This document shows, one piece after another, positions 1 to 64,000 of a DNA stretch of 64,000 nucleotides. The DNA lies in NCBI GenBank assembly GCA_017983445.1, contig JAGOBJ010000001.1, positions 125,632 through 189,631 on the forward strand. The letters run 5' to 3'. Under the pieces are notes generated by a model. It had not been told where the DNA came from. It searched no databases and worked only from the letters and a program-made list of their open reading frames with translations. The position numbers were made by a program, and so were the translations under genes. How positions within the stretch are numbered: the first letter of the stretch is position 1; each line of letters starts with the position of its first letter. This DNA is from Halomonas sp. (GTDB lineage Bacteria; Pseudomonadota; Gammaproteobacteria; Pseudomonadales; Halomonadaceae).

Positions 1-954
1 GTGGTCTTCTTTGGGGCGCCGATGGTAATGGCGGGCGACCTCACTACCGGTTCCTTGGTAGCAGCGTCAATTCTGGCCTCACGCATGATAGCCCCGATGA
101 CGCAAATTACTCAGGTGCTGAGTAAGTGGCAGCAGGCAAAAGTGGCGACCGAGAGTCTTAATCAGATTATGGAGCGCCCTGTCGATAACCCGGAAGATAC
201 CAAGCGTGTTCATCGGGCTTCCATTCGGGGAAGTTATCAATTCACTCAAGCGGCATTCAAGTATGCCAGTGAAGATCGCACGCCTTCGCTGCAAGTAAAG
301 AAGCTAAGTATTGCTGCTGGTGAACGTATTGCCATTCTGGGGCGAAACGGCGCGGGTAAATCCACACTACTGCAGGCCTGCTCCGGGCTTTTAGAGCCGC
401 AAGCAGGTGAAGTGCTTTTGGATGGCCTTAGCCTTGCGCATATTGATCCTGCCGATGTGCGCCGCGATGTGGGATTGCTGAGCCAGAATTCCCGGTTATT
501 TCATGGAACCATTCGCGACAACCTGGCGCTTGGTGCACCGAACGCAACGGATCAGGAGCTGCTGGATGCGCTTGATTTAAGCGGTGCCAATGAGTTTATC
601 CGCAAACTGCCTGATGGCCTTGAACACGTCATTCTAGAAGGTGGGACCGGCCTTTCTGGCGGGCAGCGTCAATCCCTATTGCTGTCACGTCTTATCGTAC
701 GACAGCCGACCGTGGTGCTACTGGATGAGCCAACGGCCTCCCTGGATGAGACAACTGAGAAGCGCTTTCTTCAACAGCTGAATACCTGGCTTCCAGGCAA
801 GACTTTTATCGTCGCGACCCACCGCATGAGTGTGCTTAATTTGGTTGAGCGAATTGTTGTGGTCGATAACGGCCAGGTTGTAATGGATGGGACAAAAAGC
901 GACATCCTAGCCAAGCTATCGAAAAAGCCAGCCCAACCAACGCGAACCCATTAA
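1..954 (+). CDS. Type I secretion system ABC ATPase/permease (LapB/HlyB family), 5'-truncated by window edge
   Basis: Walker A GRNGAGKS, signature LSGGQRQ, Walker B VVLLDE, H-loop ATHR; preceding TM-domain tail; immediately upstream of an HlyD-family gene. Confidence 0.9.
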   Translation: MVFFGAPMVMAGDLTTGSLVAASILASRMIAPMTQITQVLSKWQQAKVATESLNQIMERPVDNPEDTKRVHRASIRGSYQFTQAAFKYASEDRTPSLQVKKLSIAAGERIAILGRNGAGKSTLLQACSGLLEPQAGEVLLDGLSLAHIDPADVRRDVGLLSQNSRLFHGTIRDNLALGAPNATDQELLDALDLSGANEFIRKLPDGLEHVILEGGTGLSGGQRQSLLLSRLIVRQPTVVLLDEPTASLDETTEKRFLQQLNTWLPGKTFIVATHRMSVLNLVERIVVVDNGQVVMDGTKSDILAKLSKKPAQPTRTH

Positions 955-1024
955 CCGCAGCGCCATAGCCGAGGGGTAGGCATGATTAAGACAATAAAAA
1001 TGACCGGCGTGGGGAGCTGTCGTT

Positions 1025-2263
1025 ATGGCCAATAAGACGCTAAGTGGTTCGAAAGGTGCTTCTAACGATTTACCTTTGCTGGATTATCAAGAAGACAGCC
1101 GTCGCTATAATACTGAAATTGATGATGCGGCTATTGTTCGCTCGACGCGGGTGATCTGGTTTTTCTTCCTGGTGATAGCGGCATTTATTGGCTGGTCATA
1201 TTTTGCTAGCGTAGTGGAAGTGTCGACCGGTAGCGGGCGGGTTATTCCAACCTCCCGAGAGCAGGTCGTTCAGTCCCTGGAAGGCGGGATCTTGACCGAA
1301 TTGCGTGTAAGAGAAGGCGATATCGTCGAGCCAGGACAGATATTGGCACAGCTTGATCCGACGCAAACCGAGTCCAATGTCAACGAAAGCGCGGCGCGCT
1401 ACCGGGCGGCATTAGCAAGTGTTGCAAGGCTTGAGGCCGAGGTTAACGACACGCCGCTACGTTTCCCTGACGCACTTGATGATTACTCCGCGTTAACCGC
1501 GATGGAAACATTACTCTATCAGACGCGGCGCAGCGGCCTCGAGACATCGCTTGGTGGTGTGAACGACTCATTACGCTTGGTACAGCAGGAGCTAAACCTT
1601 ACTCAATCGCTGCTCGAAGTAGGCGCTGCCAGCAATGTAGAGGTATTGCGGTTACGTCGCCAGGCAACCGAATTGCAGCTCCAGGCAACAGAAATTCGCT
1701 CCGAATATATGATTTTAGCTCGTGAGGAGCTATCCAAGGCCCAGGCTGAAGTGGAGGCGCTTTCATCGGTGATCAGGGGGCGTTCAGACACACTGACGCG
1801 CCTAACGCTACGCTCGCCGGTCAGAGGCATCGTAAAAGATATTGAGGTCACCACTACCGGCGGGGTTATCCCCCCCAATGGGCGAATCATGGAAATTGTG
1901 CCGCTGGATGATCAGTTACGTATTGAAGCGCGGATTTCCCCGAGAGATATTGCGTTCATTCATCCTGGCCAGCCAGCCAGCGTTAAAATAACTGCTTATG
2001 ATTACACGACCTATGGCGGGCTTGATGGGGAAGTGGTATTGATTTCACCCGACACCATTCAGGACGAGGTTCAGCCGGAAGTCTATTACTACCGTGTATT
2101 TATCCTTACTGAAAGCGACGCATTGGTGAATGATGTGGGAACCCGATTTCCTATCGTTCCAGGCATGATTGCCACCGTTGATATTCGTACCGGTAATAAA
2201 ACCATTTTTGATTATCTGATCAAGCCGATCAATCATGCCCGTGAAGCACTACGAGAAAGATAA
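1025..2263 (+). CDS. HlyD/LapC-family type I secretion periplasmic adaptor
   Basis: Single N-terminal TM helix; G.VIP..REQVVQSLEGG and LRSPVRGIVK lipoyl-like halves around a coiled coil; C-terminal PGM.ATVDIRTG.KTIFDYLIKP. Confidence 0.92.
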   Translation: MANKTLSGSKGASNDLPLLDYQEDSRRYNTEIDDAAIVRSTRVIWFFFLVIAAFIGWSYFASVVEVSTGSGRVIPTSREQVVQSLEGGILTELRVREGDIVEPGQILAQLDPTQTESNVNESAARYRAALASVARLEAEVNDTPLRFPDALDDYSALTAMETLLYQTRRSGLETSLGGVNDSLRLVQQELNLTQSLLEVGAASNVEVLRLRRQATELQLQATEIRSEYMILAREELSKAQAEVEALSSVIRGRSDTLTRLTLRSPVRGIVKDIEVTTTGGVIPPNGRIMEIVPLDDQLRIEARISPRDIAFIHPGQPASVKITAYDYTTYGGLDGEVVLISPDTIQDEVQPEVYYYRVFILTESDALVNDVGTRFPIVPGMIATVDIRTGNKTIFDYLIKPINHAREALRER

Positions 2264-2271
2264 AAAACCCC

Positions 2272-2300
2272 TTGCTATAAATAAGGCATATCTATAGTAT
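2272..2300 (+). promoter_or_regulatory. sigma70 promoter of tRNA-Lys pair
   Basis: TTGCTA-17 bp-TAGTAT, 16 bp before the first tRNA. Confidence 0.65.
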
Positions 2301-2316
2301 ATGCATCCGTTCGAGG

Positions 2317-2392
2317 GGGTCGTTAGCTCAGTTGGTAGAGCAGTTGACTTTTAATCAATTGGTCGTAGGTTCGAATCCTACACGACCCACCA
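2317..2392 (+). tRNA. tRNA-Lys (anticodon TTT)
   Basis: 76 nt GGGTCGTTAGCTCAG...GACTTTTAATC...GGTTCGAATCC...CCCACCA, encoded CCA. Confidence 0.98.
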
Positions 2393-2455
2393 TTCGAATG
2401 AAGTGATCGCGGTTCTAAGCAGTGATGTTGTGAAAATTTAGGTAAGCAAAAATTT

Positions 2456-2531
2456 GGGTCGTTAGCTCAGTTGGTAGAGCAGTTGACTTTTAATCAATTG
2501 GTCGTAGGTTCGAATCCTACACGACCCACCA
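2456..2531 (+). tRNA. tRNA-Lys (anticodon TTT), identical second copy
   Basis: Same 76-nt sequence as 2317-2392. Confidence 0.98.
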
Positions 2532-2538
2532 AATTCTA

Positions 2539-2570
2539 CGCCCCTGGTAGCTTGCTGCCAGGGGCGTTTT
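2539..2570 (+). terminator. Intrinsic terminator after tRNA-Lys pair
   Basis: CGCCCCTGGTAG-CTTG-CTGCCAGGGGCG followed by TTTT. Confidence 0.85.
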
Positions 2571-2871
2571 GCTATGCGTCTATTTTAGCCGCTACGCCAT
2601 TTCTCAGGTGCGGCTTAATACAGCGAAAGCGTGCCTTGATCCCTAGTGGTGATCGAAAGTCGTTAAACGATACGCTATATTTAGAGGCCGCCCTTATTGG
2701 CGGTAAAAATCAGTTAGACACAGAAATAGATAGACACAGTAGTTGGTAGCGCAGCAGGCCACCGCGAAAGACGCAGCGGCCTTTTGCAATCGCGAGCGGA
2801 ATGTGTGGATTACACATGCCGCGCCTGGTGTTTAACAGGGGGATTCCCTGTTTGTCACAGTGGTAGACACG

Positions 2872-3900
2872 ATGACTATTATGACTTCTCAAGCTGAGCT
2901 CGATGCTCCGCTCCCAAGCCCGTATTGCCCTACTCGTATCCCCGCAGAAGACCAAGCGCGTGTTGCTGAAATAAAGCAGTTGCTGCAAGCACATAATGCG
3001 GTACTTGTCGCGCATTACTACACCGATGATGCTATTCAGCAGCTAGCCGAAGAAACGGGCGGCTGTGTGGCAGACTCCCTGGAAATGGCGCGCTTCGGCG
3101 CCCGGCATGACGCCACTACACTGGTCGTTGCTGGCGTGCGCTTTATGGGCGAGACAGCCAAAATTCTTTCGCCTGAAAAACACGTACTCATGCCCACGCT
3201 TGACGCAACCTGTTCACTGGATATTGGTTGCCCGGTAGATGAGTTCAGCGCTTTTTGCGATGCCAACCCCGACCGAACTGTGGTGGTGTATGCCAACACG
3301 TCGGCGGCGGTAAAAGCGCGCGCTGACTGGGTGGTGACTTCATCCATTGCCGTTGAGGTCATTGAGCATCTGCAGGCCAAGGGTGAAAAAATCCTTTGGG
3401 CGCCTGACAAGCACTTGGGCGGCTATATTCAGAAAAAAACCGGTGCTGATATGCTGATGTGGGATGGCGCCTGCATCGTGCATGAAGAGTTCAAGGCAAA
3501 GGGTATCGAGGACTTAAAGCGTCTTTATCCAGATGCAGCCGTGTTGGTTCACCCCGAATCACCTGACTCGGTCGTCAACATGGCCGACGTTACCGGGTCG
3601 ACGTCTCAATTGATTAAAGCTGCGCAAACGTTACCCAACAATAAGCTTATTGTAGCCACTGATCGGGGCATCTTTTTCAAGATGCAGCAGGCTGTTCCCG
3701 ACAAGGTCTTGTTCGAGGCGCCCACGGCAGGTAACGGCGCGACTTGCCGCAGCTGCGCCCACTGCCCATGGATGGCGATGAATGAACTGGATAACCTGGC
3801 AAAGGCGCTGCGCCACGGCAGTGGAGAAATTCATGTTGATGCGTCACTGCGCCAACGCGCACTTAAGCCCTTAGAGCGGATGCTCAATTTCAACGCCTGA
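2872..3900 (+). CDS. nadA: Quinolinate synthase A
   Basis: [16 protein letters not shown], three Fe-S Cys ([21 protein letters not shown]); start could be 2860, 2872 or 2881. Confidence 0.96.
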
Positions 3901-3930
3901 TCAGGCTGACCTAGCATTGCGCTATTAAAA

Positions 3931-3964
3931 AAAGCGTCCGGCTGCCTATGCAGGCGGACGCTTT
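3931..3964. terminator. Bidirectional terminator between nadA and bepA
   Basis: AAAGCGTCCG...CGGACGCTTT stem with A-tract on the left and T residues on the right. Confidence 0.75.
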
Positions 3965-3996
3965 GGTTAGCATGAGGCATTAACGTAGGCGCTATC

Positions 3997-5457
3997 TTAG
4001 AAATCTTCCAACGCCTCGCGATACTCAATGAAAGCTTCGCGGCGCTGCTCAATGCGAGCAAGTGCCTGTTGGTTGTTTTCACGTTCCGCAGCATCTCTGG
4101 CAATCGACAGCTGGCGTATGCCTTGATCAACTCGCCCGGTCAGCTGTAACTGCTCGGCGCGCGCTAAATGCCCCCAGCTACCATGCCCACTCCGTCCTGC
4201 CGCCTCGGCAAGCAGATTAAACCCTTGCGGGTTGTCAGGATGCCGCGCGGTGATATTGTTGAGTAGCTGGTAAGCCGCTTCGGGATCGCGCTGTAACTGG
4301 GCTTCGGCCAGGGTTAATTGAGCGGGGAGGTAGGCGGGCATTATTCTCAATAAGCGCTGGCTGCGCGTAATTGCCTCATCGTAGCGCTGGGCCTCAAGTG
4401 CGATGCTCGCGGCAGACGCGGGCAGCATGGCGTAGTCGGGCAGCTCGTTAGCCAGCTGGTCAAGTGTTTGTAGGGCGTTATCGGTTTGCCCGTTACGTGC
4501 CTTGATCAATGCTTCCAAATAGCGCCTTGCAGGCTCTTCGGCACCTTCCTGGGCAAGATGCGAGGTTGCCTGGTGTGGTGAGTTAATGTAAATACTCAGC
4601 AGGGCGCGCGCGCGCATCATGTCGTAAAGCGTATCGCTGGTATAAGCACTGGCGACGCTCAACTGCGAGGCACGTGCCTGAGCATCGCTTAAACGGCTGT
4701 CGGACACGGGGTGGGTGAGCAGAAATTCTGGCGGCGTGCCGCCCTGTAAGCGTGCCATTCTTTGCATCGCAGAAAACATGCGCACCATTGCTTCGGGGTC
4801 ATAACCGGCATCTGCCATCGCCTGTAAACCGATATGGTCGGCTTCTTGCTCATAGCGCCGGGAGTAGGCGAGCTGGTCTTGAATCAGCGCTGCCTGAGAG
4901 CCCATGGCGGCCGCCATGCCAGCTTCGCCACCGCCACTTGCCGCCACCAGCATGCCGGCCAGCATAGCGGCCATGGCAGGTAGCTGCGTTTGCTCAGCCC
5001 TGGCGCTTCCTCGCGCATAATGGCGTTGTGATAAATGGCCTAATTCGTGGGCGATCACCGAAACGAAAGCACCTTCATCTTCCGCGAAGGCAAAAAGCCC
5101 CGAATTGATGCCGATCACGCCGCCGGGTACCGCAAATGCATTGAGCGACCGGTTATCGACCATCACCGTTGTGGTCTGTAAGCTGCCTAATTGACTATAG
5201 GGCACGAGGCGTGCCACCAGGCTATCTAAGTAATCATTGACGATCGGGTCTTGCCATTGCGGTGCCTGGGCGCGGAACTGACGCAGCCATGCCCGCCCCA
5301 GGCGAAACTCTTCACTGCTGGCCGATGACGCGACACCGCTAAGTGTTGGTAGGTGATAGTCATTAATGGCATAGCTTGGCGGGCTCGATACGCTAATGCT
5401 GCAAACAACAGCAAGTATGCCAAGCCAGCGTGGGTAAGTGTTTCGTAGGTGCGACAT
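3997..5457 (-). CDS. bepA: M48 family periplasmic metalloprotease/chaperone (BepA/YfgC-like) with TPR C-terminus
   Basis: Signal peptide; NAFAVPGG; HELGH zinc motif; YSRRYEQEAD; LLTHP; RBS GAGGA before ATG at 5457. Confidence 0.88.
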   Translation of the reverse strand: MSHLRNTYPRWLGILAVVCSISVSSPPSYAINDYHLPTLSGVASSASSEEFRLGRAWLRQFRAQAPQWQDPIVNDYLDSLVARLVPYSQLGSLQTTTVMVDNRSLNAFAVPGGVIGINSGLFAFAEDEGAFVSVIAHELGHLSQRHYARGSARAEQTQLPAMAAMLAGMLVAASGGGEAGMAAAMGSQAALIQDQLAYSRRYEQEADHIGLQAMADAGYDPEAMVRMFSAMQRMARLQGGTPPEFLLTHPVSDSRLSDAQARASQLSVASAYTSDTLYDMMRARALLSIYINSPHQATSHLAQEGAEEPARRYLEALIKARNGQTDNALQTLDQLANELPDYAMLPASAASIALEAQRYDEAITRSQRLLRIMPAYLPAQLTLAEAQLQRDPEAAYQLLNNITARHPDNPQGFNLLAEAAGRSGHGSWGHLARAEQLQLTGRVDQGIRQLSIARDAAERENNQQALARIEQRREAFIEYREALEDF

Positions 5458-5611
5458 GGCATCCTCGTTCATTATAATAAAGCGCAGCGATTAATCCTTT
5501 GACATTGAATGGTGCAGTGAAGTGCCGTTAAATCAAATGTCCAATGATCATCGCAAAGTAAACAGTTTATGCAACAATGCCGTGATCATGCAGGCATTTT
5601 GAGGAGTTGGT

Positions 5612-5872
5612 ATGTCTGAACCATTAACGCGTTTTCAACCAGACTTGGTGCTTGATGCGTGTGGGCTGCATTGCCCGTTACCGTTGCTCAAAACAAAGCA
5701 GGCGCTAGCCGGGATGCTTGCTGGGCAAGTGTTGGAAGTTCGCGCCTCTGATGCAGGTTCTTGGCGCGATATGACCTCCTTTACTGATCAGAGTGGCCAT
5801 ACCATGGAAGCACAAGAGCAGCACCAGGAAACGTACTTTTTCTGGATACGCAAAGCGGGAGATGCCTGCTAA
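5612..5872 (+). CDS. TusA/SirA-family sulfur carrier protein
   Basis: LDACGLHCPLPLLK motif, 86 aa; position between bepA and perM as in Pseudomonas. Confidence 0.88.
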   Translation: MSEPLTRFQPDLVLDACGLHCPLPLLKTKQALAGMLAGQVLEVRASDAGSWRDMTSFTDQSGHTMEAQEQHQETYFFWIRKAGDAC

Positions 5873-6969
5873 TGACCATGCGTACCATTTTTAAAAGCTG
5901 GATTGAGCGCTATTTTTCTGATGAAGAAGCACTCGTTTTATTACTGATATTGATCGCTGGTTTTGCCGCCATTATTTGGTTTGGGCGTATGCTGGCGCCC
6001 TTCTTTACCGCACTGATCGTGGCTTTTCTGTTGCAGGGCGTGGTGAGTGCGTTAACCCGGCGGGGCGTGCCACATTTATTGGCTGTTATTACTATCTTTC
6101 TTGCTTTTGTGAGTGTCTTATTGACGCTTGCGTTTATCTTGATGCCCCTCATCTGGAACCAGCTGGTGGGGCTTGTTCAGGAAACGCCGCGGATGTTCGC
6201 AAGCGGCCAGGTATGGCTTGATGAAATGCAGGCGCGTTATCCCAACTTGATCACCCCGGATCAAATGCAGAGCTGGATAGGGGTGGCGAGTCGCGAGATC
6301 AGTCAATTGGGTCAGCGCGCTTTGACGCTTTCGCTGTCCTCATTGGGCAACGTCATGTCGTTGATCATTTATCTGGTGCTGGTGCCTATTCTGGTCTTCT
6401 TTATGCTTAAAGACCGCGAGGTGCTGGTGGGGTTTACGCTTTCTTTGTTACCGCAAAAACGTGCTTTATTAACCCGTATCTGGAGAGAGATGGATCATCA
6501 GATCGCAAACTATATTCGCGGTAAATTCATTGAGATCATGATCGTAGGTACGGTAACGTTTTTTACCTTTGCCTTTTTTGGTCTGCCTTATACGGCGCTG
6601 CTGGCCGTTTTAGTCGGATTTTCGGTACTGGTGCCTTTTATCGGGGCGGCGGTGGCAACGCTACCAGTCGCGGCGGTCGCCGGTTTTTATTTTGGGTTGA
6701 GTGATCAGTTTGTATACGTGCTGATTGCGTATGGCGTCATTCAAGCCTTGGATGGCAACGTTCTATCGCCGGTGCTTTTCTCTGAGACCAATAACATTCA
6801 TCCCGTCTCAATTATTGTCGCCGTGCTTTTCTTTGGTGGTATCTGGGGTTTTTGGGGAGTGTTTTTCGCCATTCCACTGGCGACGCTTTTAAAAGCACTG
6901 ATTTATGCCTGGCCGCGCGGTATTCATCAGCAGGAACATGCGGACCGCATTATTCATGTGGACCCTTAA
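5872..6969 (+). CDS. AI-2E family transporter (PerM-like)
   Basis: Multiple TM helices; YIRGKFIE, IQALDGNVL.P.LFSE, HPVSII.AVLFFGGIWGFWGVFFAIP. Confidence 0.9.
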   Translation: MTMRTIFKSWIERYFSDEEALVLLLILIAGFAAIIWFGRMLAPFFTALIVAFLLQGVVSALTRRGVPHLLAVITIFLAFVSVLLTLAFILMPLIWNQLVGLVQETPRMFASGQVWLDEMQARYPNLITPDQMQSWIGVASREISQLGQRALTLSLSSLGNVMSLIIYLVLVPILVFFMLKDREVLVGFTLSLLPQKRALLTRIWREMDHQIANYIRGKFIEIMIVGTVTFFTFAFFGLPYTALLAVLVGFSVLVPFIGAAVATLPVAAVAGFYFGLSDQFVYVLIAYGVIQALDGNVLSPVLFSETNNIHPVSIIVAVLFFGGIWGFWGVFFAIPLATLLKALIYAWPRGIHQQEHADRIIHVDP

Positions 6970-7065
6970 GCACCCGCGCGACTGTTTTTTCGGCTAAAAG
7001 CTTTCATCGGCCAAAAGATACAGTGCCGTTTTTCAGCCGCATAAATTGCTTTAAGAATTCGCTTG

Positions 7066-7099
7066 CGCCCACCCGGGTATAAAACCGGGCGGGCGTTTT
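7066..7099. terminator. Terminator between convergent perM-like gene and bcp
   Basis: CGCCCACCCGG-N8-CCGGGCGGGCG-TTTT. Confidence 0.7.
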
Positions 7100-7101
7100 T
7101 A

Positions 7102-7578
7102 TTAGCGGCTGGCGTTCAGTGACTGCGCGGCTGCCAATACTTCTGCGACATGCCCCGGCACTTTAACGCCACGCCATTGGTTGGCAATATTGCCGTCTGC
7201 ATCAATCAGAAAGGTACTGCGCTCGATGCCTAGGTGTTCTTTGCCATACATTTTTTTCAGTTTGATCACGTCAAACAGGGTGCAGAGCGTTTCGTCTTTA
7301 TCGGAAATCAGTGCAAAGTTAAAATCCTGCTTTGCCTTGAAGTTTTCCTGTGCGCGCAGGCCATCGCGCGAGACGCCTAAAATAACGGTATTGGCGGCAT
7401 CAAACGCATTTTTATTATCCCGGAAGTCGCCGCCCTCGGTCGTGCAGCCAGGTGTACTGGCTTTTGGGTAGAAATAAATAACGACCTGCTTACCGCGCAG
7501 TTCCGATAGTGTCACCGTTGTATCGCCGGTGGCGCTGGCAGAAAAATCAGGAACAGATTGGCCTAATTCAATGCTCAT
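7102..7578 (-). CDS. bcp: Peroxiredoxin Bcp/PrxQ
   Basis: YFYPKASTPGCTTE peroxidatic motif; GIERSTFLID. Confidence 0.93.
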   Translation of the reverse strand: MSIELGQSVPDFSASATGDTTVTLSELRGKQVVIYFYPKASTPGCTTEGGDFRDNKNAFDAANTVILGVSRDGLRAQENFKAKQDFNFALISDKDETLCTLFDVIKLKKMYGKEHLGIERSTFLIDADGNIANQWRGVKVPGHVAEVLAAAQSLNASR

Positions 7579-7828
7579 GCAGACTCCTCATCATTGGTCA
7601 CTTATCAAGCTGATTACACGCAACCTGAGCTGGCATGTCAAAGATGAGAGGGGCATCTCATGCAAACTCACTACGGTTTGCGCTGTACAGGGTCGAGTCG
7701 CCTGAGTACCATTTACCCCTGTAGGCCCAAAAGGGCGGCCGTCATGATGCTCAAGACAGCATTCGGCTCTTTGTCTTGTTGTTCATATTGGGCTTGATTT
7801 CATAACTTTGCAGGTGAGGAATAAACGG

Positions 7829-8713
7829 ATGATCACAGGCAGCATCGTCGCCCTGGCGACGCCGATGAAAGTCAATGGCGACATCGACTGGGAGGCGCTT
7901 CGTCGTCTGGTAAATTTCCACCTTGAGAATGGAACCGACGGCATCGTTGCTGCGGGTACCACGGGCGAACCTACGACAATGTCATTTGCTGAACACTTTG
8001 ATGTGATCCGCAGCGTCGTGGAAGAGGTGAATGGGCGTATTCCGGTGATTGCCGGTACAGGCGCCAATGCTACCTCTGAGGCGGTCGAACTTGCCCGCTA
8101 CGCCAGTGAAGTAGGGGCTGACTACTGCTTATCCGTATGCCCTTACTACAATAAGCCGACTCAGGAAGGCTTGTACCAGCACTTTAAAGCCGTCGCCGAA
8201 GGCAGCAAACTGCCTGTCATCATGTACAACGTACCGGGCCGTACCTGCTCTGACTTGTATAACGAGACAGTAGTGCGCCTGGCAGCCGTCGACAATATTA
8301 TTGGCTTGAAAGACGCCACCGGGAACCTTGAGCGTGCAGAAGATCTAATCTCTCGCTTGAAGGGCAGCGACTTTATGCTGTACTCCGGCGACGATGCGAC
8401 CGCGTGTGATTTTATGCTGATGGGCGGGCATGGCGATATTTCAGTGACGGCAAACGTGGCTCCCAAAGCGATGCATGATTTGTGTGCGGCGGCTGTTGCA
8501 GGCGATGCGGATAAAGCTCACCAAATCAATACCCGCTTGATGCCTCTGCATACCAATCTGGGCATTGAGTCGAACCCTATCCCGGTAAAATGGGCGCTCA
8601 ATCGCATGGGGTATATGGATGCGGGAATTCGTTTGCCGTTGACGTGGCTCTCTGAGAAGTACCACGCCACTGTGAGTGAGGCGATGCAACTGGCGGGCGT
8701 GATCGAGGAGTAA
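7829..8713 (+). CDS. dapA: 4-hydroxy-tetrahydrodipicolinate synthase
   Basis: [39 protein letters not shown]; RBS GAGGA before ATG 7829. Confidence 0.97.
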
Positions 8714-8806
8714 TGCTCTTTTATCACATCCGGCGCGATACTATGGCTACTCGGCATATCCAATGGTGTGCCGGGTGGTCGCTCTGTTGACTGTTAAGGT
8801 GGCTTG

Positions 8807-9790
8807 ATGAGCTCTGTGCTTGAAAAACGTGCGCTTAAATGGATACCGCTTGCACTCGTAACGGCTGTCACTCTCGCCGGGTGTGCGCGTGAAGGTTATT
8901 ACCACGACCGCAACCTGGACTACACTAAAGCTGCTCCGGCACCTCCCTTAGTGTTGCCAGAGACTCGCAATGCTCAGCGCTATCAGGATGCGTTGCCGGT
9001 TCCTCAAGCGGCCATGCAGGGCGCACGCGTTGATGAGGCCGCAGAAATACGTCCGCCTCAGTCGCTGACCATTGGCAGTGGCTTGGAGCCTGAATATGTC
9101 GAACGGCGCCAGGCGGGTAACCAAAGCTGGCTGGTAGTGGCTGCTGACACCGGAGCCGTATGGCCGCAGTTGGAAGGCTTTGCCCGGAGTCGTCAGCTTG
9201 GCGTACAGCAAAGTGATGTTTCGCAAGGCGTGATTGTAACGTCACAGGCGGAGCTGCGTCTGCAAAGTGCTATGCGTTCTGGCAGTAGTGAAGTGCGCTG
9301 TGAGCGTGGTGGACAGACCATGACGAGCTGCCTGGATGCTCTAGAAGAGTTTTTGGGCGCGCGCAGTGCATCGCAGAGTGTGGCTTCCTCTTGGAACGCG
9401 CAGCGCTTAAACCACCAGCAAACGTTACAGATTCGTCAGGAAGGCGATGAATGGGAAGTCGTCATCCCTCAGCCGGTGGATCGCGTATGGGCTGAGCTTA
9501 ATCACTATCTGGCCCTAGACTTTACTCAGGAAGGCCAACGCAACCTGCTGGCTACCAATCCTGAAAACTATGAGTTCCTGGTCGAGTACATGACGGCTAC
9601 CGAGCGCGATCGTAACCCGCTGCAGATCGTTTTAAGCGCCGATGTACGCCGGATGTCTCAAGAGATACGCCTTGTTCTGCAGCCCGATGGTAACCAGACC
9701 ATGCTGCGTGCGGTCAATGCCAGTGAGCGCGGGTTCAATCCTGAAGACCAGCGTGAGCTGTTAGAACGTGTTGCTGGCTATTTACGTTAA
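8807..9790 (+). CDS. bamC: Outer membrane assembly lipoprotein BamC/NlpB-like
   Basis: Lipobox LAGC; conserved position dapA-bamC-purC; sequence itself divergent. Confidence 0.72.
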   Translation: MSSVLEKRALKWIPLALVTAVTLAGCAREGYYHDRNLDYTKAAPAPPLVLPETRNAQRYQDALPVPQAAMQGARVDEAAEIRPPQSLTIGSGLEPEYVERRQAGNQSWLVVAADTGAVWPQLEGFARSRQLGVQQSDVSQGVIVTSQAELRLQSAMRSGSSEVRCERGGQTMTSCLDALEEFLGARSASQSVASSWNAQRLNHQQTLQIRQEGDEWEVVIPQPVDRVWAELNHYLALDFTQEGQRNLLATNPENYEFLVEYMTATERDRNPLQIVLSADVRRMSQEIRLVLQPDGNQTMLRAVNASERGFNPEDQRELLERVAGYLR

Positions 9791-9820
9791 TCTGTTTATT
9801 TGATCCCTTTCGGAGCTGTC

Positions 9821-10537
9821 ATGGAAAAGCGCCAAGAACTTTATGCCGGTAAGGCAAAATCTGTATATATCACCGATGATCCGGACCTGCTGGTGCTGCA
9901 GTTTCGTGATGACACCAGCGCTTTCGATGGTAAGAAGAAAGAAGCCTTGGCCCGTAAAGGGATGGTCAACAACATCTTCAATGCGTTTATCATGGAGCGC
10001 TTGCAAGAGGCCGGTATCCCTACGCATTTTGAAAAACAGCTCTCACCCAACGAGAGCCTTGTTAAAAAAATGCAGATGATTCCGGTCGAGTGCGTGGTCC
10101 GCAACATCGCCGCAGGTGGACTGGTAAAACGTCTGGGCATTGAAGAAGGCATCGCGCTTACGCCACCTACCTTTGAGTTGTTCTTGAAGAACGACGACAA
10201 AGGCGACCCGATGATCAACGAGTCGCTGGCCGAAACCTTTGGCTGGGCAACGCCTGAACAGCTGGCCAAGATGAAAACGCTGACTTTCAAGGTTAACCAT
10301 GTGCTAAAGCAGTTGTTTCATGAGGGCGATATGCTGCTAGTGGACTACAAGCTTGAATTCGGCGTGTTCAAAGGCGAAGTAGTACTGGGCGATGAGTTCT
10401 CTCCGGACGGCTGCCGCCTGTGGGATGCCAATACTCGCGAGAAGCTCGACAAAGACCGTTTCCGTCAAGGTTTGGGCGGTGTGATCGAAGCCTACGAAGA
10501 AGTAGGCCGCCGTCTGGGTATCACGTTTCCCGCCTGA
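9821..10537 (+). CDS. purC: SAICAR synthetase
   Basis: [54 protein letters not shown]. Confidence 0.97.
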
Positions 10538-10546
10538 CATAGCCCA

Positions 10547-10650
10547 TTAACCTGGCACTAAATCGATAGCCACCACTTCTAACGTGGTGGCTTCGTCGTT
10601 TTGGTAGGCACGGAAGTTTACATTCATATCGCGCAGGCCATACAAGCGCC
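10547..10650 (-). pseudogene. Orphaned 3' fragment of trmO (left island boundary repeat)
   Basis: Minus-strand translation RLYGL--RDMNVNFRAYQNDEATTLEVVAIDLVPG* versus intact TrmO end RIYGLRLRDVDVKFRAYQNDEATTLEVVAINLITG*; 93/104 nt identical to 27376-27485 plus one 6-bp gap (manual alignment). Confidence 0.92.
10568..10602 (+). terminator. Probable purC terminator formed inside the trmO remnant
   Basis: AGCCACCAC-N7-GTGGTGGCT followed by TCGTCGTTTT, 30 bp after the purC stop. Confidence 0.5.
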
Positions 10651-10686
10651 TTGTTATTTCGCTTATCACTAGACTATAAGTGATTA

Positions 10687-11415
10687 TTAATTCAATGTTT
10701 TGCTGTTTTCTTCAATTGATCTTAATCGGTAGCCGTAGCCATAAACAGATACTAGATTCCAGCCGTGTTCAGCAGTAAGCAATAGTTTTTTTCTTATCCG
10801 ATGAATATGGACGTCAAGCGTTCGTGTATTAAGGTCGTTGTCGCGCCCCCACACATATTTGTATAAATAGGCACGAGAAAGAGGGCTATCAAGACGATTT
10901 AACAGAAGATAAGCAAGACGAAACTCTTGATGTGTGAGTGTAATATTCTGACCACTGATACATGCTGTTTCTTTCTGAGTATTAAGTTTTATACAGCCGA
11001 ACTCCAACTGATGGGCTTGATTTGTTGTGTAAGTAGTTTTTCGGCGCGAGGCTGCATAGGCACGAGCTGCTAATTCACGTGGTCGAAAGGGCTTGCTAAT
11101 GAAGTCGTCGGCACCTGCGTCCAACGCTTGAATAACATCAACCTCTTCCTGACGGTGAGTCACAATTACGACTGCCGGTAAAATCTTAAGATACCTCTTC
11201 ATCCAATCTAGTAAGTCGATGCCTGTACCATCAGGTAGATGCCAATCCAGAAGCACTAAATCAAACGTTTCACGACTCACGGTATGAATAAATGCCGCGC
11301 TGGTCTCAAATGCCGATATGTTTGATTGTATCCCTCTATTTATGAACCCTTCATAGAGCGCTTTTCGCATGCGTTCGAATATTACTTTTTCGTCCTCCAC
11401 AATTGCTATCCGCAT
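10687..11415 (-). CDS. OmpR/PhoB-family response regulator
   Basis: IVEDE, LLDWHLP (phospho-Asp), GADDFISKPF, winged helix RTLDVHIHRIRKKL...SVYGYGYRL. Confidence 0.93.
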   Translation of the reverse strand: MRIAIVEDEKVIFERMRKALYEGFINRGIQSNISAFETSAAFIHTVSRETFDLVLLDWHLPDGTGIDLLDWMKRYLKILPAVVIVTHRQEEVDVIQALDAGADDFISKPFRPRELAARAYAASRRKTTYTTNQAHQLEFGCIKLNTQKETACISGQNITLTHQEFRLAYLLLNRLDSPLSRAYLYKYVWGRDNDLNTRTLDVHIHRIRKKLLLTAEHGWNLVSVYGYGYRLRSIEENSKTLN

Positions 11416-11596
11416 AACTTCCCCTTGAATAGTCTCAATTTTATTTTTCTGAATGCTTCACCATATTTTGAAAAACAAAAGTTTAATTAATTATTTTTCA
11501 GTGAAATCTATAAGTTCTATCGCTTAAAAATCGATTAATTGATTCAAGCAGTAGTTGGTTTGATTTTATCTCAGTACATAAATTATGGCAGCAAGC

Positions 11597-11622
11597 GTTA
11601 ACAATTGTTAACTAATGTTGAG
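11597..11622. promoter_or_regulatory. Candidate response-regulator operator (three half-sites, 10-bp period)
   Basis: GTTAAC-AATT-GTTAAC-TAAT-GTTGAG in the divergent intergenic region; first 16 bp are a perfect palindrome. Confidence 0.45.
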
Positions 11623-11861
11623 ATGCGTGGCACGAAAGAACGAGAATGCCTCGACCAATGCTTATACCTAAAAAAAGATTGGTTAATGCCACCTCTAGGG
11701 AGTGGCAAGAAGTATATGGGAGCCGGTCGCCTGCCTTCTCCAGTGATAGCTCTTTTTGCCTCACTCATCTTGACGCTGCTCAGAGCTTGGGTGCTGTACC
11801 GCAAGTGAGCGTGAAGGATGTGTAAAGCGTTTCGACTAAATGATAAGTGGAAGGATATACA

Positions 11862-14800
11862 ATGAATAAAGTATTTCGCTTGATCTGGAATAGCTCCCTT
11901 GGACGCTTGGTGGTGGCATCCGAAATGGCTCGCGCCAGCCAAAAAGCAACCGGCTCCTCTGGTGTCGTAGGTGGGGCAGCGTTAGTTCCGATTTCTTGTC
12001 ATATAGTCCGAAAAGCTTTTCGTCTCTTGCCATTGACACTGGCCATGATACTGACAGGCGGCGCTGCATATGCTCAAACTAGCGTCTTGGCAGGTAGTAA
12101 CATTCTTGTTACTCCCGATAACGCAACCAACCCCACTGCTTACACAATTTCGACCGAAGATGATGTTACGTTCAATAATGTTTCTACTAACGAACTAACC
12201 GTCAGTAGCACAGCAATTCTCAGTGCTTTGCAGGTCACTGGAGCCACCACGTTAACTGGTGGCTTAGTCATGAGTAATAGCCAGATCACCGGTTTGGCGA
12301 ATGCCACTGCTAACGATCACGCCGTTAATTTAGGCCAGTTGAATGCGGTGAGTAACGCGGCTAATGCAGGTTGGAATATTAGTGCTGGCGGCGGTAGCTC
12401 TGAAAACGTTGCGCCAGGTGACTCCGTTGACTTCAGCGGCGACAGCAATATCAATGTTAGTCGCACAGGTACTAACCTTACCTTTAGTTTAGCCGACGAA
12501 ATCAATGTCGACCGTATTACGGCGGGTAGTGCTGCTTTCGGTAGCGACGGTTTGACTATTACTGGTGGACCAAGTGTAACGTCAGAAGGCATTGATGCAG
12601 GCGGTAGCACTATCACTAATCTTGGAACTGGTTTAATCGGAGAGGGTAGCCGGGACGCTGTAACCGGTGGACAGGTTTTTACCTATTTTGTCGAGGAAGG
12701 TCTCGGTGGAGGCATAAGATATTTCCGCGCAAATTCCGTTTTACCTGATTCAAGTGCAGAGGGATTGGACTCTATTGCGATTGGCCCTGAGGCAACGACC
12801 ACTGAATTTGGCGAAAGCGCTATTGCGATGGGACAAGGTGCCAAAGCCGGTGGCGAAAACGAGGGGGGGCAAGGGGCTATTGCCATCGGCCGTGGTAGCG
12901 AAGCGCAAGGTAACAGCACTATAGCGCTAGGCGATGGCGCGCAAGTCACTGGAACTCAGGATAATGGCTTTAGTGCTGGCGCCAACGCGATTGGTTTCGA
13001 CTCCCTGGCCAGTGCTGGCAATGCAATGGCTTTGGGTTCTAGCTCTATAGCGTCTGGTGTCGGTAGCCTTGCTGCTGGCTATGAGGCTGAAGCAGCAGCA
13101 GACAACGCGCTAGCGGCAGGTACAGGTGCCTATGCAGGTACCGAACGTGGGATTGCATTAGGCAGTGGGGCTGGTGTTGGTACCGAAGGCACCACAGCTA
13201 GAGATCGCACTGACCATATTGCAGTTGGTACTAATGCTGGTACTGGGGTGACCGGCAACCAGACTACCGCAATTGGATACGGAGCTGGTCAAAATGTAAT
13301 CGGTGATAATAATCTCGCATTTGGTACCGAAGCTGGACGAGGCTTGGTCGGTGATCACAATATTTCTATTGGTGCCCAGGCTAATAATGGAGCTGGAAAT
13401 CGCGCGCAATCTATTGCTATTGGTGATAACTCGGGGGCTGGTACTAACTCGGTAGCATTGGGTAGCGGTGCTCAGGCTGAGGGCGATGAGACACTGGCTC
13501 TAGGCAAGGATGCAAGCGCAGGAGTCAATGGTGTTGCATTAGGCGCTCTGGCAGTGGCTGAGGGAAGCAATATTGCACTGGGGCGTAATTCGCAGGCATT
13601 AGGTGTTGATGCAAGTGGTAGAGGCTACTTAACCGGTGAACCTGTCCCTGTTTCGGTGGTGTCAGTGGGAAGCTCGGCGCCTGGAGGAGAATTCCAGCGC
13701 CGCATAGTTAACGTCGCGGATGGCTCTCTGCGATACGATGCAGTCAACGTAGGACAGCTTCAAAGCTCCCAGCGCTCCATAACGCCGCTTATAGGAGGAG
13801 GCGTCGTTTTCAACCCGGATACGGGTACGTTCAGCACTATTACAATCGACGACATAGAATACAGTAGTGTTGCTGACGCTATTAGAGGTGCTGCTAATGG
13901 ACAAATTGATTCTGCTGCGCTACCTGCAGATGTCGTTCGTTATCAAGGGGCGGGCGATAACCGCCGGATCTCAAATGTAGGACAAGGTCAAGCTGATACG
14001 GACGCAGTGAATGTTGGCCAGTTGAACGAAGCAATTTCAGACAATGGCATTAGGTACTTCCATGCTAACACCACTGTTGATGCAAACAGGCAAAATGATG
14101 GTGCTAGCGGAGCTAACTCTATGGCTATTGGGCCCGCTGCCGTTTCTGGAGGAGCCTCAGCACTCGCTATAGGTCATATTGCCGTGGTCGACTCAGGTGC
14201 CAGTAGCGGTATCGCTATTGGCCATAATGTTAATGCTAAAGCAGTAAATTCAACTGCGTTAGGAAGTAATGGTACTGTCGCCTACGGCCAAGGGGGAGTT
14301 GCGATAGGGCAGCAGGCCATCAGTCAAGGACAAAATTCGATTGTCATAGGAACAGATGCCCAGGCTGATCCTCAATCTGGCGGAACGGTTAATAACGCTA
14401 TTGTGATGGGTACCGATGCTGAAGCCACTGCCGATAATGGAATGGCTATCGGCGAGAATGCATTAGCTGCCGCAGACAGTGCGGTAGCTCATGGCTTTGG
14501 TGCGGAGGCCCTAGCAGTCGACTCGCAAGCATTCGGCACCAATGCCACAACTAGTGGCGTGAGCTCCCAGGCGAGAGGCACTAGTGCTAACGCTAGCGGT
14601 ACCAATGCTCAGGCGAGTGGTACCAATGCTAATGCAAGCGGCACCAGTGCGATTGCCAGCGGTACCAACGCAGAAGGTTTGGCCGCCCACGGTATTGCCA
14701 TGGGAACCGGTGCGATTTCTGGATTTGAGCCTTTAACGACTGAAGAAGCTGCTCGTAATCGTGGCAGCATCGCGATTGGCGATCGCTCGGTTGCCAACGA

Positions 14801-17800
14801 TCGCAACGCTTTGGCGTTGGGTGTGCTGACCCGAGCCGAAGCTGAGTCTGCTATTGCCGTAGGTGATAGAGCCGTAGCTTCTGCCAACAATGCATTGGCG
14901 GTCGGTGTAAATTCGCAGGCGAATGCTCTAAACGCGTCGACATTTGGTTTTAATTCACGAGCGGAGGCGCAAAACGCATCAGCGTTTGGTCAAAATGCGC
15001 AAGCGGCAGCTATCGATTCATTGGCTGTAGGCCCTGGTGCTCGCGCTACCGCCGTAGACTCTTCTGCTTTTGGCCGTGGCGCAGAAGCGGTCCATACACG
15101 CTCTGTAGCATTGGGCGATGGGGCAAGAACTGAAGCAGCCTTTAACACAACGGGCGCAACAATTGATCGAGTTCCGTACACGTATGCTGGCACCACTCCT
15201 ATCGCAACCGTCAGCGTAGGGACCTTGGAAGGTGACAAGCGTACGATTACAAACGTTGCAGCCGGACGTGTGAGCGATATAAGTACTGATGCCATCAATG
15301 GCAGTCAGCTATTCCGCACTAACCAAGCCGTCACATCGCTAGGCAATAATCTGGATACTGCAGGTCAAAGTGTTGCAAATTCCCTTGGCGGTACCTCTAC
15401 CTATAATGCCAATAACCATACGGTTTCGGCCAACCTATCTGTGCGTGGTAACAACTACACAAACGTGCAAGACGCGATTCAGTACGCCGCTCAAGGTTGG
15501 AATGTAAGCGCCAATGGAGCCGCATCGCAGAACATTGCGCCGAATGGTTCGGTCGATTTCAATAATACCGATGACAACATTGCGATTAGCCGTAGTGGGT
15601 CCAATCTGACATTCAATCTGGCTAATAACGTAGAGGTCGGTAATAGCGTTACGGTTGGTGATACCGTTATTAATGGTGACAACGTTACCTCTGATAGCTT
15701 GACGATTGGCGGCTCTACCTTTGTTGTTGATGGTGGCAACGCCACTTATAACGGTAACGAGTTGGCTACTCAGGCAGATGGCTTAAGCTTTGCCGGCAAT
15801 ACCGGTGGCACTATCACCAAAGCCTTGAGCGATACTGCGCCGCTGACCATCTCCGGTGAGCTGGATGCAGGCGATGCAGCTACTGGTGCAAATATGCGCG
15901 TCAGTAGCGATGGCAATCAGTTAAATCTGCTAATGGCGCGCAACTTGGCCGACCTGGACAGTATCACCATCAATAACGGCGGCCCGGTGATCAACGGCGG
16001 CGGTATCGATATGAACGATACCCAGATTGTAGGATTGGCGGATGGCACAGCAGATGATCATGCGGTCAATCTGGGGCAGCTCAATGATCTTGCCGACACG
16101 CCGCTAACGTTTGGAGCCAATCAAGGCCCTGACTCCGAACGCCGTCTGGGCCAGCGCCTGGATATCGTTGGAGAAGAGGATGCTGACGGTAACAGCAATA
16201 TCATCACCACGCTGACCGGTGAGGAAACGCTGGCACTGGCACTGAACGACGACCTTACCATCGGTAATAGCATCACCATTGGCAATACGTTCATTGACGG
16301 TGACAGCGTTACTACCAATAGCGTCACTGTAAACGAAGACCTGAGTGTAGGGGGTGATACTTATCTGGGTGATAGCTTCTCGGTGGTAAACAATGAGGCG
16401 ACTTACACAGGCCCTATCACTAACGATAACTCTGTTGTTAACAAACAGTACGTCGATGGCATAGAAACTCATTACTACAGCGTCAATGATGGAGACACCC
16501 CGCGTGGTAACTATGCCAATGACGGGGCTACAGGACTTACATCACTTGCGGCCGGTGTTGATGCGTCAGCCTCAGCGCTACGTAGCACTGCGCTGGGTTA
16601 CAGCAGTAATGCTGCGGGTATCGATAGTATTGCGGTTGGCGACAGTTTGGCGAGTGGCCGAAATACCATAGCCATTGGTAATGGTGCACAGACTGATGGC
16701 GCGAACACTGAGGGCGTGTTCGAGGGTGCTGTTGCCATTGGCTACAATGCCAAATCAGATGGATTTCTTGCCACTGCGGTTGGGTCTCGGGCCCAGGCAG
16801 TCGGTACAGGTTCTATTGCGATAGGTGACTCAGCCACAACCGCTAATGCAGACGCTACCAATGCTGAAAGTATAGCCATTGGCGCATCAAGCCAAGCAAC
16901 TGGAGACCAGTCAGTTGCACTGGGTGCAAACGTCGTTGCCTCTGGTAACTCATCAACAGCAGTTGGTGGGGATGATATTGATAAAATTGCAAATAATACA
17001 GAACAAGCGGATCAGTACACTGCTATTACTGGTGGAACAATTATTCCTACGCAGTATATATCAACAACTGCTTCTGGCGCTGGTTCCTCAGCATTCGGGG
17101 TAGCGTCAGTTGCGTCTGGGAATTTCTCAAGTTCCATTGGGATGATGTCATCAGCTACGGGTGCTGCGTCAGTCGCATTAGGTGTTAACTCTAACGCTGA
17201 AGGGCAAGGTGCACTAGCAATTGGTGCGGTTTCTACTGCTTCGAATTCAGGTTCTGTTGCAGTAGGTATTAACTCAAGATCAGCCGGTGAAAACGCCATC
17301 GCCATTGGCTCTGGTAACACTGCTACTACTGGCGCAAATTCAACTGGCACAAATTCGGTGGCTATTGGAGCAGGTGCCAATGCCAGTGTGGCTAACTCTG
17401 TTGCACTTGGAGCGGGCTCTATAGCCAACGGCACTACAAGCACGACCGCTTATCAGCCATTAGATGCCGATGGCAATCCGATTGCCGTAGCCGCCCCGAC
17501 AGCGACAAGCGAAGTTTCGGTGGGCTCTTCCGGTAACGAGCGCCGTATCACCAATGTCGCGGCGGGGGCATTAGATACCGATGCGGTCAACGTTAGCCAG
17601 TTGAAAGCGGTTAATGAAGTTGCGAATACTCCGCTGACGTTTGGAGCCAATCAAGGCCCTGACTCCGAGCGCCGCCTGGGCCAGCGTCTGGATATCGTTG
17701 GAGAAGAGGATACTGAAGGTAACAGCAATATCATCACCACGCTGACCGATGAGGAAACGCTGACACTGGCACTGAACGATGACCTTACCATCAATAATAG

Positions 17801-20800
17801 CATCACCGTTGGTGATACGTTCATGGATGGCGACAGCGTTACCACCAATAACCTGACGGTGACGGGCGAAACCCGTCTGGGTGACAACTTTGTCGTGAAC
17901 AATGACGGCAACGTCACCTACGAAGGCGCTATCACCGATGGGAACCATATCGTCAATAAAGACTACGTCGATGGGGCGGGTGACGACCTGATCGCACAAG
18001 GTATGAACTTCGCCGGTAATGACGGCCAGGTGATCCATAAGGACCTGGGCGAACAGCTGAACGTGGTCGGCGGCATGACTGACATGACAGAAGGTGCAGC
18101 GTCTGCCGAGAACCTGCGCACGGTCATGAACGACGATGACGAACTCGAAATCCAGTTGTCCCGCAACCTGACCGACCTGGAAAGTGTGGAATCGACCACG
18201 GTGAACGTGACCGAAGAATTGACGGTGGCGGGTAACACCACCATCAACGACGCCGGTACCACCACCAATAACCTGACGGTGACGGGCGAGACCCGCCTGG
18301 GTGACAACTTCTTCGTGAACAATGACGGCAACGTCACCTACGAAGGCGCTATCACCGACGGCAACCACATCGTCAATAAAGACTACGTCGATGGGGCGGG
18401 TGACGACCTGATCGCACAGGGTATGAATTTCGCCGGTAACGACGGCCAGGTGATCCATAAGGACCTGGGTGAACAGCTGAACGTGGTCGGTGGCATGACC
18501 GACATGACAGAAGACGCAGCGTCTGCCGAAAACCTGCGCACGGTCATGAACGACGATGGCGAGCTCGAACTCCAGCTGTCCCGCAACCTGACCGATCTGG
18601 AAAGTGTGGAATCGACCACGGTGAACGTGACCGAAGAACTGACGGTGGCGGGTAATAGCACCATCAATGAAGGCGGCACGACCACCAATAACCTGACGGT
18701 GACGGGCGAGACCCGCCTGGGTGACAACTTCTTCGTGAACAATGACGGCAACGTCACCTACGAAGGCGCTATCACCGACGGCAACCACATCGTCAATAAA
18801 GACTACGTCGATGGGGCGGGTGACGACCTGATCGCACAGGGTATGAACTTCGCCGGTAATGACGGCCAGGTGATCCATAAGGACCTGGGCGAACAGCTGA
18901 ACGTGGTCGGCGGCATGACCGACATGACAGAAGGTGCAGCCTCTGCCGAGAACCTGCGCACGGTCATGAACGACGATGACGAACTCGAAATCCAGTTGTC
19001 CCGCAACCTGACCGACCTGGAAAGCGTGGAATCGACCACGGTAAACGTGACCGAAGAATTGACGGTGGCGGGTAATACCACGATCAATGAAGGCGGCACG
19101 ACCACCAACAACCTGACGGTCACGGGCGAGACCCGCCTGGGTGACAACTTCGTCGTGAACAACGGGGGCAACGTCACCTACGAGGGCGATATCACCGATG
19201 GGAACCACATCACCAACAAACAGTACGTCGATAACTCCGTGGGTGGCTTGGCTGATACGCCGCTGACCTTCGGTGCTGACGAGGGCACTGACTCCGAGCG
19301 CCGCTTGGGTGATCGTCTGGATATCGTTGGCGAAGCGGATGCAGATGGTAACCGCAATATCGTCACCAAACTGACCAGCAACTCAACACTGGAACTGGCG
19401 TTGAACGATGATCTTATCATCGGCAACAGTATCTCTGTAGGCGATGGCCCTGTGATCAGTGGTGGAGGTATCAATATGAGCGATACCAAGATCACGAATC
19501 TGATCGCAGGTGAAGTGTCTGACGATAGCCAGGATGCCATCAATGGTTCTCAGCTCTATGCCACCAATCAATGGATCGAAAACCTGCAGGGTAACTTCGT
19601 TAACATTGTGGGTGATAGCAGCAATGCATACATCACCAACAACGGGCGTGGCATCCGCTATGTTCGTACCAACGATAGCGGCTTGGACGTAAGTGATGCG
19701 TTTGCTCAAGGCTTAGGCTCAACGGCACTTGGTTACGAAGCAAGCGCGACCGCTGATCAGGCGTTGGCGATGGGCTATGAAGCGGTCGCTGCTCATCAAG
19801 GCAGCGTAGCGCTCGGAGCCGGAGCACAAACTTCTGCAGCGGTAGGCACGGCATCTATCGAGATTGCAGGCCAAACCTATCAGTTCGCAGGCATTAATCC
19901 GGTGGCAACCGTCAGTGTTGGCAGTGTAGGAGCAGAACGCACTATTACCAATGTGGCTGCCGGGCGCATTTCAGCTTCAAGCACCGATGCGGTAAACGGC
20001 AGTCAACTGCACGCCACGAACCAGGCGGTTGGTGATCTTGATAACCGTGTCACGACGGTTGAGGGTGATATCAACAACATCAATAACGATCTAGCTGATC
20101 TAGATAGCCGTGCGGTGAAGTATGACCGCAACGACGACGGTAGCGTTGATTACACCACAATCACACTAGAAGGCGAAGGTGGCACAACGATTACCAATGT
20201 TGCAGCGGGAGATATCACCGAGAACAGCATGGATGCGGTCAACGGTAGCCAACTCTGGGATGTGCAAAACCAGATTACCAATATTGAGCAAGGCGGCTCG
20301 AAATACTTCCGTGCCAATAGTAATGGCCCTGCCGCGAGTTCCCAGGGAACTGACAGTATTGCTATGGGGCCGAGTAGCGTAGCCGAAGGTGAACGTAGTG
20401 TTGCCTCTGGTGCTGGCTCACGTGCTGAAGCAGACGGTAGTGTCGCATTGGGCGCTGATTCAGTAGCTGACCGCGAAGGTATGAATGGCAAGCGTGAGCG
20501 CTTCTCTAATGAAGAGGTTGCCTCAACACAGGGCGCGGTATCGGTAGGTAGTGCTGGTAACGAGCGTCAAATTACCAATGTGGCCGGTGGTACTCAAGAT
20601 ACCGATGCTGTGAATGTTCGCCAGCTTGATGCCGTACAGCGTGGTGCAGCGAACTATGATCGGGACGAAAATGGCAACGTCGACTACGGCACGATCACGC
20701 TGCGAGGTGAGGAAGGAACCACGATCACCAATCTCGCGCCGGGTGTAAATGCTAGCGACGCGGTCAATGTAGGCCAAATGAACGATCTTGGCCGTCGTTT

Positions 20801-21080
20801 TGAGAATGAGATTATCAACGTGCATGGCCGCATCGATAGTGTTGAACGGAATGCCAATGCTGGTTCTGCCAGCGCGATCGCAGCTTCAACTGTACCGCAA
20901 GCCTGGATGCCCGGTAAAAGCATGATAGGTGTAGGTGCAGGTACCTATAGTGGAGAGTCTGCAGTCTCAGTCGGTGTTTCAAGGCTTTCTGACAATGGCC
21001 GCTGGGTTATCCAAGGCAAGGTCACGGGCGATTCGCAAAGCAACTTCGGCGCAGGTATTGGCGCTGGCTGGCACTGGTAA
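11862..21080 (+). CDS. Giant trimeric autotransporter adhesin (YadA/AtaA-like), ~3,070 aa
   Basis: Extended signal peptide MNKVFRLIWNSSLGRLVVASE...AAYA; many YadA head repeats (AIAIG/ALALG); necks R.I.NVA.G...DAVN..QL; C-terminal anchor ending GAGIGAGWHW; RBS AAGGA before ATG 11862. Confidence 0.96.
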   Translation: MNKVFRLIWNSSLGRLVVASEMARASQKATGSSGVVGGAALVPISCHIVRKAFRLLPLTLAMILTGGAAYAQTSVLAGSNILVTPDNATNPTAYTISTEDDVTFNNVSTNELTVSSTAILSALQVTGATTLTGGLVMSNSQITGLANATANDHAVNLGQLNAVSNAANAGWNISAGGGSSENVAPGDSVDFSGDSNINVSRTGTNLTFSLADEINVDRITAGSAAFGSDGLTITGGPSVTSEGIDAGGSTITNLGTGLIGEGSRDAVTGGQVFTYFVEEGLGGGIRYFRANSVLPDSSAEGLDSIAIGPEATTTEFGESAIAMGQGAKAGGENEGGQGAIAIGRGSEAQGNSTIALGDGAQVTGTQDNGFSAGANAIGFDSLASAGNAMALGSSSIASGVGSLAAGYEAEAAADNALAAGTGAYAGTERGIALGSGAGVGTEGTTARDRTDHIAVGTNAGTGVTGNQTTAIGYGAGQNVIGDNNLAFGTEAGRGLVGDHNISIGAQANNGAGNRAQSIAIGDNSGAGTNSVALGSGAQAEGDETLALGKDASAGVNGVALGALAVAEGSNIALGRNSQALGVDASGRGYLTGEPVPVSVVSVGSSAPGGEFQRRIVNVADGSLRYDAVNVGQLQSSQRSITPLIGGGVVFNPDTGTFSTITIDDIEYSSVADAIRGAANGQIDSAALPADVVRYQGAGDNRRISNVGQGQADTDAVNVGQLNEAISDNGIRYFHANTTVDANRQNDGASGANSMAIGPAAVSGGASALAIGHIAVVDSGASSGIAIGHNVNAKAVNSTALGSNGTVAYGQGGVAIGQQAISQGQNSIVIGTDAQADPQSGGTVNNAIVMGTDAEATADNGMAIGENALAAADSAVAHGFGAEALAVDSQAFGTNATTSGVSSQARGTSANASGTNAQASGTNANASGTSAIASGTNAEGLAAHGIAMGTGAISGFEPLTTEEAARNRGSIAIGDRSVANDRNALALGVLTRAEAESAIAVGDRAVASANNALAVGVNSQANALNASTFGFNSRAEAQNASAFGQNAQAAAIDSLAVGPGARATAVDSSAFGRGAEAVHTRSVALGDGARTEAAFNTTGATIDRVPYTYAGTTPIATVSVGTLEGDKRTITNVAAGRVSDISTDAINGSQLFRTNQAVTSLGNNLDTAGQSVANSLGGTSTYNANNHTVSANLSVRGNNYTNVQDAIQYAAQGWNVSANGAASQNIAPNGSVDFNNTDDNIAISRSGSNLTFNLANNVEVGNSVTVGDTVINGDNVTSDSLTIGGSTFVVDGGNATYNGNELATQADGLSFAGNTGGTITKALSDTAPLTISGELDAGDAATGANMRVSSDGNQLNLLMARNLADLDSITINNGGPVINGGGIDMNDTQIVGLADGTADDHAVNLGQLNDLADTPLTFGANQGPDSERRLGQRLDIVGEEDADGNSNIITTLTGEETLALALNDDLTIGNSITIGNTFIDGDSVTTNSVTVNEDLSVGGDTYLGDSFSVVNNEATYTGPITNDNSVVNKQYVDGIETHYYSVNDGDTPRGNYANDGATGLTSLAAGVDASASALRSTALGYSSNAAGIDSIAVGDSLASGRNTIAIGNGAQTDGANTEGVFEGAVAIGYNAKSDGFLATAVGSRAQAVGTGSIAIGDSATTANADATNAESIAIGASSQATGDQSVALGANVVASGNSSTAVGGDDIDKIANNTEQADQYTAITGGTIIPTQYISTTASGAGSSAFGVASVASGNFSSSIGMMSSATGAASVALGVNSNAEGQGALAIGAVSTASNSGSVAVGINSRSAGENAIAIGSGNTATTGANSTGTNSVAIGAGANASVANSVALGAGSIANGTTSTTAYQPLDADGNPIAVAAPTATSEVSVGSSGNERRITNVAAGALDTDAVNVSQLKAVNEVANTPLTFGANQGPDSERRLGQRLDIVGEEDTEGNSNIITTLTDEETLTLALNDDLTINNSITVGDTFMDGDSVTTNNLTVTGETRLGDNFVVNNDGNVTYEGAITDGNHIVNKDYVDGAGDDLIAQGMNFAGNDGQVIHKDLGEQLNVVGGMTDMTEGAASAENLRTVMNDDDELEIQLSRNLTDLESVESTTVNVTEELTVAGNTTINDAGTTTNNLTVTGETRLGDNFFVNNDGNVTYEGAITDGNHIVNKDYVDGAGDDLIAQGMNFAGNDGQVIHKDLGEQLNVVGGMTDMTEDAASAENLRTVMNDDGELELQLSRNLTDLESVESTTVNVTEELTVAGNSTINEGGTTTNNLTVTGETRLGDNFFVNNDGNVTYEGAITDGNHIVNKDYVDGAGDDLIAQGMNFAGNDGQVIHKDLGEQLNVVGGMTDMTEGAASAENLRTVMNDDDELEIQLSRNLTDLESVESTTVNVTEELTVAGNTTINEGGTTTNNLTVTGETRLGDNFVVNNGGNVTYEGDITDGNHITNKQYVDNSVGGLADTPLTFGADEGTDSERRLGDRLDIVGEADADGNRNIVTKLTSNSTLELALNDDLIIGNSISVGDGPVISGGGINMSDTKITNLIAGEVSDDSQDAINGSQLYATNQWIENLQGNFVNIVGDSSNAYITNNGRGIRYVRTNDSGLDVSDAFAQGLGSTALGYEASATADQALAMGYEAVAAHQGSVALGAGAQTSAAVGTASIEIAGQTYQFAGINPVATVSVGSVGAERTITNVAAGRISASSTDAVNGSQLHATNQAVGDLDNRVTTVEGDINNINNDLADLDSRAVKYDRNDDGSVDYTTITLEGEGGTTITNVAAGDITENSMDAVNGSQLWDVQNQITNIEQGGSKYFRANSNGPAASSQGTDSIAMGPSSVAEGERSVASGAGSRAEADGSVALGADSVADREGMNGKRERFSNEEVASTQGAVSVGSAGNERQITNVAGGTQDTDAVNVRQLDAVQRGAANYDRDENGNVDYGTITLRGEEGTTITNLAPGVNASDAVNVGQMNDLGRRFENEIINVHGRIDSVERNANAGSASAIAASTVPQAWMPGKSMIGVGAGTYSGESAVSVGVSRLSDNGRWVIQGKVTGDSQSNFGAGIGAGWHW
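16098..16277 (+). repeat. Dispersed 180-bp adhesin module, copy 1 (others at 17628-17807 and 19257-19436)
   Basis: TPLTFGANQGPDSERRLGQRLDIVGEED...LALNDDLTIGNSIT recurs three times; copies 1 and 2 nearly identical at DNA level. Confidence 0.9.
17841..19232 (+). repeat. Tandem 420-bp (140-aa) repeats, 3 full units plus a partial fourth
   Basis: ACCACCAA(T/C)AACCTGACGGT at 17841, 18261, 18681 and 19101. Confidence 0.96.
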
Positions 21081-21091
21081 AGGAGAAGATC

Positions 21092-21919
21092 GTGATTAAT
21101 TCAAATATGAATATTAAGGCGGCCCTTGGGGTCGCCAGTATGACGGCTGTTCTTACTTTGGCAGGCTGCGCTAGCCCACCCAATAACGACCGGACAGAGT
21201 TGCGTGATGAGGGAGACGGCTTTCCTGCCTTGAATAAAAACTGGTATGCAGGTGGTCAGTTTGTGAATCCTGATGATGTACTTCGCATTACTAAAGGACA
21301 AACAAAAGATCAGGTGCGTCAGCTAATCGGAAATCCTCATTTCACTGAAGGTTTCTTTGGTGTGCGGGAATGGAACTACGTTTTTAACCTTTATACAGGC
21401 AATGGAAACGACTACATCACCTGCCAATATCAAGTTCATTTCGCTGATGATATGGCGTTGGAAAGTACGCGTTGGCGAGAGGCGCAATGCCCATCGCTGC
21501 TAATGCCCATAAAGGTAGAAGAAATCGAACAGCAGCCGCGCCAGGAAAAGCTAACGCTTTCAGGTGATGTTATGTTTGATTTTGATAGTGACCAACTGTC
21601 ACTGGAAGGTCAGCGCGCTTTAGAAATAATTGCTCAAGCAGCTCGCAGTGAATATGAGTCGCCAAAGCTGTCAGTGGTTGGTTACACGGACCGCTTTGGT
21701 AGTGAGCAGTATAACGTTGATTTATCACAATCACGCGCTGAGGCTGCCGGTAAATATCTAAGCAGCCAAGGTATCCAAAGCAGCAATATTACGATGGCTG
21801 GCAGAGGTGAAGCTGAGCCCATAGTAGAGTGTCCAGGAGCGATAGCGACTCCCAGTGTTACGAATTGCCTAAGGCCGAATCGCCGTGTGGAAATAACTAT
21901 TACCGAGCGTACACGCTAA
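21092..21919 (+). CDS. TpgA-like lipoprotein: BamE/SmpA domain plus OmpA-like peptidoglycan-binding domain
   Basis: Lipobox LAGC; GQTKDQVRQLIGNPHF...REWNYVF; GYTDRFGS..YN..LSQSRA and NRRVEI; 11 bp after the adhesin stop. Confidence 0.9.
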   Translation: MINSNMNIKAALGVASMTAVLTLAGCASPPNNDRTELRDEGDGFPALNKNWYAGGQFVNPDDVLRITKGQTKDQVRQLIGNPHFTEGFFGVREWNYVFNLYTGNGNDYITCQYQVHFADDMALESTRWREAQCPSLLMPIKVEEIEQQPRQEKLTLSGDVMFDFDSDQLSLEGQRALEIIAQAARSEYESPKLSVVGYTDRFGSEQYNVDLSQSRAEAAGKYLSSQGIQSSNITMAGRGEAEPIVECPGAIATPSVTNCLRPNRRVEITITERTR

Positions 21920-22007
21920 CCACAAGCATGCGAGTAGCGTTGTTTCACTAAAGAATAGGGGCTACTTACCCTAGCCTCTATTAAAAATTTAAGGAGTTAA
22001 GGAATAT

Positions 22008-22412
22008 ATGAAGTACGCAGGATATATCGTGACATTTAGTATCGCTGTAGTCGTAGCCGTTGGACTATCTGTATTTAGTATTGGAGTATTAGCAGAACAG
22101 CCCGGACGTGACGCTGTTAAGCAAATAGATCAAAGTTCGATATGTATTGCATCAACTGATAGACAAGCTCTCGAATGCCCAGAGGGAGGGCTTTTTTTAG
22201 CAAGATTGGCCATTAATGATGCGGACGTTCAAGCCCCTATGGTAATTGAAAACCGTGTACTCAACACAATGGCTCTTTATTGCGATACTAACTTTGCGAT
22301 CCAGCATACTCAAACTGGCGTATTATGCGTGCTAACACATAAGCGTATGAGTACACAGCCTCAAAATGGTATGACGCAAGAAGCAGAAAGTGCTTCACAA
22401 ACACCTGACTAG
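22008..22412 (+). CDS. Hypothetical exported protein with four Cys
   Basis: RBS AAGGAG/AAGGA; hydrophobic N-terminal signal ending VLA; Cys in ICIAS, LECPE, LYCDT, VLCVL. Confidence 0.7.
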   Translation: MKYAGYIVTFSIAVVVAVGLSVFSIGVLAEQPGRDAVKQIDQSSICIASTDRQALECPEGGLFLARLAINDADVQAPMVIENRVLNTMALYCDTNFAIQHTQTGVLCVLTHKRMSTQPQNGMTQEAESASQTPD

Positions 22413-22695
22413 ATAAGAGTTTTACTAAACGAGCATTTTAAGTAAAAGCAAGTTTTATAATTTAAAGCATTGATGTTTAGAAGCTAATAATTATATAAAG
22501 AAATAGCATGCTTATTATGAAAAAAGGCCATCGAAACAAAAGATGTCGAGATGACAAGAATCATTCAGTATATGCATCTTCAAATATCACAAGGGTGCGT
22601 GTGCGACAGCAATATAAATATTGAACGAAAATAGCAAGCTGCCTTTTTTGCCCGATAGGCCTACGTCTATCGGGCTTTTTCAGAGGAATCAACGT

Positions 22696-23613
22696 ATGAG
22701 GATAATGTCCTGGCTCACTCTCATCCTGTGGGGAACCAGCGCCTTGGTATACGCGGATTACGATACCGGCCTCAATGAATATAATCGTGCAAATTATGCC
22801 TCCGCCATTCATGAATGGCGAACAGACGCTGAGCGAGGAAACGCTGATTCTCAGTTTGCATTAGGGATGATGTACGAACGTGGCCAGGGCGTCAGGCAAA
22901 ATACGAACGAAGCTTTCAAATGGTATCGCCTTTCTGCAGATAACGGCTTGATAGATGCCCAGTTGCGCCTGGGTGAACTTTATCTGTTAGAAGTAATAGA
23001 TGGGGAGCCTGATCAAGCTGCACGCTGGTTCAAGAAAGCGGCAGAGGAAGGCAGCGCCTCAGCGCAGTTTCAACTGGGATTGCTCTATTTGGAAGGACAT
23101 GGTGTTGAGGTATCGACTGAGCAGGCAGCACGATGGTTTGAGCTGGCGGCTGAACAGGGTTTTGTCCCTGCACAAAACAATATTGGAAGTTTATACGAAA
23201 ATGGCCAAGGGGTTGAGCAAAGTTACACCCGCGCGTTTGAATGGTATGAGCGTGCAGCTAAACAAAATGATGCCTTTGCTCAAAATAGCCTTGGGGCACT
23301 TTATGCTAAAGGCAATGGAGTAGAGCGGAACCATGCCTGGGCGGTTTTCTGGTTTGTGATGGCAGCGCAAAGTGGTAATACGTTGGCTCAAGAGAATATT
23401 GCTGCAAGCTTGCAACATCTGGAAGAAAAACAGATGACTGGTAGCCAGGTCAATATTCGAGCGGGTGCCAGTATTGAATTTGAGCGCATTGCCTCACTTT
23501 CAAGAGGCGAGACCGTTTATGTATTAGGGAGTATGGATGGATGGAGCCAAATATATTTTCAACAGGAAGGATTGCCAGTAATAGGCTGGGTATCAAACAC
23601 ACTGATTAATTAA
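22696..23613 (+). CDS. Sel1-like repeat protein with C-terminal SH3b domain
   Basis: Signal peptide; about five SLR units (AQF.LG..Y..G.GV....A..WF..AAE.G); VNIRAGAS...GETVYVLGSMDGWSQI...GWVS; RBS AGAGGA before ATG 22696. Confidence 0.88.
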   Translation: MRIMSWLTLILWGTSALVYADYDTGLNEYNRANYASAIHEWRTDAERGNADSQFALGMMYERGQGVRQNTNEAFKWYRLSADNGLIDAQLRLGELYLLEVIDGEPDQAARWFKKAAEEGSASAQFQLGLLYLEGHGVEVSTEQAARWFELAAEQGFVPAQNNIGSLYENGQGVEQSYTRAFEWYERAAKQNDAFAQNSLGALYAKGNGVERNHAWAVFWFVMAAQSGNTLAQENIAASLQHLEEKQMTGSQVNIRAGASIEFERIASLSRGETVYVLGSMDGWSQIYFQQEGLPVIGWVSNTLIN

Positions 23614-23769
23614 AAAATAGCAGGCAAATAGTCATAGATCAGATGAATGGTTGTAAAAAAAAGTGCTTATCACGTTTTGTGCACGCAGGGACATAATGAA
23701 AAAAATAGCCTATCTGACAGTGCTATAAGAAAATCCTTAATTTTCCGTCACTACAGGCTTGTAAGAATA

Positions 23770-25014
23770 ATGAAGCATTACGTTAACTTATTTATAGGTG
23801 CTATGTTGCTGGCTAGCATAACCGCTAATGCCAGTGATTCTGTTGAAGGCGGACATCGCATTGTTTTAGGAGATACACTATGGAGAATTGCTGAGCGTTA
23901 CTATGGTACTCCTTCTGAATGGTCATTTTTACAACAATTAAATACGATTTCTGAACCTACCAATCTGCAACCTGGATATTTACTGGATGTGGGCATGGTT
24001 GACTCATTTCCTTTAACTGTACTCTACCTTTCTGGAAATGCCTGGTTTATTCAAAACAGTGCCGAAACACGCCTGACAATAGGACAAACCATTGAAGCTG
24101 GAGTTACTCTCTTAACAGGAAGAGACACTGCATTAACATTACAAATGAATGATGGTGCACGAATTGTCGTGCCCTCTATGTCACGCGTTACGCTGAAGCG
24201 TGAGGGGGAAAAAGGGGTTACGCTGTTCCTGGAACAAGGAGAAGTTGAATCCTATGTGCCCACTCAGCGTATGCTGCAACGCCCTTATAATATAGAGACC
24301 TACAATGGTGTGCTGGGAGTCCGCGGAACTCACTTTCAGGCGCGCTATGAATCCAGTGCGTTGTTAGCCTCAGTTTATGAGGGGAACGTAGCAGCTGGAA
24401 ATCATATGGTATCTGAGCAGGCCTTTATTGCTGCGGGAAGAGGCGCGCGAATTGGTAATGAGGGAAATGTTCAAGTTGTCACGCTTCTTCCACCACCGGA
24501 ATATGTCAATATCTCTTCGCTAGCATCTGGTGAGATAAAATTAGATGTATTGTCAACGACGGCGGGTGCAAGATACCGGGCACAAATAGCAAACGACCCA
24601 GGCTTTCTAAATATTTTACGCGATGAGCGAACTGAAATTGGACAGCTGCATTTTACAGCTCTTCCGCCGGGGTTTTATCATCTGCGTATTGCGGAAATAG
24701 ATGAACTAGGGATAGAAGGCTATAGCACTACTCAAATTTTTTATCATCATAGTGAACAGGTAAATTTGTCTTTAGAAGATAATGCATGGCTATTTGAGTG
24801 GAATCATCGGCCTCACAAAAGCTATACCTTACAGCTCGCTACTGATCGTTATTTTAATACGGTCCTGTTAAATTACACACCGCATAAAGCTGGAATTCTG
24901 AAAGTCGATCGTTTGCCTTTTGACGAGATATATTGGCGTATTTCGAGTTTTGACGAGCTGGAAAATACAACCAATGTGATTGGTAATGGAATATTGAATG
25001 ACGCTGAACACTAG
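23770..25014 (+). CDS. LysM-FecR-(Fn3/Ig-like) periplasmic protein
   Basis: Signal MKHYVNL...ANA; LysM GDTLWRIAERYYG...LN.I..P.NLQPG; FecR motif LEQGEV...GVLGVRGTHF; C-terminal YRAQIANDPGF beta modules. Confidence 0.85.
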   Translation: MKHYVNLFIGAMLLASITANASDSVEGGHRIVLGDTLWRIAERYYGTPSEWSFLQQLNTISEPTNLQPGYLLDVGMVDSFPLTVLYLSGNAWFIQNSAETRLTIGQTIEAGVTLLTGRDTALTLQMNDGARIVVPSMSRVTLKREGEKGVTLFLEQGEVESYVPTQRMLQRPYNIETYNGVLGVRGTHFQARYESSALLASVYEGNVAAGNHMVSEQAFIAAGRGARIGNEGNVQVVTLLPPPEYVNISSLASGEIKLDVLSTTAGARYRAQIANDPGFLNILRDERTEIGQLHFTALPPGFYHLRIAEIDELGIEGYSTTQIFYHHSEQVNLSLEDNAWLFEWNHRPHKSYTLQLATDRYFNTVLLNYTPHKAGILKVDRLPFDEIYWRISSFDELENTTNVIGNGILNDAEH

Positions 25015-27286
25015 AGTTTTTTCTCGAAAATTACATAAGCGTTTTGTTATCACATGGTGGGCAATGGGGAGCTTACTGTTACCCATTGCTTTTTTTTTGC
25101 ATAGTTTTTCCCCTTTATTATCGGATAATTACTTTTACGATGCCTGGCTATCCTGGCGAGAAAAGCCTCCTTCTTCAGATATATTGATTGTGGCAATTGA
25201 TGAGTCAAGCCTGCAGGCATTAGGGCGCTGGCCATGGCCCCGTAATATACATGCTCAACTTATTCAGAAATTGCAAGATGACAATGTTGAAAATATTGTT
25301 TTAGATATCTTGTTGGTTGAGCCGAGCCGCTTGCCCAGCGAAGATGTATTGTTAGCCGAATCAATGCGCGAGCATGGAGCCGTCTATCTTCCTGTAAGCC
25401 TTCTTACTGATTACCAGGCTGGGAATAGTATGCGAGATGTCCTAATCCCGACACTACCACTGTTGCAGGCAGCAAAAGCTACGGGCCACATTAATATCGA
25501 TATTGATAAAAATGGTGTGCCCCGTACTGTCGAATTGATAAAGTCGCGCGATGGTCAACAATGGCCTCAGCTAATGGTGCCGGTAAGCGCTGATAGAGCA
25601 ATTAAGCTGCCTTCCCAGCCAGTAAGAATTCCATTTCGAGGCCCTTCTGGTCATTACCCAACAGTTTCTTATGTCGATGTGCTAATGGGATCTGTTCCTG
25701 CTTCCTTATTAAATGGCCGTACCGTCATAATAGGTATTACCGCCCAAGGATTAGGGGATCTATATAATGTATCATTGTTATCTAAAGGGCTGATGCCAGG
25801 AGTTGAGATACATGCCCATTTGCTTGATGCCATTAGAGATGGTGCGCTGATACGTGAAGTAAGGCAAGAATTCGGCGCATTAATGGCTAGTATGCCAATT
25901 ATAATACTAATGCTTTTAGCCTGGTGGTTACGCTTTCGCCATTTATTGCTAACGACAATGCTGCTTAGTATTGGCGTATTGGCTTTTTCTTTAACAATGT
26001 TGAGCTTTCGGTGGTGGTGGCCGCCTACTGCTAGCTTAATAGCGTTAGGTATGGCGTCAATTGTTATTGTTGGGCAAAGCCAAGCAATATTATTGAGTTG
26101 GTTCAAACAGGAGCTAGACCTTTTATACCAAGAGCCTGCTATGTTGCCATATAAAGAAAAAAAGCTAATTCTTAATTCAGGTAGCAGGATCTATCAGCAG
26201 TCGCAAGCACTTGAGTTGGCGTTAAATCGTCTTGTCGATGGCCGTCGCTTTATTTTTGATGCTTTGCACTCTTTACCACTGCCTATTTTTATTTTAAATA
26301 AAGAGGGAGGGGTAATGTTAGCTAACAAGAAAGCTTTAGCGCTTCGTGGAGAAAAAAATTTCTGTAGTATTAAACATATCAATGATTTACTGCAAGCTTT
26401 GACTTTCGAAAAAAACCAAACGTTAACATCATTGTGGCCGCCTGCATTTACTGCTGGAATGATAGAGAAGAATATCTGTAATGGGGGCGTATGCGTTGAT
26501 GGAAAAGGGAGTACTTATCGATTAGAAATGGGTAGCCTGGCAACGTCCGTACGCAGTATTGAAGAAAGTTGGTTGCTATGGTTGGTAGATTTAACAAGTG
26601 AGGTAGAGGCTGAAGCACAGCGCGCCAGTATGTTAAGATTTCTTTCTCATGATATGAAAGCGCCACAAACCAGGGCTTTAGCTCTTATCGATGCCCAGCG
26701 TGAACCGGAATTAGCCCTGTCACAGGAAGTTTTCTATCGCACCTTAGAACAAGACTTAAATACAGGAGTAGGAATGATCAATGATTTCATTGATCTCACA
26801 AGGGTGGAAACGCTAAATTTTGAAAACTCTTTTGTTCTACTAGAGGATATAGTGATAGAGGTATTGGATCAGGTGTTTCCTCTTGCTCAGGCCAAGAGTA
26901 TTAAAATTATTAGTACTTGTAATGATGAAGGTGGAGCTCCCGTGATGGGAGATAAAGGCTATCTCTCCAGAGCTATATTTAATCTGATCGAAAATGCCGT
27001 AAAGTATAGTTACCCTCGTGGAGAAATTCTTGTTCACGTTGTTGTAAATAATAAGTGGGTATATTTAAACGTTATTGATGAAGGGGTAGGTGTTAATAAT
27101 AAGGATATCAATGCTATATTTGAAGATTATAGACGTAGTGGTGAATATAATATGGCGCAAGGACATGGCCTTGGTTTAGCTTTAGTAAAAGCAGTAGCAG
27201 AAAACCATGGCGGTTGCGTGTCTTGTAAGAGTGAGTTGGGAGTAGGGAGCCACTTTATATTCAAAATTCCAAGGCTTGAGGAATAA
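24998..27286 (+). CDS. CHASE2-PAS-like-HisKA-HATPase sensor histidine kinase
   Basis: CHASE2 motif IVAIDESSL..LGRWPWPR; three TM helices; H-box SHDMKAP; N-box NLIENAVKYS; DEGVG; GHGLGL. Confidence 0.93.
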   Translation: MTLNTRVFSRKLHKRFVITWWAMGSLLLPIAFFLHSFSPLLSDNYFYDAWLSWREKPPSSDILIVAIDESSLQALGRWPWPRNIHAQLIQKLQDDNVENIVLDILLVEPSRLPSEDVLLAESMREHGAVYLPVSLLTDYQAGNSMRDVLIPTLPLLQAAKATGHINIDIDKNGVPRTVELIKSRDGQQWPQLMVPVSADRAIKLPSQPVRIPFRGPSGHYPTVSYVDVLMGSVPASLLNGRTVIIGITAQGLGDLYNVSLLSKGLMPGVEIHAHLLDAIRDGALIREVRQEFGALMASMPIIILMLLAWWLRFRHLLLTTMLLSIGVLAFSLTMLSFRWWWPPTASLIALGMASIVIVGQSQAILLSWFKQELDLLYQEPAMLPYKEKKLILNSGSRIYQQSQALELALNRLVDGRRFIFDALHSLPLPIFILNKEGGVMLANKKALALRGEKNFCSIKHINDLLQALTFEKNQTLTSLWPPAFTAGMIEKNICNGGVCVDGKGSTYRLEMGSLATSVRSIEESWLLWLVDLTSEVEAEAQRASMLRFLSHDMKAPQTRALALIDAQREPELALSQEVFYRTLEQDLNTGVGMINDFIDLTRVETLNFENSFVLLEDIVIEVLDQVFPLAQAKSIKIISTCNDEGGAPVMGDKGYLSRAIFNLIENAVKYSYPRGEILVHVVVNNKWVYLNVIDEGVGVNNKDINAIFEDYRRSGEYNMAQGHGLGLALVKAVAENHGGCVSCKSELGVGSHFIFKIPRLEE

Positions 27287-27375
27287 AAACGCTTATAAAC
27301 TTGGCAAGTATGACCGAAGCCTATGAAGAAGAAGGCCATCGTTTGGATGTCGCTTCTCCTGCCTAGCATAGCGTA

Positions 27376-28110
27376 TTAACCAGTTATTAAATTGATAGCC
27401 ACCACTTCTAATGTGGTGGCTTCGTCGTTTTGGTAGGCACGGAATTTTACATCCACATCGCGCAGGCGCAGGCCATATATGCGCCCTGGCGCTTCGCCTC
27501 TTTTATAGGCGGGGCGGGGGTCTTGGCTTAACACTTGCTCAATAAGGGCATGCAGCGTGACGTTATCAGTGCGCGTTGTTAGCATATCCAGTGCCGAGTG
27601 GCTGAAGATCACGCGCAGTAACGCAGGCGCCTCAGGTGCAAATCCCGCTTGAGCCGTAGGATGGGCTTCGGCCCAGGGTAAGTAAGGTTTAATATCGACT
27701 ATCGGGGTACCGCTGACCAGGTCGCATCCTTCGAGCCTTAAATGAACCCCGTGCCGTGTGTCGATGCCCGCCAGCTTCACGAGTGAAAGCCCTAGCCGGT
27801 TAGGCCTGTGGGTGCTACGGCTGGCAAATACCCCCACTTTACGATTCCCCCCCAGCCGGGGTGGCCGCACCAGCGGTGTCCAGCGTTCGGGGCTTTGGTG
27901 AAAGATAAATGTTACCCATAGATGACTAAAGTCATCCAGGCCCCGTACGGTCAGCGGGTCATTATAAGGGGGCACCAGTATCAGGCTGGCATCCGCTGCG
28001 GGGGCTAAGCCCGGCTGACGGGGAATACCAAACTTATCCGGGTAGTCGCTCTCAACGTAGCCTATAGGAGCCAATGTAAAAGACTCACTTTCGGGGGCAT
28101 TGTGCATCAT
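27376..28110 (-). CDS. trmO: tRNA (m6t6A37) methyltransferase TrmO/TsaA
   Basis: KFGIPRQPGL, VRPPRLGGN..VGVFASRSTHRPN.LGLS, DLVSGTPIVDIKPY, QDPRPAY. Confidence 0.95.
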   Translation of the reverse strand: MMHNAPESESFTLAPIGYVESDYPDKFGIPRQPGLAPAADASLILVPPYNDPLTVRGLDDFSHLWVTFIFHQSPERWTPLVRPPRLGGNRKVGVFASRSTHRPNRLGLSLVKLAGIDTRHGVHLRLEGCDLVSGTPIVDIKPYLPWAEAHPTAQAGFAPEAPALLRVIFSHSALDMLTTRTDNVTLHALIEQVLSQDPRPAYKRGEAPGRIYGLRLRDVDVKFRAYQNDEATTLEVVAINLITG

Positions 28111-28237
28111 GCTGCCTTATGCTGAGATAGGCGCCCTAGTATAAAGCAGACTGAACAGAATTCAGCCTGACACTGCGTATTGAACGCTTCCAATTTTTCG
28201 ATAACAGCTAGTTTTCGATGATAGCGAGAGGTGATGC

Positions 28238-28768
28238 ATGCCTAATACGGATGAGCATTCTGCGCTTAAAGCATCGACTGCCCGGGTAACCTATCGCGCC
28301 GCATTAGCGCGGGATGCCTCGGATCAGGCTGAGGTGTTTTATCATGCGGTCATGCAAGGCGCAGCAAGCCATTATGAATTGAGTCAGCGCCGCGCCTGGG
28401 CCAATGCACTGCCCCGGGAAGCGAGCGCTTGGGCAGTCCGTCAGGCGCTATACACAACGCTGGTTGCCGTTTGTGATGGGCGCTGCGTTGGCTTTGTAGA
28501 GTTTGATACTCAAAAAGGACGCATCGAAACGCTTTATGTCTGGCCTTCATTAACCGGGCGGGGGATCGGCACCACGCTATTGATTCACGCCGAGCGTATG
28601 CTGCTTGAGCAGGGCGTTGATCGTGTGGAGATTGAAGCCAGCGCCATGCTGTTTGATCGACTGCTGCGCCGAGGATGGGAAAACCTGGGCGAGCAGTGGG
28701 TGGAGCGAAGCGGCGAATCGCTCAAGCGTTACCGGCTGGAAAAACGTCTGAGCGCTATTGAAACCTGA
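28238..28768 (+). CDS. GNAT family N-acetyltransferase
   Basis: LYVWPSLTGRGIGTTLL acetyl-CoA motif A; IEAS motif. Confidence 0.85.
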   Translation: MPNTDEHSALKASTARVTYRAALARDASDQAEVFYHAVMQGAASHYELSQRRAWANALPREASAWAVRQALYTTLVAVCDGRCVGFVEFDTQKGRIETLYVWPSLTGRGIGTTLLIHAERMLLEQGVDRVEIEASAMLFDRLLRRGWENLGEQWVERSGESLKRYRLEKRLSAIET

Positions 28769-28774
28769 ATTCGT

Positions 28775-29629
28775 CTATACGCTATAGGTATGGGTGATGC
28801 GCATGGAAAGATCGATGGATTTAATGTCCTTGGTTAGCGCGCCGCTGGAAATACAGTCAACGCCGGTGTCGGCAATGGCTTTGAGCGTTGTAGCGTCGAC
28901 GTTGCCCGAGGCCTCAAGAATTGCTCGCCCGCCGTTTAGCTCAACCGCGACATGCAGATCTTCAATGGCAAAATTATCCAGCATGATGATATCGGCACCC
29001 GCCGCCAGGGCCTGATCAAGCTCTTCAAAGGTCTCGACCTCAACTTCAACTGATAGATTAGCGGCTAGTGCTCGTGCCTGAGTCACTGCCGCCTGAATGC
29101 CGCCACACGCTGCAATATGGTTCTCCTTGATAAGAAAAGCGTCCCAAAGGCCGATGCGATGATTATGGCCGCCACCGCAGGTTACGGCATACTTCTGGGC
29201 CAAGCGCAGGCCGGGCAGCGTTTTCCGGGTATCGAGCAGACGTACACCGCTCCCCTCGGTTAAACCGACGTTGGCGCGCGTGGTTGTCGCTGTGGCAGAC
29301 AGGGTTTGTAACATGTTAAGCGCTGTGCGTTCGCCGGTTAGCAAACTGCGTGCAGGCCCTTCAAGCTCTAGAAAGCATTGCTCTGGATCTAGTGAATCGC
29401 TATCGGCTGCCAGCCAGCGCAGCGTGACCCGTTCATCTAATTGGTTGAATATCTCATCCACCCAGGCGGTGCCGCATAATACGCAAGCTTCGCGGGTAAT
29501 TACCTTGGCGGTCGCCCATTGGTTCTCGGGGATGAGCTGTGCGGTGATATCGCCCGTGCCAACGTCCTCGGCTAGCAGGCGAGCCACGCAGGTGCGGATC
29601 TCTTCGGCAAGCGTATTTTGATCATTCAT
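28775..29629 (-). CDS. nadC: Quinolinate phosphoribosyltransferase
   Basis: [56 protein letters not shown]. Confidence 0.97.
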
Positions 29630-29725
29630 AACGGTGAGTTCTCTGGGCAACATCAAGTGTGAGCGGCATTATAGTAAAAGAGCGCGATGAAAGAGAGCGC
29701 CAACGTAGAGGAGACCTTGCGAGTG

Positions 29726-30310
29726 ATGGATAACGAGATGAAAGGTGGCTGGTGGGAGCAGGCGCGAAAGGTCGAGTCGCCTAATTGTGATGAGCGGCCC
29801 GCACGCGAGGTGTCGTTGCTGGTACTGCACGCGATTAGTCTGCCACCAGGAAAGTTTAGTGGCCCGGCGATTGAAGCACTGTTTACCAACCAGCTGGCAG
29901 TGGATGATCATCCTTTCTTTGCCGATATTGCCCATTTACGCGTCTCGGCGCATATATTGATTCGCCGGGATGGCGAGTGTGTACAATTCGTAAATACGGA
30001 CCAGCGCGCCTGGCATGCAGGGCGTTCGCAGTGGTGGGATAATTACTTAAAAGAGCAGCGCCAGACGCTCAACGATTTTTCAGTTGGCATCGAGCTTGAA
30101 GGCGACGATATAACCCCGTTTACCCAGGCCCAATACCATTCCCTGGTGAAGGCAACTGAATGGTTGATGGCGCGTTACCCGGCACTCAATACCTCGCGTA
30201 TCACCAGCCATGCGTACGTTGCACCACTGCGCAAAACTGACCCTGGGCCGGCATTTGATTGGGCATATTTTTACCAGTTGTTAACCAGAAGACGGCTTGA
30301 TGCACTTTAA
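29726..30310 (+). CDS. ampD: 1,6-anhydro-N-acetylmuramyl-L-alanine amidase
   Basis: LHAISLPPG, VSAH, RAWHAG, NDFSVGIELEG, RKTDPGP; divergent from nadC; start uncertain (29723-29738). Confidence 0.93.
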   Translation: MDNEMKGGWWEQARKVESPNCDERPAREVSLLVLHAISLPPGKFSGPAIEALFTNQLAVDDHPFFADIAHLRVSAHILIRRDGECVQFVNTDQRAWHAGRSQWWDNYLKEQRQTLNDFSVGIELEGDDITPFTQAQYHSLVKATEWLMARYPALNTSRITSHAYVAPLRKTDPGPAFDWAYFYQLLTRRRLDAL

Positions 30311-30523
30311 AGAACCCTATTAAGTCCTTCACCAATAAGAAAATAAAACGGTAGTTTAGCTACATTATGAGGTGGTTAGTTACTCAAGGCGGATGCCTGA
30401 AATGCGCTTATGTTGCGGTGCAATAGTTTGTTTTCGATGGGCTTTTACGTTGTTCTGGAATTGGCAGCGTGGCGACTTTGCGGTATCTTCCTATATACAA
30501 AAGACTAACTTTTACGACATTTG

Positions 30524-30538
30524 TGTAGCTTTACTACA
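30524..30538. promoter_or_regulatory. HexR/RccR-type operator upstream of aceE (second weaker copy at 30350-30364)
   Basis: TGTAG-CTTTA-CTACA palindrome matching the TGTAR-N5-YTACA HexR consensus. Confidence 0.65.
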
Positions 30539-30693
30539 TTGGGTTCACTGTAGCTCATTGAATATAGAGCGAAAAAGCCCTTAGCGTTACCGCGCCAATG
30601 CTATTCTGCGGTGGCCACCAATCACCGCAGCTGCCCCAAGCCCACGTGGGTTAGCGGGGCTCATGTCATTTATCGTCATTCGGAGAGACCTCT

Positions 30694-33366
30694 ATGAGTC
30701 TGGAGACAAGAGAAGATCTCGATCCGATCGAAACCACGGAGTGGCTGGAATCCCTGGAATCGGTACTGGATCGTGAGGGCGAAGATCGCGCCCGTTACCT
30801 GATGACCCGCCTGGCGGATCGCTTACGCCGTGACGGGATGAAGGTACCCTTCTCGGTGACAACCCCGCACCGCAATACGATTCCGCTTCATCGTGAAGCC
30901 CGGATGCCTGGCGATCTGTTCATGGAGCGTCGTATCCGCTCCTTGATTCGCTATAACGCGATCGCCCAGGTCATTCGTAATAACCGGGCAAACCCCGGGC
31001 TTGGTGGCCATATTGCAAGTTTCATGTCCTCGGCAACGCTTTATGATGTGGGCTTTAACCACTTCTTCCGCGCAGCGAAGGACGATTTTGCGGGCGACCT
31101 GATCTACATTCAGGGCCACGTAGCGCCGGGCATTTACGCGCGCTCCTTTCTGGAAGGCCGCCTGTCTGAAGAGCAGATGGACAAGTTCCGCCGGGAAGTG
31201 GACGGCGACGGTCTGTCTTCTTATCCGCACCCCTGGTTGATGCCGGATTACTGGCAGTTCCCAACCGTTTCGATGGGTCTTGGCCCGATCCAGGCGATCT
31301 ATCAAGCCCACGTGATGAAGTATCTGCATCATCGCGAAATGAAGAATATGTACGATCGCAAGATCTGGTGTTTCCTGGGTGACGGCGAGTGCGATGAGCC
31401 AGAATCCTTAGGCGCCATCTCACTTGCCGGCCGTGAGAATCTGGATAACCTGATTTTCGTTATCAACTGCAACCTGCAGCGCCTGGATGGTCCTGTGCGC
31501 GGTAACTCCCGCGTCATGGACGAGTTCGAAGGCGTCTTCCGTGGTGCTGGCTGGAACGTTATCAAGGTGGTTTGGGGTCGTCATTGGGATCCGCTGTTTG
31601 AGAAGGACAAGAAAGGCTTCCTTCAAAAACGCATGGACGAAGCAGTCGATGGTGAGTACCAGAACTATAAAGCCAACGGCGGCGCGTACACCCGCGAACA
31701 CTTCTTCGGTAAATATCCTGAAACCGAAGAAATGGTTAAAGAACTTTCCGATGAAGATATCTGGAAACTCAACCGCGGTGGCCACGACCCGTTCAAGGTG
31801 TATGCGGCCTATCATGAAGCCGTCAACTCCTCGAATGGTAAGCCGACGGTAATCCTGGCGCATACCGTTAAAGGTTACGGTATGGGTAGCGGCGATGGCG
31901 AAGCAGCCAACGAAGCGCACCAGGTGAAAAGCATGGAGTACGAAGCGCTGAAGAAATTCCGCGACCGCTTCGGCATTCCGCTTTCCGACGAGCAGCTTAA
32001 AGAAGTGCCTTACTACAAGCCGGAAGACGATTCTCCCGAGCTTAAGTACATGCACCTTCAGCGTGAGCGTTTGAACGGCTACTTGCCCAGCCGCAAGAGT
32101 GATTTCGAACCGCTTGAAATCCCAACGCTTGAAGACAAAACCTTTGCTACGCAAATGGCGGGGTCCAAAGGTCGTGAAGTATCCACCACAATGTCCTTTG
32201 TGCGGGTACTCAACGGTCTGGTAAAAGACAAGAAGCTTGGCAAGCAGGTAGTACCCATTATTCCTGATGAAGCACGTACTTTCGGTATGGAAGGTATGTT
32301 CCGTCAGCTGGGTATCTATACCGCCGAAGGTCAGAAGTACGAGCCGATGGATAAAGCTCAGATCATGTATTACCGCGAGGACCAGAAAGGCCAGGTTCTT
32401 GAAGAAGGTATTACTGAAGCGGGCGCCATGTCAGCGTGGATTGCTGCGGCTACTTCCTACAGCAACAACGATGTCACATTGCTGCCGTTCTACATCTACT
32501 ACTCCATGTTTGGTTTCCAGCGTATTGGCGATCTGGCATGGGCGGCAGGTGATCTGCAGGCGCGTGGCTTTATGGTGGGTGGCACCGCTGGGCGTACGAC
32601 GCTTAACGGTGAAGGCTTGCAGCACCAGGATGGCCACAGCTTGATCCAGGCGTCGACCATTCCTAACTGCCGTAGCTACGATCCGACTTACGGTCATGAA
32701 GTTGCCGTCATCGTTCAGGATGGCTTGAAGCGCATGTTCACTGATAAAGAGAACTGCTTCTACTACCTGACCGTCATGAACGAGAACTACGAGCATCCGG
32801 AGCTTGAGAACGTACCGGTCGATGATATCGTCAAGGGTATGTACCTGCTGCGCGAGACCCAAGGTGACAAGGGCCGCGTTCAGCTGATGGGCTCTGGCAC
32901 CATCTTGCGCGAAGTGGAAGCGGCCGCTGAGCTGCTCGAAAAAGATTGGGGCATTGGCGCTGACATCTGGAGTGTCACCAGCTTTAACGAGCTGCGTCGT
33001 GAAGCGCTGCTGCTTGAGCGTGAGTCCTTCCTGAATCCGGATGCTGAGGCTACCAAGCCCCACGTTACGAAGTGCTTGGAAGGTCGCGATGGCCCGGTCA
33101 TTGCCTCGACTGACTATATGAAGCTCTACGCGGATCAGGTGCGTGCATGGGTACCAGGTGACTACACTGTACTGGGTACCGATGGCTTTGGGCGTTCGGA
33201 CACGCGCGAGAAGCTTCGTTACTTCTTTGAAGTAGATCGTTACTTCGTCACCGTTGCCGCTTTGCGTGCGCTGGCGGAACGTGGCGAAATTGAGCGTAAG
33301 CACGTTGGCGAAGCCCTGAAGAAATACGGTATTGACGCCAACAAGCCGAACCCGCTGACTAGCTAA
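30694..33366 (+). CDS. aceE: Pyruvate dehydrogenase E1 (homodimeric)
   Basis: GGHIASF, QFPTVSMGLGP, TPP motif GDGECDEPES...NCN, GEGLQHQDG. Confidence 0.98.
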   Translation: MSLETREDLDPIETTEWLESLESVLDREGEDRARYLMTRLADRLRRDGMKVPFSVTTPHRNTIPLHREARMPGDLFMERRIRSLIRYNAIAQVIRNNRANPGLGGHIASFMSSATLYDVGFNHFFRAAKDDFAGDLIYIQGHVAPGIYARSFLEGRLSEEQMDKFRREVDGDGLSSYPHPWLMPDYWQFPTVSMGLGPIQAIYQAHVMKYLHHREMKNMYDRKIWCFLGDGECDEPESLGAISLAGRENLDNLIFVINCNLQRLDGPVRGNSRVMDEFEGVFRGAGWNVIKVVWGRHWDPLFEKDKKGFLQKRMDEAVDGEYQNYKANGGAYTREHFFGKYPETEEMVKELSDEDIWKLNRGGHDPFKVYAAYHEAVNSSNGKPTVILAHTVKGYGMGSGDGEAANEAHQVKSMEYEALKKFRDRFGIPLSDEQLKEVPYYKPEDDSPELKYMHLQRERLNGYLPSRKSDFEPLEIPTLEDKTFATQMAGSKGREVSTTMSFVRVLNGLVKDKKLGKQVVPIIPDEARTFGMEGMFRQLGIYTAEGQKYEPMDKAQIMYYREDQKGQVLEEGITEAGAMSAWIAAATSYSNNDVTLLPFYIYYSMFGFQRIGDLAWAAGDLQARGFMVGGTAGRTTLNGEGLQHQDGHSLIQASTIPNCRSYDPTYGHEVAVIVQDGLKRMFTDKENCFYYLTVMNENYEHPELENVPVDDIVKGMYLLRETQGDKGRVQLMGSGTILREVEAAAELLEKDWGIGADIWSVTSFNELRREALLLERESFLNPDAEATKPHVTKCLEGRDGPVIASTDYMKLYADQVRAWVPGDYTVLGTDGFGRSDTREKLRYFFEVDRYFVTVAALRALAERGEIERKHVGEALKKYGIDANKPNPLTS

Positions 33367-33425
33367 ACCGCTGCCCGGCGGGTGAAGTACCCGCCGGCTC
33401 GATCCGATTTGGAAGGAGCGCGACC

Positions 33426-35507
33426 TTGAGTAGCGAAATCATCAAAGTGCCCGACATCGGCGGTAGCGAAGGTGTCGAAATCATCGAGATCGCGGTGTCG
33501 GAAGGCGACGTCATTGCAGCGGAAGACACCCTGATCACGCTGGAATCCGATAAAGCCAGCATGGACATTCCTGCCCCGAAGGGCGGTAAAGTCATCAAAG
33601 TGCTGGTGAAGGAAGGCGATACCGTTTCCGAAGGCGACGATATCGTTGAGCTGGAAGCTGAAGGCGGCGGCGATGCAGGGGAAGAGGGCGAAAAGCAAGC
33701 GTCCGAACCCGAGCAGAAAGAAGCCCCAGCGGCCGAAGAGAAGCCCAAGACCGAGCAGAAAAGCGCCAAGAAATCCGGCGGTGGTAAGCAGACCGTGGAT
33801 ATCAAAGTGCCCGACCTGGGTGGCTCTGATAACGTTGAAATCATTGAAGTCGCCGTTGGCGAAGGCGATGAAATCAACGCTGAAGATACGCTGATTACTT
33901 TGGAGTCTGATAAAGCCTCCATGGATGTGCCGAGCCCCTATACCGGTAAAATCGTCGCGTTTACGGTTAAAGAAGGCGATACGGTTTCCGAGGGCGATGT
34001 TATCGGCCAGATGGAAGTCGAGGGTGAAGGCGACGGCGATAGTTCCGATACTGCGCAAAGTGCTAAAGACCCGAACGTATCCGACGATCTTGAAGCGGCT
34101 TCAGAAACCGCTGAAGAAGAGGCTAACAGTACTGAAGGTTCAGGTGCTGATGAGGATGCAGAAAGCACTGAGCCTGAGCGCAAGGAAATTCGCGTTCCGG
34201 ATATCTCAGGTTCCACTGATGTACCCATTATCGAGATTGGTGTGGCAGTCGGTGATGAAATCAATGAAGAAGATGCGTTGATTACGCTGGAATCTGATAA
34301 AGCCTCCATGGACGTGCCTAGCCCCTATAAAGGAAAGCTCGTTGAGCTAACCGTTAAAGAGGGTGACACTGTTTCTGAAGGCGATGTGATTGGCTATATC
34401 GAAGTTGCTGGCGCTAAAAAAGCCGCTTCCAAGCCAGCACCGAAGAAATCAGCTTCTGAAAAGCCAGCTGAAAAGAGCGCTTCCAAGCAGGATTCTGCTA
34501 AACAGGATGCTTCTAAGCAGAGCGAATCAGCAGGCACGCCTAGCCCTGAAGCGCAGATGGCTGCACACAAGCCGCGTGATAGCAAGCTGGTACACGCAGG
34601 CCCAGCCGTGCGTATGCTGGCGCGTGAGCTGGGTGTCGACATTGGTCTGGTCAAGCCCAGTGGGCCTAAAGAGCGCTTGCTGAAAGAGGACGTGCAGGCT
34701 TATGTGAAGCAAGTCATTGCCAATCAGGGCAAGGCGCAAGCCTCGGGCGGTGCTGCTGCCACGGGTGGTGCTGGCATTCCGCCGATTCCGGAAGTCGACT
34801 TCAGCCAGTTCGGTGAAGTTGAAGAGAAGCCGATGGGTCGCCTGCTTAAAATGGGCGCGATCAATTTGCATCGCAGCTGGCTCAACGTGCCTCACGTTAC
34901 CCAGTTTGACGAAGCGGATATCACCGAGCTTGAGAACTTCCGCAAGTCGATGAAGGCAGAAGCCGAAGCCCAGGGTGCCAAGCTTACGCCGCTGCCGTTT
35001 TTGGTCAAAGCCTGTGCCTTTGCACTGCGTAAATTCCCGCAGTTCAATGTCAGCCTGAAAGGCGATGGTGAAACGCTGGTATGGAAGAACTATGTCCATA
35101 TTGGTATTGCCGTGGATACGCCTGATGGCTTGATGGTGCCGGTACTACGCGATGCCGATAAGAAATCCTTGATCGAGATTGCCAAGGATATGGCGGAGCT
35201 GGGTAAGAAAGCACAAACCAAGAAGCTCAAGCGTGAAGAAATGACTGGCGGTTGTTTCACGATTTCGAGCCTGGGCTCGATTGGTGGTACTGCCTTTACG
35301 CCGATCGTGAACGCGCCTGAAGTGGCTATTCTTGGGGTTTCAAAAGCGCAGATGAAGCCCGTGTGGGATGGCAATGCCTTCCAGCCGCGCTTGATGATGC
35401 CGCTGTCGCTTTCCTATGACCACCGTGCCATTAACGGGGCGGATGCCGCACGCTTCACCGCGTTCCTGGCAGATGTATTGACCGATATTCGCCGTCTGCT
35501 TCTGTAA
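33426..35507 (+). CDS. aceF: Dihydrolipoyl acetyltransferase E2 with three lipoyl domains
   Basis: Three TLESDKASMD lipoyl motifs; E3-binding HAGPAVR; catalytic SYDHRAING; likely TTG start. Confidence 0.97.
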   Translation: MSSEIIKVPDIGGSEGVEIIEIAVSEGDVIAAEDTLITLESDKASMDIPAPKGGKVIKVLVKEGDTVSEGDDIVELEAEGGGDAGEEGEKQASEPEQKEAPAAEEKPKTEQKSAKKSGGGKQTVDIKVPDLGGSDNVEIIEVAVGEGDEINAEDTLITLESDKASMDVPSPYTGKIVAFTVKEGDTVSEGDVIGQMEVEGEGDGDSSDTAQSAKDPNVSDDLEAASETAEEEANSTEGSGADEDAESTEPERKEIRVPDISGSTDVPIIEIGVAVGDEINEEDALITLESDKASMDVPSPYKGKLVELTVKEGDTVSEGDVIGYIEVAGAKKAASKPAPKKSASEKPAEKSASKQDSAKQDASKQSESAGTPSPEAQMAAHKPRDSKLVHAGPAVRMLARELGVDIGLVKPSGPKERLLKEDVQAYVKQVIANQGKAQASGGAAATGGAGIPPIPEVDFSQFGEVEEKPMGRLLKMGAINLHRSWLNVPHVTQFDEADITELENFRKSMKAEAEAQGAKLTPLPFLVKACAFALRKFPQFNVSLKGDGETLVWKNYVHIGIAVDTPDGLMVPVLRDADKKSLIEIAKDMAELGKKAQTKKLKREEMTGGCFTISSLGSIGGTAFTPIVNAPEVAILGVSKAQMKPVWDGNAFQPRLMMPLSLSYDHRAINGADAARFTAFLADVLTDIRRLLL

Positions 35508-35543
35508 TGCTAAAACGGAGTAAGCGGTAATTATACGGTTTAC

Positions 35544-35573
35544 CAAGCGGCGCCCAGTAATGGGCGCCGCTTG
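35544..35573 (+). terminator. aceEF terminator hairpin
   Basis: CAAGCGGCGCCCA-GTAA-TGGGCGCCGCTTG, 13-bp stem. Confidence 0.75.
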
Positions 35574-35763
35574 CGTTTAGGCTTTGTACGAAAAATTGCC
35601 TCTACTGGCTGACATTTCGTACCGCCCCTGATGCGTCAATAAGAGTGACCAAAGTAGCAGACAGACATCACTTATCTGTTTTATTTAAAAAAAACTCAGA
35701 AAAATGCTCCTCTCAGGCTTTGGGGAGTTGTGCCGCCTGAGTGGCGCGGTTATTGTCGGTTAA

Positions 35764-36456
<693 letters not shown>

Positions 36457-36479
36457 TTACACCTTGTGTAAGCAGTCAC

Positions 36480-36506
36480 CGATGGCCCGCCTAGCGCGGG
36501 CCATCG
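36480..36506 (+). terminator. Hairpin after adk
   Basis: CGATGGCCCGC-CTAGC-GCGGGCCATCG; weak U-tail. Confidence 0.55.
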
Positions 36507-36564
36507 TCGTATGGGCGCACTAAAGGTATAATGTCTGGATACTTATCATGAGTGCTGAATCGCT

Positions 36565-37263
36565 ATGCCGTTACACCTTCTTGCGCTAGACGCCTCATCA
36601 AGCGCCTGCTCGGTAGCGCTGCTACGTCAGAGTGGCGCTAATAGCGAGTACCTGGCGCGCTACGAGATGACGCCACGCGTACATACCCGGCGGCTCATGC
36701 CGATGGTGGATGAGCTGTTGGCCGAAGCGCAGATCACCCCGGCGGCACTAGATGCCATCGCTTTCGGGCAGGGGCCTGGGTCGTTCACCGGCCTGCGAAT
36801 AGCCGCAGGTACGGCACAGGGGCTGGCCTTTGGCCTGGATCGGCCGTTGCTGGGTGTATCTACGCTGAAAGCTCTGGCCTTGCAGGCACATCGGCGTTTT
36901 CACCTGCGCTATGTCGTGACGGCGCTGGATGCCCGGATGGGAGAAATATACGCCGCCACCTGGCATTGCCTGAGCGATACCATCAGCCTGCAGCGCGCCG
37001 AGGCGGTACTGCCGCCCGAAGCATTCTATCTGCCCGAAGACGAAACCGACTGGGTGGGGGTAGGGTCAGGCTTCACCCTATGGGATCGCTTTGTAGCCAC
37101 GGTACAAGTACGCATGTCCCAGCACCTTGTTGATCTGGAGCCACGGGCCGAAGAAATGGCCTGGCTCGGTGCGGAAGATTTAGCGGCAGGGCTTGGGCAG
37201 CCTGCTCATCTAGCCCAGCCGGTGTATCTGCGTAACAACGTTGCCTGGAAAAAACCGGCATGA
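36565..37263 (+). CDS. tsaB: t6A biosynthesis protein TsaB
   Basis: [31 protein letters not shown]. Confidence 0.95.
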
Positions 37264-37967
37264 GCTTGCCTGAAACGGCCGTATTGCCCGAAGGGCTTCG
37301 GTTGGTGTATGACGAGGATCGCTTGGTTCTGGCGGGGGATGAAAAGCTTTACGGTAAACCGTTAAGCGTTGACTTTGCTGCGGGTAAAGCAGCCCATCGA
37401 CGCCAGTTCGGGGGTGGACGAGGCCAGCTGGTCGCCAAGGCCTGCGGGTTGGCGAAAGGCGCAACACCCAGCGTTGTCGATGCCACCGCAGGGCTTGGCC
37501 GTGATGCCTTTGTACTGGCAAGCCTGGGAGCTTGCGTACTATTGATCGAGCGGGTCGACGCGATTGCCGCGCTGCTGGAAGACGGCCTGTTACGGGCAGC
37601 CAAAGAGCCGGCTATCGCTGAGATAGTCTCACGCATGATGCTGCGCCATGGCGATGCCGCAGAGTCGCTCGAAGTCCTGATTGAGAGTGCCGCGTTTGAT
37701 CCTCAGGTAATTCATCTGGATCCGATGTTTCCGCATCGCGAGAAATCCGCGCTGGTCAAAAAAGACATGCGTCTGTTTCGCGAACTGGCGGGCGATGACG
37801 ATGACGCTCCCCGCTTGTTGGAAGCCGCACTCGATATCGCGACACATCGAGTGGTGGTAAAACGCCCCCGCAAAGCCCCGCCCATCAAGGGGGCTGCGCC
37901 TCAGCATGTCCTCGAAGGCAAGACCAGTCGTTATGACCTGTACGTCAAACAGTCGCTTCACCGTTAG
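37260..37967 (+). CDS. rsmJ: 16S rRNA m2G1516 methyltransferase
   Basis: [38 protein letters not shown]. Confidence 0.9.
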
Positions 37968-38014
37968 GACGATGTGCATCGCTGATCAAGGACGCCCACA
38001 AGGAGCAGAACACT

Positions 38015-39142
38015 ATGCAGTATCAGCCTCAAACATGGCACGAGGGCAACCGGTTTAGCCTACTGCCCGAGGCTTCGCGCTTCCTGCCCGCCATATTCGA
38101 CGCCATCGACAACGCAAGCCACTACGTGATGGTAGAGCTTTATTTGATGGAATCGGGAGAGCTTGCTGACCGGCTCATTGAAACGCTCAGTAAAGCCGCC
38201 CAGCGCGGAATCAGTGTTTACTTGTTGCTCGATGGCTTTGGTGCCATGGGGCTTGCCAGGAAAGACCGGGAGCGGCTTCTGGATGCTGGCGTTGCGCTGC
38301 GCTTCTTCAACCCGCTAGGGTTGCACTCGCTGGCCCGCAACCTGAGTCGCGACCACCGTAAGATTGTCGTCATTGATGGCGATATTGCCTTTACCGGTGG
38401 TTTTGGCGCGGTAGATGAGTTTTTAAAGGCATGGTACGAAATTGCAGTACGCATTGAAGGACCGGTAGTTGCCGATTGGGAGACGCTTTTTCGACGGCTA
38501 TGGCGTTCGCGGTTAACCCGCGCAGATGACAAGCGTATGCCGGAACCGCTTCCCAAGCAGCGTAAGGCGGTAGCGTTTGATGATGGCGCGCCAGGGCGTG
38601 CGATGCAGGGTAGAGGCTATCGCTATCAAGCTATTCGTCACTCACTTTATCGGCAGGTGGGCGGCGCCCAGAACCGTCTCTGGCTGTGTACGCCTTACTT
38701 TGTGCCTACCTTCACATTGCGCCGCCGCTTGGCCCGTGCAGCCAAGCGTGGAGTCGACGTGCGTCTCTTGCTGCCCGGCTCCAAGCATGACCATCCCAGC
38801 GTGCGCTATGCCGGGCAGCGTTTCTACCAGGCGATGCTTAAAGCGGGCGTGCGCATTTATGAATTTCAGCCCACGTTCATCCATGCCAAATTCGTACTCG
38901 CTGATGATTGGGTGAGTATTGGCTCATGTAATTTCGATCACTGGAATCTGCACTGGAATCTGGAAGCTAACCAGGAAGCCATGGATGAAGGCCTTGCCCG
39001 TGATGTACAGGCGATGTTCGAACGTAATTTTTCAGCCAGCAAAGAAGTGCTGGCTGAAGAGTGGGCCGCGCGCCCTTGGACACAGCGTGTTTTTGAGTGG
39101 GTGTTCGGTACGCTGGACTCAGTGATTACCCGACTTAAGTAA
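38015..39142 (+). CDS. Phospholipase D family cardiolipin synthase-like protein (ClsB-like, no N-terminal TM)
   Basis: Two HKD motifs: HRKIVVID and HAKFVLAD...IGSCNFD. Confidence 0.9.
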   Translation: MQYQPQTWHEGNRFSLLPEASRFLPAIFDAIDNASHYVMVELYLMESGELADRLIETLSKAAQRGISVYLLLDGFGAMGLARKDRERLLDAGVALRFFNPLGLHSLARNLSRDHRKIVVIDGDIAFTGGFGAVDEFLKAWYEIAVRIEGPVVADWETLFRRLWRSRLTRADDKRMPEPLPKQRKAVAFDDGAPGRAMQGRGYRYQAIRHSLYRQVGGAQNRLWLCTPYFVPTFTLRRRLARAAKRGVDVRLLLPGSKHDHPSVRYAGQRFYQAMLKAGVRIYEFQPTFIHAKFVLADDWVSIGSCNFDHWNLHWNLEANQEAMDEGLARDVQAMFERNFSASKEVLAEEWAARPWTQRVFEWVFGTLDSVITRLK

Positions 39143-39164
39143 ATGGCCGCATAAAGCGGCCATT
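39142..39164. terminator. Hairpin between convergent cls and yecA-like genes
   Basis: AATGGCCGC-ATAAA-GCGGCCATT. Confidence 0.6.
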
Positions 39165-39167
39165 AAC

Positions 39168-39836
39168 CTAGCGGCGCTTTTGGCCTTTGGCGGGCGTCTT
39201 TTTGCGCGGTTTAGGTTTGGGCGTTTCTGGCGGAACGCGGTAGTGTAAGTACAGATCAAGCACCAGTTCTGGCAGTTGCTCTACCAGCGTTTCCTGGCGT
39301 GCGCTATCGCTTGCCATCTCGGCCATGTCGGGCTCGTCATCAAATAACCCGGAAAGCAGCATGAAGGGCAAAAGCAGTGTGGCCGCGGCTTCTTCATCAT
39401 CTTGAAACCAGGCGCTTTCATCGCTGAAGACACCTTCCATAAAGCCTGCACACCAATCGCCAATCGGCGTTTCCTCCGCAGGCAGGCCGTCCAGAGTTAA
39501 CTCAAAGGGCAACTCAGGAAGCCCGCCTTGCTCGAGTATCGCCATCGCGTTATCGCGCAGTAGCGTCAGCAGGTTAATGATTTCATCGCGCTCGCTATCA
39601 TCGACATAGCGCGGTTCGCCCTGAAACAGCTCAGCGAGCCACTGTGCCGGCGATACTTCACTGGGAGCGACCGCGAGCGCCACCAAAAAACCATGGGCGG
39701 AGATCAAGTCCAGCGCGTCCTCGTCTACCTGATCAGAGTCGAGGAAGTCATCCAGCCTGTCGAGCTGCTCATCGGTAAGCAGTGGCTGGGGAGGGACGGT
39801 CTCTGGCGCGTTTAAATCGTCGGGGCGCTCTACCAT
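39168..39836 (-). CDS. YecA/UPF0149 family protein
   Basis: LDEFL-like start, AHGFLVAL, WC.GFMEG; acidic body with basic tail. Confidence 0.8.
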   Translation of the reverse strand: MVERPDDLNAPETVPPQPLLTDEQLDRLDDFLDSDQVDEDALDLISAHGFLVALAVAPSEVSPAQWLAELFQGEPRYVDDSERDEIINLLTLLRDNAMAILEQGGLPELPFELTLDGLPAEETPIGDWCAGFMEGVFSDESAWFQDDEEAAATLLLPFMLLSGLFDDEPDMAEMASDSARQETLVEQLPELVLDLYLHYRVPPETPKPKPRKKTPAKGQKRR

Positions 39837-39906
39837 AGCAAGCCTCATGGGGTGAGTCGTTTAAAAAAATGATACTAATGGGTAACGATCTTTCAGGCAT
39901 TCATTA

Positions 39907-40479
39907 ATGACAAGTTTATCACTAATAGGCACATCGCTAACGGGTGCATTGCCGCTGCCGCCCTGGCCGAACGATGAGCTGGAAGCCCTTTGCGTAGAAG
40001 CCCTGCAGCAGGCCGCTATTAAGCGTGCTGAACAGGCGTGGGAGCGCTGTCTGGAGGTTTATCCACAGTTGCCCCGCCCCGGCATCTGGTTTGATTTGAA
40101 AGGCGCATCGGCAGGGCAGGCGCATCTGGGCCGGGGCGGGCTGCGCTTTAATCTCATCTTGCTCAGTGACAATCGCCGCGCTTTTTTTGATGAAGTCATT
40201 CCACATGAAATGGCTCACTGGCTGGTCTTTCACCTGCGCGATGGGCAACGCCTAAAGCCACACGGGCGCGAATGGCAAAGCGTAATGCGTAATCTGTTTG
40301 GTCTGGTGCCCCAGGTTACCCACCGCTTTAATACCCAAAAGGCTCAGCCTGCACCTTATCGTTATCAGTGCGGCTGTCGTACCCACCACTTGACGGCCAG
40401 ACGTCACGGCCTAGTCAGGAAAGGACGCGGCTATCGCTGTCGTCATTGTCAGCAGATGTTGCTCTATACTGCTCGTTAA
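39907..40479 (+). CDS. SprT-like zinc metalloprotease
   Basis: HEMAH, PHGREWQ, C-terminal Y.CGC...Y.C..C zinc ribbon. Confidence 0.88.
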   Translation: MTSLSLIGTSLTGALPLPPWPNDELEALCVEALQQAAIKRAEQAWERCLEVYPQLPRPGIWFDLKGASAGQAHLGRGGLRFNLILLSDNRRAFFDEVIPHEMAHWLVFHLRDGQRLKPHGREWQSVMRNLFGLVPQVTHRFNTQKAQPAPYRYQCGCRTHHLTARRHGLVRKGRGYRCRHCQQMLLYTAR

Positions 40480-40517
40480 GAGTTGTAGGTTGCTGTTTTT
40501 TAATTAAAAATTGCTAA

Positions 40518-40528
40518 TACCAATGTCT
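40518..40528 (+). promoter_or_regulatory. Candidate CrbR/ErdR box upstream of acs
   Basis: TACCAATGTCT; 10/11 identical to TACCAAAGTCT upstream of the actP operon. Confidence 0.6.
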
Positions 40529-40646
40529 AAGAGGAAGGCGCCTAAGGGAGGTTTATGCTAGGGGAACATTTAGTGGTGTCGGGGCAACCAATAACAATAC
40601 CGACTACATCCCTATTGAGAGTGCGTTTCCACGGACAGAGGCAACT

Positions 40647-42596
40647 ATGAGCGAACATCAAAACGTCTATCCGGTGCGCGATGCTATCGCCGCCAACGCC
40701 TGGGCCGATAAAGATAAATTCACGGCCATGTATCAGCAGTCCAAGGATGACCCTGAAGGTTTCTGGGCGGAACAGGCCAAGCGTCTTGACTGGATAAAAG
40801 CGCCAACCAAGATCAAGAACACCTCTTTCAAACGCGATAATGTGGATATCCGCTGGTTCGAAGATGGCGTGCTCAACGTCAGCGCCAACTGCCTTGATCG
40901 ACATCTGGAAAAGCGCGGCGACCAGACCGCAATAATCTGGGAGGGTGACAACCCTGACGAATCCAAGCATATCAGCTACCGTGAGCTGTACGAGCGCACC
41001 TGTAAGCTTGCCAATGCCTTGAAATCGTTGGGTATCGAGAAAGGCGATACGGTGACGCTGTACATGCCGATGATTCCGGAAGCGGCCATGGCAATGCTTG
41101 CCTGTGCACGGATCGGCGCGGTGCACTCGGTAGTGTTTGGTGGCTTTTCGCCAGACGCGGTAGCCCAGCGGATTATTGGTGCCGACTCCAAGTTGATCAT
41201 TACCGCCGACGAGTCCGTGCGCGGCGGCAAGCAGGTACCGCTCAAGGAGAACGTTGATTCAGCATTGACCCGCGATGGCACCGACGTCTGCAAGAACGTG
41301 CTGGTGGTGAAACGTACTGGCGGTGATATCGACTGGGTTGAGGGGCGCGATCTATGGTTCGATGAGCTGGTTGATCGGCAGCTACCCGAGTGCGCCGCCG
41401 AGCCGATGGGCGCCGAAGACCCACTGTTCATTCTGTATACCTCAGGTTCCACCGGCGCGCCCAAAGGCCTCAAGCACACCACCGGTGGCTACTTGACGTA
41501 TGCTGCCATGACCCACCAGTACGTGTTCGACTATCAGGATGGCGAGGTCTACTGGTGCAGCGCGGATGTCGGCTGGGTCACCGGGCACAGCTATATCGTC
41601 TATGGACCGCTTGCCAATGGTGCGACCACGCTGATGTTTGAAGGCGTGCCCAGCTATCCGACCCATGGTCGCCTGGGTGAAATCGTCGATAAGCACAAGG
41701 TCAACATTCTGTATACCGCGCCCACCGCCGTGCGTGCCCTGATGGCCCATGGCGATAACGTTATGGATACCAGCTCGCGCGATAGCCTGCGCCTGCTCGG
41801 CTCGGTCGGTGAGCCGATCAACCCGGAAGCCTGGGAGTGGTTTTACCGCGTGATCGGTAATAGCCAATGCCCGATTGTGGATACCTGGTGGCAAACCGAA
41901 ACCGGCGGCATCATGATTACTCCGCTGCCTGGCGCAACCGACCTAAAACCGGGTTCAGCCACGCTGCCTTTCTTTGGCGTACAGCCTGCGCTAGTGGATA
42001 ACGAAGGGCATCTATTGGAAGGTGCCACTGAAGGCAATCTGGTGATTCTGGATTCCTGGCCGGGTCAGGCACGCTCAATCTGGGGTGATCATGAGCGCTT
42101 CGTGCAGACCTATTTTGCGACCTATGACGGCATGTACTTCACCGGTGACGGCTGCCGCCGCGATGAAGACGGCTACTACTGGATCACTGGCCGCGTGGAT
42201 GACGTGCTTAACGTGTCAGGTCACCGTATGGGCACCGCTGAAATTGAGTCGTCGCTGGTCGCGCATTCAGCCGTTGCCGAAGCCGCAGTGGTAGGCTTCC
42301 CTCATGATATCAAGGGCCAGGGCATTTATATCTATGTGACCTTGAATGACGGTATCGACCCCACCGATGAACTCAAGAAAGAGCTCTCGCTTTGGGTGCG
42401 TAAAGACATCGGGCCAATTGCGTCCCCCGATGTGATTCAGTGGGCGCCGGGGTTACCCAAAACGCGCTCGGGCAAAATCATGCGGCGTATTCTGCGCAAA
42501 ATTGCTGCCAACGAATGTGATGGTCTGGGTGACACCAGTACCCTGGCAGACCCGTCGGTGGTTGACGAATTGATTGAGCATAGAGCCAATCAATAG
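40647..42596 (+). CDS. acs: Acetyl-CoA synthetase (AMP-forming)
   Basis: [32 protein letters not shown] with acetylatable Lys. Confidence 0.98.
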
Positions 42597-42868
42597 TAGC
42601 TTACTACTCAGTGGTTTAAGCTCACTGAGCGCTACCCGATTTGATAAGCGTCAGCCAACAAGAGCGTCGATAGCAGCATACTGCGCTTAAGCGTTGGAGT
42701 GCCGGCCAAAGAGCCGGCACTGTTGCGTTTAAATGGGTGACATAATGATGACAAAATATGCATGTATGCTTGGGCATCAAGAAGCCCTGGGGTACCATGC
42801 GTTGACCGTATGAGCCTAGCGTCGTAGCGGCAAGCAATTCCGCTGCACGAGGAACCGGAGGAATATCC

Positions 42869-43531
42869 ATGGCAGTAGCCCATAAGTTTATCGTTGCAGA
42901 CGACCATCCGCTGTTTCGTGCAGCGCTAACCCAGGCCTTGCGCCAACTGGCCCCCCAGGCTGAGATTGTCGAAGCCGACACCATGGAAGCCACAACGGAA
43001 GTGGTTAATCGTCATCCCGATGCCGACTTGATTCTTCTGGATTTACATATGCCGGGCGCGCACGGCTTCTCTGGGCTGATTCAGCTGCGTGGTCAGATGC
43101 CGGATATTCCGGTAGCCGTGGTATCGGGTAGCGATGAGCCTTACGTTGTTCGCCGGGCAATCGACTACGGCGCTTCAGGCTTTATCCCCAAATCCTCCTC
43201 GCTTCAGCTGATTGCCGAGGCGGTAGGCGAAATTCTGCAGGGCGAAGTCTGGTTGCCGGAAGCGCTGGCTAATGTGTTGGAAGAAACCAGCGAGGAAGAG
43301 TCTCGGTTTGCTGAAGCGATTGCTTCGTTAACCCCTCAGCAGTTTCGCGTTTTGAACATGCTGACCGAAGGCCTGCTCAATAAGCAGATCGCCTACGAGC
43401 TTAATGTGTCTGAAGCGACCATCAAGGCCCACGTAACGGCCATTTTACGCAAGCTTGGCGTTCACTCCCGCACCCAGGCCGTTATTGCCGCCCAGAAGCT
43501 GGAAGTCGAGCCGCCTAAAGTCGTGTCATAA
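42869..43531 (+). CDS. LuxR/NarL-family response regulator (CrbR/ErdR-like)
   Basis: ADDHPLFR, LLDLHMP, LTPQQFRVL...NKQIAY.LNVSEATIKAHV; between acs and crbS-like kinase. Confidence 0.9.
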   Translation: MAVAHKFIVADDHPLFRAALTQALRQLAPQAEIVEADTMEATTEVVNRHPDADLILLDLHMPGAHGFSGLIQLRGQMPDIPVAVVSGSDEPYVVRRAIDYGASGFIPKSSSLQLIAEAVGEILQGEVWLPEALANVLEETSEEESRFAEAIASLTPQQFRVLNMLTEGLLNKQIAYELNVSEATIKAHVTAILRKLGVHSRTQAVIAAQKLEVEPPKVVS

Positions 43532-43546
43532 GCTTCCCCGCTTATG

Positions 43547-43585
43547 AAAAAACCTCGCTCACGTTGACCGTAAGCGAGGTTTTTT
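43547..43585. terminator. Bidirectional terminator between crbR-like and crbS-like genes
   Basis: AAAAAACCTCGCT...AGCGAGGTTTTTT. Confidence 0.85.
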
Positions 43586-43608
43586 CTTTATAGACAGCCT
43601 TTTAATAC

Positions 43609-46600
43609 TTAGACATTCGCTCGGCTGGCTTGCAGTGTACGGGTTAAAAGTGCCCGCAAGGCGGCCGGTTTTACCGGTTTCAAGAGCAGCTGATACCCAT
43701 CGCGTTTGATCTCTTCGGCCACGGCTTCCGTTCGGTCAGCGGTAATCACAATGCCGGGCACCGCGCCGGATAGGCGCTCACTAAGCGCTTCCAGAGCCAT
43801 CAAGCCGGTGACTTCATTGTCCAAGTGATAATCGGCCAGAATCGCGTCGGGGTCGCCGTCCATATTGCGCAGTATCGATTTAGCGCCCCCGATGCTGGTC
43901 GCGGTAAACACCTCGCATCCCCAGCCGCTCAGCATGGCGGTCATGCCTTCCAGAATGAGCGTTTCGTTATCGATACATACGATTCGGGTACCGGCAAGCT
44001 TATTACCGCTGCGTCGGTTTGAAGGCTCCTGTTCACCTGGGCTAGCTTCCTTGGCGGCGACGATGGGGACGCTGACCGAGAACACGGTGCCACGGCCTTC
44101 CCAGGAGTGTACTTTGATGGGGTGGTCGAGCACTCGGCTCATCCGGTCGGCAATCGAGAGACCAAGCCCCAGCCCCTTTTCGCTCTCCTTGTGCCGCGAT
44201 ACCTGATCCAGACGACGAAACTCCTGGAATATTTCCGTCAGCTTGGATTCCGGAATGCCCGGGCCGCTGTCCCATACTTCAATCACCAGCCGGCCGCTTT
44301 GACGGCGACAGCCCAGCAGCACGCGGCCATCCTGGGTGTAGCGAATGGCGTTGGATAAAAAGTTCTGCACGATGCGCCGCAGCATCTGCGGATCGGAGTC
44401 GACCCACTGCTGGGTAGGCACTACCTCCAGGTCAAGGCCGCGGTTGTCGGCCATCACTTCAAACTCGGCGCGTAGCGGCCGGAAAATATCCGCCAGAGCA
44501 AAGTGATTGCGACGCGGCGTCAGGGCGCCGGCATCCAGCTTGGAGATGTCCAGCAGCGTTCCGAGCAGTTCTTCGGCAGCCTGTAGCGAATTGTCGATAT
44601 GCCCGATGGTGCGCTGGGTATCGGGGGCGGTGACGTTTTGCATCAGGGCCGAGGTAAACAGCCGGGCAGCGTTTAACGGCTGCAGCAGATCATGGCTCGC
44701 GGCGGCTAAAAAGCGGGTTTTGGAAGCGTTGGCATCTTCGGCTAGCTGCTTGGCCTGGCGCAAGGCTTGCTCGGCCTCGGCACGCACGCGGTTCTCCTGG
44801 CGCAGTGCGGCGTTGGCCTCTGAAAGCGCTTGGGTACGCTCGCGAACGCGCTCCTCAAGCGTTTCGTTGGTCTCTTTAAGAGCAATTTCCGCCCGCCGCC
44901 GCTCGGTAATATCCTGATACAACGCAAAGAAGCCGAGAATCGATTGGCTATCGCCAAAGTGGGGCGTGTAGGTTACCAGCATATAGCGCATGGCATCATT
45001 GACGCGCATGGCGACTTCAAAACTCACCCGTTCCCCGGCCAGCGCGCGCTCGACCCACGGGCCGCGTTCTTCGGCCTGTTGCAGCGAGAGCACATCTTCA
45101 AAGCGTCGGCCAATCACCGCATTACGGTCGATGCTGAACGCCTGCTCATAGGCGCGGTTGGTAAAAAGATAGCGACACTCTTTATCAAAGTAGGCGATCA
45201 GCGCAGGAACGTTATCGGTGTAGATACGGATGTTGTTTTCCGAACGAATCAGCGCTTCTTCAATGCGTTTTTGCTGGGTGATGTCCTGGTAGGTATAAAC
45301 AAACCCGCCGCCGGGCATGGGGTTGCCCTGTACCTCCAGCACGCTGCCATCCTGGCGGTAGCGAACGTAGCGATGTGGGTGGCCATCACGAATGTTATCC
45401 AGCAGCAGCTGAACATGCTCTTCAGGGTCACCTGGGCCATACTCACCGTTATGCGCGTTATAGCGGAAAATACGGTCAATGGGCGCGCCTACACGAATCA
45501 GATGATCGGGAAAACGAAACAGCTCAAGGTAGCGTTGGTTCCAGACCACCAGACGCAAGTTTTGATCAACAACGCTGATGCCCTGGTTGATGTTTTCTAT
45601 CGTAGCCTGCAGCAGGGCACGGTTAAATTCCAGCACCTGGGATGCTTCATCGACAATCGAGATAACATCGGAAATACCGATACCGCGCCCCTGAAGCGCA
45701 GAGTTGACGACAATACGCGCCGAGGAGGCGCCAAGTACCGAGGCAAGGAAACGCTCGGTAAATTGAATAATATCAATAGAAGCCCGGGTGCTGTTGTCCA
45801 GCGGTTTGCCTGAACGGCGGGCGTAATCCTCAAATGCCCGGTCAACCTGGCTGGCGCCCAAAAAGCGTTCACACAATACTTTAAGATCGCCCACCGTCGT
45901 AGCACCGGTCCAGGGGCGGTTAACCGAGGTTTGGCGGGTTTCAACGCTGTCCACAAATAGCGAGGCCTGAATACGCTCCACCACGCGCTGCGAGGTCACC
46001 TGGGAAATAAAGATATAGCAGAACAGGTTGATGCCTAGCGATAGCATCACGCCGTGGGTAAAGCTGTCGCCCAGATTCAGGCCAAAAAGCCCGGTAGGGG
46101 AGAGCCATCGGATGCCTAACGGCCCGCCAGATAGCCACTCCTGGGGCAGTACACCAGCATTGATCATTGCAGGCATCAACAGGCTGTATACCCAAATGGC
46201 GAAGCCCGCGTTCATGCCCACAATAACGCCTAGACGATTACCGCGTTTCCAGTAAAGACCCCCAATAACCGCGGGTGCAAACTGTGCGGCAGCGGCAAAA
46301 GAAAGCATGCCGATGGAGGCAAGCGAGGTGAACTCGGCAATCAACCGGTAGAAGCCGTAGGCCATCGCCAATACGACGGCAATAGTAATGCGGCGCGTGC
46401 GCAGCACCAAGCGCCCATAGTCTCGGGCTTTGGTATCAAACCAGCGCAGCCGGAACAGCGCGGGAATCACAATTTCGTTGGAGATCATGATAGATACAGC
46501 GACCGCCGCCACGATCACCATGCCGGTCGCGGCCGAAAATCCGCCAATAAAGGTCAGCAGCGTTAGCCATTGATGGCCGGACTGCATGGAAAGCGCCAAT

Positions 46601-47550
46601 ACGTAGGTATCGGGTTCCACGCCTGTTTCTGAAAAGAGTAACAGCCCGGCTGCTGCCAGCGGCACGACGAAAAAGGCGATGGCAAACAGATAAAGCGGGA
46701 ACAGCCAGCGAGCTTTGGTGGCATCGTCAGGGTGAATGTTCTCAACCACGGCTACATGAAACTGCCGAGGGAGACATAAAATGGCCAGCATGGCGAGCAG
46801 TGTCTGTGCCCAGAAGCTTTGCCCAAAATCCTGATTTGCCAGCTGGCGCTGAAGTTCAAGCTGGCTGTCGGCATGGCTCATCAACTCGCCCAAACCGCCG
46901 AACATGCCCCAGGTAACGTAAGCCCCTAACACCAGAAAGGCTAACAGCTTGACGATCGATTCAAATGCGACGGCATGAATCAGGCCTTCGTGGTGTTCGG
47001 TCGCATCGGTATGACGAGTGCCAAATAAAATCGCAAAAACCGCCATCACGATGGCGACGTAAAACGCCGTGTCGCCAAACAGCGGCGCACCGACGGTATC
47101 ATTGGCGCCGGTCAGCACACTAAACGTAGTCGATACGGCTTTAAGCTGAAGCGCGATGTAGGGAAGGGTGCCCACTAGCGCCACTAGGCTTGCAAACGCC
47201 GCAAGCGACTGGGTCTTGCCGTATCGCGAGGCGATAAAATCTGCAATGGAGGTGACGTTCTGATGTTTGGCGACGCGAATCATCTTGGCCAGTACCGGCC
47301 AGAAGAGTAAAAACGTCAGGATAGGACCGACAAATATACTCGCAAAGGACCAGCCCGCCGTGGCCGCCTGGCCTACGGCACCGTAAAACGTCCAGGAGGT
47401 GCAGTAAATGGCCAGCGCCAGGCTATAGATCAGTGGGCGTCGACGGCTGGCACCGTGGGTACGTGCACGGCGGTCGCCGTACCAGGCAATACCGAATAGG
47501 ATTGCAATATAAAGCAGTGATACTGCAACCAGTAACCCACCGTGAAACAT
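43609..47550 (-). CDS. CrbS/MxtR-like hybrid sensor kinase (SLC5 transporter-like domain, STAC, PAS, PAS, HisKA, HATPase, REC)
   Basis: N-terminal polytopic domain YSLALAIYCTSWTFYG; ERFLASVLGASSAR (STAC); ASHDLLQPLNAARLF; DSGPGIP; GLGLGL; REC ADYHLD. Confidence 0.92.
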   Translation of the reverse strand: MFHGGLLVAVSLLYIAILFGIAWYGDRRARTHGASRRRPLIYSLALAIYCTSWTFYGAVGQAATAGWSFASIFVGPILTFLLFWPVLAKMIRVAKHQNVTSIADFIASRYGKTQSLAAFASLVALVGTLPYIALQLKAVSTTFSVLTGANDTVGAPLFGDTAFYVAIVMAVFAILFGTRHTDATEHHEGLIHAVAFESIVKLLAFLVLGAYVTWGMFGGLGELMSHADSQLELQRQLANQDFGQSFWAQTLLAMLAILCLPRQFHVAVVENIHPDDATKARWLFPLYLFAIAFFVVPLAAAGLLLFSETGVEPDTYVLALSMQSGHQWLTLLTFIGGFSAATGMVIVAAVAVSIMISNEIVIPALFRLRWFDTKARDYGRLVLRTRRITIAVVLAMAYGFYRLIAEFTSLASIGMLSFAAAAQFAPAVIGGLYWKRGNRLGVIVGMNAGFAIWVYSLLMPAMINAGVLPQEWLSGGPLGIRWLSPTGLFGLNLGDSFTHGVMLSLGINLFCYIFISQVTSQRVVERIQASLFVDSVETRQTSVNRPWTGATTVGDLKVLCERFLGASQVDRAFEDYARRSGKPLDNSTRASIDIIQFTERFLASVLGASSARIVVNSALQGRGIGISDVISIVDEASQVLEFNRALLQATIENINQGISVVDQNLRLVVWNQRYLELFRFPDHLIRVGAPIDRIFRYNAHNGEYGPGDPEEHVQLLLDNIRDGHPHRYVRYRQDGSVLEVQGNPMPGGGFVYTYQDITQQKRIEEALIRSENNIRIYTDNVPALIAYFDKECRYLFTNRAYEQAFSIDRNAVIGRRFEDVLSLQQAEERGPWVERALAGERVSFEVAMRVNDAMRYMLVTYTPHFGDSQSILGFFALYQDITERRRAEIALKETNETLEERVRERTQALSEANAALRQENRVRAEAEQALRQAKQLAEDANASKTRFLAAASHDLLQPLNAARLFTSALMQNVTAPDTQRTIGHIDNSLQAAEELLGTLLDISKLDAGALTPRRNHFALADIFRPLRAEFEVMADNRGLDLEVVPTQQWVDSDPQMLRRIVQNFLSNAIRYTQDGRVLLGCRRQSGRLVIEVWDSGPGIPESKLTEIFQEFRRLDQVSRHKESEKGLGLGLSIADRMSRVLDHPIKVHSWEGRGTVFSVSVPIVAAKEASPGEQEPSNRRSGNKLAGTRIVCIDNETLILEGMTAMLSGWGCEVFTATSIGGAKSILRNMDGDPDAILADYHLDNEVTGLMALEALSERLSGAVPGIVITADRTEAVAEEIKRDGYQLLLKPVKPAALRALLTRTLQASRANV

Positions 47551-47639
47551 GCCTATTCCCCCACCAACGTTTATCTCGCCCAGCTAGCGGCGCGCGCAAA
47601 GAGGCTCATTCTAGGCGAAGATGAACGCTTGCGTCTCGC

Positions 47640-48161
47640 TTAAGCGCTAGCGAGACCGCAGACGGTGGTCAATAGCGGAGATGTTTCGCGCAGTCGGCGA
47701 AGCTCGCTAAGCTGTGCTTCTCCAGTGTCATTGTTTAATGGTATCAGCTCGCGGCTTTCGCAGTTTAGAACGTAGGGCTGAGTGATGAGGATATCGGTAT
47801 GGTGTCGCTCGAACTGATACAGAATGAATTCTACCACCGGCGTGTTATCAATCTCACGGGTAACGATATTGTCGCTATCCACAACGCTAAACTTGGTGGT
47901 CATGGGAAAAGCAAAGGTCCAGGGACGCCATACGGCGCTTGAGGTATCGCTTGAAATCACGATGGCGGTGTCAGGTAGTTGTGCCTGCTTGTGTTCAAAC
48001 CACATGTATTCTACCTGGATTTGATAGGCCAGCATGCCAAGCCCACCGAAGACAGGCACGATCCATTTGGGAAGTCGTTTGCCGCTTAAGGTGCGAAGTA
48101 GTAGGCCGATTCCTGCGCCGGCAAGTCCGGCAAACACGGCGGCGATCAAGTGCCATATCAT
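47640..48161 (-). CDS. Hypothetical membrane-anchored protein between actP and crbS-like gene
   Basis: Two N-terminal hydrophobic segments; RBS AGGA; C-terminal CESR...C. Confidence 0.72.
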   Translation of the reverse strand: MIWHLIAAVFAGLAGAGIGLLLRTLSGKRLPKWIVPVFGGLGMLAYQIQVEYMWFEHKQAQLPDTAIVISSDTSSAVWRPWTFAFPMTTKFSVVDSDNIVTREIDNTPVVEFILYQFERHHTDILITQPYVLNCESRELIPLNNDTGEAQLSELRRLRETSPLLTTVCGLASA

Positions 48162-48180
48162 AAAACATCCTTTCTAAAAG

Positions 48181-48210
48181 CCATCGGGCCTCCCTGAGGA
48201 GGCCCGATGG
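48181..48210 (-). terminator. actP operon terminator
   Basis: CCATCGGGCCTCC-N4-GGAGGCCCGATGG followed on the minus strand by CTTTT. Confidence 0.8.
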
Positions 48211-48256
48211 TCACTCTATGATTTCCGATGCGTAAAACGCTCGGAATGATTATGGC

Positions 48257-50038
48257 TTAGTGATCAATCGCTGCACCAGCACCTTTTGGATAGCGAACGC
48301 TTTCTACCAGCTCGCGAATCTCCTGCGGCGGTTTGGCAGTAACGCTTGATACCGCGAAGGCCACGATAAAGTTGATCATCGCACCGATTGCACCAAAGGA
48401 GAGCGGAGAAATACCCATGATCCAGTTATCCGGGGTATTAGCCAGCGTATTGGTGCCTGGAATAAAGAACCAGCCCAGATAGGTGAAGATATACAGCAGC
48501 GTACAGATCAGACCTGACAGCATACCGGCAATTGCACCTACGTTGTTCATGCGGGTCGAGAAAATACCCATCATCAACGCCGGGAACAGCGAGGCACCGG
48601 CAATACCGAAGGCAAGAGCCACCGTCTGGGCCGCAAAGCCGGGAGGGTTCAAGCCCAGATAAGTGGCCAGCAGGATAGCACCTCCCATGGAGATCCGGGC
48701 TGCGAGCATTTCACCTTTTTCGGAAATCTTCGGATTGATCATGGTCTTGATCAAGTCGTGACTGATAGCCGAGGAGATAGCGAGCAGTAGACCGGCTGCT
48801 GTTGAAAGGGCTGCCGCAATACCGCCAGCCGCGATTAAGCCGATCACCCAACCGGGCAAGTTAGCGATTTCCGGGTTAGCAAGTACCAGAATATCGTTGT
48901 TAACCGTCAGCTCGTTGCCTTCCCAGCCGCGGTCAGTATAGTCAGCAGTATCGTTGTAAAACTGGATACGGCCGTCATTGTTCAGGTCGTTGAAGGTAAT
49001 CAGGCCGGTGTCTTCCCAGGTGCGGAACCAATCTGGGCGCTCTTCATAAAGAATTGGCGCTTGTGCTGCATCTTCGTAGTTTTCGACCTGGCCAGCCATT
49101 TCCGGATAAACCGTGGTCATCAGGTTCAGGCGCGCCATGGAGCCCACCGCCGGTGCGGTAAGGTAGAGCAGGGCGATAAACACCAGCGCCCATCCCGCTG
49201 ACCAACGCGCATCAGACACTTTGGGTACGGTGAAAAAGCGAATGATGACGTGAGGAAGACCCGCGGTACCCACCATCAGTGACAGGGTGAACAGCACCAT
49301 GTTGAGCTTGTTGTCCACATCTGCGGTGTAATCTTGAAAGCCTAGCGCACTGACCACGCTATCAAGCTTCTCAAGCAGCGGAACGCCCGACTCAGTATGT
49401 GTACTGAACATGCCGAACATGGGGATCGGGTTGCCGGTAAGCTGGAACGCAATAAACACCGCAGGAATGGTGTAGGCCACAATCAGAACGATGTACTGAG
49501 CTACCTGGGTGTAGGTGATCCCTTTCATGCCGCCGAAAACGGCATACAGGAATACGATCAGCGCAGCGAGCCAGATACCCCAAGTGTTGCTGACTTCCAG
49601 AAAGCGTGAGAAAGCCACGCCCGCGCCGGTCATCTGGCCGATGACGTAAGTCACCGAGGCAATGATCAGACACACGATGGCGACGAAGCGAGCCGTGTTG
49701 CTGTAGAAGCGGTCACCGATGAAATCCGGCACGGTGAACTTGCCGAATTTGCGCAGGTACGGCGCCAGCAGCATCGCAAGAATAACGAAGCCGCCGGTCC
49801 AGCCCATCAGGAATGTGGAGTTGGCATAGCCACCGGAGGCCAGAAGACCCGCCATGGAGATAAACGAAGCTGCTGACATCCAGTCAGCGGCTGTTGCCAT
49901 CCCGTTGGTAATCGGGTGAACGCCGCCACCGGCAACGTAGAAGTCTTTAGTGGATCCCGCACGCGCCCAAATCGCGATACCGATATACAGGGCGAAGGAG
50001 GCGCCAACGAACAGTAAGTTAATTGCAAACTGGCTCAT
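48257..50038 (-). CDS. actP: Sodium:solute symporter, ActP-like acetate permease
   Basis: NGMATAADWMSAASF, GKFTVPDFIGDRFYS, GTAGLPHVIIRFFTVP; in acs/crbSR locus. Confidence 0.88.
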   Translation of the reverse strand: MSQFAINLLFVGASFALYIGIAIWARAGSTKDFYVAGGGVHPITNGMATAADWMSAASFISMAGLLASGGYANSTFLMGWTGGFVILAMLLAPYLRKFGKFTVPDFIGDRFYSNTARFVAIVCLIIASVTYVIGQMTGAGVAFSRFLEVSNTWGIWLAALIVFLYAVFGGMKGITYTQVAQYIVLIVAYTIPAVFIAFQLTGNPIPMFGMFSTHTESGVPLLEKLDSVVSALGFQDYTADVDNKLNMVLFTLSLMVGTAGLPHVIIRFFTVPKVSDARWSAGWALVFIALLYLTAPAVGSMARLNLMTTVYPEMAGQVENYEDAAQAPILYEERPDWFRTWEDTGLITFNDLNNDGRIQFYNDTADYTDRGWEGNELTVNNDILVLANPEIANLPGWVIGLIAAGGIAAALSTAAGLLLAISSAISHDLIKTMINPKISEKGEMLAARISMGGAILLATYLGLNPPGFAAQTVALAFGIAGASLFPALMMGIFSTRMNNVGAIAGMLSGLICTLLYIFTYLGWFFIPGTNTLANTPDNWIMGISPLSFGAIGAMINFIVAFAVSSVTAKPPQEIRELVESVRYPKGAGAAIDH

Positions 50039-50044
50039 GCTGGC

Positions 50045-50305
50045 TTACTCCTCAAGGCCATATTTTTTATCGAGCTTATTCATTCTCCAGGCATAGAAGA
50101 AGATAAGCACAATGAAGGTAAGAATGGAGCCTTGCTGAGCAAACCAGAAGCCCAGGTCTGCCCCCCCCACTGGAATGCCCGCTAAAAGCGGACGAAACAG
50201 GATCGCACATCCATAAGAAACGAATGCCCAAACAATCAGGCATCCGAAGATTAAGCGGACGTTGGCTTTCCAGTATTCAGCAGCATTGGATTTGTCGTCT
50301 GCCAT
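50045..50305 (-). CDS. DUF4212 family small membrane protein (SSS partner)
   Basis: YWKANVRLI, GFWFAQQGSI, YAWRMNKLD; directly upstream of actP. Confidence 0.88.
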   Translation of the reverse strand: MADDKSNAAEYWKANVRLIFGCLIVWAFVSYGCAILFRPLLAGIPVGGADLGFWFAQQGSILTFIVLIFFYAWRMNKLDKKYGLEE

Positions 50306-50536
50306 TGTGTTGCTCTCCACTTGTTTTTTAAGGTTTGGAAAGTTCACTAGGAATAGCGTTTGGCGTATCAGGGTAATGGCACACCAAAGCTACTTGCTTC
50401 TTAGTTATCTTTTTGGTCTGTTGCTGTTTAAGCTAGTTGACCTTTTAGGTCTTGGGTAAGTTTTAATTAGCTATATGCAATTACCCTGAATGATACATGG
50501 TTAATACTGGACAATAATCGCTAAAAAATAAATCCC

Positions 50537-50547
50537 AGACTTTGGTA
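50537..50547 (-). promoter_or_regulatory. Candidate CrbR/ErdR box upstream of DUF4212-actP
   Basis: Minus-strand TACCAAAGTCT. Confidence 0.6.
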
Positions 50548-50986
50548 TCACTACGCTTTGCCAGGTGGTTTTTTTGTTTTTAAGTTAATGAAAATTAATA
50601 TTTTTGTGAGGCTTTTCCGATAAGCTACGCTGTCCTTGTACGATGGTCTAGTGTTTGGCTAAAAGATAATGTTTGCTACTTTGAAAAGATGGTTTGATAT
50701 TAATAGTTGTGTGATTAAAAAAGCACTACTTTAGTCGTTAGAACCAACGTCGAGTCGACGTTGGAGTAATAGCTAAAGGTATATATGAATGAATGGTTTT
50801 AACCGCTAAACAGGATGAGTTTTTTAAAAGCGGTTGCTGAATACGGTATTTATATTCACCGTCTAATAATAACAAGCGACATACGGGTTTTTGAGGGTTG
50901 CCTGCTGCAATGGCTATCTCACTGCCATCGCTGGTGTGCTTCTGCCAGCTTGCTGTATGAGCTTTTGTTGTGTGAGGTCAGGCCCG

Positions 50987-52798
50987 ATGGTTGATGTTGA
51001 GCTGTCCCAACTGCCGTTTACGCTACTTGATGATGAAGGGCGTGACTTCGTTCGTCGAGGTATGGACCTCGCCTATTTCGATCGTGATGAAATTATTTTA
51101 GAAACGGGCGCCACGGGCGAGTATGCATTTCTGATCCATAGAGGTGACGTCGCTGAGATTGACCCCACCTTACCCGCAGCCAGCGCTGTTATCGGGCACT
51201 ACACAGCAGGCGATCTGTTCGGCGCCATCAGTATTTTAAGCGGTAAAAGCCGCTATCGCTTCCAGGCCGAACAGGAGTGCTTGTGTTACCTCATGCCCAG
51301 TGCCCTGTTTACGCAGCTGTGCCGACAGTATCCGCCGTTTGAGCAGTTCTTTCGGCAATCGCTTGCTCATAAGGCGCGTTTATTAACCGAAAAGCGCGCC
51401 GAAGGGGGCGTGACCATGGCGGGCTTCATGCTGGCCAAGGTTGGTGAGTGTATGCGTAAGCCCCTGTTGATGGAGGCCTCAACCGATATCGCCGGAGCGG
51501 TTAAAAAGCTCAATGACAGCCATGCCGATAGCTTACTGGTCGAAACCCAAGGCAAGCTGGGCATGATCACGAAAACCGATCTGCTCAATGCGCTGGTGCT
51601 GGAGGGATGTACGCAGGCAACGCCAGTGGAGCAGATCGCCCACTTTTCACTGGTGACGGTGACTCCTGAGCAGTATCTCTTTGAAGCATTGGTGTTAATG
51701 ACACGGCATAAAGTGACTCGTGTTGTCGTGATGGAGCAGTCAGTGCTCAAGGGCGTGGTTGAAATCACCGATGTCCTGAGCTTTTTCTCCAGCCGAAGCT
51801 ACGTGGTGAGCCTACAGGTAGAGCAGGCCAGCGATTTGGAGTCATTGTCGGTGGCCAGCCAGCGCACCCCAGAGCTTGTTCGGGCGTTAATGGCGCAAGG
51901 CGTCAAACTGCGTTTTGCCATGGATCTTCTGGCCGCGCTTAATGGCCGTATTATGAGCAAAGCCTGGGGATTTATCATCAATGAGCAACACCATCATGAC
52001 AGTTGCCTGATGGTGATGGGCAGTGAAGGGCGTGGGGAGCAAATTCTTAAAACAGATCAGGATAACGGGCTGATTTTAGATGACGATGCCCAGTGGCCCG
52101 GTGTGGCGGGTGATATGCAGCGCCTTACCCATACCCTGATAACGTTGGGCTATCCGCCTTGCCCCGGCAATATTATGGTATCTAACCCCCAGTGGGTTGC
52201 CAGCGTCTCACAATGGAAAAAACGCATCGCCAAATGGGCCCGCGAGCGCGATGGCGATAGCCTGATGAAGCTTGCCATCATGCTGGACGCCCATTCGGTC
52301 GCGGGCAATCCACGCTTGCTGGAAAGCGTGCGCGAGGCCTTGTTTGAACGCTGTGCGGGGGATGAGATTCTGCTTTCCTACTTTGCGCGCCCGGCGCTGC
52401 GCTTTGCAACGCCGCTGACTCTGTTTGGCTCGCTTAAAAAGCCTCAGCACGGCATCGATATCAAGAAAGGCGGCATCTTTCCGATTGTACACGGCGTACG
52501 CACCATGGCGCTGGAGCGACGCATTAACGTAACGTCAACTCAGGGGCGGTTGGAGGCGCTGGCTGATGATGGCCGCCTTGAACACCGGGTTGCCGATGAT
52601 CTGGGAGAAGCGCTGGCGCTATTTACCGAGCTGCGTCTCAAGCAGCAGCTGAGTGAGAAGAGTATCAGCGGGCACTCCAACCGCGTTGTGGTACAGGAGC
52701 TGTCATCGCTGGAGCGGGATGTGCTACGTGAATCGCTGCATATCGTTAAAGACTTCAAACAGCGTCTCTCTCACCGCTACCACTTAGAGTACTCATGA
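50987..52798 (+). CDS. cNMP-binding + CBS pair + DUF294 nucleotidyltransferase-like protein
   Basis: cNMP fold GDLFGAISIL; two CBS domains; NTase motif MGSEGRGEQ...TDQDN; DIKKGGIFPIVHGVR. Confidence 0.9.
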   Translation: MVDVELSQLPFTLLDDEGRDFVRRGMDLAYFDRDEIILETGATGEYAFLIHRGDVAEIDPTLPAASAVIGHYTAGDLFGAISILSGKSRYRFQAEQECLCYLMPSALFTQLCRQYPPFEQFFRQSLAHKARLLTEKRAEGGVTMAGFMLAKVGECMRKPLLMEASTDIAGAVKKLNDSHADSLLVETQGKLGMITKTDLLNALVLEGCTQATPVEQIAHFSLVTVTPEQYLFEALVLMTRHKVTRVVVMEQSVLKGVVEITDVLSFFSSRSYVVSLQVEQASDLESLSVASQRTPELVRALMAQGVKLRFAMDLLAALNGRIMSKAWGFIINEQHHHDSCLMVMGSEGRGEQILKTDQDNGLILDDDAQWPGVAGDMQRLTHTLITLGYPPCPGNIMVSNPQWVASVSQWKKRIAKWARERDGDSLMKLAIMLDAHSVAGNPRLLESVREALFERCAGDEILLSYFARPALRFATPLTLFGSLKKPQHGIDIKKGGIFPIVHGVRTMALERRINVTSTQGRLEALADDGRLEHRVADDLGEALALFTELRLKQQLSEKSISGHSNRVVVQELSSLERDVLRESLHIVKDFKQRLSHRYHLEYS

Positions 52799-53448
52799 GT
52801 CGCGCTATGCAGAGAACCGATAACTACCTTACGCTGCTGGGTCGCTCACTGCGGGCGTTATTCAAACGTGAAAGCGAGCGTCGCCGCTATGCCAACTCCC
52901 CCTATGCCTGGCTGTTTCGGCCCTATATGGGCGAAGAGCTGGTGGCGCTGGCCTGTCAAGTGACGCCAGGAGAAACACCCGTATTAAGCTTTGCCGCGGT
53001 GGTATTGAATCAGCAGAAAATTCATACCAGCAGCGCATGGGTGGCTACGCTTGCCGACCCGCAGGCTGTTGATAGGACAGTGCTGCGTCGTCATCAAAGG
53101 CTTTATAATACTGAGACGGCGCTATCGCCGAGTACCGATACGCTGCGCGCGCTGGCCGAATTTATTGGCAACCGGCCACTCATTGGCTGGCAGTTGGACC
53201 AGCAGTTAACCGCCCTTAACAGTGCTTTTAGAGTTCACCTAGGGTTTGGACTGCCCAACGCCCAGATTGATGTGGCTAAATTGCACCAGCGTCAGCTACG
53301 CCGTCTGCATCCGCTGGTCGAGTCGCCCTGCCAGTTTTCCGAGGCATTGGCCTGCTGGCAAGTCCCCGCTATCTCGACAAACGGTTTATTGGGCAAAGCC
53401 ACCGCCAGCGCCCTACTGTATATGCGCTTACAGCGTGATATGACGTAA
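52795..53448 (+). CDS. DEDDh 3'-5' exonuclease-fold protein, apparently catalytically inactive
   Basis: ATGA overlap with the DUF294 gene; scaffold EELVAL.C..T and FIGNRPLIG retained but acidic and His residues replaced. Confidence 0.75.
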   Translation: MSRAMQRTDNYLTLLGRSLRALFKRESERRRYANSPYAWLFRPYMGEELVALACQVTPGETPVLSFAAVVLNQQKIHTSSAWVATLADPQAVDRTVLRRHQRLYNTETALSPSTDTLRALAEFIGNRPLIGWQLDQQLTALNSAFRVHLGFGLPNAQIDVAKLHQRQLRRLHPLVESPCQFSEALACWQVPAISTNGLLGKATASALLYMRLQRDMT

Positions 53449-53556
53449 TCAGGTCAGCTTCTAGTATGCAGATGACGTGATTTTGCCAGTTGGGTGAACG
53501 ACGGGAGTCTTGTTAGAATAGCCGCTGCTCCTTCTTTCATTGGCAGTGCTTATATC

Positions 53557-54468
53557 ATGCAACACCTCGATCATTTTGACCCCGCCACGGCGACCGTTGC
53601 GCAAGCTTGCGACCTATCGGGCCAGCCCGAGCCTGATGACGCCAAACAAAAGCGTGAATTCAACAAGTTGCAAAAGCGGCTGCGGCGCGAGGTGGGTAAT
53701 GCCATCATCGATTACCAAATGATTAATGAGGGCGACCGCGTAATGGTCTGCCTGTCAGGTGGTAAAGACAGCTACACCATGCTGGAAATTCTGCGCAGCC
53801 TGCAGCGCAATGCGCCGGTGAATTTTTCGCTGGTGGCGGTCAATATGGACCAAAAGCAGCCCGGTTTTCCTGAGCATGTGTTGCCGCGCTACCTGGATAA
53901 ACTCGGCGTGGAATACCACATACTGGAGCGCGACACGTACTCGGTGGTGAAGGAGAAAACCCCCGAAGGCAAGACGACCTGTGCGCTATGTTCACGCTTG
54001 CGGCGCGGATCGCTTTACGGGTTTGCCGAAGAGATCGGGGCGAATAAAATTGCGCTGGGACATCATCGCGAAGATATTCTGGAAACGTTATTTCTGAATA
54101 TGTTTTTTGGCGGCACCTTGAAGTCGATGCCGCCCAAGCTGCTTTCCGATGACGGCAAAAATATCGTGATCCGTCCGCTGGCCTATTGCAAAGAAGCCGA
54201 TATCGCAGAGTTTTCCCGACTGATGGAATTTCCCATCATCCCCTGCAACCTGTGTGGTTCGCAGCCCAACATGCAACGTCAGGTCGTCAAGGAAATGCTT
54301 GCCGAGTGGGACAAGAAGCACCCCGGTCGCCTGGAAAGCATGTTCAAGGCGGTCACCAACGTTGCCCCTTCACAGCTGGCCGACCGTGAGCTATTTGATT
54401 TCGAAGGGCTGGAAGCCAAGCAGGAAGCGTTAATGGCTAGCCGCATTCAAACGCTTAGTGTGAATTGA
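53557..54468 (+). CDS. ttcA: tRNA 2-thiocytidine(32) synthetase
   Basis: PP-loop SGGKDS; [10 protein letters not shown]; LGHH; PCNLCGSQ. Confidence 0.96.
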
Positions 54469-55207
54469 TCGTTTGATCATCCTCTTCGGTAAGCGTAATC
54501 AAGCGCTGCATGTCGAGGATATTGACCTCCCGCCCAGAGACGGCCACCACTTTATGCTGCTGAAAGCGGCTTAAAATACGGCTGACCGTCTCGACGGCCA
54601 ATCCCAGATAGTTGCCTATGTCGGCTCGCGCCATGGAGAGTCGGAAGCTGTAAGGTGAGTAGCCCCGACGTCGAAAGCGTTCCGACAGCGTCAGTAAGAA
54701 ACTTGCCAGCCGCTGATCGGCGGTCTTGCGCGATAAAAGCCGCATCATGCGCCGGTCATCGCGAAGCTCCTTGCTCATGCTGCGATACAACTGGCCGCGC
54801 AGCTCAGGCAGCTCCTCGGAAAGCGAGTCCAGACGATCAAACGGGATCTCGCAAATGGTTGTGGTTTCCAGCGCAATCACGCTGCCGGGGTAGTGCTCTT
54901 CGTCAATGCCGTCCAGGCCCACCAGCTCGCTGGGCAGAAAGAAATTGGTAAGCTGGTCGTTACCGTTACCCTCGCTGGTCACCTGCTTCAAGCTGCCCGA
55001 GCGTACCGCGTAAACACTGGTAAAGCGGTCACCCTGACGAAAAAGCGGCTCGCCCTTCTTAAGCGGAGCCCGGCGCCGGATGATGGCATCAAACTGCCCC
55101 ATGTCTTCAAGCTCAAGTGCGAGCGGCAGACACAGCGAGCTTAAGCTGCAGGTCTGGCAACGTGCCTCTTGCAGAGGCGCGCGTCGTTGGCTTGCAGGTG
55201 GTGGCAT
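54455..55207 (-). CDS. anr: O2-sensing FNR/Anr transcription factor
   Basis: [10 protein letters not shown] plus TICEIP Cys ligands; [19 protein letters not shown]; RBS GGAGG. Confidence 0.93.
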
Positions 55208-55275
55208 GAGTCCCTCCCAGGTTCCGTCTTTTTTGCTCACAAAAGGGTATGTGCTGCACGCGCTCATTTGGCCCG

Positions 55276-56703
55276 CTAAACCATTTTTGAATAGCGTTGA
55301 TTGGACTCTTCGAGCCAATAGGCATCAAACGCCATGGCCAATTGGCGAATCAGTAAACGACCAATCGGCGTTGCGCTAAGCGTATCACCCAAGCGGGTGA
55401 TTAGCCCATCCTGCTCAGCGGTATGCAGCTTTTCTAACGCATGTGAAAAATAATCGGCAGCGTCAATCTGCCAGCGCTGGCTGATGGCGGCTAAATCCAG
55501 GCGCATATCGCACATCAAGCGTTCGATAACGTCGGCTCTGATAAGATCATCCTTGGTCAATTGCAGGCCTTTTACGGTGGCCAGTCGGCCTTGGTCCAAA
55601 GCGTTTTCATAGGTCGCCAAGTCAGCCGGGTTTTGCGCGTAGCTATCGCCTACGTGCGAAATAGCCGATACCCCAAGCCCGATCAAATCGCACTTCGCGT
55701 GGCTGGAATAGCCTTGAAAATTACGTTGCAGCGTGCCGTTGGTCTGGGCAAGCGCCAGGCTGTCTTCAGGTTTGGCAAAATGATCCATGCCGATATGCAC
55801 GTAGCCAGCGGCTGTTAGCATCTCGATAGTGGTGTGCAGGATTGAAAGCTTTTCATCAGCGCCCGGCAGGTCGTCGGCATTAATGCGCCGCTGGGGCTTA
55901 AACCGCGTGGGCAGGTGGGCGTAGTTAAACACCGACAGGCGCGCCGGACTCAGCTCAATCACTTGCCTCAGCGTCTCGGCAAAGCTCTTTTCGGTTTGAA
56001 AGGGCAGACCGTAGATTAAATCCAGATTGAGCGAACGAAATCCCAGGCGGTGCGCTTCATCCATCAACGTTTCGGTAAGTACGCGCGGCTGGTGACGATT
56101 GATCGCTTTTTGAACGCGCGGATCCAGATCCTGCACGCCCAGGCTCAGCCGGTTAAATCCCAATGACTGCAAGTGACGCAAAGTAAATACATCGGCCTCA
56201 CGCGGGTCGATTTCAATTGCGTAATCGCGATCTGGCGCGCTTGAAAGCCCGAACCGAGCATCCAGACGGTCAATTAGATCGCCCATCTGTGCCAGCGAAA
56301 GAAACGTCGGCGTTCCGCCACCCCAGTGAAGCTGTTTAACGGGCCGTGAGGTGTCCAGGTGACGCGCGGTGAGGACCATTTCGCGATCCAGCCGAGAGAG
56401 ATAAGGCTCCGCCAGCGCGGTATTTTTGGTAGCGATTTTATTACACGCGCAGTAAAAGCAGATTTGGCGACAAAACGGCACGTGAACATACAGCGAAAGC
56501 GGGCGCTGGCTGGCATTGCTCTGCTCAAGCGCTTGACCCAGGTTAACCGCCGTAAAGCCTTCATGAAAAGCCAGTGCGGTCGGGTAGGACGTGTACCGCG
56601 GGCCGCTTTTATCGTAGCGGCGCAGCAGCGCTTCATCCCAGTGAGCGCTAGGCAATCCCGCAGTTGTAACGGGCAGGGAGGCCGCAGTGGCATGAACGGA
56701 CAT
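55276..56703 (-). CDS. hemN: Oxygen-independent coproporphyrinogen III oxidase
   Basis: GPRYTSYPTA, CRQICFYCAC radical-SAM motif, HWGGGTP, LQRNFQGY. Confidence 0.97.
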   Translation of the reverse strand: MSVHATAASLPVTTAGLPSAHWDEALLRRYDKSGPRYTSYPTALAFHEGFTAVNLGQALEQSNASQRPLSLYVHVPFCRQICFYCACNKIATKNTALAEPYLSRLDREMVLTARHLDTSRPVKQLHWGGGTPTFLSLAQMGDLIDRLDARFGLSSAPDRDYAIEIDPREADVFTLRHLQSLGFNRLSLGVQDLDPRVQKAINRHQPRVLTETLMDEAHRLGFRSLNLDLIYGLPFQTEKSFAETLRQVIELSPARLSVFNYAHLPTRFKPQRRINADDLPGADEKLSILHTTIEMLTAAGYVHIGMDHFAKPEDSLALAQTNGTLQRNFQGYSSHAKCDLIGLGVSAISHVGDSYAQNPADLATYENALDQGRLATVKGLQLTKDDLIRADVIERLMCDMRLDLAAISQRWQIDAADYFSHALEKLHTAEQDGLITRLGDTLSATPIGRLLIRQLAMAFDAYWLEESNQRYSKMV

Positions 56704-56771
56704 GAAAACGCCTCCGGTAGCTTAGAAATGAAAACCTACCCATAGGCTACCGCCGTTACGGCCAGAAAGTG

Positions 56772-56785
56772 TTGAGCTACGTCAA
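56772..56785. promoter_or_regulatory. Anr/FNR box upstream of hemN
   Basis: TTGAG-CTAC-GTCAA (TTGA-N6-TCAA), ~70 bp upstream of the hemN start. Confidence 0.65.
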
Positions 56786-57537
56786 TGATTGGTATGCGAG
56801 TGGGAATGATGTTGGGAGTCGGAGTGTGAGTGCGCGTGGTCGTGACCACCTAGATGAGCATTGAGCGTCCACAGCTGCCATAAGGCAAAGGCGATAATGG
56901 TTAGCGCCGCCAGGGTTCTGGTCGCCGGGTGACGGATAAGGTGGCCAAGCTTGCGCGCCGCTAGACCGGTAGCCAGCAGCGCAGGCAAGGTGCCCAGGCC
57001 AAACGCTCCCATCAGCAGCGCGCCTTGAAGCGGCTGGGCGATTGCCAGGCTCCACGCCAGCATTGAGTAAACTAACCCGCACGGCAGCCAACCCCATAGG
57101 GCGCCTAGCGCAAACGCCTGAGGGAAATGGACTACCGGCATCAAACGTCGCCCAACGGGTTCAAGGTGACGCCATAGGCGCTTTCCAACAGCTTCGACAC
57201 GCAAAAGTCCCTTCCACCAGTTGGCAATGTAGAGCGCCATTAAAATCAGCATTAGTGCCGCCAACCCCTGCAGTACCTGGCGGGCCAGGGGAGAAAGCGA
57301 AATCAGCGTGCCGAGGGCGGCGACCAAAGCACCTGCGGTCATGTAGCTTGTAATACGGCCCAGGTTGTAGCTCAGCAGCAGGCCGCCCATACGCGCTGGG
57401 CGGCGCATGCTGGGCGGTACGGCAAAGGTCAGCGCACTCATGATTCCCCCGCACATGCCAATACAGTGCGCACCGCCCATCAAACCAAACACAAACGCGG
57501 CGATAAGCGGTGGAAGATCAAGCCCGGTCGGATTCAT
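56782..57537 (-). CDS. DsbD_2/TauE-SafE-like membrane protein of cco loci, with His-rich tail
   Basis: GLMGGAHCIGMCGGI, YNLGRITSY, GWLPCGLVY, FGLGTLP. Confidence 0.88.
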   Translation of the reverse strand: MNPTGLDLPPLIAAFVFGLMGGAHCIGMCGGIMSALTFAVPPSMRRPARMGGLLLSYNLGRITSYMTAGALVAALGTLISLSPLARQVLQGLAALMLILMALYIANWWKGLLRVEAVGKRLWRHLEPVGRRLMPVVHFPQAFALGALWGWLPCGLVYSMLAWSLAIAQPLQGALLMGAFGLGTLPALLATGLAARKLGHLIRHPATRTLAALTIIAFALWQLWTLNAHLGGHDHAHSHSDSQHHSHSHTNH

Positions 57538-59342
57538 AACGCGCCTTTTGTAGCTGAAAGCGAAAGTGAGAGGCTGCGCGAAAAACGTAGCGTATTGGCG
57601 ATGACGGCGAGAACGCTAATCACGACGCCCAATACGGCTTCTGGCAAAGACAAAAAGCCCAGCGCCGCCAGGATAAATAAGATCAGGCTCATGCCTACGG
57701 CCAAGGCGCTAGTTTGGCGTATGCAGCGCTGCGTGGCGTGGGCAATGGCAAGAGTCTCGGAGGCTCGGACTTTGCGAGGGCTCAGTATGATCACATCAGG
57801 GTGCGAGGTTAAAGACTCACAAGCATGCGCTGTTTGCGCCAATGTCATCAGAGCGGAAGGCTTTTGTATTACCACGCCGCGCTTGCGCAACTGCTGGTAG
57901 CTGGCCATTAAGATCGCTGGGGTCGCCAGTGCTGGCGCACAGAAGCTACTCACTACCAGCAGTGAAAGCAGGGAGTCCAGTACCCAGGCTGATTCAAGCC
58001 ATCCGCCAATGACCGTAACGCTTAAACTCGCCATGAGTAAGCTACTCACCCAGCGGTGCACGTTTTGTGCGTTGATCGCCGCCAAGGGTTGCTCGCCCCA
58101 GGCACCCTTAACCTCGGCGCTAATATGCGCGGTGCGAGTATGCATGCCTACCCGGGATGCCTTGATGACCAGCTGGTTTTCCAGATTTTGGCAGCCAGCC
58201 AATACGCGATCACCCACTTGACGTGTTATGGGTAGCGGCTCGCCGGTCAGCACTGACTCATCCAGGCTCGACGCGCCTTGCTCGATCGTGCCGTCAACGG
58301 GAATTCGCTGGCCCGGTTTTACCACAACATGATCGCCAGGAGTAAGTTCACCCGTTGGCAGGATCCTTTCGCCGCCATCGTGATAAAGCCGAGTGGCCGA
58401 CGCAGGCAGAGCGTCTTTAAGCGTATGTTGAACACGCTCCAAGCCTAGGGACGATTTAACGTAGCCGCCCAGACACAAGAGCGTTGTCAGTAGGGCAATA
58501 AAGCCTGTGTAGTGCTCCCCAACATGAAACAGTGTTGCGTAGCCACTGGTCAGGTAAGCGATGCTCAAGGCTAAGCTGATAGGTACTGACGGGCCAAGCA
58601 GACAGCGCCGTATATCGATAAACGCGCGACTGAAAAAAGGCGGTGTAGCGAATAGCATCACCGCGGTGGCTAAGACAAAGGGCAACCAGTGAAGCAGCGT
58701 ATAAACATGCGAATTAACGTCTTCTAATGCTGCACTCTGTAAAATAAACGTTAGCAGAGCGATGCTGGCAAGACTTGCCCCCGAGATTCCCAGCCGCCAG
58801 GCGTTTACACGCTTTTTACGTCGCCATTGCTCCTGAGCGGGGTCGGGCTCAAACGGCAGAGCGCTGTAACCGATAGTGGCAAGCTCGGCCAGTAGTTGAG
58901 AGAGTTTAAGCTGGTGGGTATGCCAGCTAACGCGCAGGCGATGGCGAGATAAATCCACCGCGCTTGCGGTGATGCCCTCAAGGGCGTTTAGGCGATGCTC
59001 GATAAGCCAGGCACAGGCGTTGCAGGTGATGCCTTCGACCGCAAGGGTCGCGCTTAGCTGATCAGTATCGCTGCTAAGCGTTACAAACGTGGCCTGGCGC
59101 TCAAGGCTATCAAAGTGCTCCCAGGCGTTGCTGTCAAGCGCCTCATTGACGGGCTTGCCGGGCAGGTCGGTACGCTGGTGGTAATAGCTTTCCAGGCCGC
59201 CCTGTACAATGGCGTGCGCTACGGCTTCGCAACCTGGGCAGCACAGAGAGTGCGTAGTATCGGCCAGCGTGATTTGCCAAGGCGCATTGGCTGGTACGGG
59301 GCTGCCGCAATGGTAGCAGGGGGAGGCTGTTGGCGTTGTCAT
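57534..59342 (-). CDS. Degenerate CcoI/FixI-like P1B-ATPase lacking P and N domains
   Basis: N-terminal CYHC...CCPGC and HMA GITCNAC; A-domain DESVLTGEP; no DKTGT, no GDG.ND; only 602 aa. Confidence 0.85.
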   Translation of the reverse strand: MTTPTASPCYHCGSPVPANAPWQITLADTTHSLCCPGCEAVAHAIVQGGLESYYHQRTDLPGKPVNEALDSNAWEHFDSLERQATFVTLSSDTDQLSATLAVEGITCNACAWLIEHRLNALEGITASAVDLSRHRLRVSWHTHQLKLSQLLAELATIGYSALPFEPDPAQEQWRRKKRVNAWRLGISGASLASIALLTFILQSAALEDVNSHVYTLLHWLPFVLATAVMLFATPPFFSRAFIDIRRCLLGPSVPISLALSIAYLTSGYATLFHVGEHYTGFIALLTTLLCLGGYVKSSLGLERVQHTLKDALPASATRLYHDGGERILPTGELTPGDHVVVKPGQRIPVDGTIEQGASSLDESVLTGEPLPITRQVGDRVLAGCQNLENQLVIKASRVGMHTRTAHISAEVKGAWGEQPLAAINAQNVHRWVSSLLMASLSVTVIGGWLESAWVLDSLLSLLVVSSFCAPALATPAILMASYQQLRKRGVVIQKPSALMTLAQTAHACESLTSHPDVIILSPRKVRASETLAIAHATQRCIRQTSALAVGMSLILFILAALGFLSLPEAVLGVVISVLAVIANTLRFSRSLSLSLSATKGAL

Positions 59343-59438
59343 GGCTTGGCTGACAGCTTTAGAACTAACCGTTTGGTTAATGCGTTATCTGGCAATTGTG
59401 TTTCCTTACAATGAGCGCTGCCTAACCGATATGGCATC

Positions 59439-59470
59439 TATCCACAGGTTCTATTATCCACAGGTTCTAT
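59439..59470. repeat. Perfect 16-bp tandem duplication carrying DnaA-box sequences
   Basis: TATCCACAGGTTCTAT x2; yields CTATCCACA (59438-59446) and TTATCCACA (59454-59462). Confidence 0.9.
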
Positions 59471-59604
59471 CTACCTACGGGGCCTAGCGGTTAACGTGTG
59501 AAAAGGTTAGCAGTATTGACGGGAAGGGCGCGAGTTTCGTCGTGATGCCTGCCTATCGCTTGATGATTTTTTGTACCAACCTTAACGCGAAGGAGAGAAC
59601 GGTC

Positions 59605-60369
59605 GTGCCAAACGCTTACGCAGACTATGTTCCTATTCAACCCTGTCAGTTACCCACTGAGCTGGCGCGCGCGAAGGCGTCCTGTTTTTTGGTTGAGGGG
59701 TTTGGGCCGCTTTTCGTCACCGGGCAGGCGCATATCGGGCGGCTTTTATGGGCGCATGGTGCTGGTGCGGGGCATCAGTCGGCATTTATGCAGCAAATAA
59801 TCAGTGCGCTGGCCGCAGAGGGTATTCAGGTTTTCGCGATTGATTTTCCGTATATGCAGCAGATGATGGAGCAGGGCAAGCGTCGTCCGCCGCCGTCTGT
59901 CGTTAAAACGCTTGAGCATTTTACGGCCTGGTACGATCTGATTGAGCCATTGGACGAGCCACCGCTTTGGGTGGGTGGAAAATCAATGGGCGGGCGTATT
60001 GCGACGATGTTTGCAAGTACGGGGTTTGCAAGTACGGAGTGTGCAAGCCAGCAAGTTTGCCCTGGGGTGATTGTCGCGGGTTATCCGTTTCATCCACCTA
60101 AAGCGCCTGATAAGTTGCGTTTGAGCCACTGGTCGGATATTCACTGCCCACTGCTTGTTTTACAGGGAGAGCGCGATCCTTTTGGTACGCGGGAGGAGGT
60201 GTCAGGCTACTCGTTAACGGCGCAAGCCCGTCTTGAGTGGCTTGCCGACGGCGACCATGATTTCAAACCGCGCCGTGCATCTGGATTAAAACATGAGTTT
60301 TTGATTGACGAAGCGGCTACACTTGCGGCATCCTTCGTCCGCGCTCATGGAACGCCCTTGGGAATGTGA
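59605..60369 (+). CDS. Alpha/beta hydrolase
   Basis: AHGAGAG, nucleophile elbow GGKSMGGR, GERDPFG, DGDHDF; RBS AAGGAG before GTG 59605. Confidence 0.88.
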   Translation: MPNAYADYVPIQPCQLPTELARAKASCFLVEGFGPLFVTGQAHIGRLLWAHGAGAGHQSAFMQQIISALAAEGIQVFAIDFPYMQQMMEQGKRRPPPSVVKTLEHFTAWYDLIEPLDEPPLWVGGKSMGGRIATMFASTGFASTECASQQVCPGVIVAGYPFHPPKAPDKLRLSHWSDIHCPLLVLQGERDPFGTREEVSGYSLTAQARLEWLADGDHDFKPRRASGLKHEFLIDEAATLAASFVRAHGTPLGM

Positions 60370-60410
60370 GCAACGCGCTGGTTTAAATCACAAAGTTTAA
60401 ACATGACGTG

Positions 60411-60448
60411 TTGACATTCAGGAAGGCTTCTGTAGAATGCAGCGCCAC
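60411..60448 (+). promoter_or_regulatory. Stable-RNA sigma70 promoter with GC-rich discriminator
   Basis: TTGACA-16 bp-TAGAAT-GCAGCGCCAC. Confidence 0.85.
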
Positions 60449-60457
60449 GTGACCAGC

Positions 60458-60533
60458 GGGTGGTTAGCTCAGTTGGGAGAGCACCAGCCTTACAAGCTGG
60501 GGGTCACTGGTTCGAACCCAGTACCACCCACCA
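60458..60533 (+). tRNA. tRNA-Val (TAC)
   Basis: 76 nt GGGTGGTTAGCTCAG...CCTTACAAGC...CCCACCA. Confidence 0.98.
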
Positions 60534-60593
60534 TCGAAAGATGGCCTGGAAACGTAAAGCAGTACCAGAGTAATATCAGCATGATGCAACAGC

Positions 60594-60670
60594 GGACCGG
60601 TAGTTCAGTTGGTTAGAATGCCGGCCTGTCACGCCGGAGGTCGCGAGTTCGAGTCTCGTCCGGTCCGCCA
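60594..60670 (+). tRNA. tRNA-Asp (GTC)
   Basis: 77 nt GGACCGGTAGTTCAG...CCTGTCACGCC...CCGCCA. Confidence 0.98.
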
Positions 60671-60709
60671 TCATCATACTTTTTTGCTTTGTAGCAGTTA
60701 TCGCTATTC

Positions 60710-60786
60710 GGACCGGTAGTTCAGTTGGTTAGAATGCCGGCCTGTCACGCCGGAGGTCGCGAGTTCGAGTCTCGTCCGGTCCGCCA
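60710..60786 (+). tRNA. tRNA-Asp (GTC)
   Basis: Identical to 60594-60670. Confidence 0.98.
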
Positions 60787-60825
60787 CGATAACTTGCAGA
60801 TTGGTTGATTTAAGATCAACACCCT

Positions 60826-60901
60826 GGGTGGTTAGCTCAGTTGGGAGAGCACCAGCCTTACAAGCTGGGGGTCACTGGTTCGAACCCAGTACCACCCACC
60901 A
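60826..60901 (+). tRNA. tRNA-Val (TAC)
   Basis: Identical to 60458-60533. Confidence 0.98.
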
Positions 60902-60952
60902 TTTAAAGTCCTTTTAAATGGTGGTAGTCGTAATAGAAAGTGCCTTATTTGT

Positions 60953-61029
60953 GGACCGGTAGTTCAGTTGGTTAGAATGCCGGCCTGTCACGCCGGAGGT
61001 CGCGAGTTCGAGTCTCGTCCGGTCCGCCA
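60953..61029 (+). tRNA. tRNA-Asp (GTC)
   Basis: Identical to 60594-60670. Confidence 0.98.
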
Positions 61030-61076
61030 TTAAGCACAGAAAATTAAGTACTTTCGGTTTTATACCGACGAATTCT

Positions 61077-61108
61077 AAAAACCCCGGATCTTTGATCCGG
61101 GGTTTTTT
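61077..61108. terminator. Bidirectional terminator between tRNA operon and glc operon
   Basis: AAAAACCCCGGATC-TTT-GATCCGGGGTTTTTT. Confidence 0.92.
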
Positions 61109-61147
61109 CGTATGTACATAAATTTCTAAAGTCATGGATTTTTAAAG

Positions 61148-61549
61148 TTAAGCAACCGCGCTAACGCCTGCCTTGGCAATCTGTACGTCCTGGTCGGGCT
61201 TCACACCAGAAATGCCCACTGCGCCGATTACCTGACCGTCAACGATGATGGGTACACCGCCCGATAGCAGCGCCGGGAAAGGGGCCGATACGAATGCAGT
61301 ACGGCCGCCATTGATCATCTCTTCGAACAATTGGGTTTCTTTACGGCCCATGGCAGCATTGCGTGCTTTATGCGTGGCGATTTCAGCGCTGAAGGGAGCC
61401 GCGCCGTCCAGGCGGCTAAGGGCGAGCAAATGGCCGCCGTCATCGGTTATTGCAATCGTGACCGGCCAGCTGTTGCTGTCGGCTTCTTTTTGGGCGGCCT
61501 CAAGAATTTTCGTGATATCCGCTTGAACAAGTACGGCTTTGGTTTGCAT
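61148..61549 (-). CDS. glcG: GlcG/HbpS family protein
   Basis: IAITDDGGHLLALSRLDGA, KARNAA, GGVPIIVDGQVIGAVGISG; follows glcF. Confidence 0.9.
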   Translation of the reverse strand: MQTKAVLVQADITKILEAAQKEADSNSWPVTIAITDDGGHLLALSRLDGAAPFSAEIATHKARNAAMGRKETQLFEEMINGGRTAFVSAPFPALLSGGVPIIVDGQVIGAVGISGVKPDQDVQIAKAGVSAVA

Positions 61550-61614
61550 ATCAGGTCCTTTTTCTATCAACAGGATGGTAATTGCTGCGCCGGTTGATGG
61601 GCGCAGCAGCAAGA

Positions 61615-62853
61615 TCAGTGAGTCATCAGTGCCGCGTCCACGACCTCGACCCAGTGGCGCACTGGCGTTTGGCTCGCGCCCGCTAAGTGCGTTTGGCAGC
61701 CAATATTAGCGGTTACTATAAGCTCTGGATTGCCCGCTTCCAACGCCGCCAGTTTATTATCGCGCAGCTGGTTGGCAAGCTCTGGCTGGGTGATGGAGTA
61801 AGTACCCGCTGAACCACAGCAAAGGTGCGCATCCTGCACGGGCGTCAGGGAAAACCCCAGCTTGATCAATACGCCTTCTACCGCGCCGTTAAGCTTCTGG
61901 GCATGCTGTAGCGTGCACGGGCAATGAAAGGCCAGGCGCTGAGTCTCTTTAACCTCTAGCGCTTCCAGGGGCTCCGCACGCAGAATCTCGACGATATCCT
62001 TGGCCAGTGCGCTAACCTTCTTGGCCTTTTCAGCATAGTGCGGGTCATCTTTGAGCATATAGCCATACTCTTTGATAAACGCTCCGCAGCCGCTAGCGGT
62101 TTGTACGATCGCCTCGGCGCCCTGTTCGATATGCGGCCACCAGGCATCGATGTTAGCGCGCATACGGGCGCGACCGTCATCCTGAGCATTGAGATGAAAA
62201 TCAATCGCCCCGCAACAGCCGGCTTCCGCCACCGGCGTCAGGCTAATGTCCAGACGGTCCAGCAGACGCGCTGTCGCGGCATTAGTATTGGGTGACAGCC
62301 CAGGCTGTACACAGCCCTCCAGTATCAGCATCTTGCGAGTATGCAGCTGGCTATCAGGCCGTCTGCCCGCATCAACCGGCGCTGCGGGCATCTTGTTGCG
62401 CAGCTTGCTCGGTACCAGCGGTTTGAACGTGAGGCCCAGTTTTAACAGCGTCTGAAAACGCTTGGGCTCCACCATCATTTTGCGCAGCGCATAGCGTTGG
62501 GCGCGGTCGGCTGGTGGGCGCGGTACACGGCGCTCTATTTCCGCGCGGCCGATATTCAAAAGCTTGTGATACTCGACCCCAGACGGGCAGGTGGTTTCAC
62601 AGTTCTGGCAGGTTAGGCAGCGGTCCAGGTGCAGCCGGGTTTCTGCAGTGATCTGCTCATCGTCGTCGCGGCTCTCCAGCAGCTCCTTCATCAGGTAGAT
62701 GCGCCCGCGAGGGCCGTCACGCTCGTCGCCCAGCAGCTGATAGGTGGGGCAGGTGGCGTTACAGAAGCCGCAGTGAACGCAGGTGCGCAAAATCCGCTCC
62801 GCTTCCTGAATATGCGGCTTTTGACGATCTGTATCGGTAAAGTGCGTTTGCAT
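61615..62853 (-). CDS. glcF: Glycolate oxidase Fe-S subunit
   Basis: CVHCGFCNATCP and CLTCQNCETTCP; CCG domains. Confidence 0.95.
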   Translation of the reverse strand: MQTHFTDTDRQKPHIQEAERILRTCVHCGFCNATCPTYQLLGDERDGPRGRIYLMKELLESRDDDEQITAETRLHLDRCLTCQNCETTCPSGVEYHKLLNIGRAEIERRVPRPPADRAQRYALRKMMVEPKRFQTLLKLGLTFKPLVPSKLRNKMPAAPVDAGRRPDSQLHTRKMLILEGCVQPGLSPNTNAATARLLDRLDISLTPVAEAGCCGAIDFHLNAQDDGRARMRANIDAWWPHIEQGAEAIVQTASGCGAFIKEYGYMLKDDPHYAEKAKKVSALAKDIVEILRAEPLEALEVKETQRLAFHCPCTLQHAQKLNGAVEGVLIKLGFSLTPVQDAHLCCGSAGTYSITQPELANQLRDNKLAALEAGNPELIVTANIGCQTHLAGASQTPVRHWVEVVDAALMTH

Positions 62854-62867
62854 ATCAGCTCTCCTGA

Positions 62868-63968
62868 TTAAAACGCCGCGTAAAGACGACCGGGATTGAA
62901 AATACCGTGAATATCCAGCTCCGCTTTCAAATTGCGGTGATATTTTTCAACCACGCTGTTTAACGGGGTAAACGGTTCTGCCGCTCCGCCTTGGGCCTGC
63001 GGCGTATAGCACGTGGCGTGCCCGCCTGCGGTTTGGCACGCATTACGTAGCGTCGCTGCGTCAAGCGTGGTTTTTACCCAACGCTGGCTGCCGCCCCAGT
63101 CGTAAAAAATATCGGCTTCGGGAATATCCAGCGCAAGCGGCGCAGTGTGCGGGGGGAACGACAGCCGCCAAAGCGCCTTGCTATCTTCAAGATGAAAAAA
63201 CGCGTGGGTTTGATTGGCAAGGGAGTTCCAGAAGCTGGCTTCCAATGGTTCACCGCCCAGGCGCTCCTGAGTTGCTTTTACCGAGCTGTTGCCGCCTTCC
63301 AAGCGAATATAAAGCTCGCCAGCATGCCAGGCGGCGGCGGTGATAGGTAACGGTAGGCGACCTAATTCCGCCAGTTTTGTCAAAGCGTCTTCAAGGCCCA
63401 TGGAGAGGCGCAAGCAGTGGCTTGCTGTCGGGATCGGCAACACTTTAAACGATATGTCCGCGAGCACGCCGAGCGTTCCCTGGGCGCCAGCCATCAAGCG
63501 GGAAAGATCATAGCCCGCCACGTTTTTCATGACTTCGCCGCCAAAGCGCAGCAGTTTGCCTTCCTGGGTGATTACTCGCGTGCCGAGCACAAAGTCACGT
63601 GCGGCACCCGCCCACGGGCGGCGTGGGCCGGAAAGACCGGTCGCCACCGCACCGCCGATGGTGCTGTTTTCTCCAAAGCTTGGCGGTTCAAAGGCAAGCA
63701 TCTGGTGGTGTTCGGCCAGGGCTTTCTGCAGCGCGCTTAACCGCGTACCGGCGCGTACCGTCACCACAAGCTCAACCGGATCGTAAGAGACAATGCCGCT
63801 GTGTTCTGCCATGGAAAGCGGCTGGCCTTCTACCGGGCGGCCATAAAACGCGCGGGTATCACCACCTGCAATACGCAGCGGCGTGCGTGTTTCATAAGCC
63901 GTGCGCACCTGTTCACACAGGCGCTCAGAACTATCGCAGTCAGGGGCATGAATCGCTAAATCAGTCAT
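62868..63968 (-). CDS. glcE: Glycolate oxidase FAD-binding subunit
   Basis: TIGGAVATGLSGPRRP, FGGEVMKNVAGYDLSRL, DIHGIFNPGR. Confidence 0.95.
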   Translation of the reverse strand: MTDLAIHAPDCDSSERLCEQVRTAYETRTPLRIAGGDTRAFYGRPVEGQPLSMAEHSGIVSYDPVELVVTVRAGTRLSALQKALAEHHQMLAFEPPSFGENSTIGGAVATGLSGPRRPWAGAARDFVLGTRVITQEGKLLRFGGEVMKNVAGYDLSRLMAGAQGTLGVLADISFKVLPIPTASHCLRLSMGLEDALTKLAELGRLPLPITAAAWHAGELYIRLEGGNSSVKATQERLGGEPLEASFWNSLANQTHAFFHLEDSKALWRLSFPPHTAPLALDIPEADIFYDWGGSQRWVKTTLDAATLRNACQTAGGHATCYTPQAQGGAAEPFTPLNSVVEKYHRNLKAELDIHGIFNPGRLYAAF

Positions 63969-64000
63969 GGTCTTTCCTGGTGTTTGCCTTGTTCGATTTA

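Follow-up and report, generated by a model that had tools for sequence, protein, structure and literature searches.

An adhesin/biofilm gene cluster between purC and trmO in a Halomonas/Vreelandella genome, bracketed by a duplicated purC/trmO junction

The interval between purC and trmO in a Halomonas/Vreelandella genome is occupied by a 16.7-kb cluster that encodes a giant surface adhesin together with regulators. The window, i.e. the whole stretch of DNA analysed here, comprises 64,000 nucleotides of Halomonas sp. contig JAGOBJ010000001.1. Relative to the convergent purC/trmO layout the cluster is an insertion, and the locus is a chromosomal adhesin/biofilm gene cluster. On balance, and by a modest weight of probability, we regard it as an old accessory locus that is turned over by RecA-type homologous recombination and not as a freshly integrated mobile element. 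The features at its two ends are as follows:

9821..10537, plus strand: purC (SAICAR synthetase), intact; start at MEKRQELY; Pfam SAICAR_synt, E=8e-81
10479..10652, unstranded: left junction copy (DR-L), consisting of the purC tail (10479-10537), a 9-nt spacer and a trmO 3' pseudo-remnant (10547-10652)
10568..10592, plus strand: terminator-like hairpin, left copy (9-bp stem, 7-nt loop, then TCGTCGTTTT)
27308..27487, unstranded: right junction copy (DR-R), consisting of a decayed purC 3' pseudo-remnant, spacer and the functional last ~37 codons of trmO
27397..27421, plus strand: terminator-like hairpin, second copy, following the kinase gene and within the coding tail of trmO
27376..28110, minus strand: trmO (tsaA), intact, 244 aa; Pfam TrmO_N and TrmO_C

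The purC product is 99% identical in amino acid sequence to that of H. colorata, and the trmO product scores 134 bits against NCBIfam TIGR00104, above the cut-off of 93. The direct repeat (10479-10652 vs 27308-27487) is ~175 bp long and ~84% identical, and takes in the terminal 59 nt of purC along with the 9-nt spacer and the tail of trmO. Its local alignment score of 190, compared with a maximum of 29 among 300 shuffles, is far beyond chance; extension past these limits is not significant (p=0.12-0.16). The whole convergent junction is duplicated, not the trmO end alone. A previous, sequence-only reading had described the trmO part exactly: on realignment, 10547-10650 and 27376-27485 share 93 identical positions over 104/110 nt, including a 51-nt stretch (GATAGCCACCACTTCTAACGTGGTGGCTTCGTCGTTTTGGTAGGCACGGAA) with one mismatch, and a single 6-nt indel leaves the left copy without one GCGCAG unit. 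The left remnant reads ...LRDMNVNFRAYQNDEATTLEVVAIDLVPG* on the minus strand; as had been stated, it lacks a gene body upstream and ends 9 nt from the purC stop. The limits given for the repeat were correct for the trmO tail and fell 68 nt short (59 nt of purC and the spacer), so that the purC remnant was missed; the proposed integration into the 3' end of trmO is at odds with a duplicated segment that includes the purC tail. This remnant (27308-27366) lies directly beside the trmO stop, reads SMTEAYEEEGHRLDVASPA* (translated by eye) and is mismatched with the purC tail at 15/59 nt, most of the mismatches changing the amino acid. The window's left trmO remnant has its nearest relative in the trmO tail of the window itself (83/92). 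The left boundary of this remnant varies with the lineage (~106 nt for the window, 67 nt for a colorata-lineage metagenome-assembled genome (MAG) and ~45 nt for SpR8), which requires secondary deletions or separate events.

At the centre of the 51-nt stretch, directly downstream of purC, lies the left hairpin, whose predicted fold has an energy of -26.6 kcal/mol (z=-6.2); both hairpin copies were called terminator-like. The motif GCCAYCAC..GTGGTGGC is kept in ~45/50 of the closest Vreelandella loci, island present or absent. In lineages where trmO no longer abuts purC, trmO has lost the hairpin and a different terminator serves purC. The stretch is thus a predicted intrinsic terminator of purC, with the hairpin encoded within the last trmO codons. 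The two copies may have stayed near-identical because each is in use: the left one follows purC, and the right one follows the kinase gene and is at the same time part of the trmO coding sequence. A role of this stretch as crossover site is not supported, given its genus-wide conservation as a terminator-like hairpin and the different switch points of two natural genome pairs. Nor is there support for the suggestion that the island supplied a replacement C-terminus (AINLITG). The residues after ...VVAI(D/E) in TrmO are hypervariable across the genus (0-15 residues), the trmO-side copy of Halomonas sp. 86 is native, and the left remnant is nearest to the window's own tail. Island-free H. citrativorans ends in AIDIMTG, a tail of the same type as that of the window, similar to it and not the identical string.

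Comparison of the purC-trmO interval across relatives agrees with the convergent ancestral layout that had been proposed: purC directly faces trmO in 76/80 related species representatives, among them H. colorata and V. zhanjiangensis as the nearest relatives. Alternative cargo at this site was seen once only, in the distant H. ramblicola. The same cargo occupies the same site in at least eight Vreelandella lineages, which besides the window are Halomonas sp. 86, SpR8, 'V. aquamarina' GCA_054083125, V. alkaliphila, V. nigrificans, the colorata-lineage MAG and 'V. venusta' GCA_052645395; the loci of alkaliphila, 'aquamarina', nigrificans and 'venusta' are without junction repeats. No recombinase was found between purC and trmO in any of the occupied lineages (at least eight), by Pfam domain search of the window's island genes or among the ORFs scanned at 38-64 kb of the window. 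In the rest of the window none is expected, as judged by synteny with L092 for 1-7.8 kb and with L082/L084 for 29.7-38 kb. The earlier description of an insertion without an encoded integrase is supported, at 16.7 kb. The cluster was not found on any plasmid in PLSDB.

Two near-conspecific pairs differ in the presence of the island. For sp. 86 (occupied) and H. citrativorans FME63 (empty) both junctions were readable, and the duplicated junction delimits the difference; flank identity is 96-98% across the full 6-10 kb and 97-99% across the 2-kb flanks. The comparison of the MAG (occupied) with the empty H. colorata FME66 comprises the left flank (98.5%) and the left junction only. In sp. 86 the left copy diverges from the native sequence immediately beyond the stop codon of purC, and the right copy is identical to the native junction throughout; the left copy of the MAG keeps the native sequence as far as the island boundary (2 mismatches in 95). 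The point of the switch from native to divergent sequence differs between the two pairs, and there is no fixed crossover. The purC remnant of sp. 86 is identical to its own purC tail, and four clustered synonymous differences from citrativorans are present in both purC-tail copies.

Cargo protein identity ranges from 43 to 91% and tracks flank identity (Mantel r=0.70; 13/720 permutations reach r; six lineages), the flank genes serving as a yardstick for the host that could itself have been co-transferred with the island. On average the cargo is more similar than the flanks in 1/15 pairs, and there marginally (alkaliphila/nigrificans, mean identities of 83.7 vs 81.0). Among the six hosts, sp. 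86 is the nearest to the window and vice versa; the two have in common the loss of a DUF6447 gene and the same boundary between island and purC remnant. The window's purC remnant, with a JC distance of 0.31 (4-fold-site distances are 0.27 for window-colorata and 0.80 for window-citrativorans), is an old, decayed pseudo-fragment. Together with the co-divergence of cargo and hosts, this speaks against a recent integration. The G+C content of the regulatory genes in the window and sp. 86 islands is 42%, compared with 54-57% in the flanks, and fits uneasily with very long residence; that of the 'aquamarina' island is fully equalised.

We propose that the cluster was inserted long ago, probably in a single event, into the few-nucleotide gap between convergent purC and trmO in an ancestor within Vreelandella, and that ~175 bp of junction were duplicated together with the insertion. 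Having no recombination machinery of its own, it would later have diverged along with its hosts. General RecA-type homologous recombination, the presumed agent of turnover, would have produced the patchy distribution; of the three options named before (lost integrase, mobilisation in trans, homologous recombination) it fits best. Such turnover could take place by deletion between the two junction copies or by exchange of alleles via the highly conserved flanks (purC, bamC and dapA on one side, trmO, a GNAT gene and nadC on the other), and either route would yield perfect empty sites. Recombination with the empty alleles of relatives might now and then refresh one junction copy. The fresh copies, namely the sp. 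86 purC remnant and the MAG left copy, mean that a single old duplication is insufficient and that extra conversion or re-integration events are needed. Similarly, with 76/80 species empty, a loss-dominated history requires many independent deletions, and the origin of the original 175-bp duplication is left without explanation.

It is possible, if considerably less probable than an old locus, that the island spreads among close relatives as a circle formed by recombination between the junction copies. One RecA-dependent crossover of the Campbell type would insert this circle, which carries one hybrid copy, into an empty junction and regenerate the direct repeats; the repeat-bearing loci (window, sp. 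86, SpR8, MAG) would then be later re-integrations and the repeat-less loci old residents. Presence and absence between genomes with near-identical flanks, the finding of repeat-less lineages, and low G+C in the repeat-bearing islands as against one equalised repeat-less island are consistent with such a circle. So is the combination of one native-like and one divergent copy with pair-specific switch points, expected for crossovers anywhere in the homology, and the four clustered differences in sp. 86 resemble a heteroduplex or conversion tract. However, gene conversion by incoming empty alleles accounts equally for the fresh copies, and no vehicle was found, neither a plasmid copy in PLSDB nor transfer genes. 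The one marginal excess of cargo over flank identity indicates no clear recent transfer among the sampled lineages, the purC remnant of the window is old, and the first junction-carrying circle would still have to be explained.

A site-specific element at the trmO 3' end, bringing a replacement C-terminus and using the 51-nt core as crossover region, with its tyrosine or serine recombinase lost or encoded elsewhere, appears improbable to us. The direct repeats, the empty sites of relatives, the deviating G+C content, a near-identical core with a 9-7-9 inverted repeat similar to the core site of a recombinase, and a target at the 3' end of a tRNA-modification gene, as for SGI1 at trmE, all suggest an element of this kind. 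Yet no recombinase occurs in the island of any of the eight lineages or among the ORFs scanned at 38-64 kb, the repeat holds 59 nt of purC that such an element would not need, and the core, a terminator-like hairpin, is equally conserved in island-free genomes. Moreover, in neither natural pair does the switch point fall within the hairpin, and the two points do not coincide; the R-type TrmO tail occurs in an island-free relative, the cargo co-diverges with its hosts, and the term trmO is absent from the top literature matches. About as improbable are independent insertions in each lineage, every one duplicating the recipient's own junction by staggered-break repair or homology-facilitated illegitimate recombination. 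The varying left boundaries would suit them, as would remnants that resemble their own lineage (SpR8 titanicae-like, sp. 86 identical to its own purC, the window's left remnant closest to the window's right copy), but gene conversion accounts for this resemblance as well. The shared island/purC-remnant boundary of the window and sp. 86 and the age of the window's remnant argue against them, and no mechanism is known for repeated 130-180-bp duplication at the same few nucleotides.

An old locus turned over by homologous recombination has counterparts elsewhere. Neisseria minimal mobile elements and marine 'flexible genomic islands' are accessory cassettes at a fixed position between core genes and without mobility genes; they are present or absent among close relatives, and their turnover is attributed to homologous recombination in the flanks. 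Fixed site, lack of mobility genes and patchy presence are common to the purC/trmO islet, which differs in being bracketed by a ~175-bp imperfect junction duplication that these cassettes usually do not have; its hosts are not known, from the material examined, to undergo natural transformation. SGI1-type integrative mobilizable elements occupy the trmE/mnmE 3' end; other islands, too, insert into a protein-coding gene and restore its 3' end. The position beside the 3' end of a tRNA-modification gene, the direct repeats and the intact gene recall them. In contrast, the SGI1-type hallmarks of an own integrase and excisionase, a short identical att core and near-identity in unrelated hosts are all missing from the islet.

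The island itself contains the following features:

10687..11415, minus strand: OmpR/PhoB-family response regulator, left-most island gene; Pfam Response_reg and Trans_reg_C
11597..11612, unstranded: 16-bp perfect palindrome GTTAACAATTGTTAAC, between the divergent regulator and adhesin promoter-like sites
11847..21080, plus strand: trimeric autotransporter adhesin, 3077 aa; Pfam ESPR, YadA_head x7, YadA_stalk x9, YadA_anchor
21092..21919, plus strand: TpgA-like periplasmic protein; Pfam BamE (N-terminal) and OmpA_C peptidoglycan-binding domain
22008..22412, plus strand: conserved hypothetical protein, 134 aa, in all island versions
22621..23613, plus strand: Sel1-repeat and SH3b protein; Pfam Sel1 x5 and SH3_3
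23647..25014, plus strand: LysM and FecR-domain protein (Pfam)
24998..27286, plus strand: CHASE2 sensor histidine kinase, right-most island gene; Pfam CHASE2 and HATPase_c

Judged by domain content, the cluster combines an AtaA/TpgA-type operon with the Sel1-SH3 and hypothetical genes and a three-part regulatory set (OmpR-type regulator, LysM-FecR protein, CHASE2 kinase). In Acinetobacter sp. Tol 5, the very long trimeric autotransporter gene ataA is directly followed by tpgA, which encodes a BamE-like and OmpA_C protein (PMC12523085). The islet pair has the same arrangement, and the PDB and NCBIfam matches to TpgA agree: 9vnj_B (TpgA N-domain) was matched with E=4.5e-19, and NF047726 end to end with 168 bits, below the equivalog cut-off of 350. 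The passenger domain, by contrast, is unrelated in detail, and the islet operon goes on with the Sel1-SH3, LysM-FecR and CHASE2-kinase genes. The adhesin gene contains internal 420-nt tandem repeats (D1-D3). The 134-aa protein has no match in Pfam or NCBIfam and has orthologues of 62-79% identity in five further lineages. The Sel1-SH3 protein probably starts ~25 codons downstream of the ORF start; its orthologues are 301-311 aa long.

The regulatory genes recall the BiofilmReg operon of Burkholderia contaminans, which encodes a wHTH response regulator of OmpR type, a periplasmic protein with LysM and FecR domains (second gene) and a CHASE2 histidine kinase; biofilm was no longer formed after plasposon insertion into the regulator gene (PMC5192318). 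All three components are present in the islet, where the regulator gene instead lies 13 kb away on the opposite strand, beyond the adhesin operon; a PAS domain and a DUF4136 gene were not detected there. The islet kinase is only ~30% identical to Burkholderiales homologues, and a BiofilmReg-like function is putative. Kinase orthologues (58-72%) always adjoin trmO in Vreelandella, and regulator orthologues adjoin purC in sp. 86, SpR8, 'aquamarina', a MAG and 'venusta'. The regulators presumably control the adhesin, whose gene is transcribed divergently from that of the response regulator. The palindrome between these two genes, flanked on either side by promoter-like hexamers, is unique within the window and a candidate operator; four island lineages have its core AACAATTGTT unchanged, compared with 67% conservation of the surrounding spacer.

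The adhesin and regulator gene set between purC (9821..10537, plus strand) and trmO (27376..28110, minus strand), hereafter the island, is flanked by two copies of the purC/trmO junction. The sequence-only reading, which had proposed an integrase-less island integrated into the 3' end of trmO, counted 93 identities over 104/110 nt between 10547-10650 and 27376-27485, with one 6-nt indel and a 51-nt stretch containing a single mismatch. These counts proved exact, and the local alignment score of 190 compares with a maximum of 29 in 300 shuffles. The repeat itself is thus real, but its extent had been underestimated: seed extension and pairwise alignment yielded limits of 10479-10652 and 27308-27487, at ∼84% identity. 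The additional 68 nt consist of the last 59 nt of purC and a 9-nt spacer, which demonstrates that the entire convergent purC/trmO junction has been duplicated. The two copies are as follows:

10479-10652: left junction copy, with an intact purC tail and a trmO 3' pseudo-remnant
27308-27487: right junction copy, with a purC 3' pseudo-remnant and the functional trmO tail

Beyond these limits no further homology reached significance, and the island carries no terminal inverted repeats. There is no tRNA gene at the insertion site; the nearest ones lie ∼8 kb and ∼33 kb away. Two adjacent tRNA-Lys(ttt) genes at 2317-2531 and a Val-Asp-Asp-Val-Asp tRNA cluster at 60458-61029 have no adjoining island in the window.

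Seven genes are located between the two junction copies:

10687-11415, minus strand: OmpR/PhoB-type response regulator
11847-21080, plus strand: trimeric autotransporter adhesin of 3077 aa (ESPR, YadA head/stalk repeats, YadA anchor)
21092-21919, plus strand: TpgA-like BamE+OmpA_C protein (PDB 9vnj_B)
22008-22412, plus strand: conserved hypothetical protein
22621-23613, plus strand: Sel1+SH3b protein
23647-25014, plus strand: LysM+FecR protein
24998-27286, plus strand: CHASE2 histidine kinase

The adhesin gene, encoding an ESPR, YadA head and stalk and a YadA anchor, is followed by the BamE-like and OmpA_C gene, as in an AtaA/TpgA-type operon; in this arrangement the pair corresponds to AtaA-TpgA of Acinetobacter (PMC12523085). 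The second protein matches the NCBIfam TpgA model end to end at 168 bits, below the equivalog cut-off of 350 bits, and is therefore a homologue rather than a proven equivalog. The OmpR-type regulator, the LysM-FecR protein and the CHASE2 kinase have their domain content, three proteins encoded together, in common with the Burkholderia BiofilmReg operon, whose regulator is required for biofilm formation (PMC5192318). The gene order and the PAS domain of that operon, in contrast, are not shared by the island.

The spacer between the divergent regulator and adhesin genes contains a perfect 16-bp palindrome, GTTAACAATTGTTAAC, at 11597-11612, with promoter-like hexamers on its sides. Its core is invariant in four island lineages, and the remaining spacer is only 67% conserved; the palindrome is a candidate operator for the island's response regulator. 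The adhesin gene is internally repetitive (17811-19370, also 16083-19489), with four tandem 420-nt units, of which three are 90-92% and the fourth 62% identical to the reference copy, and with further repeats spaced 1.5 kb apart; contigs of related genomes and metagenomes regularly break off within this gene. A small DUF6447 gene lies between the hypothetical and Sel1-SH3 genes in the alkaliphila, ‘aquamarina’, SpR8, nigrificans and Cobetia versions (for example L084 7324-7653, L085 3445-3795 and L097 9588-9884 in the module loci of relatives), and is absent from the window (gap 22413-22620) and from Halomonas sp. 86.

By its closest TrmO relatives, those of H. colorata (93% amino acid identity) and V. 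zhanjiangensis (87%), the window belongs to Halomonas/Vreelandella. Of 80 species representatives, 76 have purC as the convergent gene immediately downstream of trmO, so the ancestral layout deduced by the sequence-only reading was correct. The island was found at the same position, always between purC and trmO, in at least eight lineages, as expected of a cassette: besides the window, it is present in Halomonas sp. 86, SpR8 (without the kinase and FecR genes), V. alkaliphila, V. nigrificans, the genomes labelled ‘V. aquamarina’ and ‘V. venusta’, and the MAG GCA_014861465 of the colorata lineage. All four colorata-type food metagenome runs have the empty site. A search with the Sel1-SH3 protein returned no orthologue above 80% identity. 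In four lineages (alkaliphila, ‘aquamarina’, nigrificans and ‘venusta’) no remnants could be recognised at the readable junctions. Their TrmO tails have diverged, as seen at the right junctions that were read, and their purC terminators are different, as seen at the left ones. Outside Vreelandella, the module occupies other loci in Cobetia amphilecti and H. organivorans and must therefore have moved at some point in the history of the family. In the former (L097 11798-12711), a RES toxin/Xre-type antitoxin pair follows the adhesin/TpgA/DUF6447/Sel1-SH3 module.

Two pairs of near-identical genomes differ in the presence of the island. The flanks of Halomonas sp. 86 are 96-98% identical to those of the empty H. 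citrativorans FME63 over the full 6-10 kb, and 97-99% over the 2-kb flanks. In a three-way alignment, the right copy of sp. 86 is equal to the citrativorans junction over the whole stretch that begins with the purC remnant and continues through trmO; the left copy leaves the native sequence directly after the purC stop. The purC tail differs from that of citrativorans at four clustered synonymous positions, the same ones in both sp. 86 copies, within a flank of 99% identity, and this cluster may be a conversion tract. In the second pair, read at the left junction only, the left flank of MAG GCA_014861465 is 98.5% identical to that of the empty H. colorata FME66; the left copy stays close to the native sequence, with 2 mismatches in 95, until it stops abruptly 67 nt into trmO, where it abuts the regulator stop codon. 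Wherever a junction was readable, the variable unit, present in one genome and absent from the other, is bounded by the duplicated junction. The point at which native sequence switches to divergent sequence differs between the two pairs and lies outside the hairpin described below. Flanking repeats are present, but they lack the fixed crossover core of an integrative element, since the switch points vary and the core is equally conserved in island-free genomes.

The 51-nt core shared by the two copies was found to comprise a 9-bp stem, a 7-nt loop and a T-rich tail on the purC strand (hairpins at 10568..10592 and 27397..27421), and it was called terminator-like in both copies. The hairpin folds far better than shuffled sequences (z of about −6). 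Its motif is kept at the nucleotide level in ∼45 of the 50 closest Vreelandella loci, with or without the island, and is lacking from loci with a wide purC-trmO gap and from those in which trmO has ceased to adjoin purC. The near-identity of the core is accordingly explained by functional constraint on the hairpin, possibly helped by conversion, and no crossover site is needed to account for it. By eye, the core has no resemblance to a dif/Xer-like site.

Comparison of the TrmO C-termini spoke against another point of the sequence-only reading, namely that the island had supplied the AINLITG end. Among species, between 0 and ∼15 residues follow the conserved VVAI(D/E), and the island-free H. 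citrativorans ends in AIDIMTG, close to the AINLITG of the window. The left remnant of the window (AIDLVPG) is nearest to the right copy of the window itself, at 83/92 nt; among other species H. colorata comes closest, with 75/92 over the same length. Delivery of the hypervariable tail by the island was rejected, as nothing in these sequences indicates a foreign replacement. In L041, the locus of a sheep duodenum MAG, TrmO has a ∼35-residue low-complexity insertion (…NTDIKNADIKNLGSKKSDTKN…) just before the conserved ATTLEVVA motif that encodes the hairpin.

The absence of an integrase, as first reported, held up: all ORFs of the island were scanned without revealing a recombinase or transposase, as expected of a cassette exchanged by recombination. 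The same result was obtained for the ORFs scanned at 38-64 kb. The rest of the window was covered by synteny only (1-7.8 kb against the relative locus L092, 29.7-38 kb against L082 and L084) and consists of syntenic core genes. No recombinase lies between purC and trmO in seven other island-bearing loci. Across the regions searched, no tyrosine or serine recombinase that could serve the island was found. PLSDB, searched by DNA and by the kinase protein, yielded no plasmid carrier. The window's own metagenome run, X1, matches the window exactly, and three other runs contain strains 95-99% similar to it, with contigs spanning most of the island and the left junction. No joint linking the two junction copies was found in the assembled contigs of these four runs, in which contigs break at the shared core. 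No protein on record matches the window's TrmO exactly; the only exact PurC match comes from the same wastewater metagenome, on a 6.9-kb contig that ends within the core. In the literature on integration sites, none of the top matches mentions the term trmO.

Next we compared the divergence of the cargo with that of its hosts. Cargo protein identity ranges from 43 to 91% among the six best-sampled lineages. In only one of the 15 pairs, alkaliphila/nigrificans, is its mean above that of the flanking core genes, and there marginally (83.7 vs 81.0). Cargo and flank identities are correlated (Mantel r = 0.70), a value reached by 13 of 720 permutations. The window and sp. 86, the mutually nearest hosts among the six, have in common the loss of DUF6447 and the boundary between island and purC remnant. 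In the window, 15 of the 59 nt of this remnant no longer match the purC tail, and most of these differences alter amino acids, indicating that the remnant has decayed as a pseudo-fragment. Its JC distance of 0.31 is about equal to or greater than the fourfold-site distance between the window and H. colorata (0.27; 0.80 to H. citrativorans), and the duplication is therefore old in the window's lineage. An observation that opposes long residence is base composition: the regulator genes of the window and sp. 86 islands have 42% G+C and their flanks 54-57%. Within the window, G+C is 41-47% in the regulatory half of the island (21500-27300), 53% in the adhesin gene and 54-55% in the flanks, a gap that recurs in the sp. 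86 island; in ‘V. aquamarina’ the island has the G+C of its flanks and is compositionally equalised.

Taken together, we lean towards an old, integrase-less adhesin/biofilm islet that sits between copies of a duplicated junction, has co-diverged with its hosts, and would owe its loss, and perhaps its reacquisition among close relatives, to general homologous recombination. An actively re-integrating, RecA-dependent cassette of the Campbell type would account for the fresh junction copies and for the low G+C; set beside the host-like divergence of the cargo and the decayed purC remnant, we consider it unlikely, yet the strongest of the alternatives. Site-specific integration, as originally proposed, agrees with the direct repeats and the intact trmO end; with variable switch points, a core conserved in empty sites and no recombinase in the regions searched, it is improbable. 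Repeated independent duplicative insertions, which would each have had to fall between purC and trmO, are a shade less probable again, the window and sp. 86 sharing an island boundary. The faintest prospect is that the hairpin, with its 9-bp arms and 7-nt spacer, is more than the purC terminator and also acts as the site at which a recombinase attaches whose gene lies at another place in Vreelandella genomes. Under that reading the adhesin cluster would be a cassette without an integrase of its own that is mobilised in trans, much as Xer-dependent elements are at dif, its target being a terminator that lies within a coding sequence.

An old islet exchanged by homologous recombination would imply that a large adhesin/biofilm locus can long persist as a present-or-absent unit without mobility genes, by means of a duplicated piece of its insertion site alone. 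It would also call for caution in island prediction, because a duplicated junction together with a functionally constrained terminator can produce direct repeats, an intact end of the target gene and a near-perfect core without site-specific integration. In Halomonas/Vreelandella, frequent inhabitants of cheese rinds, brines and wastewater, the island is a surface-adhesion locus of variable occurrence that comes with its own CHASE2/FecR/OmpR-type regulatory set, for which control of attachment is a candidate role.

Further variation was seen around trmO and purC. In Halomonas ramblicola (L078 10770-20683), no purC lies downstream of trmO; a >10-kb block there encodes an AraC regulator, a MobA-like protein, XdhC, a BenE transporter, a CoA ligase and molybdopterin dehydrogenase subunits, and is either other cargo at the site or a rearrangement. 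Loci L061, L067 and L080 of distant relatives (Onishia taeanensis, H. salinarum) have ∼2 kb of extra sequence between the GNAT gene and trmO, at about 7800-10000, and the majority of distant Halomonas (L051 onward) have an extra gap of ∼850 nt between purC and a bamC-like gene. Finally, a contig of metagenome run X3, from a strain 95-99% related to the window, joins 28050 to 28786 and so skips 735 nt comprising the trmO start and the whole GNAT gene; with only 31 nt on its shorter side, this joint may be an assembly artefact.

What the first reader, a model, noticed from the sequence alone, without database searches (positions are those of the whole stretch)
10687..27286. Candidate undescribed system: giant trimeric adhesin wired to a peptidoglycan-anchored CHASE2 signalling relay
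Seen: one island holds an OmpR-type regulator divergent from adhesin, TpgA-like lipoprotein, 4-Cys exported protein, Sel1-SH3b, LysM-FecR and a CHASE2 kinase. Three separate exported proteins each carry a different cell-wall-binding fold (OmpA-like, SH3b, LysM). The kinase and regulator bracket the cargo from opposite ends. Known: TpgA links the AtaA adhesin base to peptidoglycan in Acinetobacter Tol 5; two-component genes flank TAA clusters in Burkholderia; CHASE2 ligands are largely unknown. Inference: load on, or assembly state of, the adhesin is relayed through TpgA and Sel1 to LysM-FecR, then to CHASE2 and the regulator, which feeds back on adhesin transcription. This would be a surface-contact or mechanosensing loop.
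Basis: partly seen in the sequence, partly recalled or inferred. Interest (0 to 1): 0.85.

Follow-up and report, generated by a model that had tools for sequence, protein, structure and literature searches.

The report
Giant adhesin cassette inside a biofilm sensor locus
A Halomonas-type bacterium carries a foreign 16.7-kb island in which a giant surface adhesin and its helper genes sit between the regulator and the sensor genes of a widespread, barely studied biofilm two-component system, which gives that system a first candidate target gene; nothing shows that the adhesin itself is what the sensor detects.

Summary
All seven genes are present with the stated domains.

The island has two separable modules.
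- Module B is the regulator, the LysM-FecR protein and the CHASE2 kinase. It is a conserved three-component system. About 150 loci were fetched, and in 48 of 88 non-redundant ones it is a contiguous RR>FecR>HK operon. It is already linked to biofilm in Burkholderia (PMC5192318, PMC4324302).
- Module A is TAA-TpgA-4Cys-Sel1/SH3. It occurs without any FecR/CHASE2 genes in Cobetia and Guyparkeria.

Here A lies between the divergent regulator and FecR-HK. In one kinase subfamily the linkage recurs. TAA-TpgA appears in at least five gene orders, and Alloalcanivorax has a chaperone-usher pilus operon in exactly the same slot. A close relative has the same purC/trmO site without cargo.

The best reading is that the system regulates the adhesin as its output. 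The proposed relay from adhesin load through TpgA and Sel1 to FecR has no support, but it is not excluded.

The island is bracketed by about 160-bp direct repeats of the purC/trmO junction and has a low GC3.

Verdict: partly supported; a new variant of a known kind; interest 0.55.

The parts
10479..10638 (+). Left copy of the direct repeat that flanks the island. It holds the real purC 3' end, a bidirectional terminator hairpin (10568-10592) and a leftover trmO 3' fragment on the reverse strand. Similarity continues to about 10680 with a 6-bp indel.
   Evidence: BLASTN finds 84% identity over 160 bp with 27308-27467. The 35-mer occurs only twice in the window, against 0 expected. tblastn finds a TrmO fragment at 10550-10660, 69% over 39 aa.
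10687..11415 (-). OmpR-family response regulator, an orthologue of the regulator of the RR/LysM-FecR/CHASE2-HK system (Bcen2424_1436 / PA4032 type).
   Evidence: Pfam Response_reg and Trans_reg_C. D57, T86 and K108 are present. phmmer gives E 1e-37 to 1e-114 to regulators that sit in operons with FecR and CHASE2-HK.
11416..11862 (.). AT-rich (38% GC) divergent intergenic region between the regulator and the adhesin. It is the presumed control region for both.
   Evidence: Sequence and GC. Promoter-like sites are present on both strands but are not enriched over shuffles. No Rfam element was found. No convincing regulator-binding motif was found.
11863..21080 (+). Giant trimeric autotransporter adhesin of about 3072 aa, with ESPR, head and stalk repeats and a C-terminal YadA anchor. 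It contains a 420-bp tandem repeat at 17841-19232 (3.3 copies).
   Evidence: Pfam and the tandem repeat finder.
21092..21919 (+). TpgA-like lipoprotein with a BamE-like N-domain and an OmpA_C peptidoglycan-binding domain, 11 bp downstream of the adhesin.
   Evidence: Pfam BamE 3e-16 and OmpA 3e-18. The N-domain matches the solved Tol 5 TpgA chain 9vnj_B at 4.5e-19. NCBIfam TpgA NF047726 matches full length at 168 bits, below the 350-bit equivalog cut-off.
22008..22412 (+). Exported 134-aa protein with four invariant cysteines. It belongs to a very small family without a Pfam or NCBIfam model and is part of the adhesin cassette.
   Evidence: No Pfam or NCBIfam hit. Alignments show C46, C57, C92 and C107 invariant. 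Only 22 representative clusters match among 1.84 billion proteins. The AF2 model has pLDDT 81 and no PDB fold match, best E 0.36.
22650..22681 (+). Terminator-like hairpin (11-bp stem) plus a T-run, between the 4-Cys gene and the Sel1-SH3 gene.
   Evidence: Scan. An equivalent hairpin with a T-run is present at the same place in L083 and L084.
22696..23613 (+). Periplasmic Sel1-repeat (x5) + SH3b protein, part of the adhesin cassette.
   Evidence: Pfam Sel1 4.6e-49 and SH3_3 3.5e-9. Orthologues sit after TAA-TpgA-small gene in Guyparkeria and Cobetia, where no FecR/CHASE2 genes are present.
23770..25014 (+). Periplasmic LysM - FecR-like beta-sandwich - two Fn3-like domains protein (COG4254 type), the presumed co-sensor of the kinase.
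   Evidence: Pfam LysM 2e-7 and FecR 1e-14. The AF2 model has pLDDT 84. Its FecR domain superposes on the PupR C-terminal signalling domain 6ovk_R (E 1e-6, rmsd 2.8 A), followed by tandem Fn3 matches. It is always immediately upstream of the CHASE2 kinase.
24998..27286 (+). CHASE2 sensor histidine kinase. Its start overlaps the end of the FecR gene by 17 nt.
   Evidence: Pfam CHASE2 7.6e-48, HATPase_c 2e-22 and HisKA. The catalytic motifs are invariant in 19 homologues. 610 homologues were found.
27308..27467 (+). Right copy of the flanking direct repeat. It holds a leftover purC 3' fragment (…MTEAYEEEGHRLDVASPA*), the terminator hairpin (27397-27421) and the real trmO 3' end.
   Evidence: The same purC fragment follows the kinase in Halomonas sp. 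86 (L081).

Best explanation
The region is a horizontally acquired composite island made of two modules.

**Module B** is a three-component signalling system. It consists of a CHASE2 histidine kinase, a peptidoglycan-tethered periplasmic LysM-FecR-Fn3 partner whose gene overlaps (and is probably translationally coupled to) the kinase gene, and an OmpR-family regulator. This is the same system that is required for biofilm in Burkholderia.

**Module A** is a type Vc adhesin cassette: the giant TAA, its TpgA-type peptidoglycan anchor, a 4-Cys protein and a Sel1-SH3 periplasmic protein.

Module A lies in the slot between the divergently transcribed regulator and the FecR-kinase pair.

**Proposed working**
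1. The kinase, together with the FecR-like partner, senses a periplasmic or cell-envelope cue. The cue is unknown and this step is inferred.
2. The kinase phosphorylates the regulator. This is inferred from conserved operon partnership.
3. The regulator acts on the 447-bp AT-rich divergent region to switch the adhesin operon, and with it surface attachment and biofilm. This is inferred from position, from cargo swapping in relatives and from the Burkholderia phenotypes.
4. A conserved hairpin after the 4-Cys gene probably lowers read-through into Sel1-SH3, FecR and the kinase (inferred).

The adhesin is the output of the system, not its input.
For: **Cognate system**
- RR>FecR>HK is a contiguous operon in 48 of 88 non-redundant loci, and RR is divergent from FecR>HK in 21.
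- The window regulator is far closer to those regulators than to other OmpR-family ones.
- The FecR and kinase genes overlap.

**Biofilm link**
- A plasposon in the regulator abolishes biofilm in B. contaminans (PMC5192318).
- Six independent mutations in Bcen2424_1436 suppress wrinkly, high-biofilm variants of B. cenocepacia (PMC4324302).

**Modularity**
- TAA-TpgA-small-Sel1/SH3 occurs without FecR/CHASE2 in Cobetia and Guyparkeria.
- The same purC/trmO site holds regulator, FecR and kinase without cargo in L007.

**Output logic**
- Alloalcanivorax and two metagenome lineages have fimA-papD-papC-mrkD in exactly the same slot between the regulator and FecR.
- TAA-TpgA is adjacent to the system in at least five gene orders: the window type, L003/L004, L061, L156 and L093.
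- All adhesin-linked loci fall in one kinase subfamily.

**Foreign island**
- Flanking direct repeats of about 160 bp.
- GC3 of 0.31-0.50 inside against 0.56-0.62 in the flanks.
Against: - There are no expression data. No RNA-seq run holds this organism.
- No regulator-binding motif shared by the candidate promoters could be found.
- Most loci of the system, including Burkholderia where the biofilm phenotype was seen, have housekeeping neighbours and no adjacent adhesin. Adjacency is therefore not a general property of the system.
- A published survey of TAA neighbourhoods judged signalling genes 'not specifically adjacent' to TAAs.
- The sampling of loci is biased towards relatives of this window.
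- The kinase tree is a rough neighbour-joining tree without support values.
- The terminator-like hairpin could mean that the adhesin and the sensor genes are separate transcripts.
Confidence: 0.6

Rival explanations
1. The assembly state of the adhesin, or mechanical load on it, is the input. The signal passes from the TAA anchor through TpgA and/or Sel1-SH3 to the LysM-FecR protein, then to CHASE2 and the regulator, which feeds back on adhesin transcription.
For: - All candidate relay proteins are exported and three are wall-binding.
- FecR-type domains are known to dock onto periplasmic domains of outer-membrane proteins, and the model superposes on the PupR signalling domain.
- A TpgA-like gene stays next to FecR-HK in H. 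caseinilytica (L005) even though no TAA lies within 10 kb.
- In the window clade a hairpin places Sel1-SH3 transcriptionally with FecR-HK.
- Linkage of TAA-TpgA with the sensor survives several rearrangements.
Against: - The sensor trio exists without TAA, TpgA or Sel1 in the large majority of loci.
- Sel1-SH3 and the 4-Cys protein stay with TAA-TpgA where FecR/CHASE2 are absent.
- A chaperone-usher pilus replaces the TAA cassette in the same slot with no TpgA or Sel1.
- In Pseudomonas-type loci the slot holds an aquaporin and sometimes a GGDEF gene.
- No interaction data of any kind exist.
Confidence: 0.12
2. The two modules are merely neighbours. They were brought together in one island by recombination, and the two-component system controls other genes elsewhere in the genome.
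For: - The modules are separable.
- Most loci of the system have unrelated housekeeping neighbours.
- A strong terminator-like hairpin lies between the adhesin part and the sensor part.
- The whole block is a mobile insertion.
- The TAA neighbourhood survey found no specific signalling partner.
Against: - The linkage is kept at 39-72% kinase identity and through at least five different gene orders.
- A second class of adhesin occupies the identical slot in another family.
- The orthologous regulator is genetically tied to biofilm.
- By my own rough estimate, which is not a computed figure, direct adjacency of a TAA to a given gene should occur in well under 1% of loci by chance. Here 12 of 88 non-redundant loci carry a TAA.
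Confidence: 0.2
3. This is a variant of the main model. Sel1-SH3 acts like ExoR of Sinorhizobium, as a periplasmic Sel1-repeat protein that binds and modulates the sensor kinase. The cassette would then tune the sensor without the adhesin being sensed mechanically.
For: - Sel1-SH3 is periplasmic and is encoded directly upstream of FecR-HK, downstream of the hairpin.
- It gives a weak generic match to the ExoR model (5e-16).
- L002 also has Sel1-SH3 directly before FecR-HK.
Against: - The ExoR match is 58 bits against a 450-bit cut-off, and MerG, AlgK and MotX match similarly, so it reflects only the Sel1 repeats.
- Orthologues exist in cassettes without any CHASE2 kinase.
- Most kinases of the family have no such neighbour.
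Confidence: 0.08

Closest known systems
BiofilmReg operon of Burkholderia contaminans / Bcen2424_1436-1438 of B. cenocepacia HI2424 / PA4032-PA4035-PA4036 of P. aeruginosa (OmpR-type RR + LysM-FecR COG4254 protein + CHASE2 kinase)
   Same: It has the same three protein families. The FecR gene lies directly before the kinase and overlaps it, and the window proteins are orthologous by similarity. The Burkholderia phenotype (biofilm, attachment) fits a neighbouring adhesin.
   Different: - Here the regulator is divergent and is separated from FecR-HK by 12.3 kb of adhesin cargo.
- There is no DUF4136 fourth gene.
- Pfam detects no PAS domain in this kinase.
- No target gene or signal is known for any member. 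P. aeruginosa reviews list PA4032 and PA4036 as 'unknown'.
AtaA-TpgA of Acinetobacter sp. Tol 5 (TAA plus peptidoglycan-anchoring helper)
   Same: A giant TAA is followed immediately by a BamE-like + OmpA_C protein. The N-domain matches the solved TpgA chain at 4.5e-19. The TAA-TpgA pairing is widespread, with 644 homologues in a 2026 survey.
   Different: - The cassette also carries a 4-Cys protein and a Sel1-SH3 protein that have not been described as TAA partners.
- It is embedded in a two-component locus.
- The score is below NCBI's TpgA equivalog cut-off.
Burkholderia cepacia complex TAA clusters flanked by histidine kinases and regulators (BCAM0218-0228)
   Same: TAAs, an OmpA-like lipoprotein and two-component genes lie in one cluster, and regulation by the neighbouring system has been proposed but not shown.
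   Different: The kinases and regulators were not shown here to be the same families. No paper in the searchable library mentions CHASE2 together with trimeric autotransporters. A Paraburkholderia locus (L011) does have RR>CHASE2-HK>TAA, but without FecR.
FecR/PupR-type cell-surface signalling
   Same: The FecR-like domain has the same fold as the PupR periplasmic signalling domain, a module that binds a periplasmic domain of an outer-membrane protein.
   Different: There is no cytoplasmic anti-sigma domain, no ECF sigma factor and no TonB-dependent transducer in the island. The protein is fully periplasmic, with LysM and two Fn3-like domains, and it feeds a histidine kinase.
Two-component systems next to chaperone-usher fimbrial clusters (for example Rcs/Pvr with cupD in P. 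aeruginosa; recalled from my own knowledge, not checked here)
   Same: Adhesin genes are flanked by the signalling genes that control them, in a mobile island.
   Different: The kinase and regulator families are different, and there is no LysM-FecR partner.

Membership tests
Trimeric autotransporter adhesin (type Vc) | N-terminal (extended) signal peptide | tested here: met
   ESPR 8.5e-12 at residues 6-44.
Trimeric autotransporter adhesin (type Vc) | YadA-type head and stalk repeats and a C-terminal YadA anchor | tested here: met
   14 head stretches, 10 stalk stretches and an anchor at 3017-3077 (5.4e-16).
TpgA (TAA- and peptidoglycan-associated protein A) | BamE-like N-domain homologous to TpgA, plus an OmpA_C-like domain | tested here: met
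   9vnj_B matches at 4.5e-19 over residues 44-137. OmpA-domain structures match at about 1e-20. Pfam BamE and OmpA.
TpgA (TAA- and peptidoglycan-associated protein A) | Encoded directly downstream of a TAA | tested here: met
   The gap is 11 bp. The same pairing is seen in L081, L083, L084, L087, L088, L089, L091-L093 and L156.
TpgA (TAA- and peptidoglycan-associated protein A) | Score above NCBI's equivalog cut-off | tested here: not met
   NF047726 gives 168 bits against a cut-off of 350, although the alignment is full length. It is a family relative, not an equivalog.
TpgA (TAA- and peptidoglycan-associated protein A) | Forms a complex with the TAA anchor and with peptidoglycan | not testable with these tools
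   Needs biochemistry.
RR / LysM-FecR / CHASE2-HK three-component system (BiofilmReg type) | CHASE2 periplasmic domain on a histidine kinase with intact catalytic motifs | tested here: met
   CHASE2 7.6e-48. H551, the N-box and the G-boxes are invariant.
RR / LysM-FecR / CHASE2-HK three-component system (BiofilmReg type) | Exported LysM+FecR protein encoded immediately upstream of the kinase | tested here: met
   There is a 17-nt overlap. The same pairing occurs in essentially all fetched loci.
RR / LysM-FecR / CHASE2-HK three-component system (BiofilmReg type) | Orthologous OmpR-family regulator | tested here: met
   E 1e-37 to 1e-114 to the operonic regulators, against at best 1e-18 to other OmpR-family regulators in the same loci.
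RR / LysM-FecR / CHASE2-HK three-component system (BiofilmReg type) | Regulator, FecR and kinase contiguous in one co-directional operon | tested here: not met
   The regulator is divergent and 12.3 kb away. The divergent form is typical of the gamma-type subfamily, 21 of 88 clusters.
RR / LysM-FecR / CHASE2-HK three-component system (BiofilmReg type) | Fourth gene DUF4136 (Burkholderia form) | tested here: not met
   Absent here. Present in 24 of 88 clusters.
RR / LysM-FecR / CHASE2-HK three-component system (BiofilmReg type) | Loss of the regulator reduces biofilm | not testable with these tools
   Known only for Burkholderia.
FecR-type anti-sigma cell-surface signalling | Cytoplasmic anti-sigma domain, one transmembrane helix, and partner ECF sigma factor and TonB-dependent transducer genes | tested here: not met
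   The protein has a signal peptide followed by LysM instead. No sigma factor or TonB receptor gene lies in the island.
ExoR-type periplasmic kinase inhibitor | Specific similarity to ExoR beyond the Sel1 repeats | tested here: not met
   58.6 bits against a cut-off of 450. MerG, AlgK and MotX match equally well.

The most novel reading that the evidence does not exclude
The LysM-FecR/CHASE2 sensor reads the state of the cell-surface organelle encoded beside it. In this reading the FecR/Fn3 protein docks on the periplasmic face of the TAA-TpgA complex (or on the usher in the pilus-linked relatives), so the cell senses assembly of, or load on, its own adhesin and adjusts expression. That would make it a surface-contact sensor built on a type V adhesin. 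A weaker novel reading is that the 4-Cys and Sel1-SH3 proteins are new accessory factors for very long TAAs.
Probability: 0.12. Interest if true: 0.85.

Novelty: new variant of a known kind. Interest (0 to 1): 0.55.

Why it matters
[quoted passage not shown] The RR/LysM-FecR/CHASE2 system is widespread in Proteobacteria and is genetically tied to biofilm in Burkholderia, yet no target gene or signal has been identified.

Loci where an adhesin operon sits inside the system give a concrete and easily tested candidate target. In Halomonadaceae that operon is a TAA; in Alloalcanivorax it is a chaperone-usher pilus. These loci also offer a natural set of cargo swaps for asking what the sensor reads.

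The finding also points to two undescribed proteins, a 4-Cys protein and a Sel1-SH3 protein, that accompany TpgA next to very long TAAs. A recent global survey concluded that no further TAA helpers were likely to exist.

Tried and rejected
1. **Search for a shared regulator-binding site.** I looked for direct-repeat dyads, including the CreB-like TTCAC-N6-TTCAC and a TGTAAA-N4/5-TGTAAA dyad seen upstream of some regulators. There was one weak hit 35-50 nt before the TAA start and nothing consistent across adhesin-linked loci. The result is inconclusive.
2. **Rfam scan of the island** for riboswitches such as c-di-GMP. Nothing was found.
3. **RNA-seq evidence for operon structure.** No RNA run holds this sequence. 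The window comes from a wastewater metagenome.
4. **DNA alignment of the intergenic regions with the cargo-less relative L007**, to define insertion boundaries. Only the coding regions align.
5. **Metagenome scan with the single FecR protein.** It found nothing. A repeat with an alignment worked.
6. **DUF6447 remnant in the 283-bp gap before Sel1-SH3.** None was found.
7. **Fold search for the 4-Cys protein.** There was no significant PDB match.
8. **FecR-type cell-surface signalling, TsaP-like secretin partner and ExoR-like inhibitor as family assignments.** All were rejected on missing defining features.
9. **The idea that Sel1-SH3 belongs to the sensor module.** It was rejected because orthologues sit in TAA cassettes that lack the sensor.

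Full report
**1. What is there**

- An OmpR-family response regulator lies at 10687-11415 on the minus strand.
- It is divergent, across a 447-bp region of 38% GC, from a roughly 3072-aa trimeric autotransporter adhesin (TAA). The TAA has ESPR, 14 head and 10 stalk stretches and a YadA anchor. Its ORF runs 11847-21080, and the ATG at 11863 gives the typical MNKVFRLIWN start.
- Eleven bp downstream is a BamE+OmpA lipoprotein (21092-21919, lipobox LAGC).
- Next comes a 134-aa exported protein with four cysteines (22008-22412).
- Then a signal-peptide Sel1x5+SH3b protein (real start 22696).
- Then a signal-peptide LysM+FecR protein (real start about 23770).
- Overlapping the latter by 17 nt is a CHASE2 histidine kinase (24998-27286) with all catalytic motifs.
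- The regulator has the acidic pocket, D57, T86 and K108.

The flanking genes are purC on the left and trmO plus a GNAT gene on the right. The rest of the window is housekeeping. The best kinase homologues are from Halomonas and Vreelandella. The sequence itself is found in a wastewater metagenome.

**2. The signalling genes are one known system**

I fetched 80 genome loci and 74 metagenome loci around kinase and FecR homologues. I then scanned their six-frame ORFs with the window proteins.
- After collapsing to 88 clusters at 85% FecR identity or less, 48 have a contiguous co-directional RR>FecR>HK operon. These are Burkholderia, Paraburkholderia, Achromobacter, Bordetella, Oxalobacteraceae, sphingomonads and Brevundimonas.
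- A further 21 have the regulator divergent from FecR>HK.
- The window regulator matches these regulators at E 1e-37 to 1e-114. Other OmpR-family regulators in the same loci reach 1e-18 at best.

The distant, divergent regulator is therefore very probably the kinase's partner.

This trio has been described before.
- It is the 'BiofilmReg' operon of B. contaminans, where a plasposon in the regulator abolishes biofilm (PMC5192318).
- It is Bcen2424_1436-1438 of B. cenocepacia, where six independent mutations in the regulator suppress wrinkly, high-biofilm variants (PMC4324302).
- In P. aeruginosa the orthologues PA4032 and PA4036 are still listed as unknown.
- No target gene and no signal is known for any member.

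**3. The adhesin genes are a second, separable module**
- The BamE-OmpA protein is a true TpgA relative. Its N-domain matches the solved Tol 5 TpgA chain 9vnj_B at 4.5e-19, far better than BamE itself. The NCBIfam TpgA model aligns full length, though below the equivalog cut-off.
- Orthologues of the Sel1-SH3 protein are confined to Halomonadaceae and Guyparkeria.
- In Guyparkeria (L088) and Cobetia amphilecti (L089) the order is TAA-TpgA-small protein-Sel1/SH3 with no FecR or CHASE2 gene after it.
- The 4-Cys protein belongs to a tiny family of 22 representative clusters among 1.84 billion proteins. Its four cysteines are invariant and many members are lipoproteins. The confident AF2 model (pLDDT 81) matches no solved fold.

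Sel1-SH3 and the 4-Cys protein therefore belong with the adhesin, not with the sensor.

**4. How the two modules are joined**
- The seven-gene order of the window is kept in Halomonas sp. 86, V. alkaliphila, V. aquamarina and several metagenome contigs. In these the kinase is only 39-72% identical.
- A relative (L007, kinase 56% identical) has the same chromosomal site, purC - RR(-) - FecR - HK - trmO(-), with no cargo.
- Alloalcanivorax xenomutans and two further metagenome lineages have RR(-) | fimA-papD-papC-mrkD | FecR-HK. That is a chaperone-usher pilus operon in exactly the slot the TAA cassette occupies here.

TAA-TpgA also sits beside the system in other orders:

| Locus | Gene order |
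|---|---|
| Halomonas elongata type (L003/L004) | <TAA \| FecR>HK> <(Sel1<4Cys<)TpgA |
| Variovorax (L061) | <TpgA<TAA \| RR>FecR>HK |
| L156 | TAA>TpgA>RR>FecR>HK |
| L093 | TAA>TpgA>FecR> <RR |
| Paraburkholderia (L011) | RR>CHASE2-HK>TAA, a paralogous pair without FecR |

A rough neighbour-joining tree of 66 kinases puts all TAA- or pilus-linked loci in one subfamily, together with the Pseudomonas-type loci. In the Pseudomonas-type loci the slot holds an aquaporin and sometimes a GGDEF gene. The linkage therefore looks like a trait of that subfamily, kept through rearrangements and cargo swaps, and not like many independent recruitments.

In the other subfamily the neighbours are mostly housekeeping genes (hemA, prfA, valS, rpoC, AcrB) plus DUF4136. 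There are sporadic giant adhesin-like neighbours in two sphingomonads.

In total, 12 of 88 non-redundant loci carry a TAA and 2 carry the pilus operon. By my own rough estimate, which was not computed, chance adjacency should be well under 1%. The sample is biased towards relatives of the window.

**5. The island is a mobile insertion**
- A direct repeat of about 160 bp, 84% identical, flanks the block at 10479-10638 and 27308-27467.
- Each copy holds the purC 3' end, a bidirectional terminator hairpin and the trmO 3' end.
- The left copy therefore carries a dead trmO fragment and the right copy a dead purC fragment.
- The ancestral state was purC> <trmO, and the whole block from regulator to kinase was inserted with duplication of the junction. 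The purC fragment after the kinase is also present in Halomonas sp. 86.
- GC3 is 0.31-0.44 for the island genes (0.50 for the TAA) against 0.56-0.62 for the flanks.

**6. Mechanism**

Several points are shown by the data:
- the domain content;
- the overlap of the FecR and kinase genes;
- the orthology of the trio;
- the separability of the two modules;
- the recurrence of adhesin cargo in the slot.

The AF2 model of the LysM-FecR protein (pLDDT 84) shows LysM, then a beta-sandwich that superposes on the PupR cell-surface-signalling domain (6ovk_R, rmsd 2.8 A over 135 columns), then two Fn3-like domains. This is a wall-tethered protein-binding module, and the simplest reading is a periplasmic co-sensor for CHASE2.

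The remaining steps are inferred:
- the kinase phosphorylates the regulator;
- the regulator controls the divergent AT-rich region and hence the adhesin operon;
- a hairpin plus T-run before Sel1-SH3, also present in L083 and L084, lowers transcription of Sel1-SH3, FecR and the kinase relative to the adhesin.

The signal is unknown.

**7.

Nothing found here supports a path from adhesin load through TpgA and Sel1 to FecR.
- The sensor works without those genes in most species.
- The cassette exists without the sensor.
- A pilus can replace the TAA.

Some points keep the idea alive:
- FecR-type domains do bind periplasmic parts of outer-membrane proteins;
- a TpgA-like gene stays beside FecR-HK in L005, where no TAA is near;
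- the linkage is stubborn.

I give it about 0.12.

**8. What failed**

Motif discovery for a regulator site, Rfam, RNA-seq and intergenic alignment with L007 gave nothing usable. Gene calls in the fetched loci rest on six-frame phmmer hits and simple ORF picking. The tree has no support values.

**9. Verdict**

The parts are known: a TAA-TpgA pair and the BiofilmReg-type three-component system. The following are new as far as the searchable literature shows, since no paper holds both 'CHASE2' and 'trimeric autotransporter', and a 2026 TAA neighbourhood survey named no such partner:
- the recurrent embedding of adhesin operons inside that system;
- the swap between TAA and pilus cargo;
- the two extra cassette proteins.

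This makes it a new variant of a known kind. It is useful mainly because it hands an orphan, widespread sensor system a testable target.

Noticed in passing
window 10479-10680 and 27308-27515: A direct repeat of about 160-190 bp (84% identical) brackets the island. Each copy is the purC 3' end plus a terminator hairpin plus the trmO 3' end, which leaves a dead trmO fragment on the left and a dead purC fragment on the right. This implies that the whole block from regulator to kinase was inserted into an ancestral purC> <trmO junction with duplication of the target.
   Followed up: yes
window 10687-27286: The island genes have a much lower GC3 (0.31-0.44, TAA 0.50) than the flanking purC, trmO and GNAT genes (0.56-0.62). 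This is consistent with foreign origin.
   Followed up: yes
window 22650-22681; L083 about 7690-7720; L084 about 3805-3850: A strong hairpin followed by a T-run lies just upstream of the Sel1-SH3 start and is present at the same place in two other species. It would split or attenuate transcription between the adhesin part and the Sel1-FecR-kinase part.
   Followed up: partly
L007 9860-12396: In the relative that lacks the adhesin cargo, the CHASE2 kinase reads as two overlapping ORFs (9860-11449 and 11443-12396). This is either a frameshift, meaning gene decay after loss of the cargo, or an assembly error in the MAG.
   Followed up: no
L099-L159 (Pseudomonas-type metagenome loci), e.g. L105 8283-9856: In this group the slot between the divergent regulator and FecR-HK holds an aquaporin (MIP) gene and in some loci a GGDEF diguanylate cyclase. 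The FecR protein lacks the LysM domain. From memory this corresponds to PA4032-PA4036 of P. aeruginosa, with aqpZ.
   Followed up: partly
L033 2-7627 and 13292-22231; L046 13021-21588: In two sphingomonads of the other kinase subfamily the RR>FecR>HK operon is flanked by giant adhesin-like genes. Croceibacterium has a Big_9/cadherin protein and a PATR-repeat autotransporter passenger. A Sphingomonas MAG has an SdrD_B/DUF11 protein.
   Followed up: partly
L083 7324-7653; L084 3445-3795; L089 9588-9884; L091; L092: Several TAA cassettes carry an extra small DUF6447 gene between the 4-Cys gene (or TpgA) and Sel1-SH3. The window has no such gene and no remnant of it.
   Followed up: yes
L088 5874-15818: In Guyparkeria the TAA-TpgA-small-Sel1/SH3 cassette is followed by MacB/FtsX and C39-peptidase genes, a different two-component set (GerE-type regulator, PAS kinase) and a Flp/Tad pilus cluster. 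This is another adhesion island, with a different sensor.
   Followed up: no
window 17841-19232: A 420-bp (140-aa) tandem repeat of 3.3 copies at 93% identity lies inside the adhesin stalk. It is a likely source of length variation. TAAs of relatives range from about 2300 to 4900 aa.
   Followed up: no
window 42890-52798: An SSF-PAS hybrid kinase, a regulator, an SSF permease and a cNMP-CBS-DUF294 gene lie about 16-25 kb downstream. The same gene set lies directly next to FecR-HK in Alloalcanivorax (L085). This is probably ordinary synteny.
   Followed up: no

Follow-up and report, generated by a model that had tools for sequence, protein, structure and literature searches.

Comparison with described systems

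CcoI is a Cu(I)-exporting P1B-ATPase which metallates the cbb3 oxidase. A phosphorylation cycle is the defining feature of P-type ATPases, and the catalytic core and the membrane ligands, which are removed or changed in the protein described here, are essential for ATP-driven Cu transport. In R. capsulatus CcoI the first N-terminal site was described as glutaredoxin-like, and the function of the N-terminal domain is still debated (PMC8475189). In E. coli, the first metal-binding domain of CopA is produced as a separate chaperone, CopA(Z), by programmed frameshifting (Meydan et al. 2017, cited in PMC7558416).

The window analysed here, i.e. the whole stretch of 64,000 nucleotides, contains a core-less relative of CcoI, designated ccoI'. 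It is orthologous to CcoI/FixI/CtpA by synteny and tree and shares with them the glutaredoxin-like Cys-rich domain, the CopZ-like HMA domain, the A (actuator) domain with TGE and the scaffold of eight transmembrane (TM) helices. In contrast, it has no P and N domains and no CPC, YN and MxxSS motifs, its genome is devoid of cbb3 oxidase, CcoG, CcoH and CcoS, and it evolves 5–10 times faster. As in CopA(Z), the metal-binding N-terminus of a P1B-ATPase would be used in ccoI' as a protein of its own without pumping. CopA(Z), however, is small and soluble and is produced beside the intact pump from the same gene, whereas in ccoI' the pump is permanently disabled by a deletion, the product is membrane-anchored and an intact copy is missing. 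Like CupA, a membrane-tethered cytosolic copper-binding protein, ccoI' is encoded beside a membrane partner, and its metal binding is predicted. CupA, however, is anchored by one TM segment, adopts a cupredoxin-like fold and works for an active CopA pump; its sequence is unrelated to that of ccoI'.

The partner of ccoI' belongs to the DsbD_2 family (PF13386), members of which are encoded 3' of ccoS in gammaproteobacterial ccoGHIS clusters. Partner, position and translational coupling are the same at our locus, but the DsbD_2 of the core-less clade has a His-rich C-terminal tail and is accompanied neither by CcoS nor by an active CcoI. In the searched literature nothing specific was found on DsbD_2 adjoining ccoS or on core-less P1B-ATPases. 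PA1547 is presumably the equivalent of this DsbD_2. The sole literature item that we met on DsbD_2 is a Tn-seq table, in which PA1547 is listed as a fitness gene.

Domain structure of ccoI'

The gene and its segments were assigned as follows.

57534..59342, minus strand: ccoI', 602-aa core-less orthologue of the CcoI/FixI (CopA2-type) Cu P1B-ATPase (ORF, domains, synteny, AF2 model, best PDB folds)
59079..59318, minus strand: N-terminal Cys-rich domain (ATPase-cat_bd, residues 9–88) with CYHC and CCPGC (Pfam PF12156, E=1e-21)
58866..59048, minus strand: HMA (CopZ-like) domain, residues 99–159, metal loop GITCNAC (Pfam PF00403, E=1e-10)
58446..58841, minus strand: TM helices MA, MB, M1 and M2, residues 168–299 (AF2 helices)
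58143..58412, minus strand: A domain with retained TGE, residues 311–400 (Pfam PF00122, E=2e-34)
57885..58136, minus strand: TM helices M3–M4, residues 403–486, with the former CPC site reading SFC at 57939–57947 (alignment)
57771..57884, minus strand: P-domain stub, residues 487–524, junction of the in-frame deletion of about 220 residues (alignment)
57540..57770, minus strand: TM helices M5–M6, residues 525–601, with YN changed to MS and MxxSS to VISV (alignment; AF2 helices 525–560 and 566–601)

The reading frame starts with ATG. Pfam assigns ATPase-cat_bd to residues 9–88, HMA to residues 99–159 and E1-E2_ATPase to residues 313–488. The NCBIfam P1B models match only at profile positions 3–250 of 560 and score far below their cut-offs; CopZ NCBIfam models also match. 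The AF2 model (pLDDT 84, pTM 0.76) is confident and comprises eight TM helices, and it resembles a pump except for the absent P and N domains. Its best fold matches in the PDB are Cu P1B-ATPases. The HMA domain is predicted as a ferredoxin-like β-α-β-β-α-β fold over residues 95–163 with a CxxC loop, and the A domain matches 2hc8 with a TMt of 0.93. The remainder of the P domain is modelled as a small strand-helix-helix-strand unit of about 30 residues.

In the sequence-only reading ccoI' had been described as a CcoI-like ATPase from which the whole catalytic core is removed, with altered copper ligands in the membrane and retained soluble metal sites. Alignment with full-length CcoI from Halomonadaceae bears out each of these points. 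About 220 residues are gone between M4 and M5, where the chain reads RGVVIQKPSALMTLAQTAHACESLTSHPDVIILSPR. Neither the DKTGT aspartate and GDGxND of the P domain nor any part of the nucleotide-binding N domain is present, and a Pfam search of ccoI' revealed no Hydrolase/HAD domain (PF00702). The Cu(I) ligands are replaced in all three helices: CPC in M4 is SFC (residues 466–468), YN in M5 is MS and MxxSS in M6 is VISV. These positions vary among the members of the clade, and relatives carry SFC, SLC, SPC or SPF at the former CPC site. CYHC, CCPGC, GITCNAC and LTGEP are retained within an open frame of 602 aa, so are the complete CcoI-type N-terminus (ATPase-cat_bd plus HMA), the A domain with TGE and the membrane domain of eight helices. 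Since phosphorylation and ATP binding are impossible and a conserved intramembrane metal site is missing, ccoI' is, as far as its sequence can tell, not a pump.

DKTGT, CPC and GDGxND are present in each of the 136 CcoI-like representatives of full length that a search of 1.84 billion proteins yielded; hence, the loss of the core is exceptional and no variant of the family. An assembly artefact is ruled out because the same architecture occurs in 10 other independently sequenced genomes or contigs. Other short matches in the library were considered as core-less forms and rejected; they are C-terminally cut fragments which still contain CPC and DKTGT.

Descent from ccoI and loss of the cbb3 oxidase

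The locus is exactly syntenic with V. titanicae, where the order is Abh11|ccoNOQP-G-H-I-S-DsbD_2-hemN-fnr. ccoI' is located between Abh11 and DsbD_2-hemN-fnr and nests among the CcoI sequences of Halomonadaceae in the tree. Position and tree together establish ccoI', at the level of sequence comparison, as a vertical descendant of ccoI.

For ccoN, ccoO, ccoP, ccoG, ccoH and ccoS, tblastn found no match in the own genome, which is 100% complete, and FixO was not matched either. Thus, a cbb3 oxidase (ccoNOQP, ccoGHS) with which ccoI' could be encoded and which it could serve was not found. Among 201 genomes of the family, FixO is missing in 4/4 genomes with the short frame (G000, G191, G139, G155) and present in all 124 other PF12156-positive genomes. 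It had been suggested to locate a full-length ccoI elsewhere; the genome has none, nor does it contain a second PF12156 gene. The other two P-type ATPases were rejected as a second CcoI, one being a CopA1-type exporter and the other a generic P1B pump that lacks the N-terminus typical of CcoI.

Within one Vreelandella/Halomonas clade, no fewer than 11 lineages at the species level carry the identical in-frame deletion, and ccoNOQP, ccoG, ccoH and ccoS are lost in all of them. Cultured strains with the short form include Vreelandella songnenensis and H. citrativorans. In the alignment the deletion boundaries are the same in every short form. The short forms constitute one clade in the trees of hemN (support 97–98), of CcoI (99) and of the neighbouring genes (100), and the topologies agree. 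Alignment and trees thereby demonstrate a single ancestral deletion with subsequent vertical inheritance. The sister clade of the same genus has lost ccoI' and DsbD_2 together and cleanly; therefore, the pair is dispensable in some backgrounds.

Upstream of the gene a further conserved element was found.

59385..59407, minus strand: motif AAGGAAACACAATTGCCAGATAA, about 65 nt 5' of the ccoI' ATG, candidate promoter or operator (conservation)

This motif is common to all loci of the short form and to L020; neither H. dongshanensis nor any of 6 full cco clusters has it. An FNR/Anr box, a sigma-70 consensus promoter or a Shine-Dalgarno sequence is not evident upstream of ccoI', and this region has no homology to the regions upstream of ccoN, ccoG or ccoI in intact clusters.

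Additional core-less forms

Halomonas dongshanensis has a core-less CcoI of 535 aa with other deletion boundaries and two helices lost. The same N-terminal motifs are retained, the overlapping DsbD_2 has an even longer His tail and the cco genes are absent. Judged by these features, this pair of core-less CcoI and His-tailed DsbD_2 evidently arose independently. A metagenomic lineage may also have evolved a core-less CcoI independently. The third variant, L020, has 696 aa; its N domain is deleted and the P-domain motifs are degenerate. The neighbouring genes place L020 among genomes with the full cluster (support 93/97), the AU test leaves a joint clade unrejected (p=0.15), and the CcoI tree as well as the upstream motif shared with the short clade point to common ancestry. 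MBD1, HMA and the A domain with TGE are retained in the H. dongshanensis derivative and in L020, too. Among the independent core-less forms no clear excess of convergent residues was detected (L020: 8 short-clade versus 5 full-length states; L049: 5 versus 5).

Selection on ccoI'

Pooled over four independent pairs, dN/dS of ccoI' is 0.27 (95% CI 0.24–0.30). The sequence-only reading had asked whether the in-frame deletion is shared across the family with dN/dS below 1; this check was performed and is positive, the deletion being common to the whole clade and dN/dS being 0.22–0.30 in the four independent pairs. By region, the soluble N-terminus has a dN/dS of 0.19, the A domain of 0.22 and the membrane part of 0.32 (CI 0.27–0.37); values for the HMA domain are 0.08–0.23. 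Intact CcoI has values of 0.02–0.06, and the evolutionary rate of the ccoI' remnant is 5–10 times that of intact CcoI. About 15 independent internal indels were counted in the short forms, every one of them in frame, and stop codons are absent, though 3.3% of point changes would create one. Signs of a pseudogene, i.e. stops, frameshifts or dN/dS near 1, were not found, and the ORF is intact in 11 lineages.

Positions that are invariant in the pumps are still invariant at 84% in HMA, 66% in MBD1, 49% in the A domain, 13–19% in the TM parts (13% in the segment MA, MB, M1 and M2) and 4% in the P stub. The Cys motifs of the N-terminal domains are invariant across short, intermediate and full forms, and LTGE is found in the A domain of all forms except one, which reads LSGE. 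An A-to-N change within the CxxC loop of HMA is specific to the clade and fixed. Constraint is concentrated in the soluble metal-binding domains, in agreement with the proposed selective retention of these sites. Substitution and indel patterns demonstrate that purifying selection keeps the frame, both cytosolic Cys-rich domains, the A domain and the membrane-spanning body. A constraint 5–10 times below that of the intact pump also fits a gene on its way out.

The DsbD_2 partner

The gene following ccoI' and its relevant parts are:

56782..57537, minus strand: DsbD_2-family membrane protein with six TM helices, 251 aa, HCxGMCGG in TM1 and LPCG in TM4 (Pfam PF13386, E=1e-54)
57534..57537, minus strand: ATGA overlap of the ccoI' stop and the DsbD_2 start (ORF coordinates)
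56785..56856, minus strand: His/Ser-rich C-terminal tail of DsbD_2, HLGGHDHAHSHSDSQHHSHSHTNH, predicted to be periplasmic (genome comparison, K+R count)

By its coordinates, the ATGA overlap is a translational coupling of ccoI' and DsbD_2. Every short form, L020 and H. dongshanensis retain such an overlap, of 4, 11 or 20 nt. DsbD_2 is 85–97% identical across the clade, with dN/dS of 0.04–0.12. Within the sampled genus both genes were found in 4 genomes, neither in 8 and only one of them in 0. The two genes are retained or lost together, as expected from the proposed link between ccoI' and DsbD_2.

The His-rich tail was gained by DsbD_2 in this clade: every genome with the short form has it, and L020 as well as 17 genomes of the genus with the full cluster lack it. 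Its periplasmic location is a prediction from the K+R count (14 inside versus 1 outside), and it is disordered in the AF2 model. The tail was also considered as an exclusive marker of core-less forms. This was rejected: H. caseinilytica DsbD_2 has a Met/His tail beside an intact CcoI. Since His- or Met/His-rich tails thus also occur beside intact CcoI, the tail is not specific to the core-less state. The AF2 model of DsbD_2 is weak (pLDDT 62), and Foldseek found no match better than E=0.3.

Proposed role

Since DsbD_2 and the N-terminus of CcoI are the sole survivors of the cbb3 assembly line in these genomes, they probably act together. We slightly favor ccoI' as a non-pumping, membrane-tethered metal-binding partner of DsbD_2, where both role and metal are what we infer. 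Of the options in the sequence-only reading, repurposing as a membrane-anchored metal-binding protein acting with DsbD_2 is the one supported by the shared deletion, dN/dS, the in-frame indels, the constraint on the soluble metal-binding domains, the joint retention or loss with DsbD_2 and the lack of a full-length CcoI-type gene elsewhere in the genome. In this lineage ccoNOQP, ccoG, ccoH and ccoS were deleted, ccoI lost its P and N domains in frame, and the copper sites in the membrane then decayed. The product would act as a chaperone or a sensor, a metal-binding module in the cytosol that is tethered to the membrane, with the TM body and the A domain as anchor and docking scaffold. It would be produced in a fixed ratio with the adjacent DsbD_2 and act with it. 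DsbD_2, with its H-C-x-x-M-C / P-C motif inside the membrane and its predicted periplasmic antenna rich in His, could form with ccoI' an ATP-independent relay that passes on copper, or a different metal with affinity for thiols or His, at or across the inner membrane.

Alternatively, ccoI' could be an expressed, slowly decaying remnant without a function of its own, kept open by its coupling to DsbD_2, with selection merely avoiding toxic misfolding. The conserved stop/start overlap, a rate 5–10 times above intact CcoI, the nearly unconstrained membrane metal sites and P stub, a sister clade that does without the whole pair, and the stepwise shortening from L020 (696 aa) via the short clade (about 600 aa) to H. 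dongshanensis (535 aa) would all suit such a remnant. We nevertheless consider it unlikely. Coupling needs only a translated 3' end, but the Cys motifs and 84% of the pump-invariant HMA positions are fixed over a divergence at which hemN is only 80% identical, and a clade-specific substitution became fixed in the metal loop of HMA. Moreover, no lineage was found in which DsbD_2 persists although ccoI' is missing or trimmed down to a leader peptide, and MBD1, HMA and the A domain with TGE are likewise retained in the apparently independent H. dongshanensis form and in L020. A redox relay appears even less probable. Here DsbD_2, whose Pfam family is related to DsbD/CcdA and which contains Cys residues in TM1 as well as in a PC motif of TM4, would be a CcdA/DsbD-like thiol-disulfide conduit, and the glutaredoxin-like CxxC/CCxxC domain of ccoI' a tethered electron donor for the reduction of a periplasmic target. 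The glutaredoxin-like description of the first CcoI N-terminal site (PMC8475189) and the conservation of both domains and of their pairing are compatible with this. However, the His-rich and Met/His-rich tails and the H-C-x-x-M-C motif of DsbD_2 resemble metal ligands, the best conserved part, HMA, has a fold that binds metal, and a gene for a periplasmic thioredoxin-like partner was not found in the locus. It is highly improbable that ccoI' is still a transporter whose body of eight TM helices, gated by the N-terminal domains, conducts metal passively or by the proton gradient without ATP. The eight helices are predicted confidently and dN/dS of the membrane part, 0.32, is below 1, but CPC, YN and MxxSS are replaced by residues that differ between lineages (SFC, SLC, SPC, SPF, AYP, GVL), only 13–19% of the pump-invariant TM positions are retained and two helices are gone in H. 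dongshanensis.

The reading of ccoI' as a metal-binding partner of DsbD_2 can be extended, although only tentatively and with considerable doubt. Loss of cbb3, which would have occurred two or three times in Halomonadaceae, may repeatedly have turned CcoI into a dead 'pseudo-pump', which formed a new ATP-independent two-protein metal relay with DsbD_2. DsbD_2 would contribute the periplasmic His-rich antenna and an intramembrane Cys/Met/His site, and the pseudo-pump the tethered cytosolic Cys-rich acceptor. In the ccoGHIS clusters of gammaproteobacteria, too, DsbD_2 might then be the partner of CcoI that handles copper in the membrane.

A P-type ATPase without P and N domains that selection has long preserved, and not in one lineage alone, would amount to a natural pseudo-pump. 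Core-less ccoI' would show which portions of a copper pump are useful by themselves, namely both metal sites of the N-terminus, the A domain and the membrane anchor, and would therefore be a natural dissection of the function of the CcoI N-terminal domain. The DsbD_2 gene that follows ccoS in many gammaproteobacteria gains attention, and its joint role with the CcoI N-terminus could be studied here without the oxidase. Metabolic reconstructions should not list core-less ccoI' genes among the copper exporters. The database annotation of such core-less genes includes "P-type E1-E2 ATPase".

A CcoI derivative without its catalytic core

The region in question contains the following features:

57534..59342 (-): ccoI', intact open reading frame of 602 codons with ATG start
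ccoI' residues 9-88: ATPase-cat_bd, the CcoI-specific Cys-rich N-terminal domain (PF12156, MBD1; Pfam)
ccoI' residues 99-159: HMA domain (Pfam)
ccoI' residues 313-488: E1-E2_ATPase, spanning the A domain and flanking helices (Pfam)
56782..57537 (-): DsbD_2, membrane protein gene (PF13386)
56772-56785 (-): FNR/Anr-type box TTGAC-GTAG-CTCAA, overlapping the DsbD_2 stop about 70 nt upstream of hemN

The sequence-only reading had described an open frame without a catalytic core, with altered transmembrane copper ligands and with intact soluble metal sites, and all of this was borne out. Alignment to full-length relatives shows LAQTAH leading via ACESLTSH into PDVIILSPR, without DKTGT, the N domain or GDGxND. 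The Pfam search detected no HAD/Hydrolase domain, and NCBIfam P1B models matched only positions 1-250 of 560, with scores far below the cut-offs. The transmembrane sites CPC, YN and MxxSS are replaced by SFC, MS and VISV, respectively. Retained are CYHC, CCPGC, GITCNAC and LTGEP. The AlphaFold2 model (pLDDT 84, pTM 0.76) comprises two N-terminal domains, eight transmembrane helices, the A-domain barrel and a 30-residue stub where the P domain would be. Its top structural matches are copper P1B-ATPases, and its A domain matches 2hc8 with a TMt of 0.93. CcoI' is incapable of a P-type cycle, and no metal site is conserved within its membrane part.

In Vreelandella titanicae, whose flanking genes are those of the window, the order is glcEF, HbpS-like, Abhydrolase_11 (-), ccoNOQP, ccoG, ccoH, ccoI (830 aa), ccoS, DsbD_2, hemN and fnr, with overlaps of ccoH/ccoI, ccoI/ccoS and ccoS/DsbD_2. 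In the window, the interval between Abhydrolase_11 and hemN holds only the trimmed ccoI and DsbD_2. None of ccoN, O, P, G, H and S occurs anywhere in this genome (3.9 Mb, 100% complete). A full-length ccoI was sought elsewhere in it, but ccoI' is the only gene with a CcoI N-terminal domain. Besides ccoI', the genome encodes two P-type ATPases, a CopA1-type exporter and a generic P1B heavy-metal pump. The latter (region C16:294114-299069) is complete (728 aa) and lacks the CcoI-type N-terminus; about 1.5 kb separates it from a gene for a COX1-family oxidase (867-aa frame), for which it may be the copper-delivery pump.

Descent and selection

Searches yielded nine further short forms (50-83% identity) in Vreelandella/Halomonas genomes, MAGs and metagenome contigs; deletion boundaries and gene context are identical throughout, and H. 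citrativorans represents an eleventh lineage. Among 201 sampled Halomonadaceae genomes, the cbb3 oxidase marker FixO is absent from the four genomes with the short frame (4/4) and present in all others with a CcoI N-terminal domain (124/124). The short-form genomes are monophyletic in the hemN (support 97-98), CcoI (99) and hemN+fnr+DsbD_2 (100) trees, where one locus or three loci stand in for the species tree, and the internal topology of the clade is concordant among them. This indicates one ancestral ccoI deletion, inherited vertically across a radiation deep enough for hemN to have fallen to 80% amino-acid identity. The in-frame deletion is therefore a shared one, the first point of the check that came with the sequence-only reading.

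Where species divergence is the same (hemN 80-85% identical), the retained columns are 89% identical in intact CcoI but only 47-64% in CcoI'; constraint is therefore strongly relaxed. It is nevertheless not lost. Nei-Gojobori dN/dS of ccoI' is 0.22-0.30 in eight pairs, compared with 0.02-0.06 in intact ccoI and with values between 0.04 and 0.14 in hemN and DsbD_2; the dN/dS estimates lean mainly on the closer pairs, because dS is near saturation in the deeper ones. Pooled over four phylogenetically independent pairs (95% bootstrap CI), dN/dS is 0.27 (0.24-0.30) for the whole protein and thus below 1, the second point of that check. By region it is 0.19 (0.15-0.24) for the soluble N-terminus, 0.22 (0.15-0.29) for the A domain, 0.32 (0.27-0.37) for the membrane part and 0.32 (0.22-0.50) for the P stub. 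About 15 independent internal indels are each a multiple of three, and no stop codon has arisen in the short forms, though 3.3% of point changes would create one. Where intact pumps are invariant, the short forms are still so at 84% of positions in the HMA domain, 66% in MBD1 and 49% in the A domain, in contrast to 13-19% in the transmembrane segments and 4% in the P stub. A new residue is fixed clade-wide at 25 positions, including an A-to-N change in the HMA CxxC loop. Purifying selection is thus focused on the cytosolic metal-binding domains. ccoI' is genuine and clade-wide, a copper P1B-ATPase derivative that is catalytically dead yet under selection.

DsbD_2 and the putative role of CcoI' as its partner

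DsbD_2 has six transmembrane helices with the invariant motifs GGAHCIGMCGG (TM1) and WLPCG (TM4), and is highly conserved within the clade (85-97% identity, dN/dS 0.04-0.12). Sources name it only generically (sulfite exporter TauE/SafE family, UreH-like, copper resistance protein), and no study of it came up in a literature search. Its modelled fold gave no clue to its role. Eight further genomes in the genus are FixO-negative, and ccoI' and DsbD_2 are both absent from all of them (8/8). They form a clade apart from the short forms (100, hemN tree), which is a separate route of cbb3 loss. Abhydrolase_11 abuts hemN directly in 7/7 examined; in these loci (L010-L016; genomes G143, G167, G193, G034, G127, G095, G073) the interval is cleanly deleted, with about 150 bp left. 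Since no sampled genome of the genus has only one of the two genes, they are retained or lost jointly. ccoI' and DsbD_2 are inherited together, and their translation is coupled.

Every short-form genome carries an additional His/Ser-rich C-terminal tail on DsbD_2, predicted from loop charges (K+R 14 vs 1) to be periplasmic; it is missing in 17 genomes of the genus that have the full cluster and in L020, a 696-aa intermediate variant. As a marker of the core-less state the tail was rejected: H. caseinilytica has a His- or Met/His-rich tail on DsbD_2 next to an intact CcoI, so the tail is a recurrent feature of the family.

In R. capsulatus CcoI, a CopZ-like site takes up Cu(I), and a glutaredoxin-like one modulates the activity of the pump (PMC8475189). 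The N-terminal part of a copper pump can itself serve as a chaperone, e.g. CopA(Z), and membrane-anchored copper chaperones such as CupA are known (PMC7558416). CcoI' is probably a cytosolic metal acceptor or sensor, tethered to the membrane, that would act together with DsbD_2, whose His-rich tail and intramembrane Cys/Met/His motif are compatible with a metal permease. Less probably, CcoI' might be a translated remnant retained for coupling only; its stop overlaps the DsbD_2 start (ATGA). Both proteins might instead form a thiol-redox relay, for which cysteines are available in each, or CcoI' might provide residual passive transport. A role as metal-binding partner of DsbD_2 is plausible.

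Other core-less forms and neighbouring features

An exhaustive search of 1.84 billion representatives revealed only three core-less CcoI architectures: the short-form clade, L020 (P0053) and P0273 from Halomonas dongshanensis. L020 has lost the N domain and has FIGTS in place of DKTGT and VDNCNN in place of GDGxND; its context is cbb3-less as in the clade. The H. dongshanensis protein (535 aa) has different deletion boundaries, is also missing helices MA and MB as well as the CPC site, and retains CYHC, CCPGC, ITCAAC and LTGE. Its gene lies between glcF/HbpS and an overlapping DsbD_2, whose His tail is longer still, and cco genes are absent. It is placed outside the clade, lacks the clade's upstream motif and looks like a form of independent origin. 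Its locus (L049) also has an extra 321-aa secreted esterase-like ORF (PF00756; 10514-11479 (+)) between DsbD_2 and hemN, and no Abhydrolase_11 upstream.

No promoter was identified in the region upstream of ccoI'. The position of the FNR/Anr-type box suggests that hemN is transcribed from an anaerobic promoter of its own, independently of ccoI'-DsbD_2. Upstream of ccoI', a stretch of about 17 nt is tandemly duplicated (59440-59475 (-); AGAACCTGTGGATAAT AGAACCTGTGGATAGAT) in the window's genome only; it is single-copy in the closest relatives (L017, L021, L025). Five tRNA genes (60458-61029 (+); Val-TAC, Asp-GTC, Asp-GTC, Val-TAC, Asp-GTC) lie between Abhydrolase_11 and the HbpS-like gene. Halomonadaceae genomes of genus g17 (G017, G038, G055, G066, G077, G088) have a divergent FixO (E ~1e-41 to 1e-48) and no PF12156 genome-wide; presumably their cbb3 oxidase relies on a CcoI lacking the Cys-rich N-terminal domain or has no CcoI at all. 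The fnr/anr ORF (54455-55318 (-)) is listed with a TTG start and 287 aa; since orthologues have 248-250 aa, translation probably starts at an internal ATG some 37 codons further downstream.
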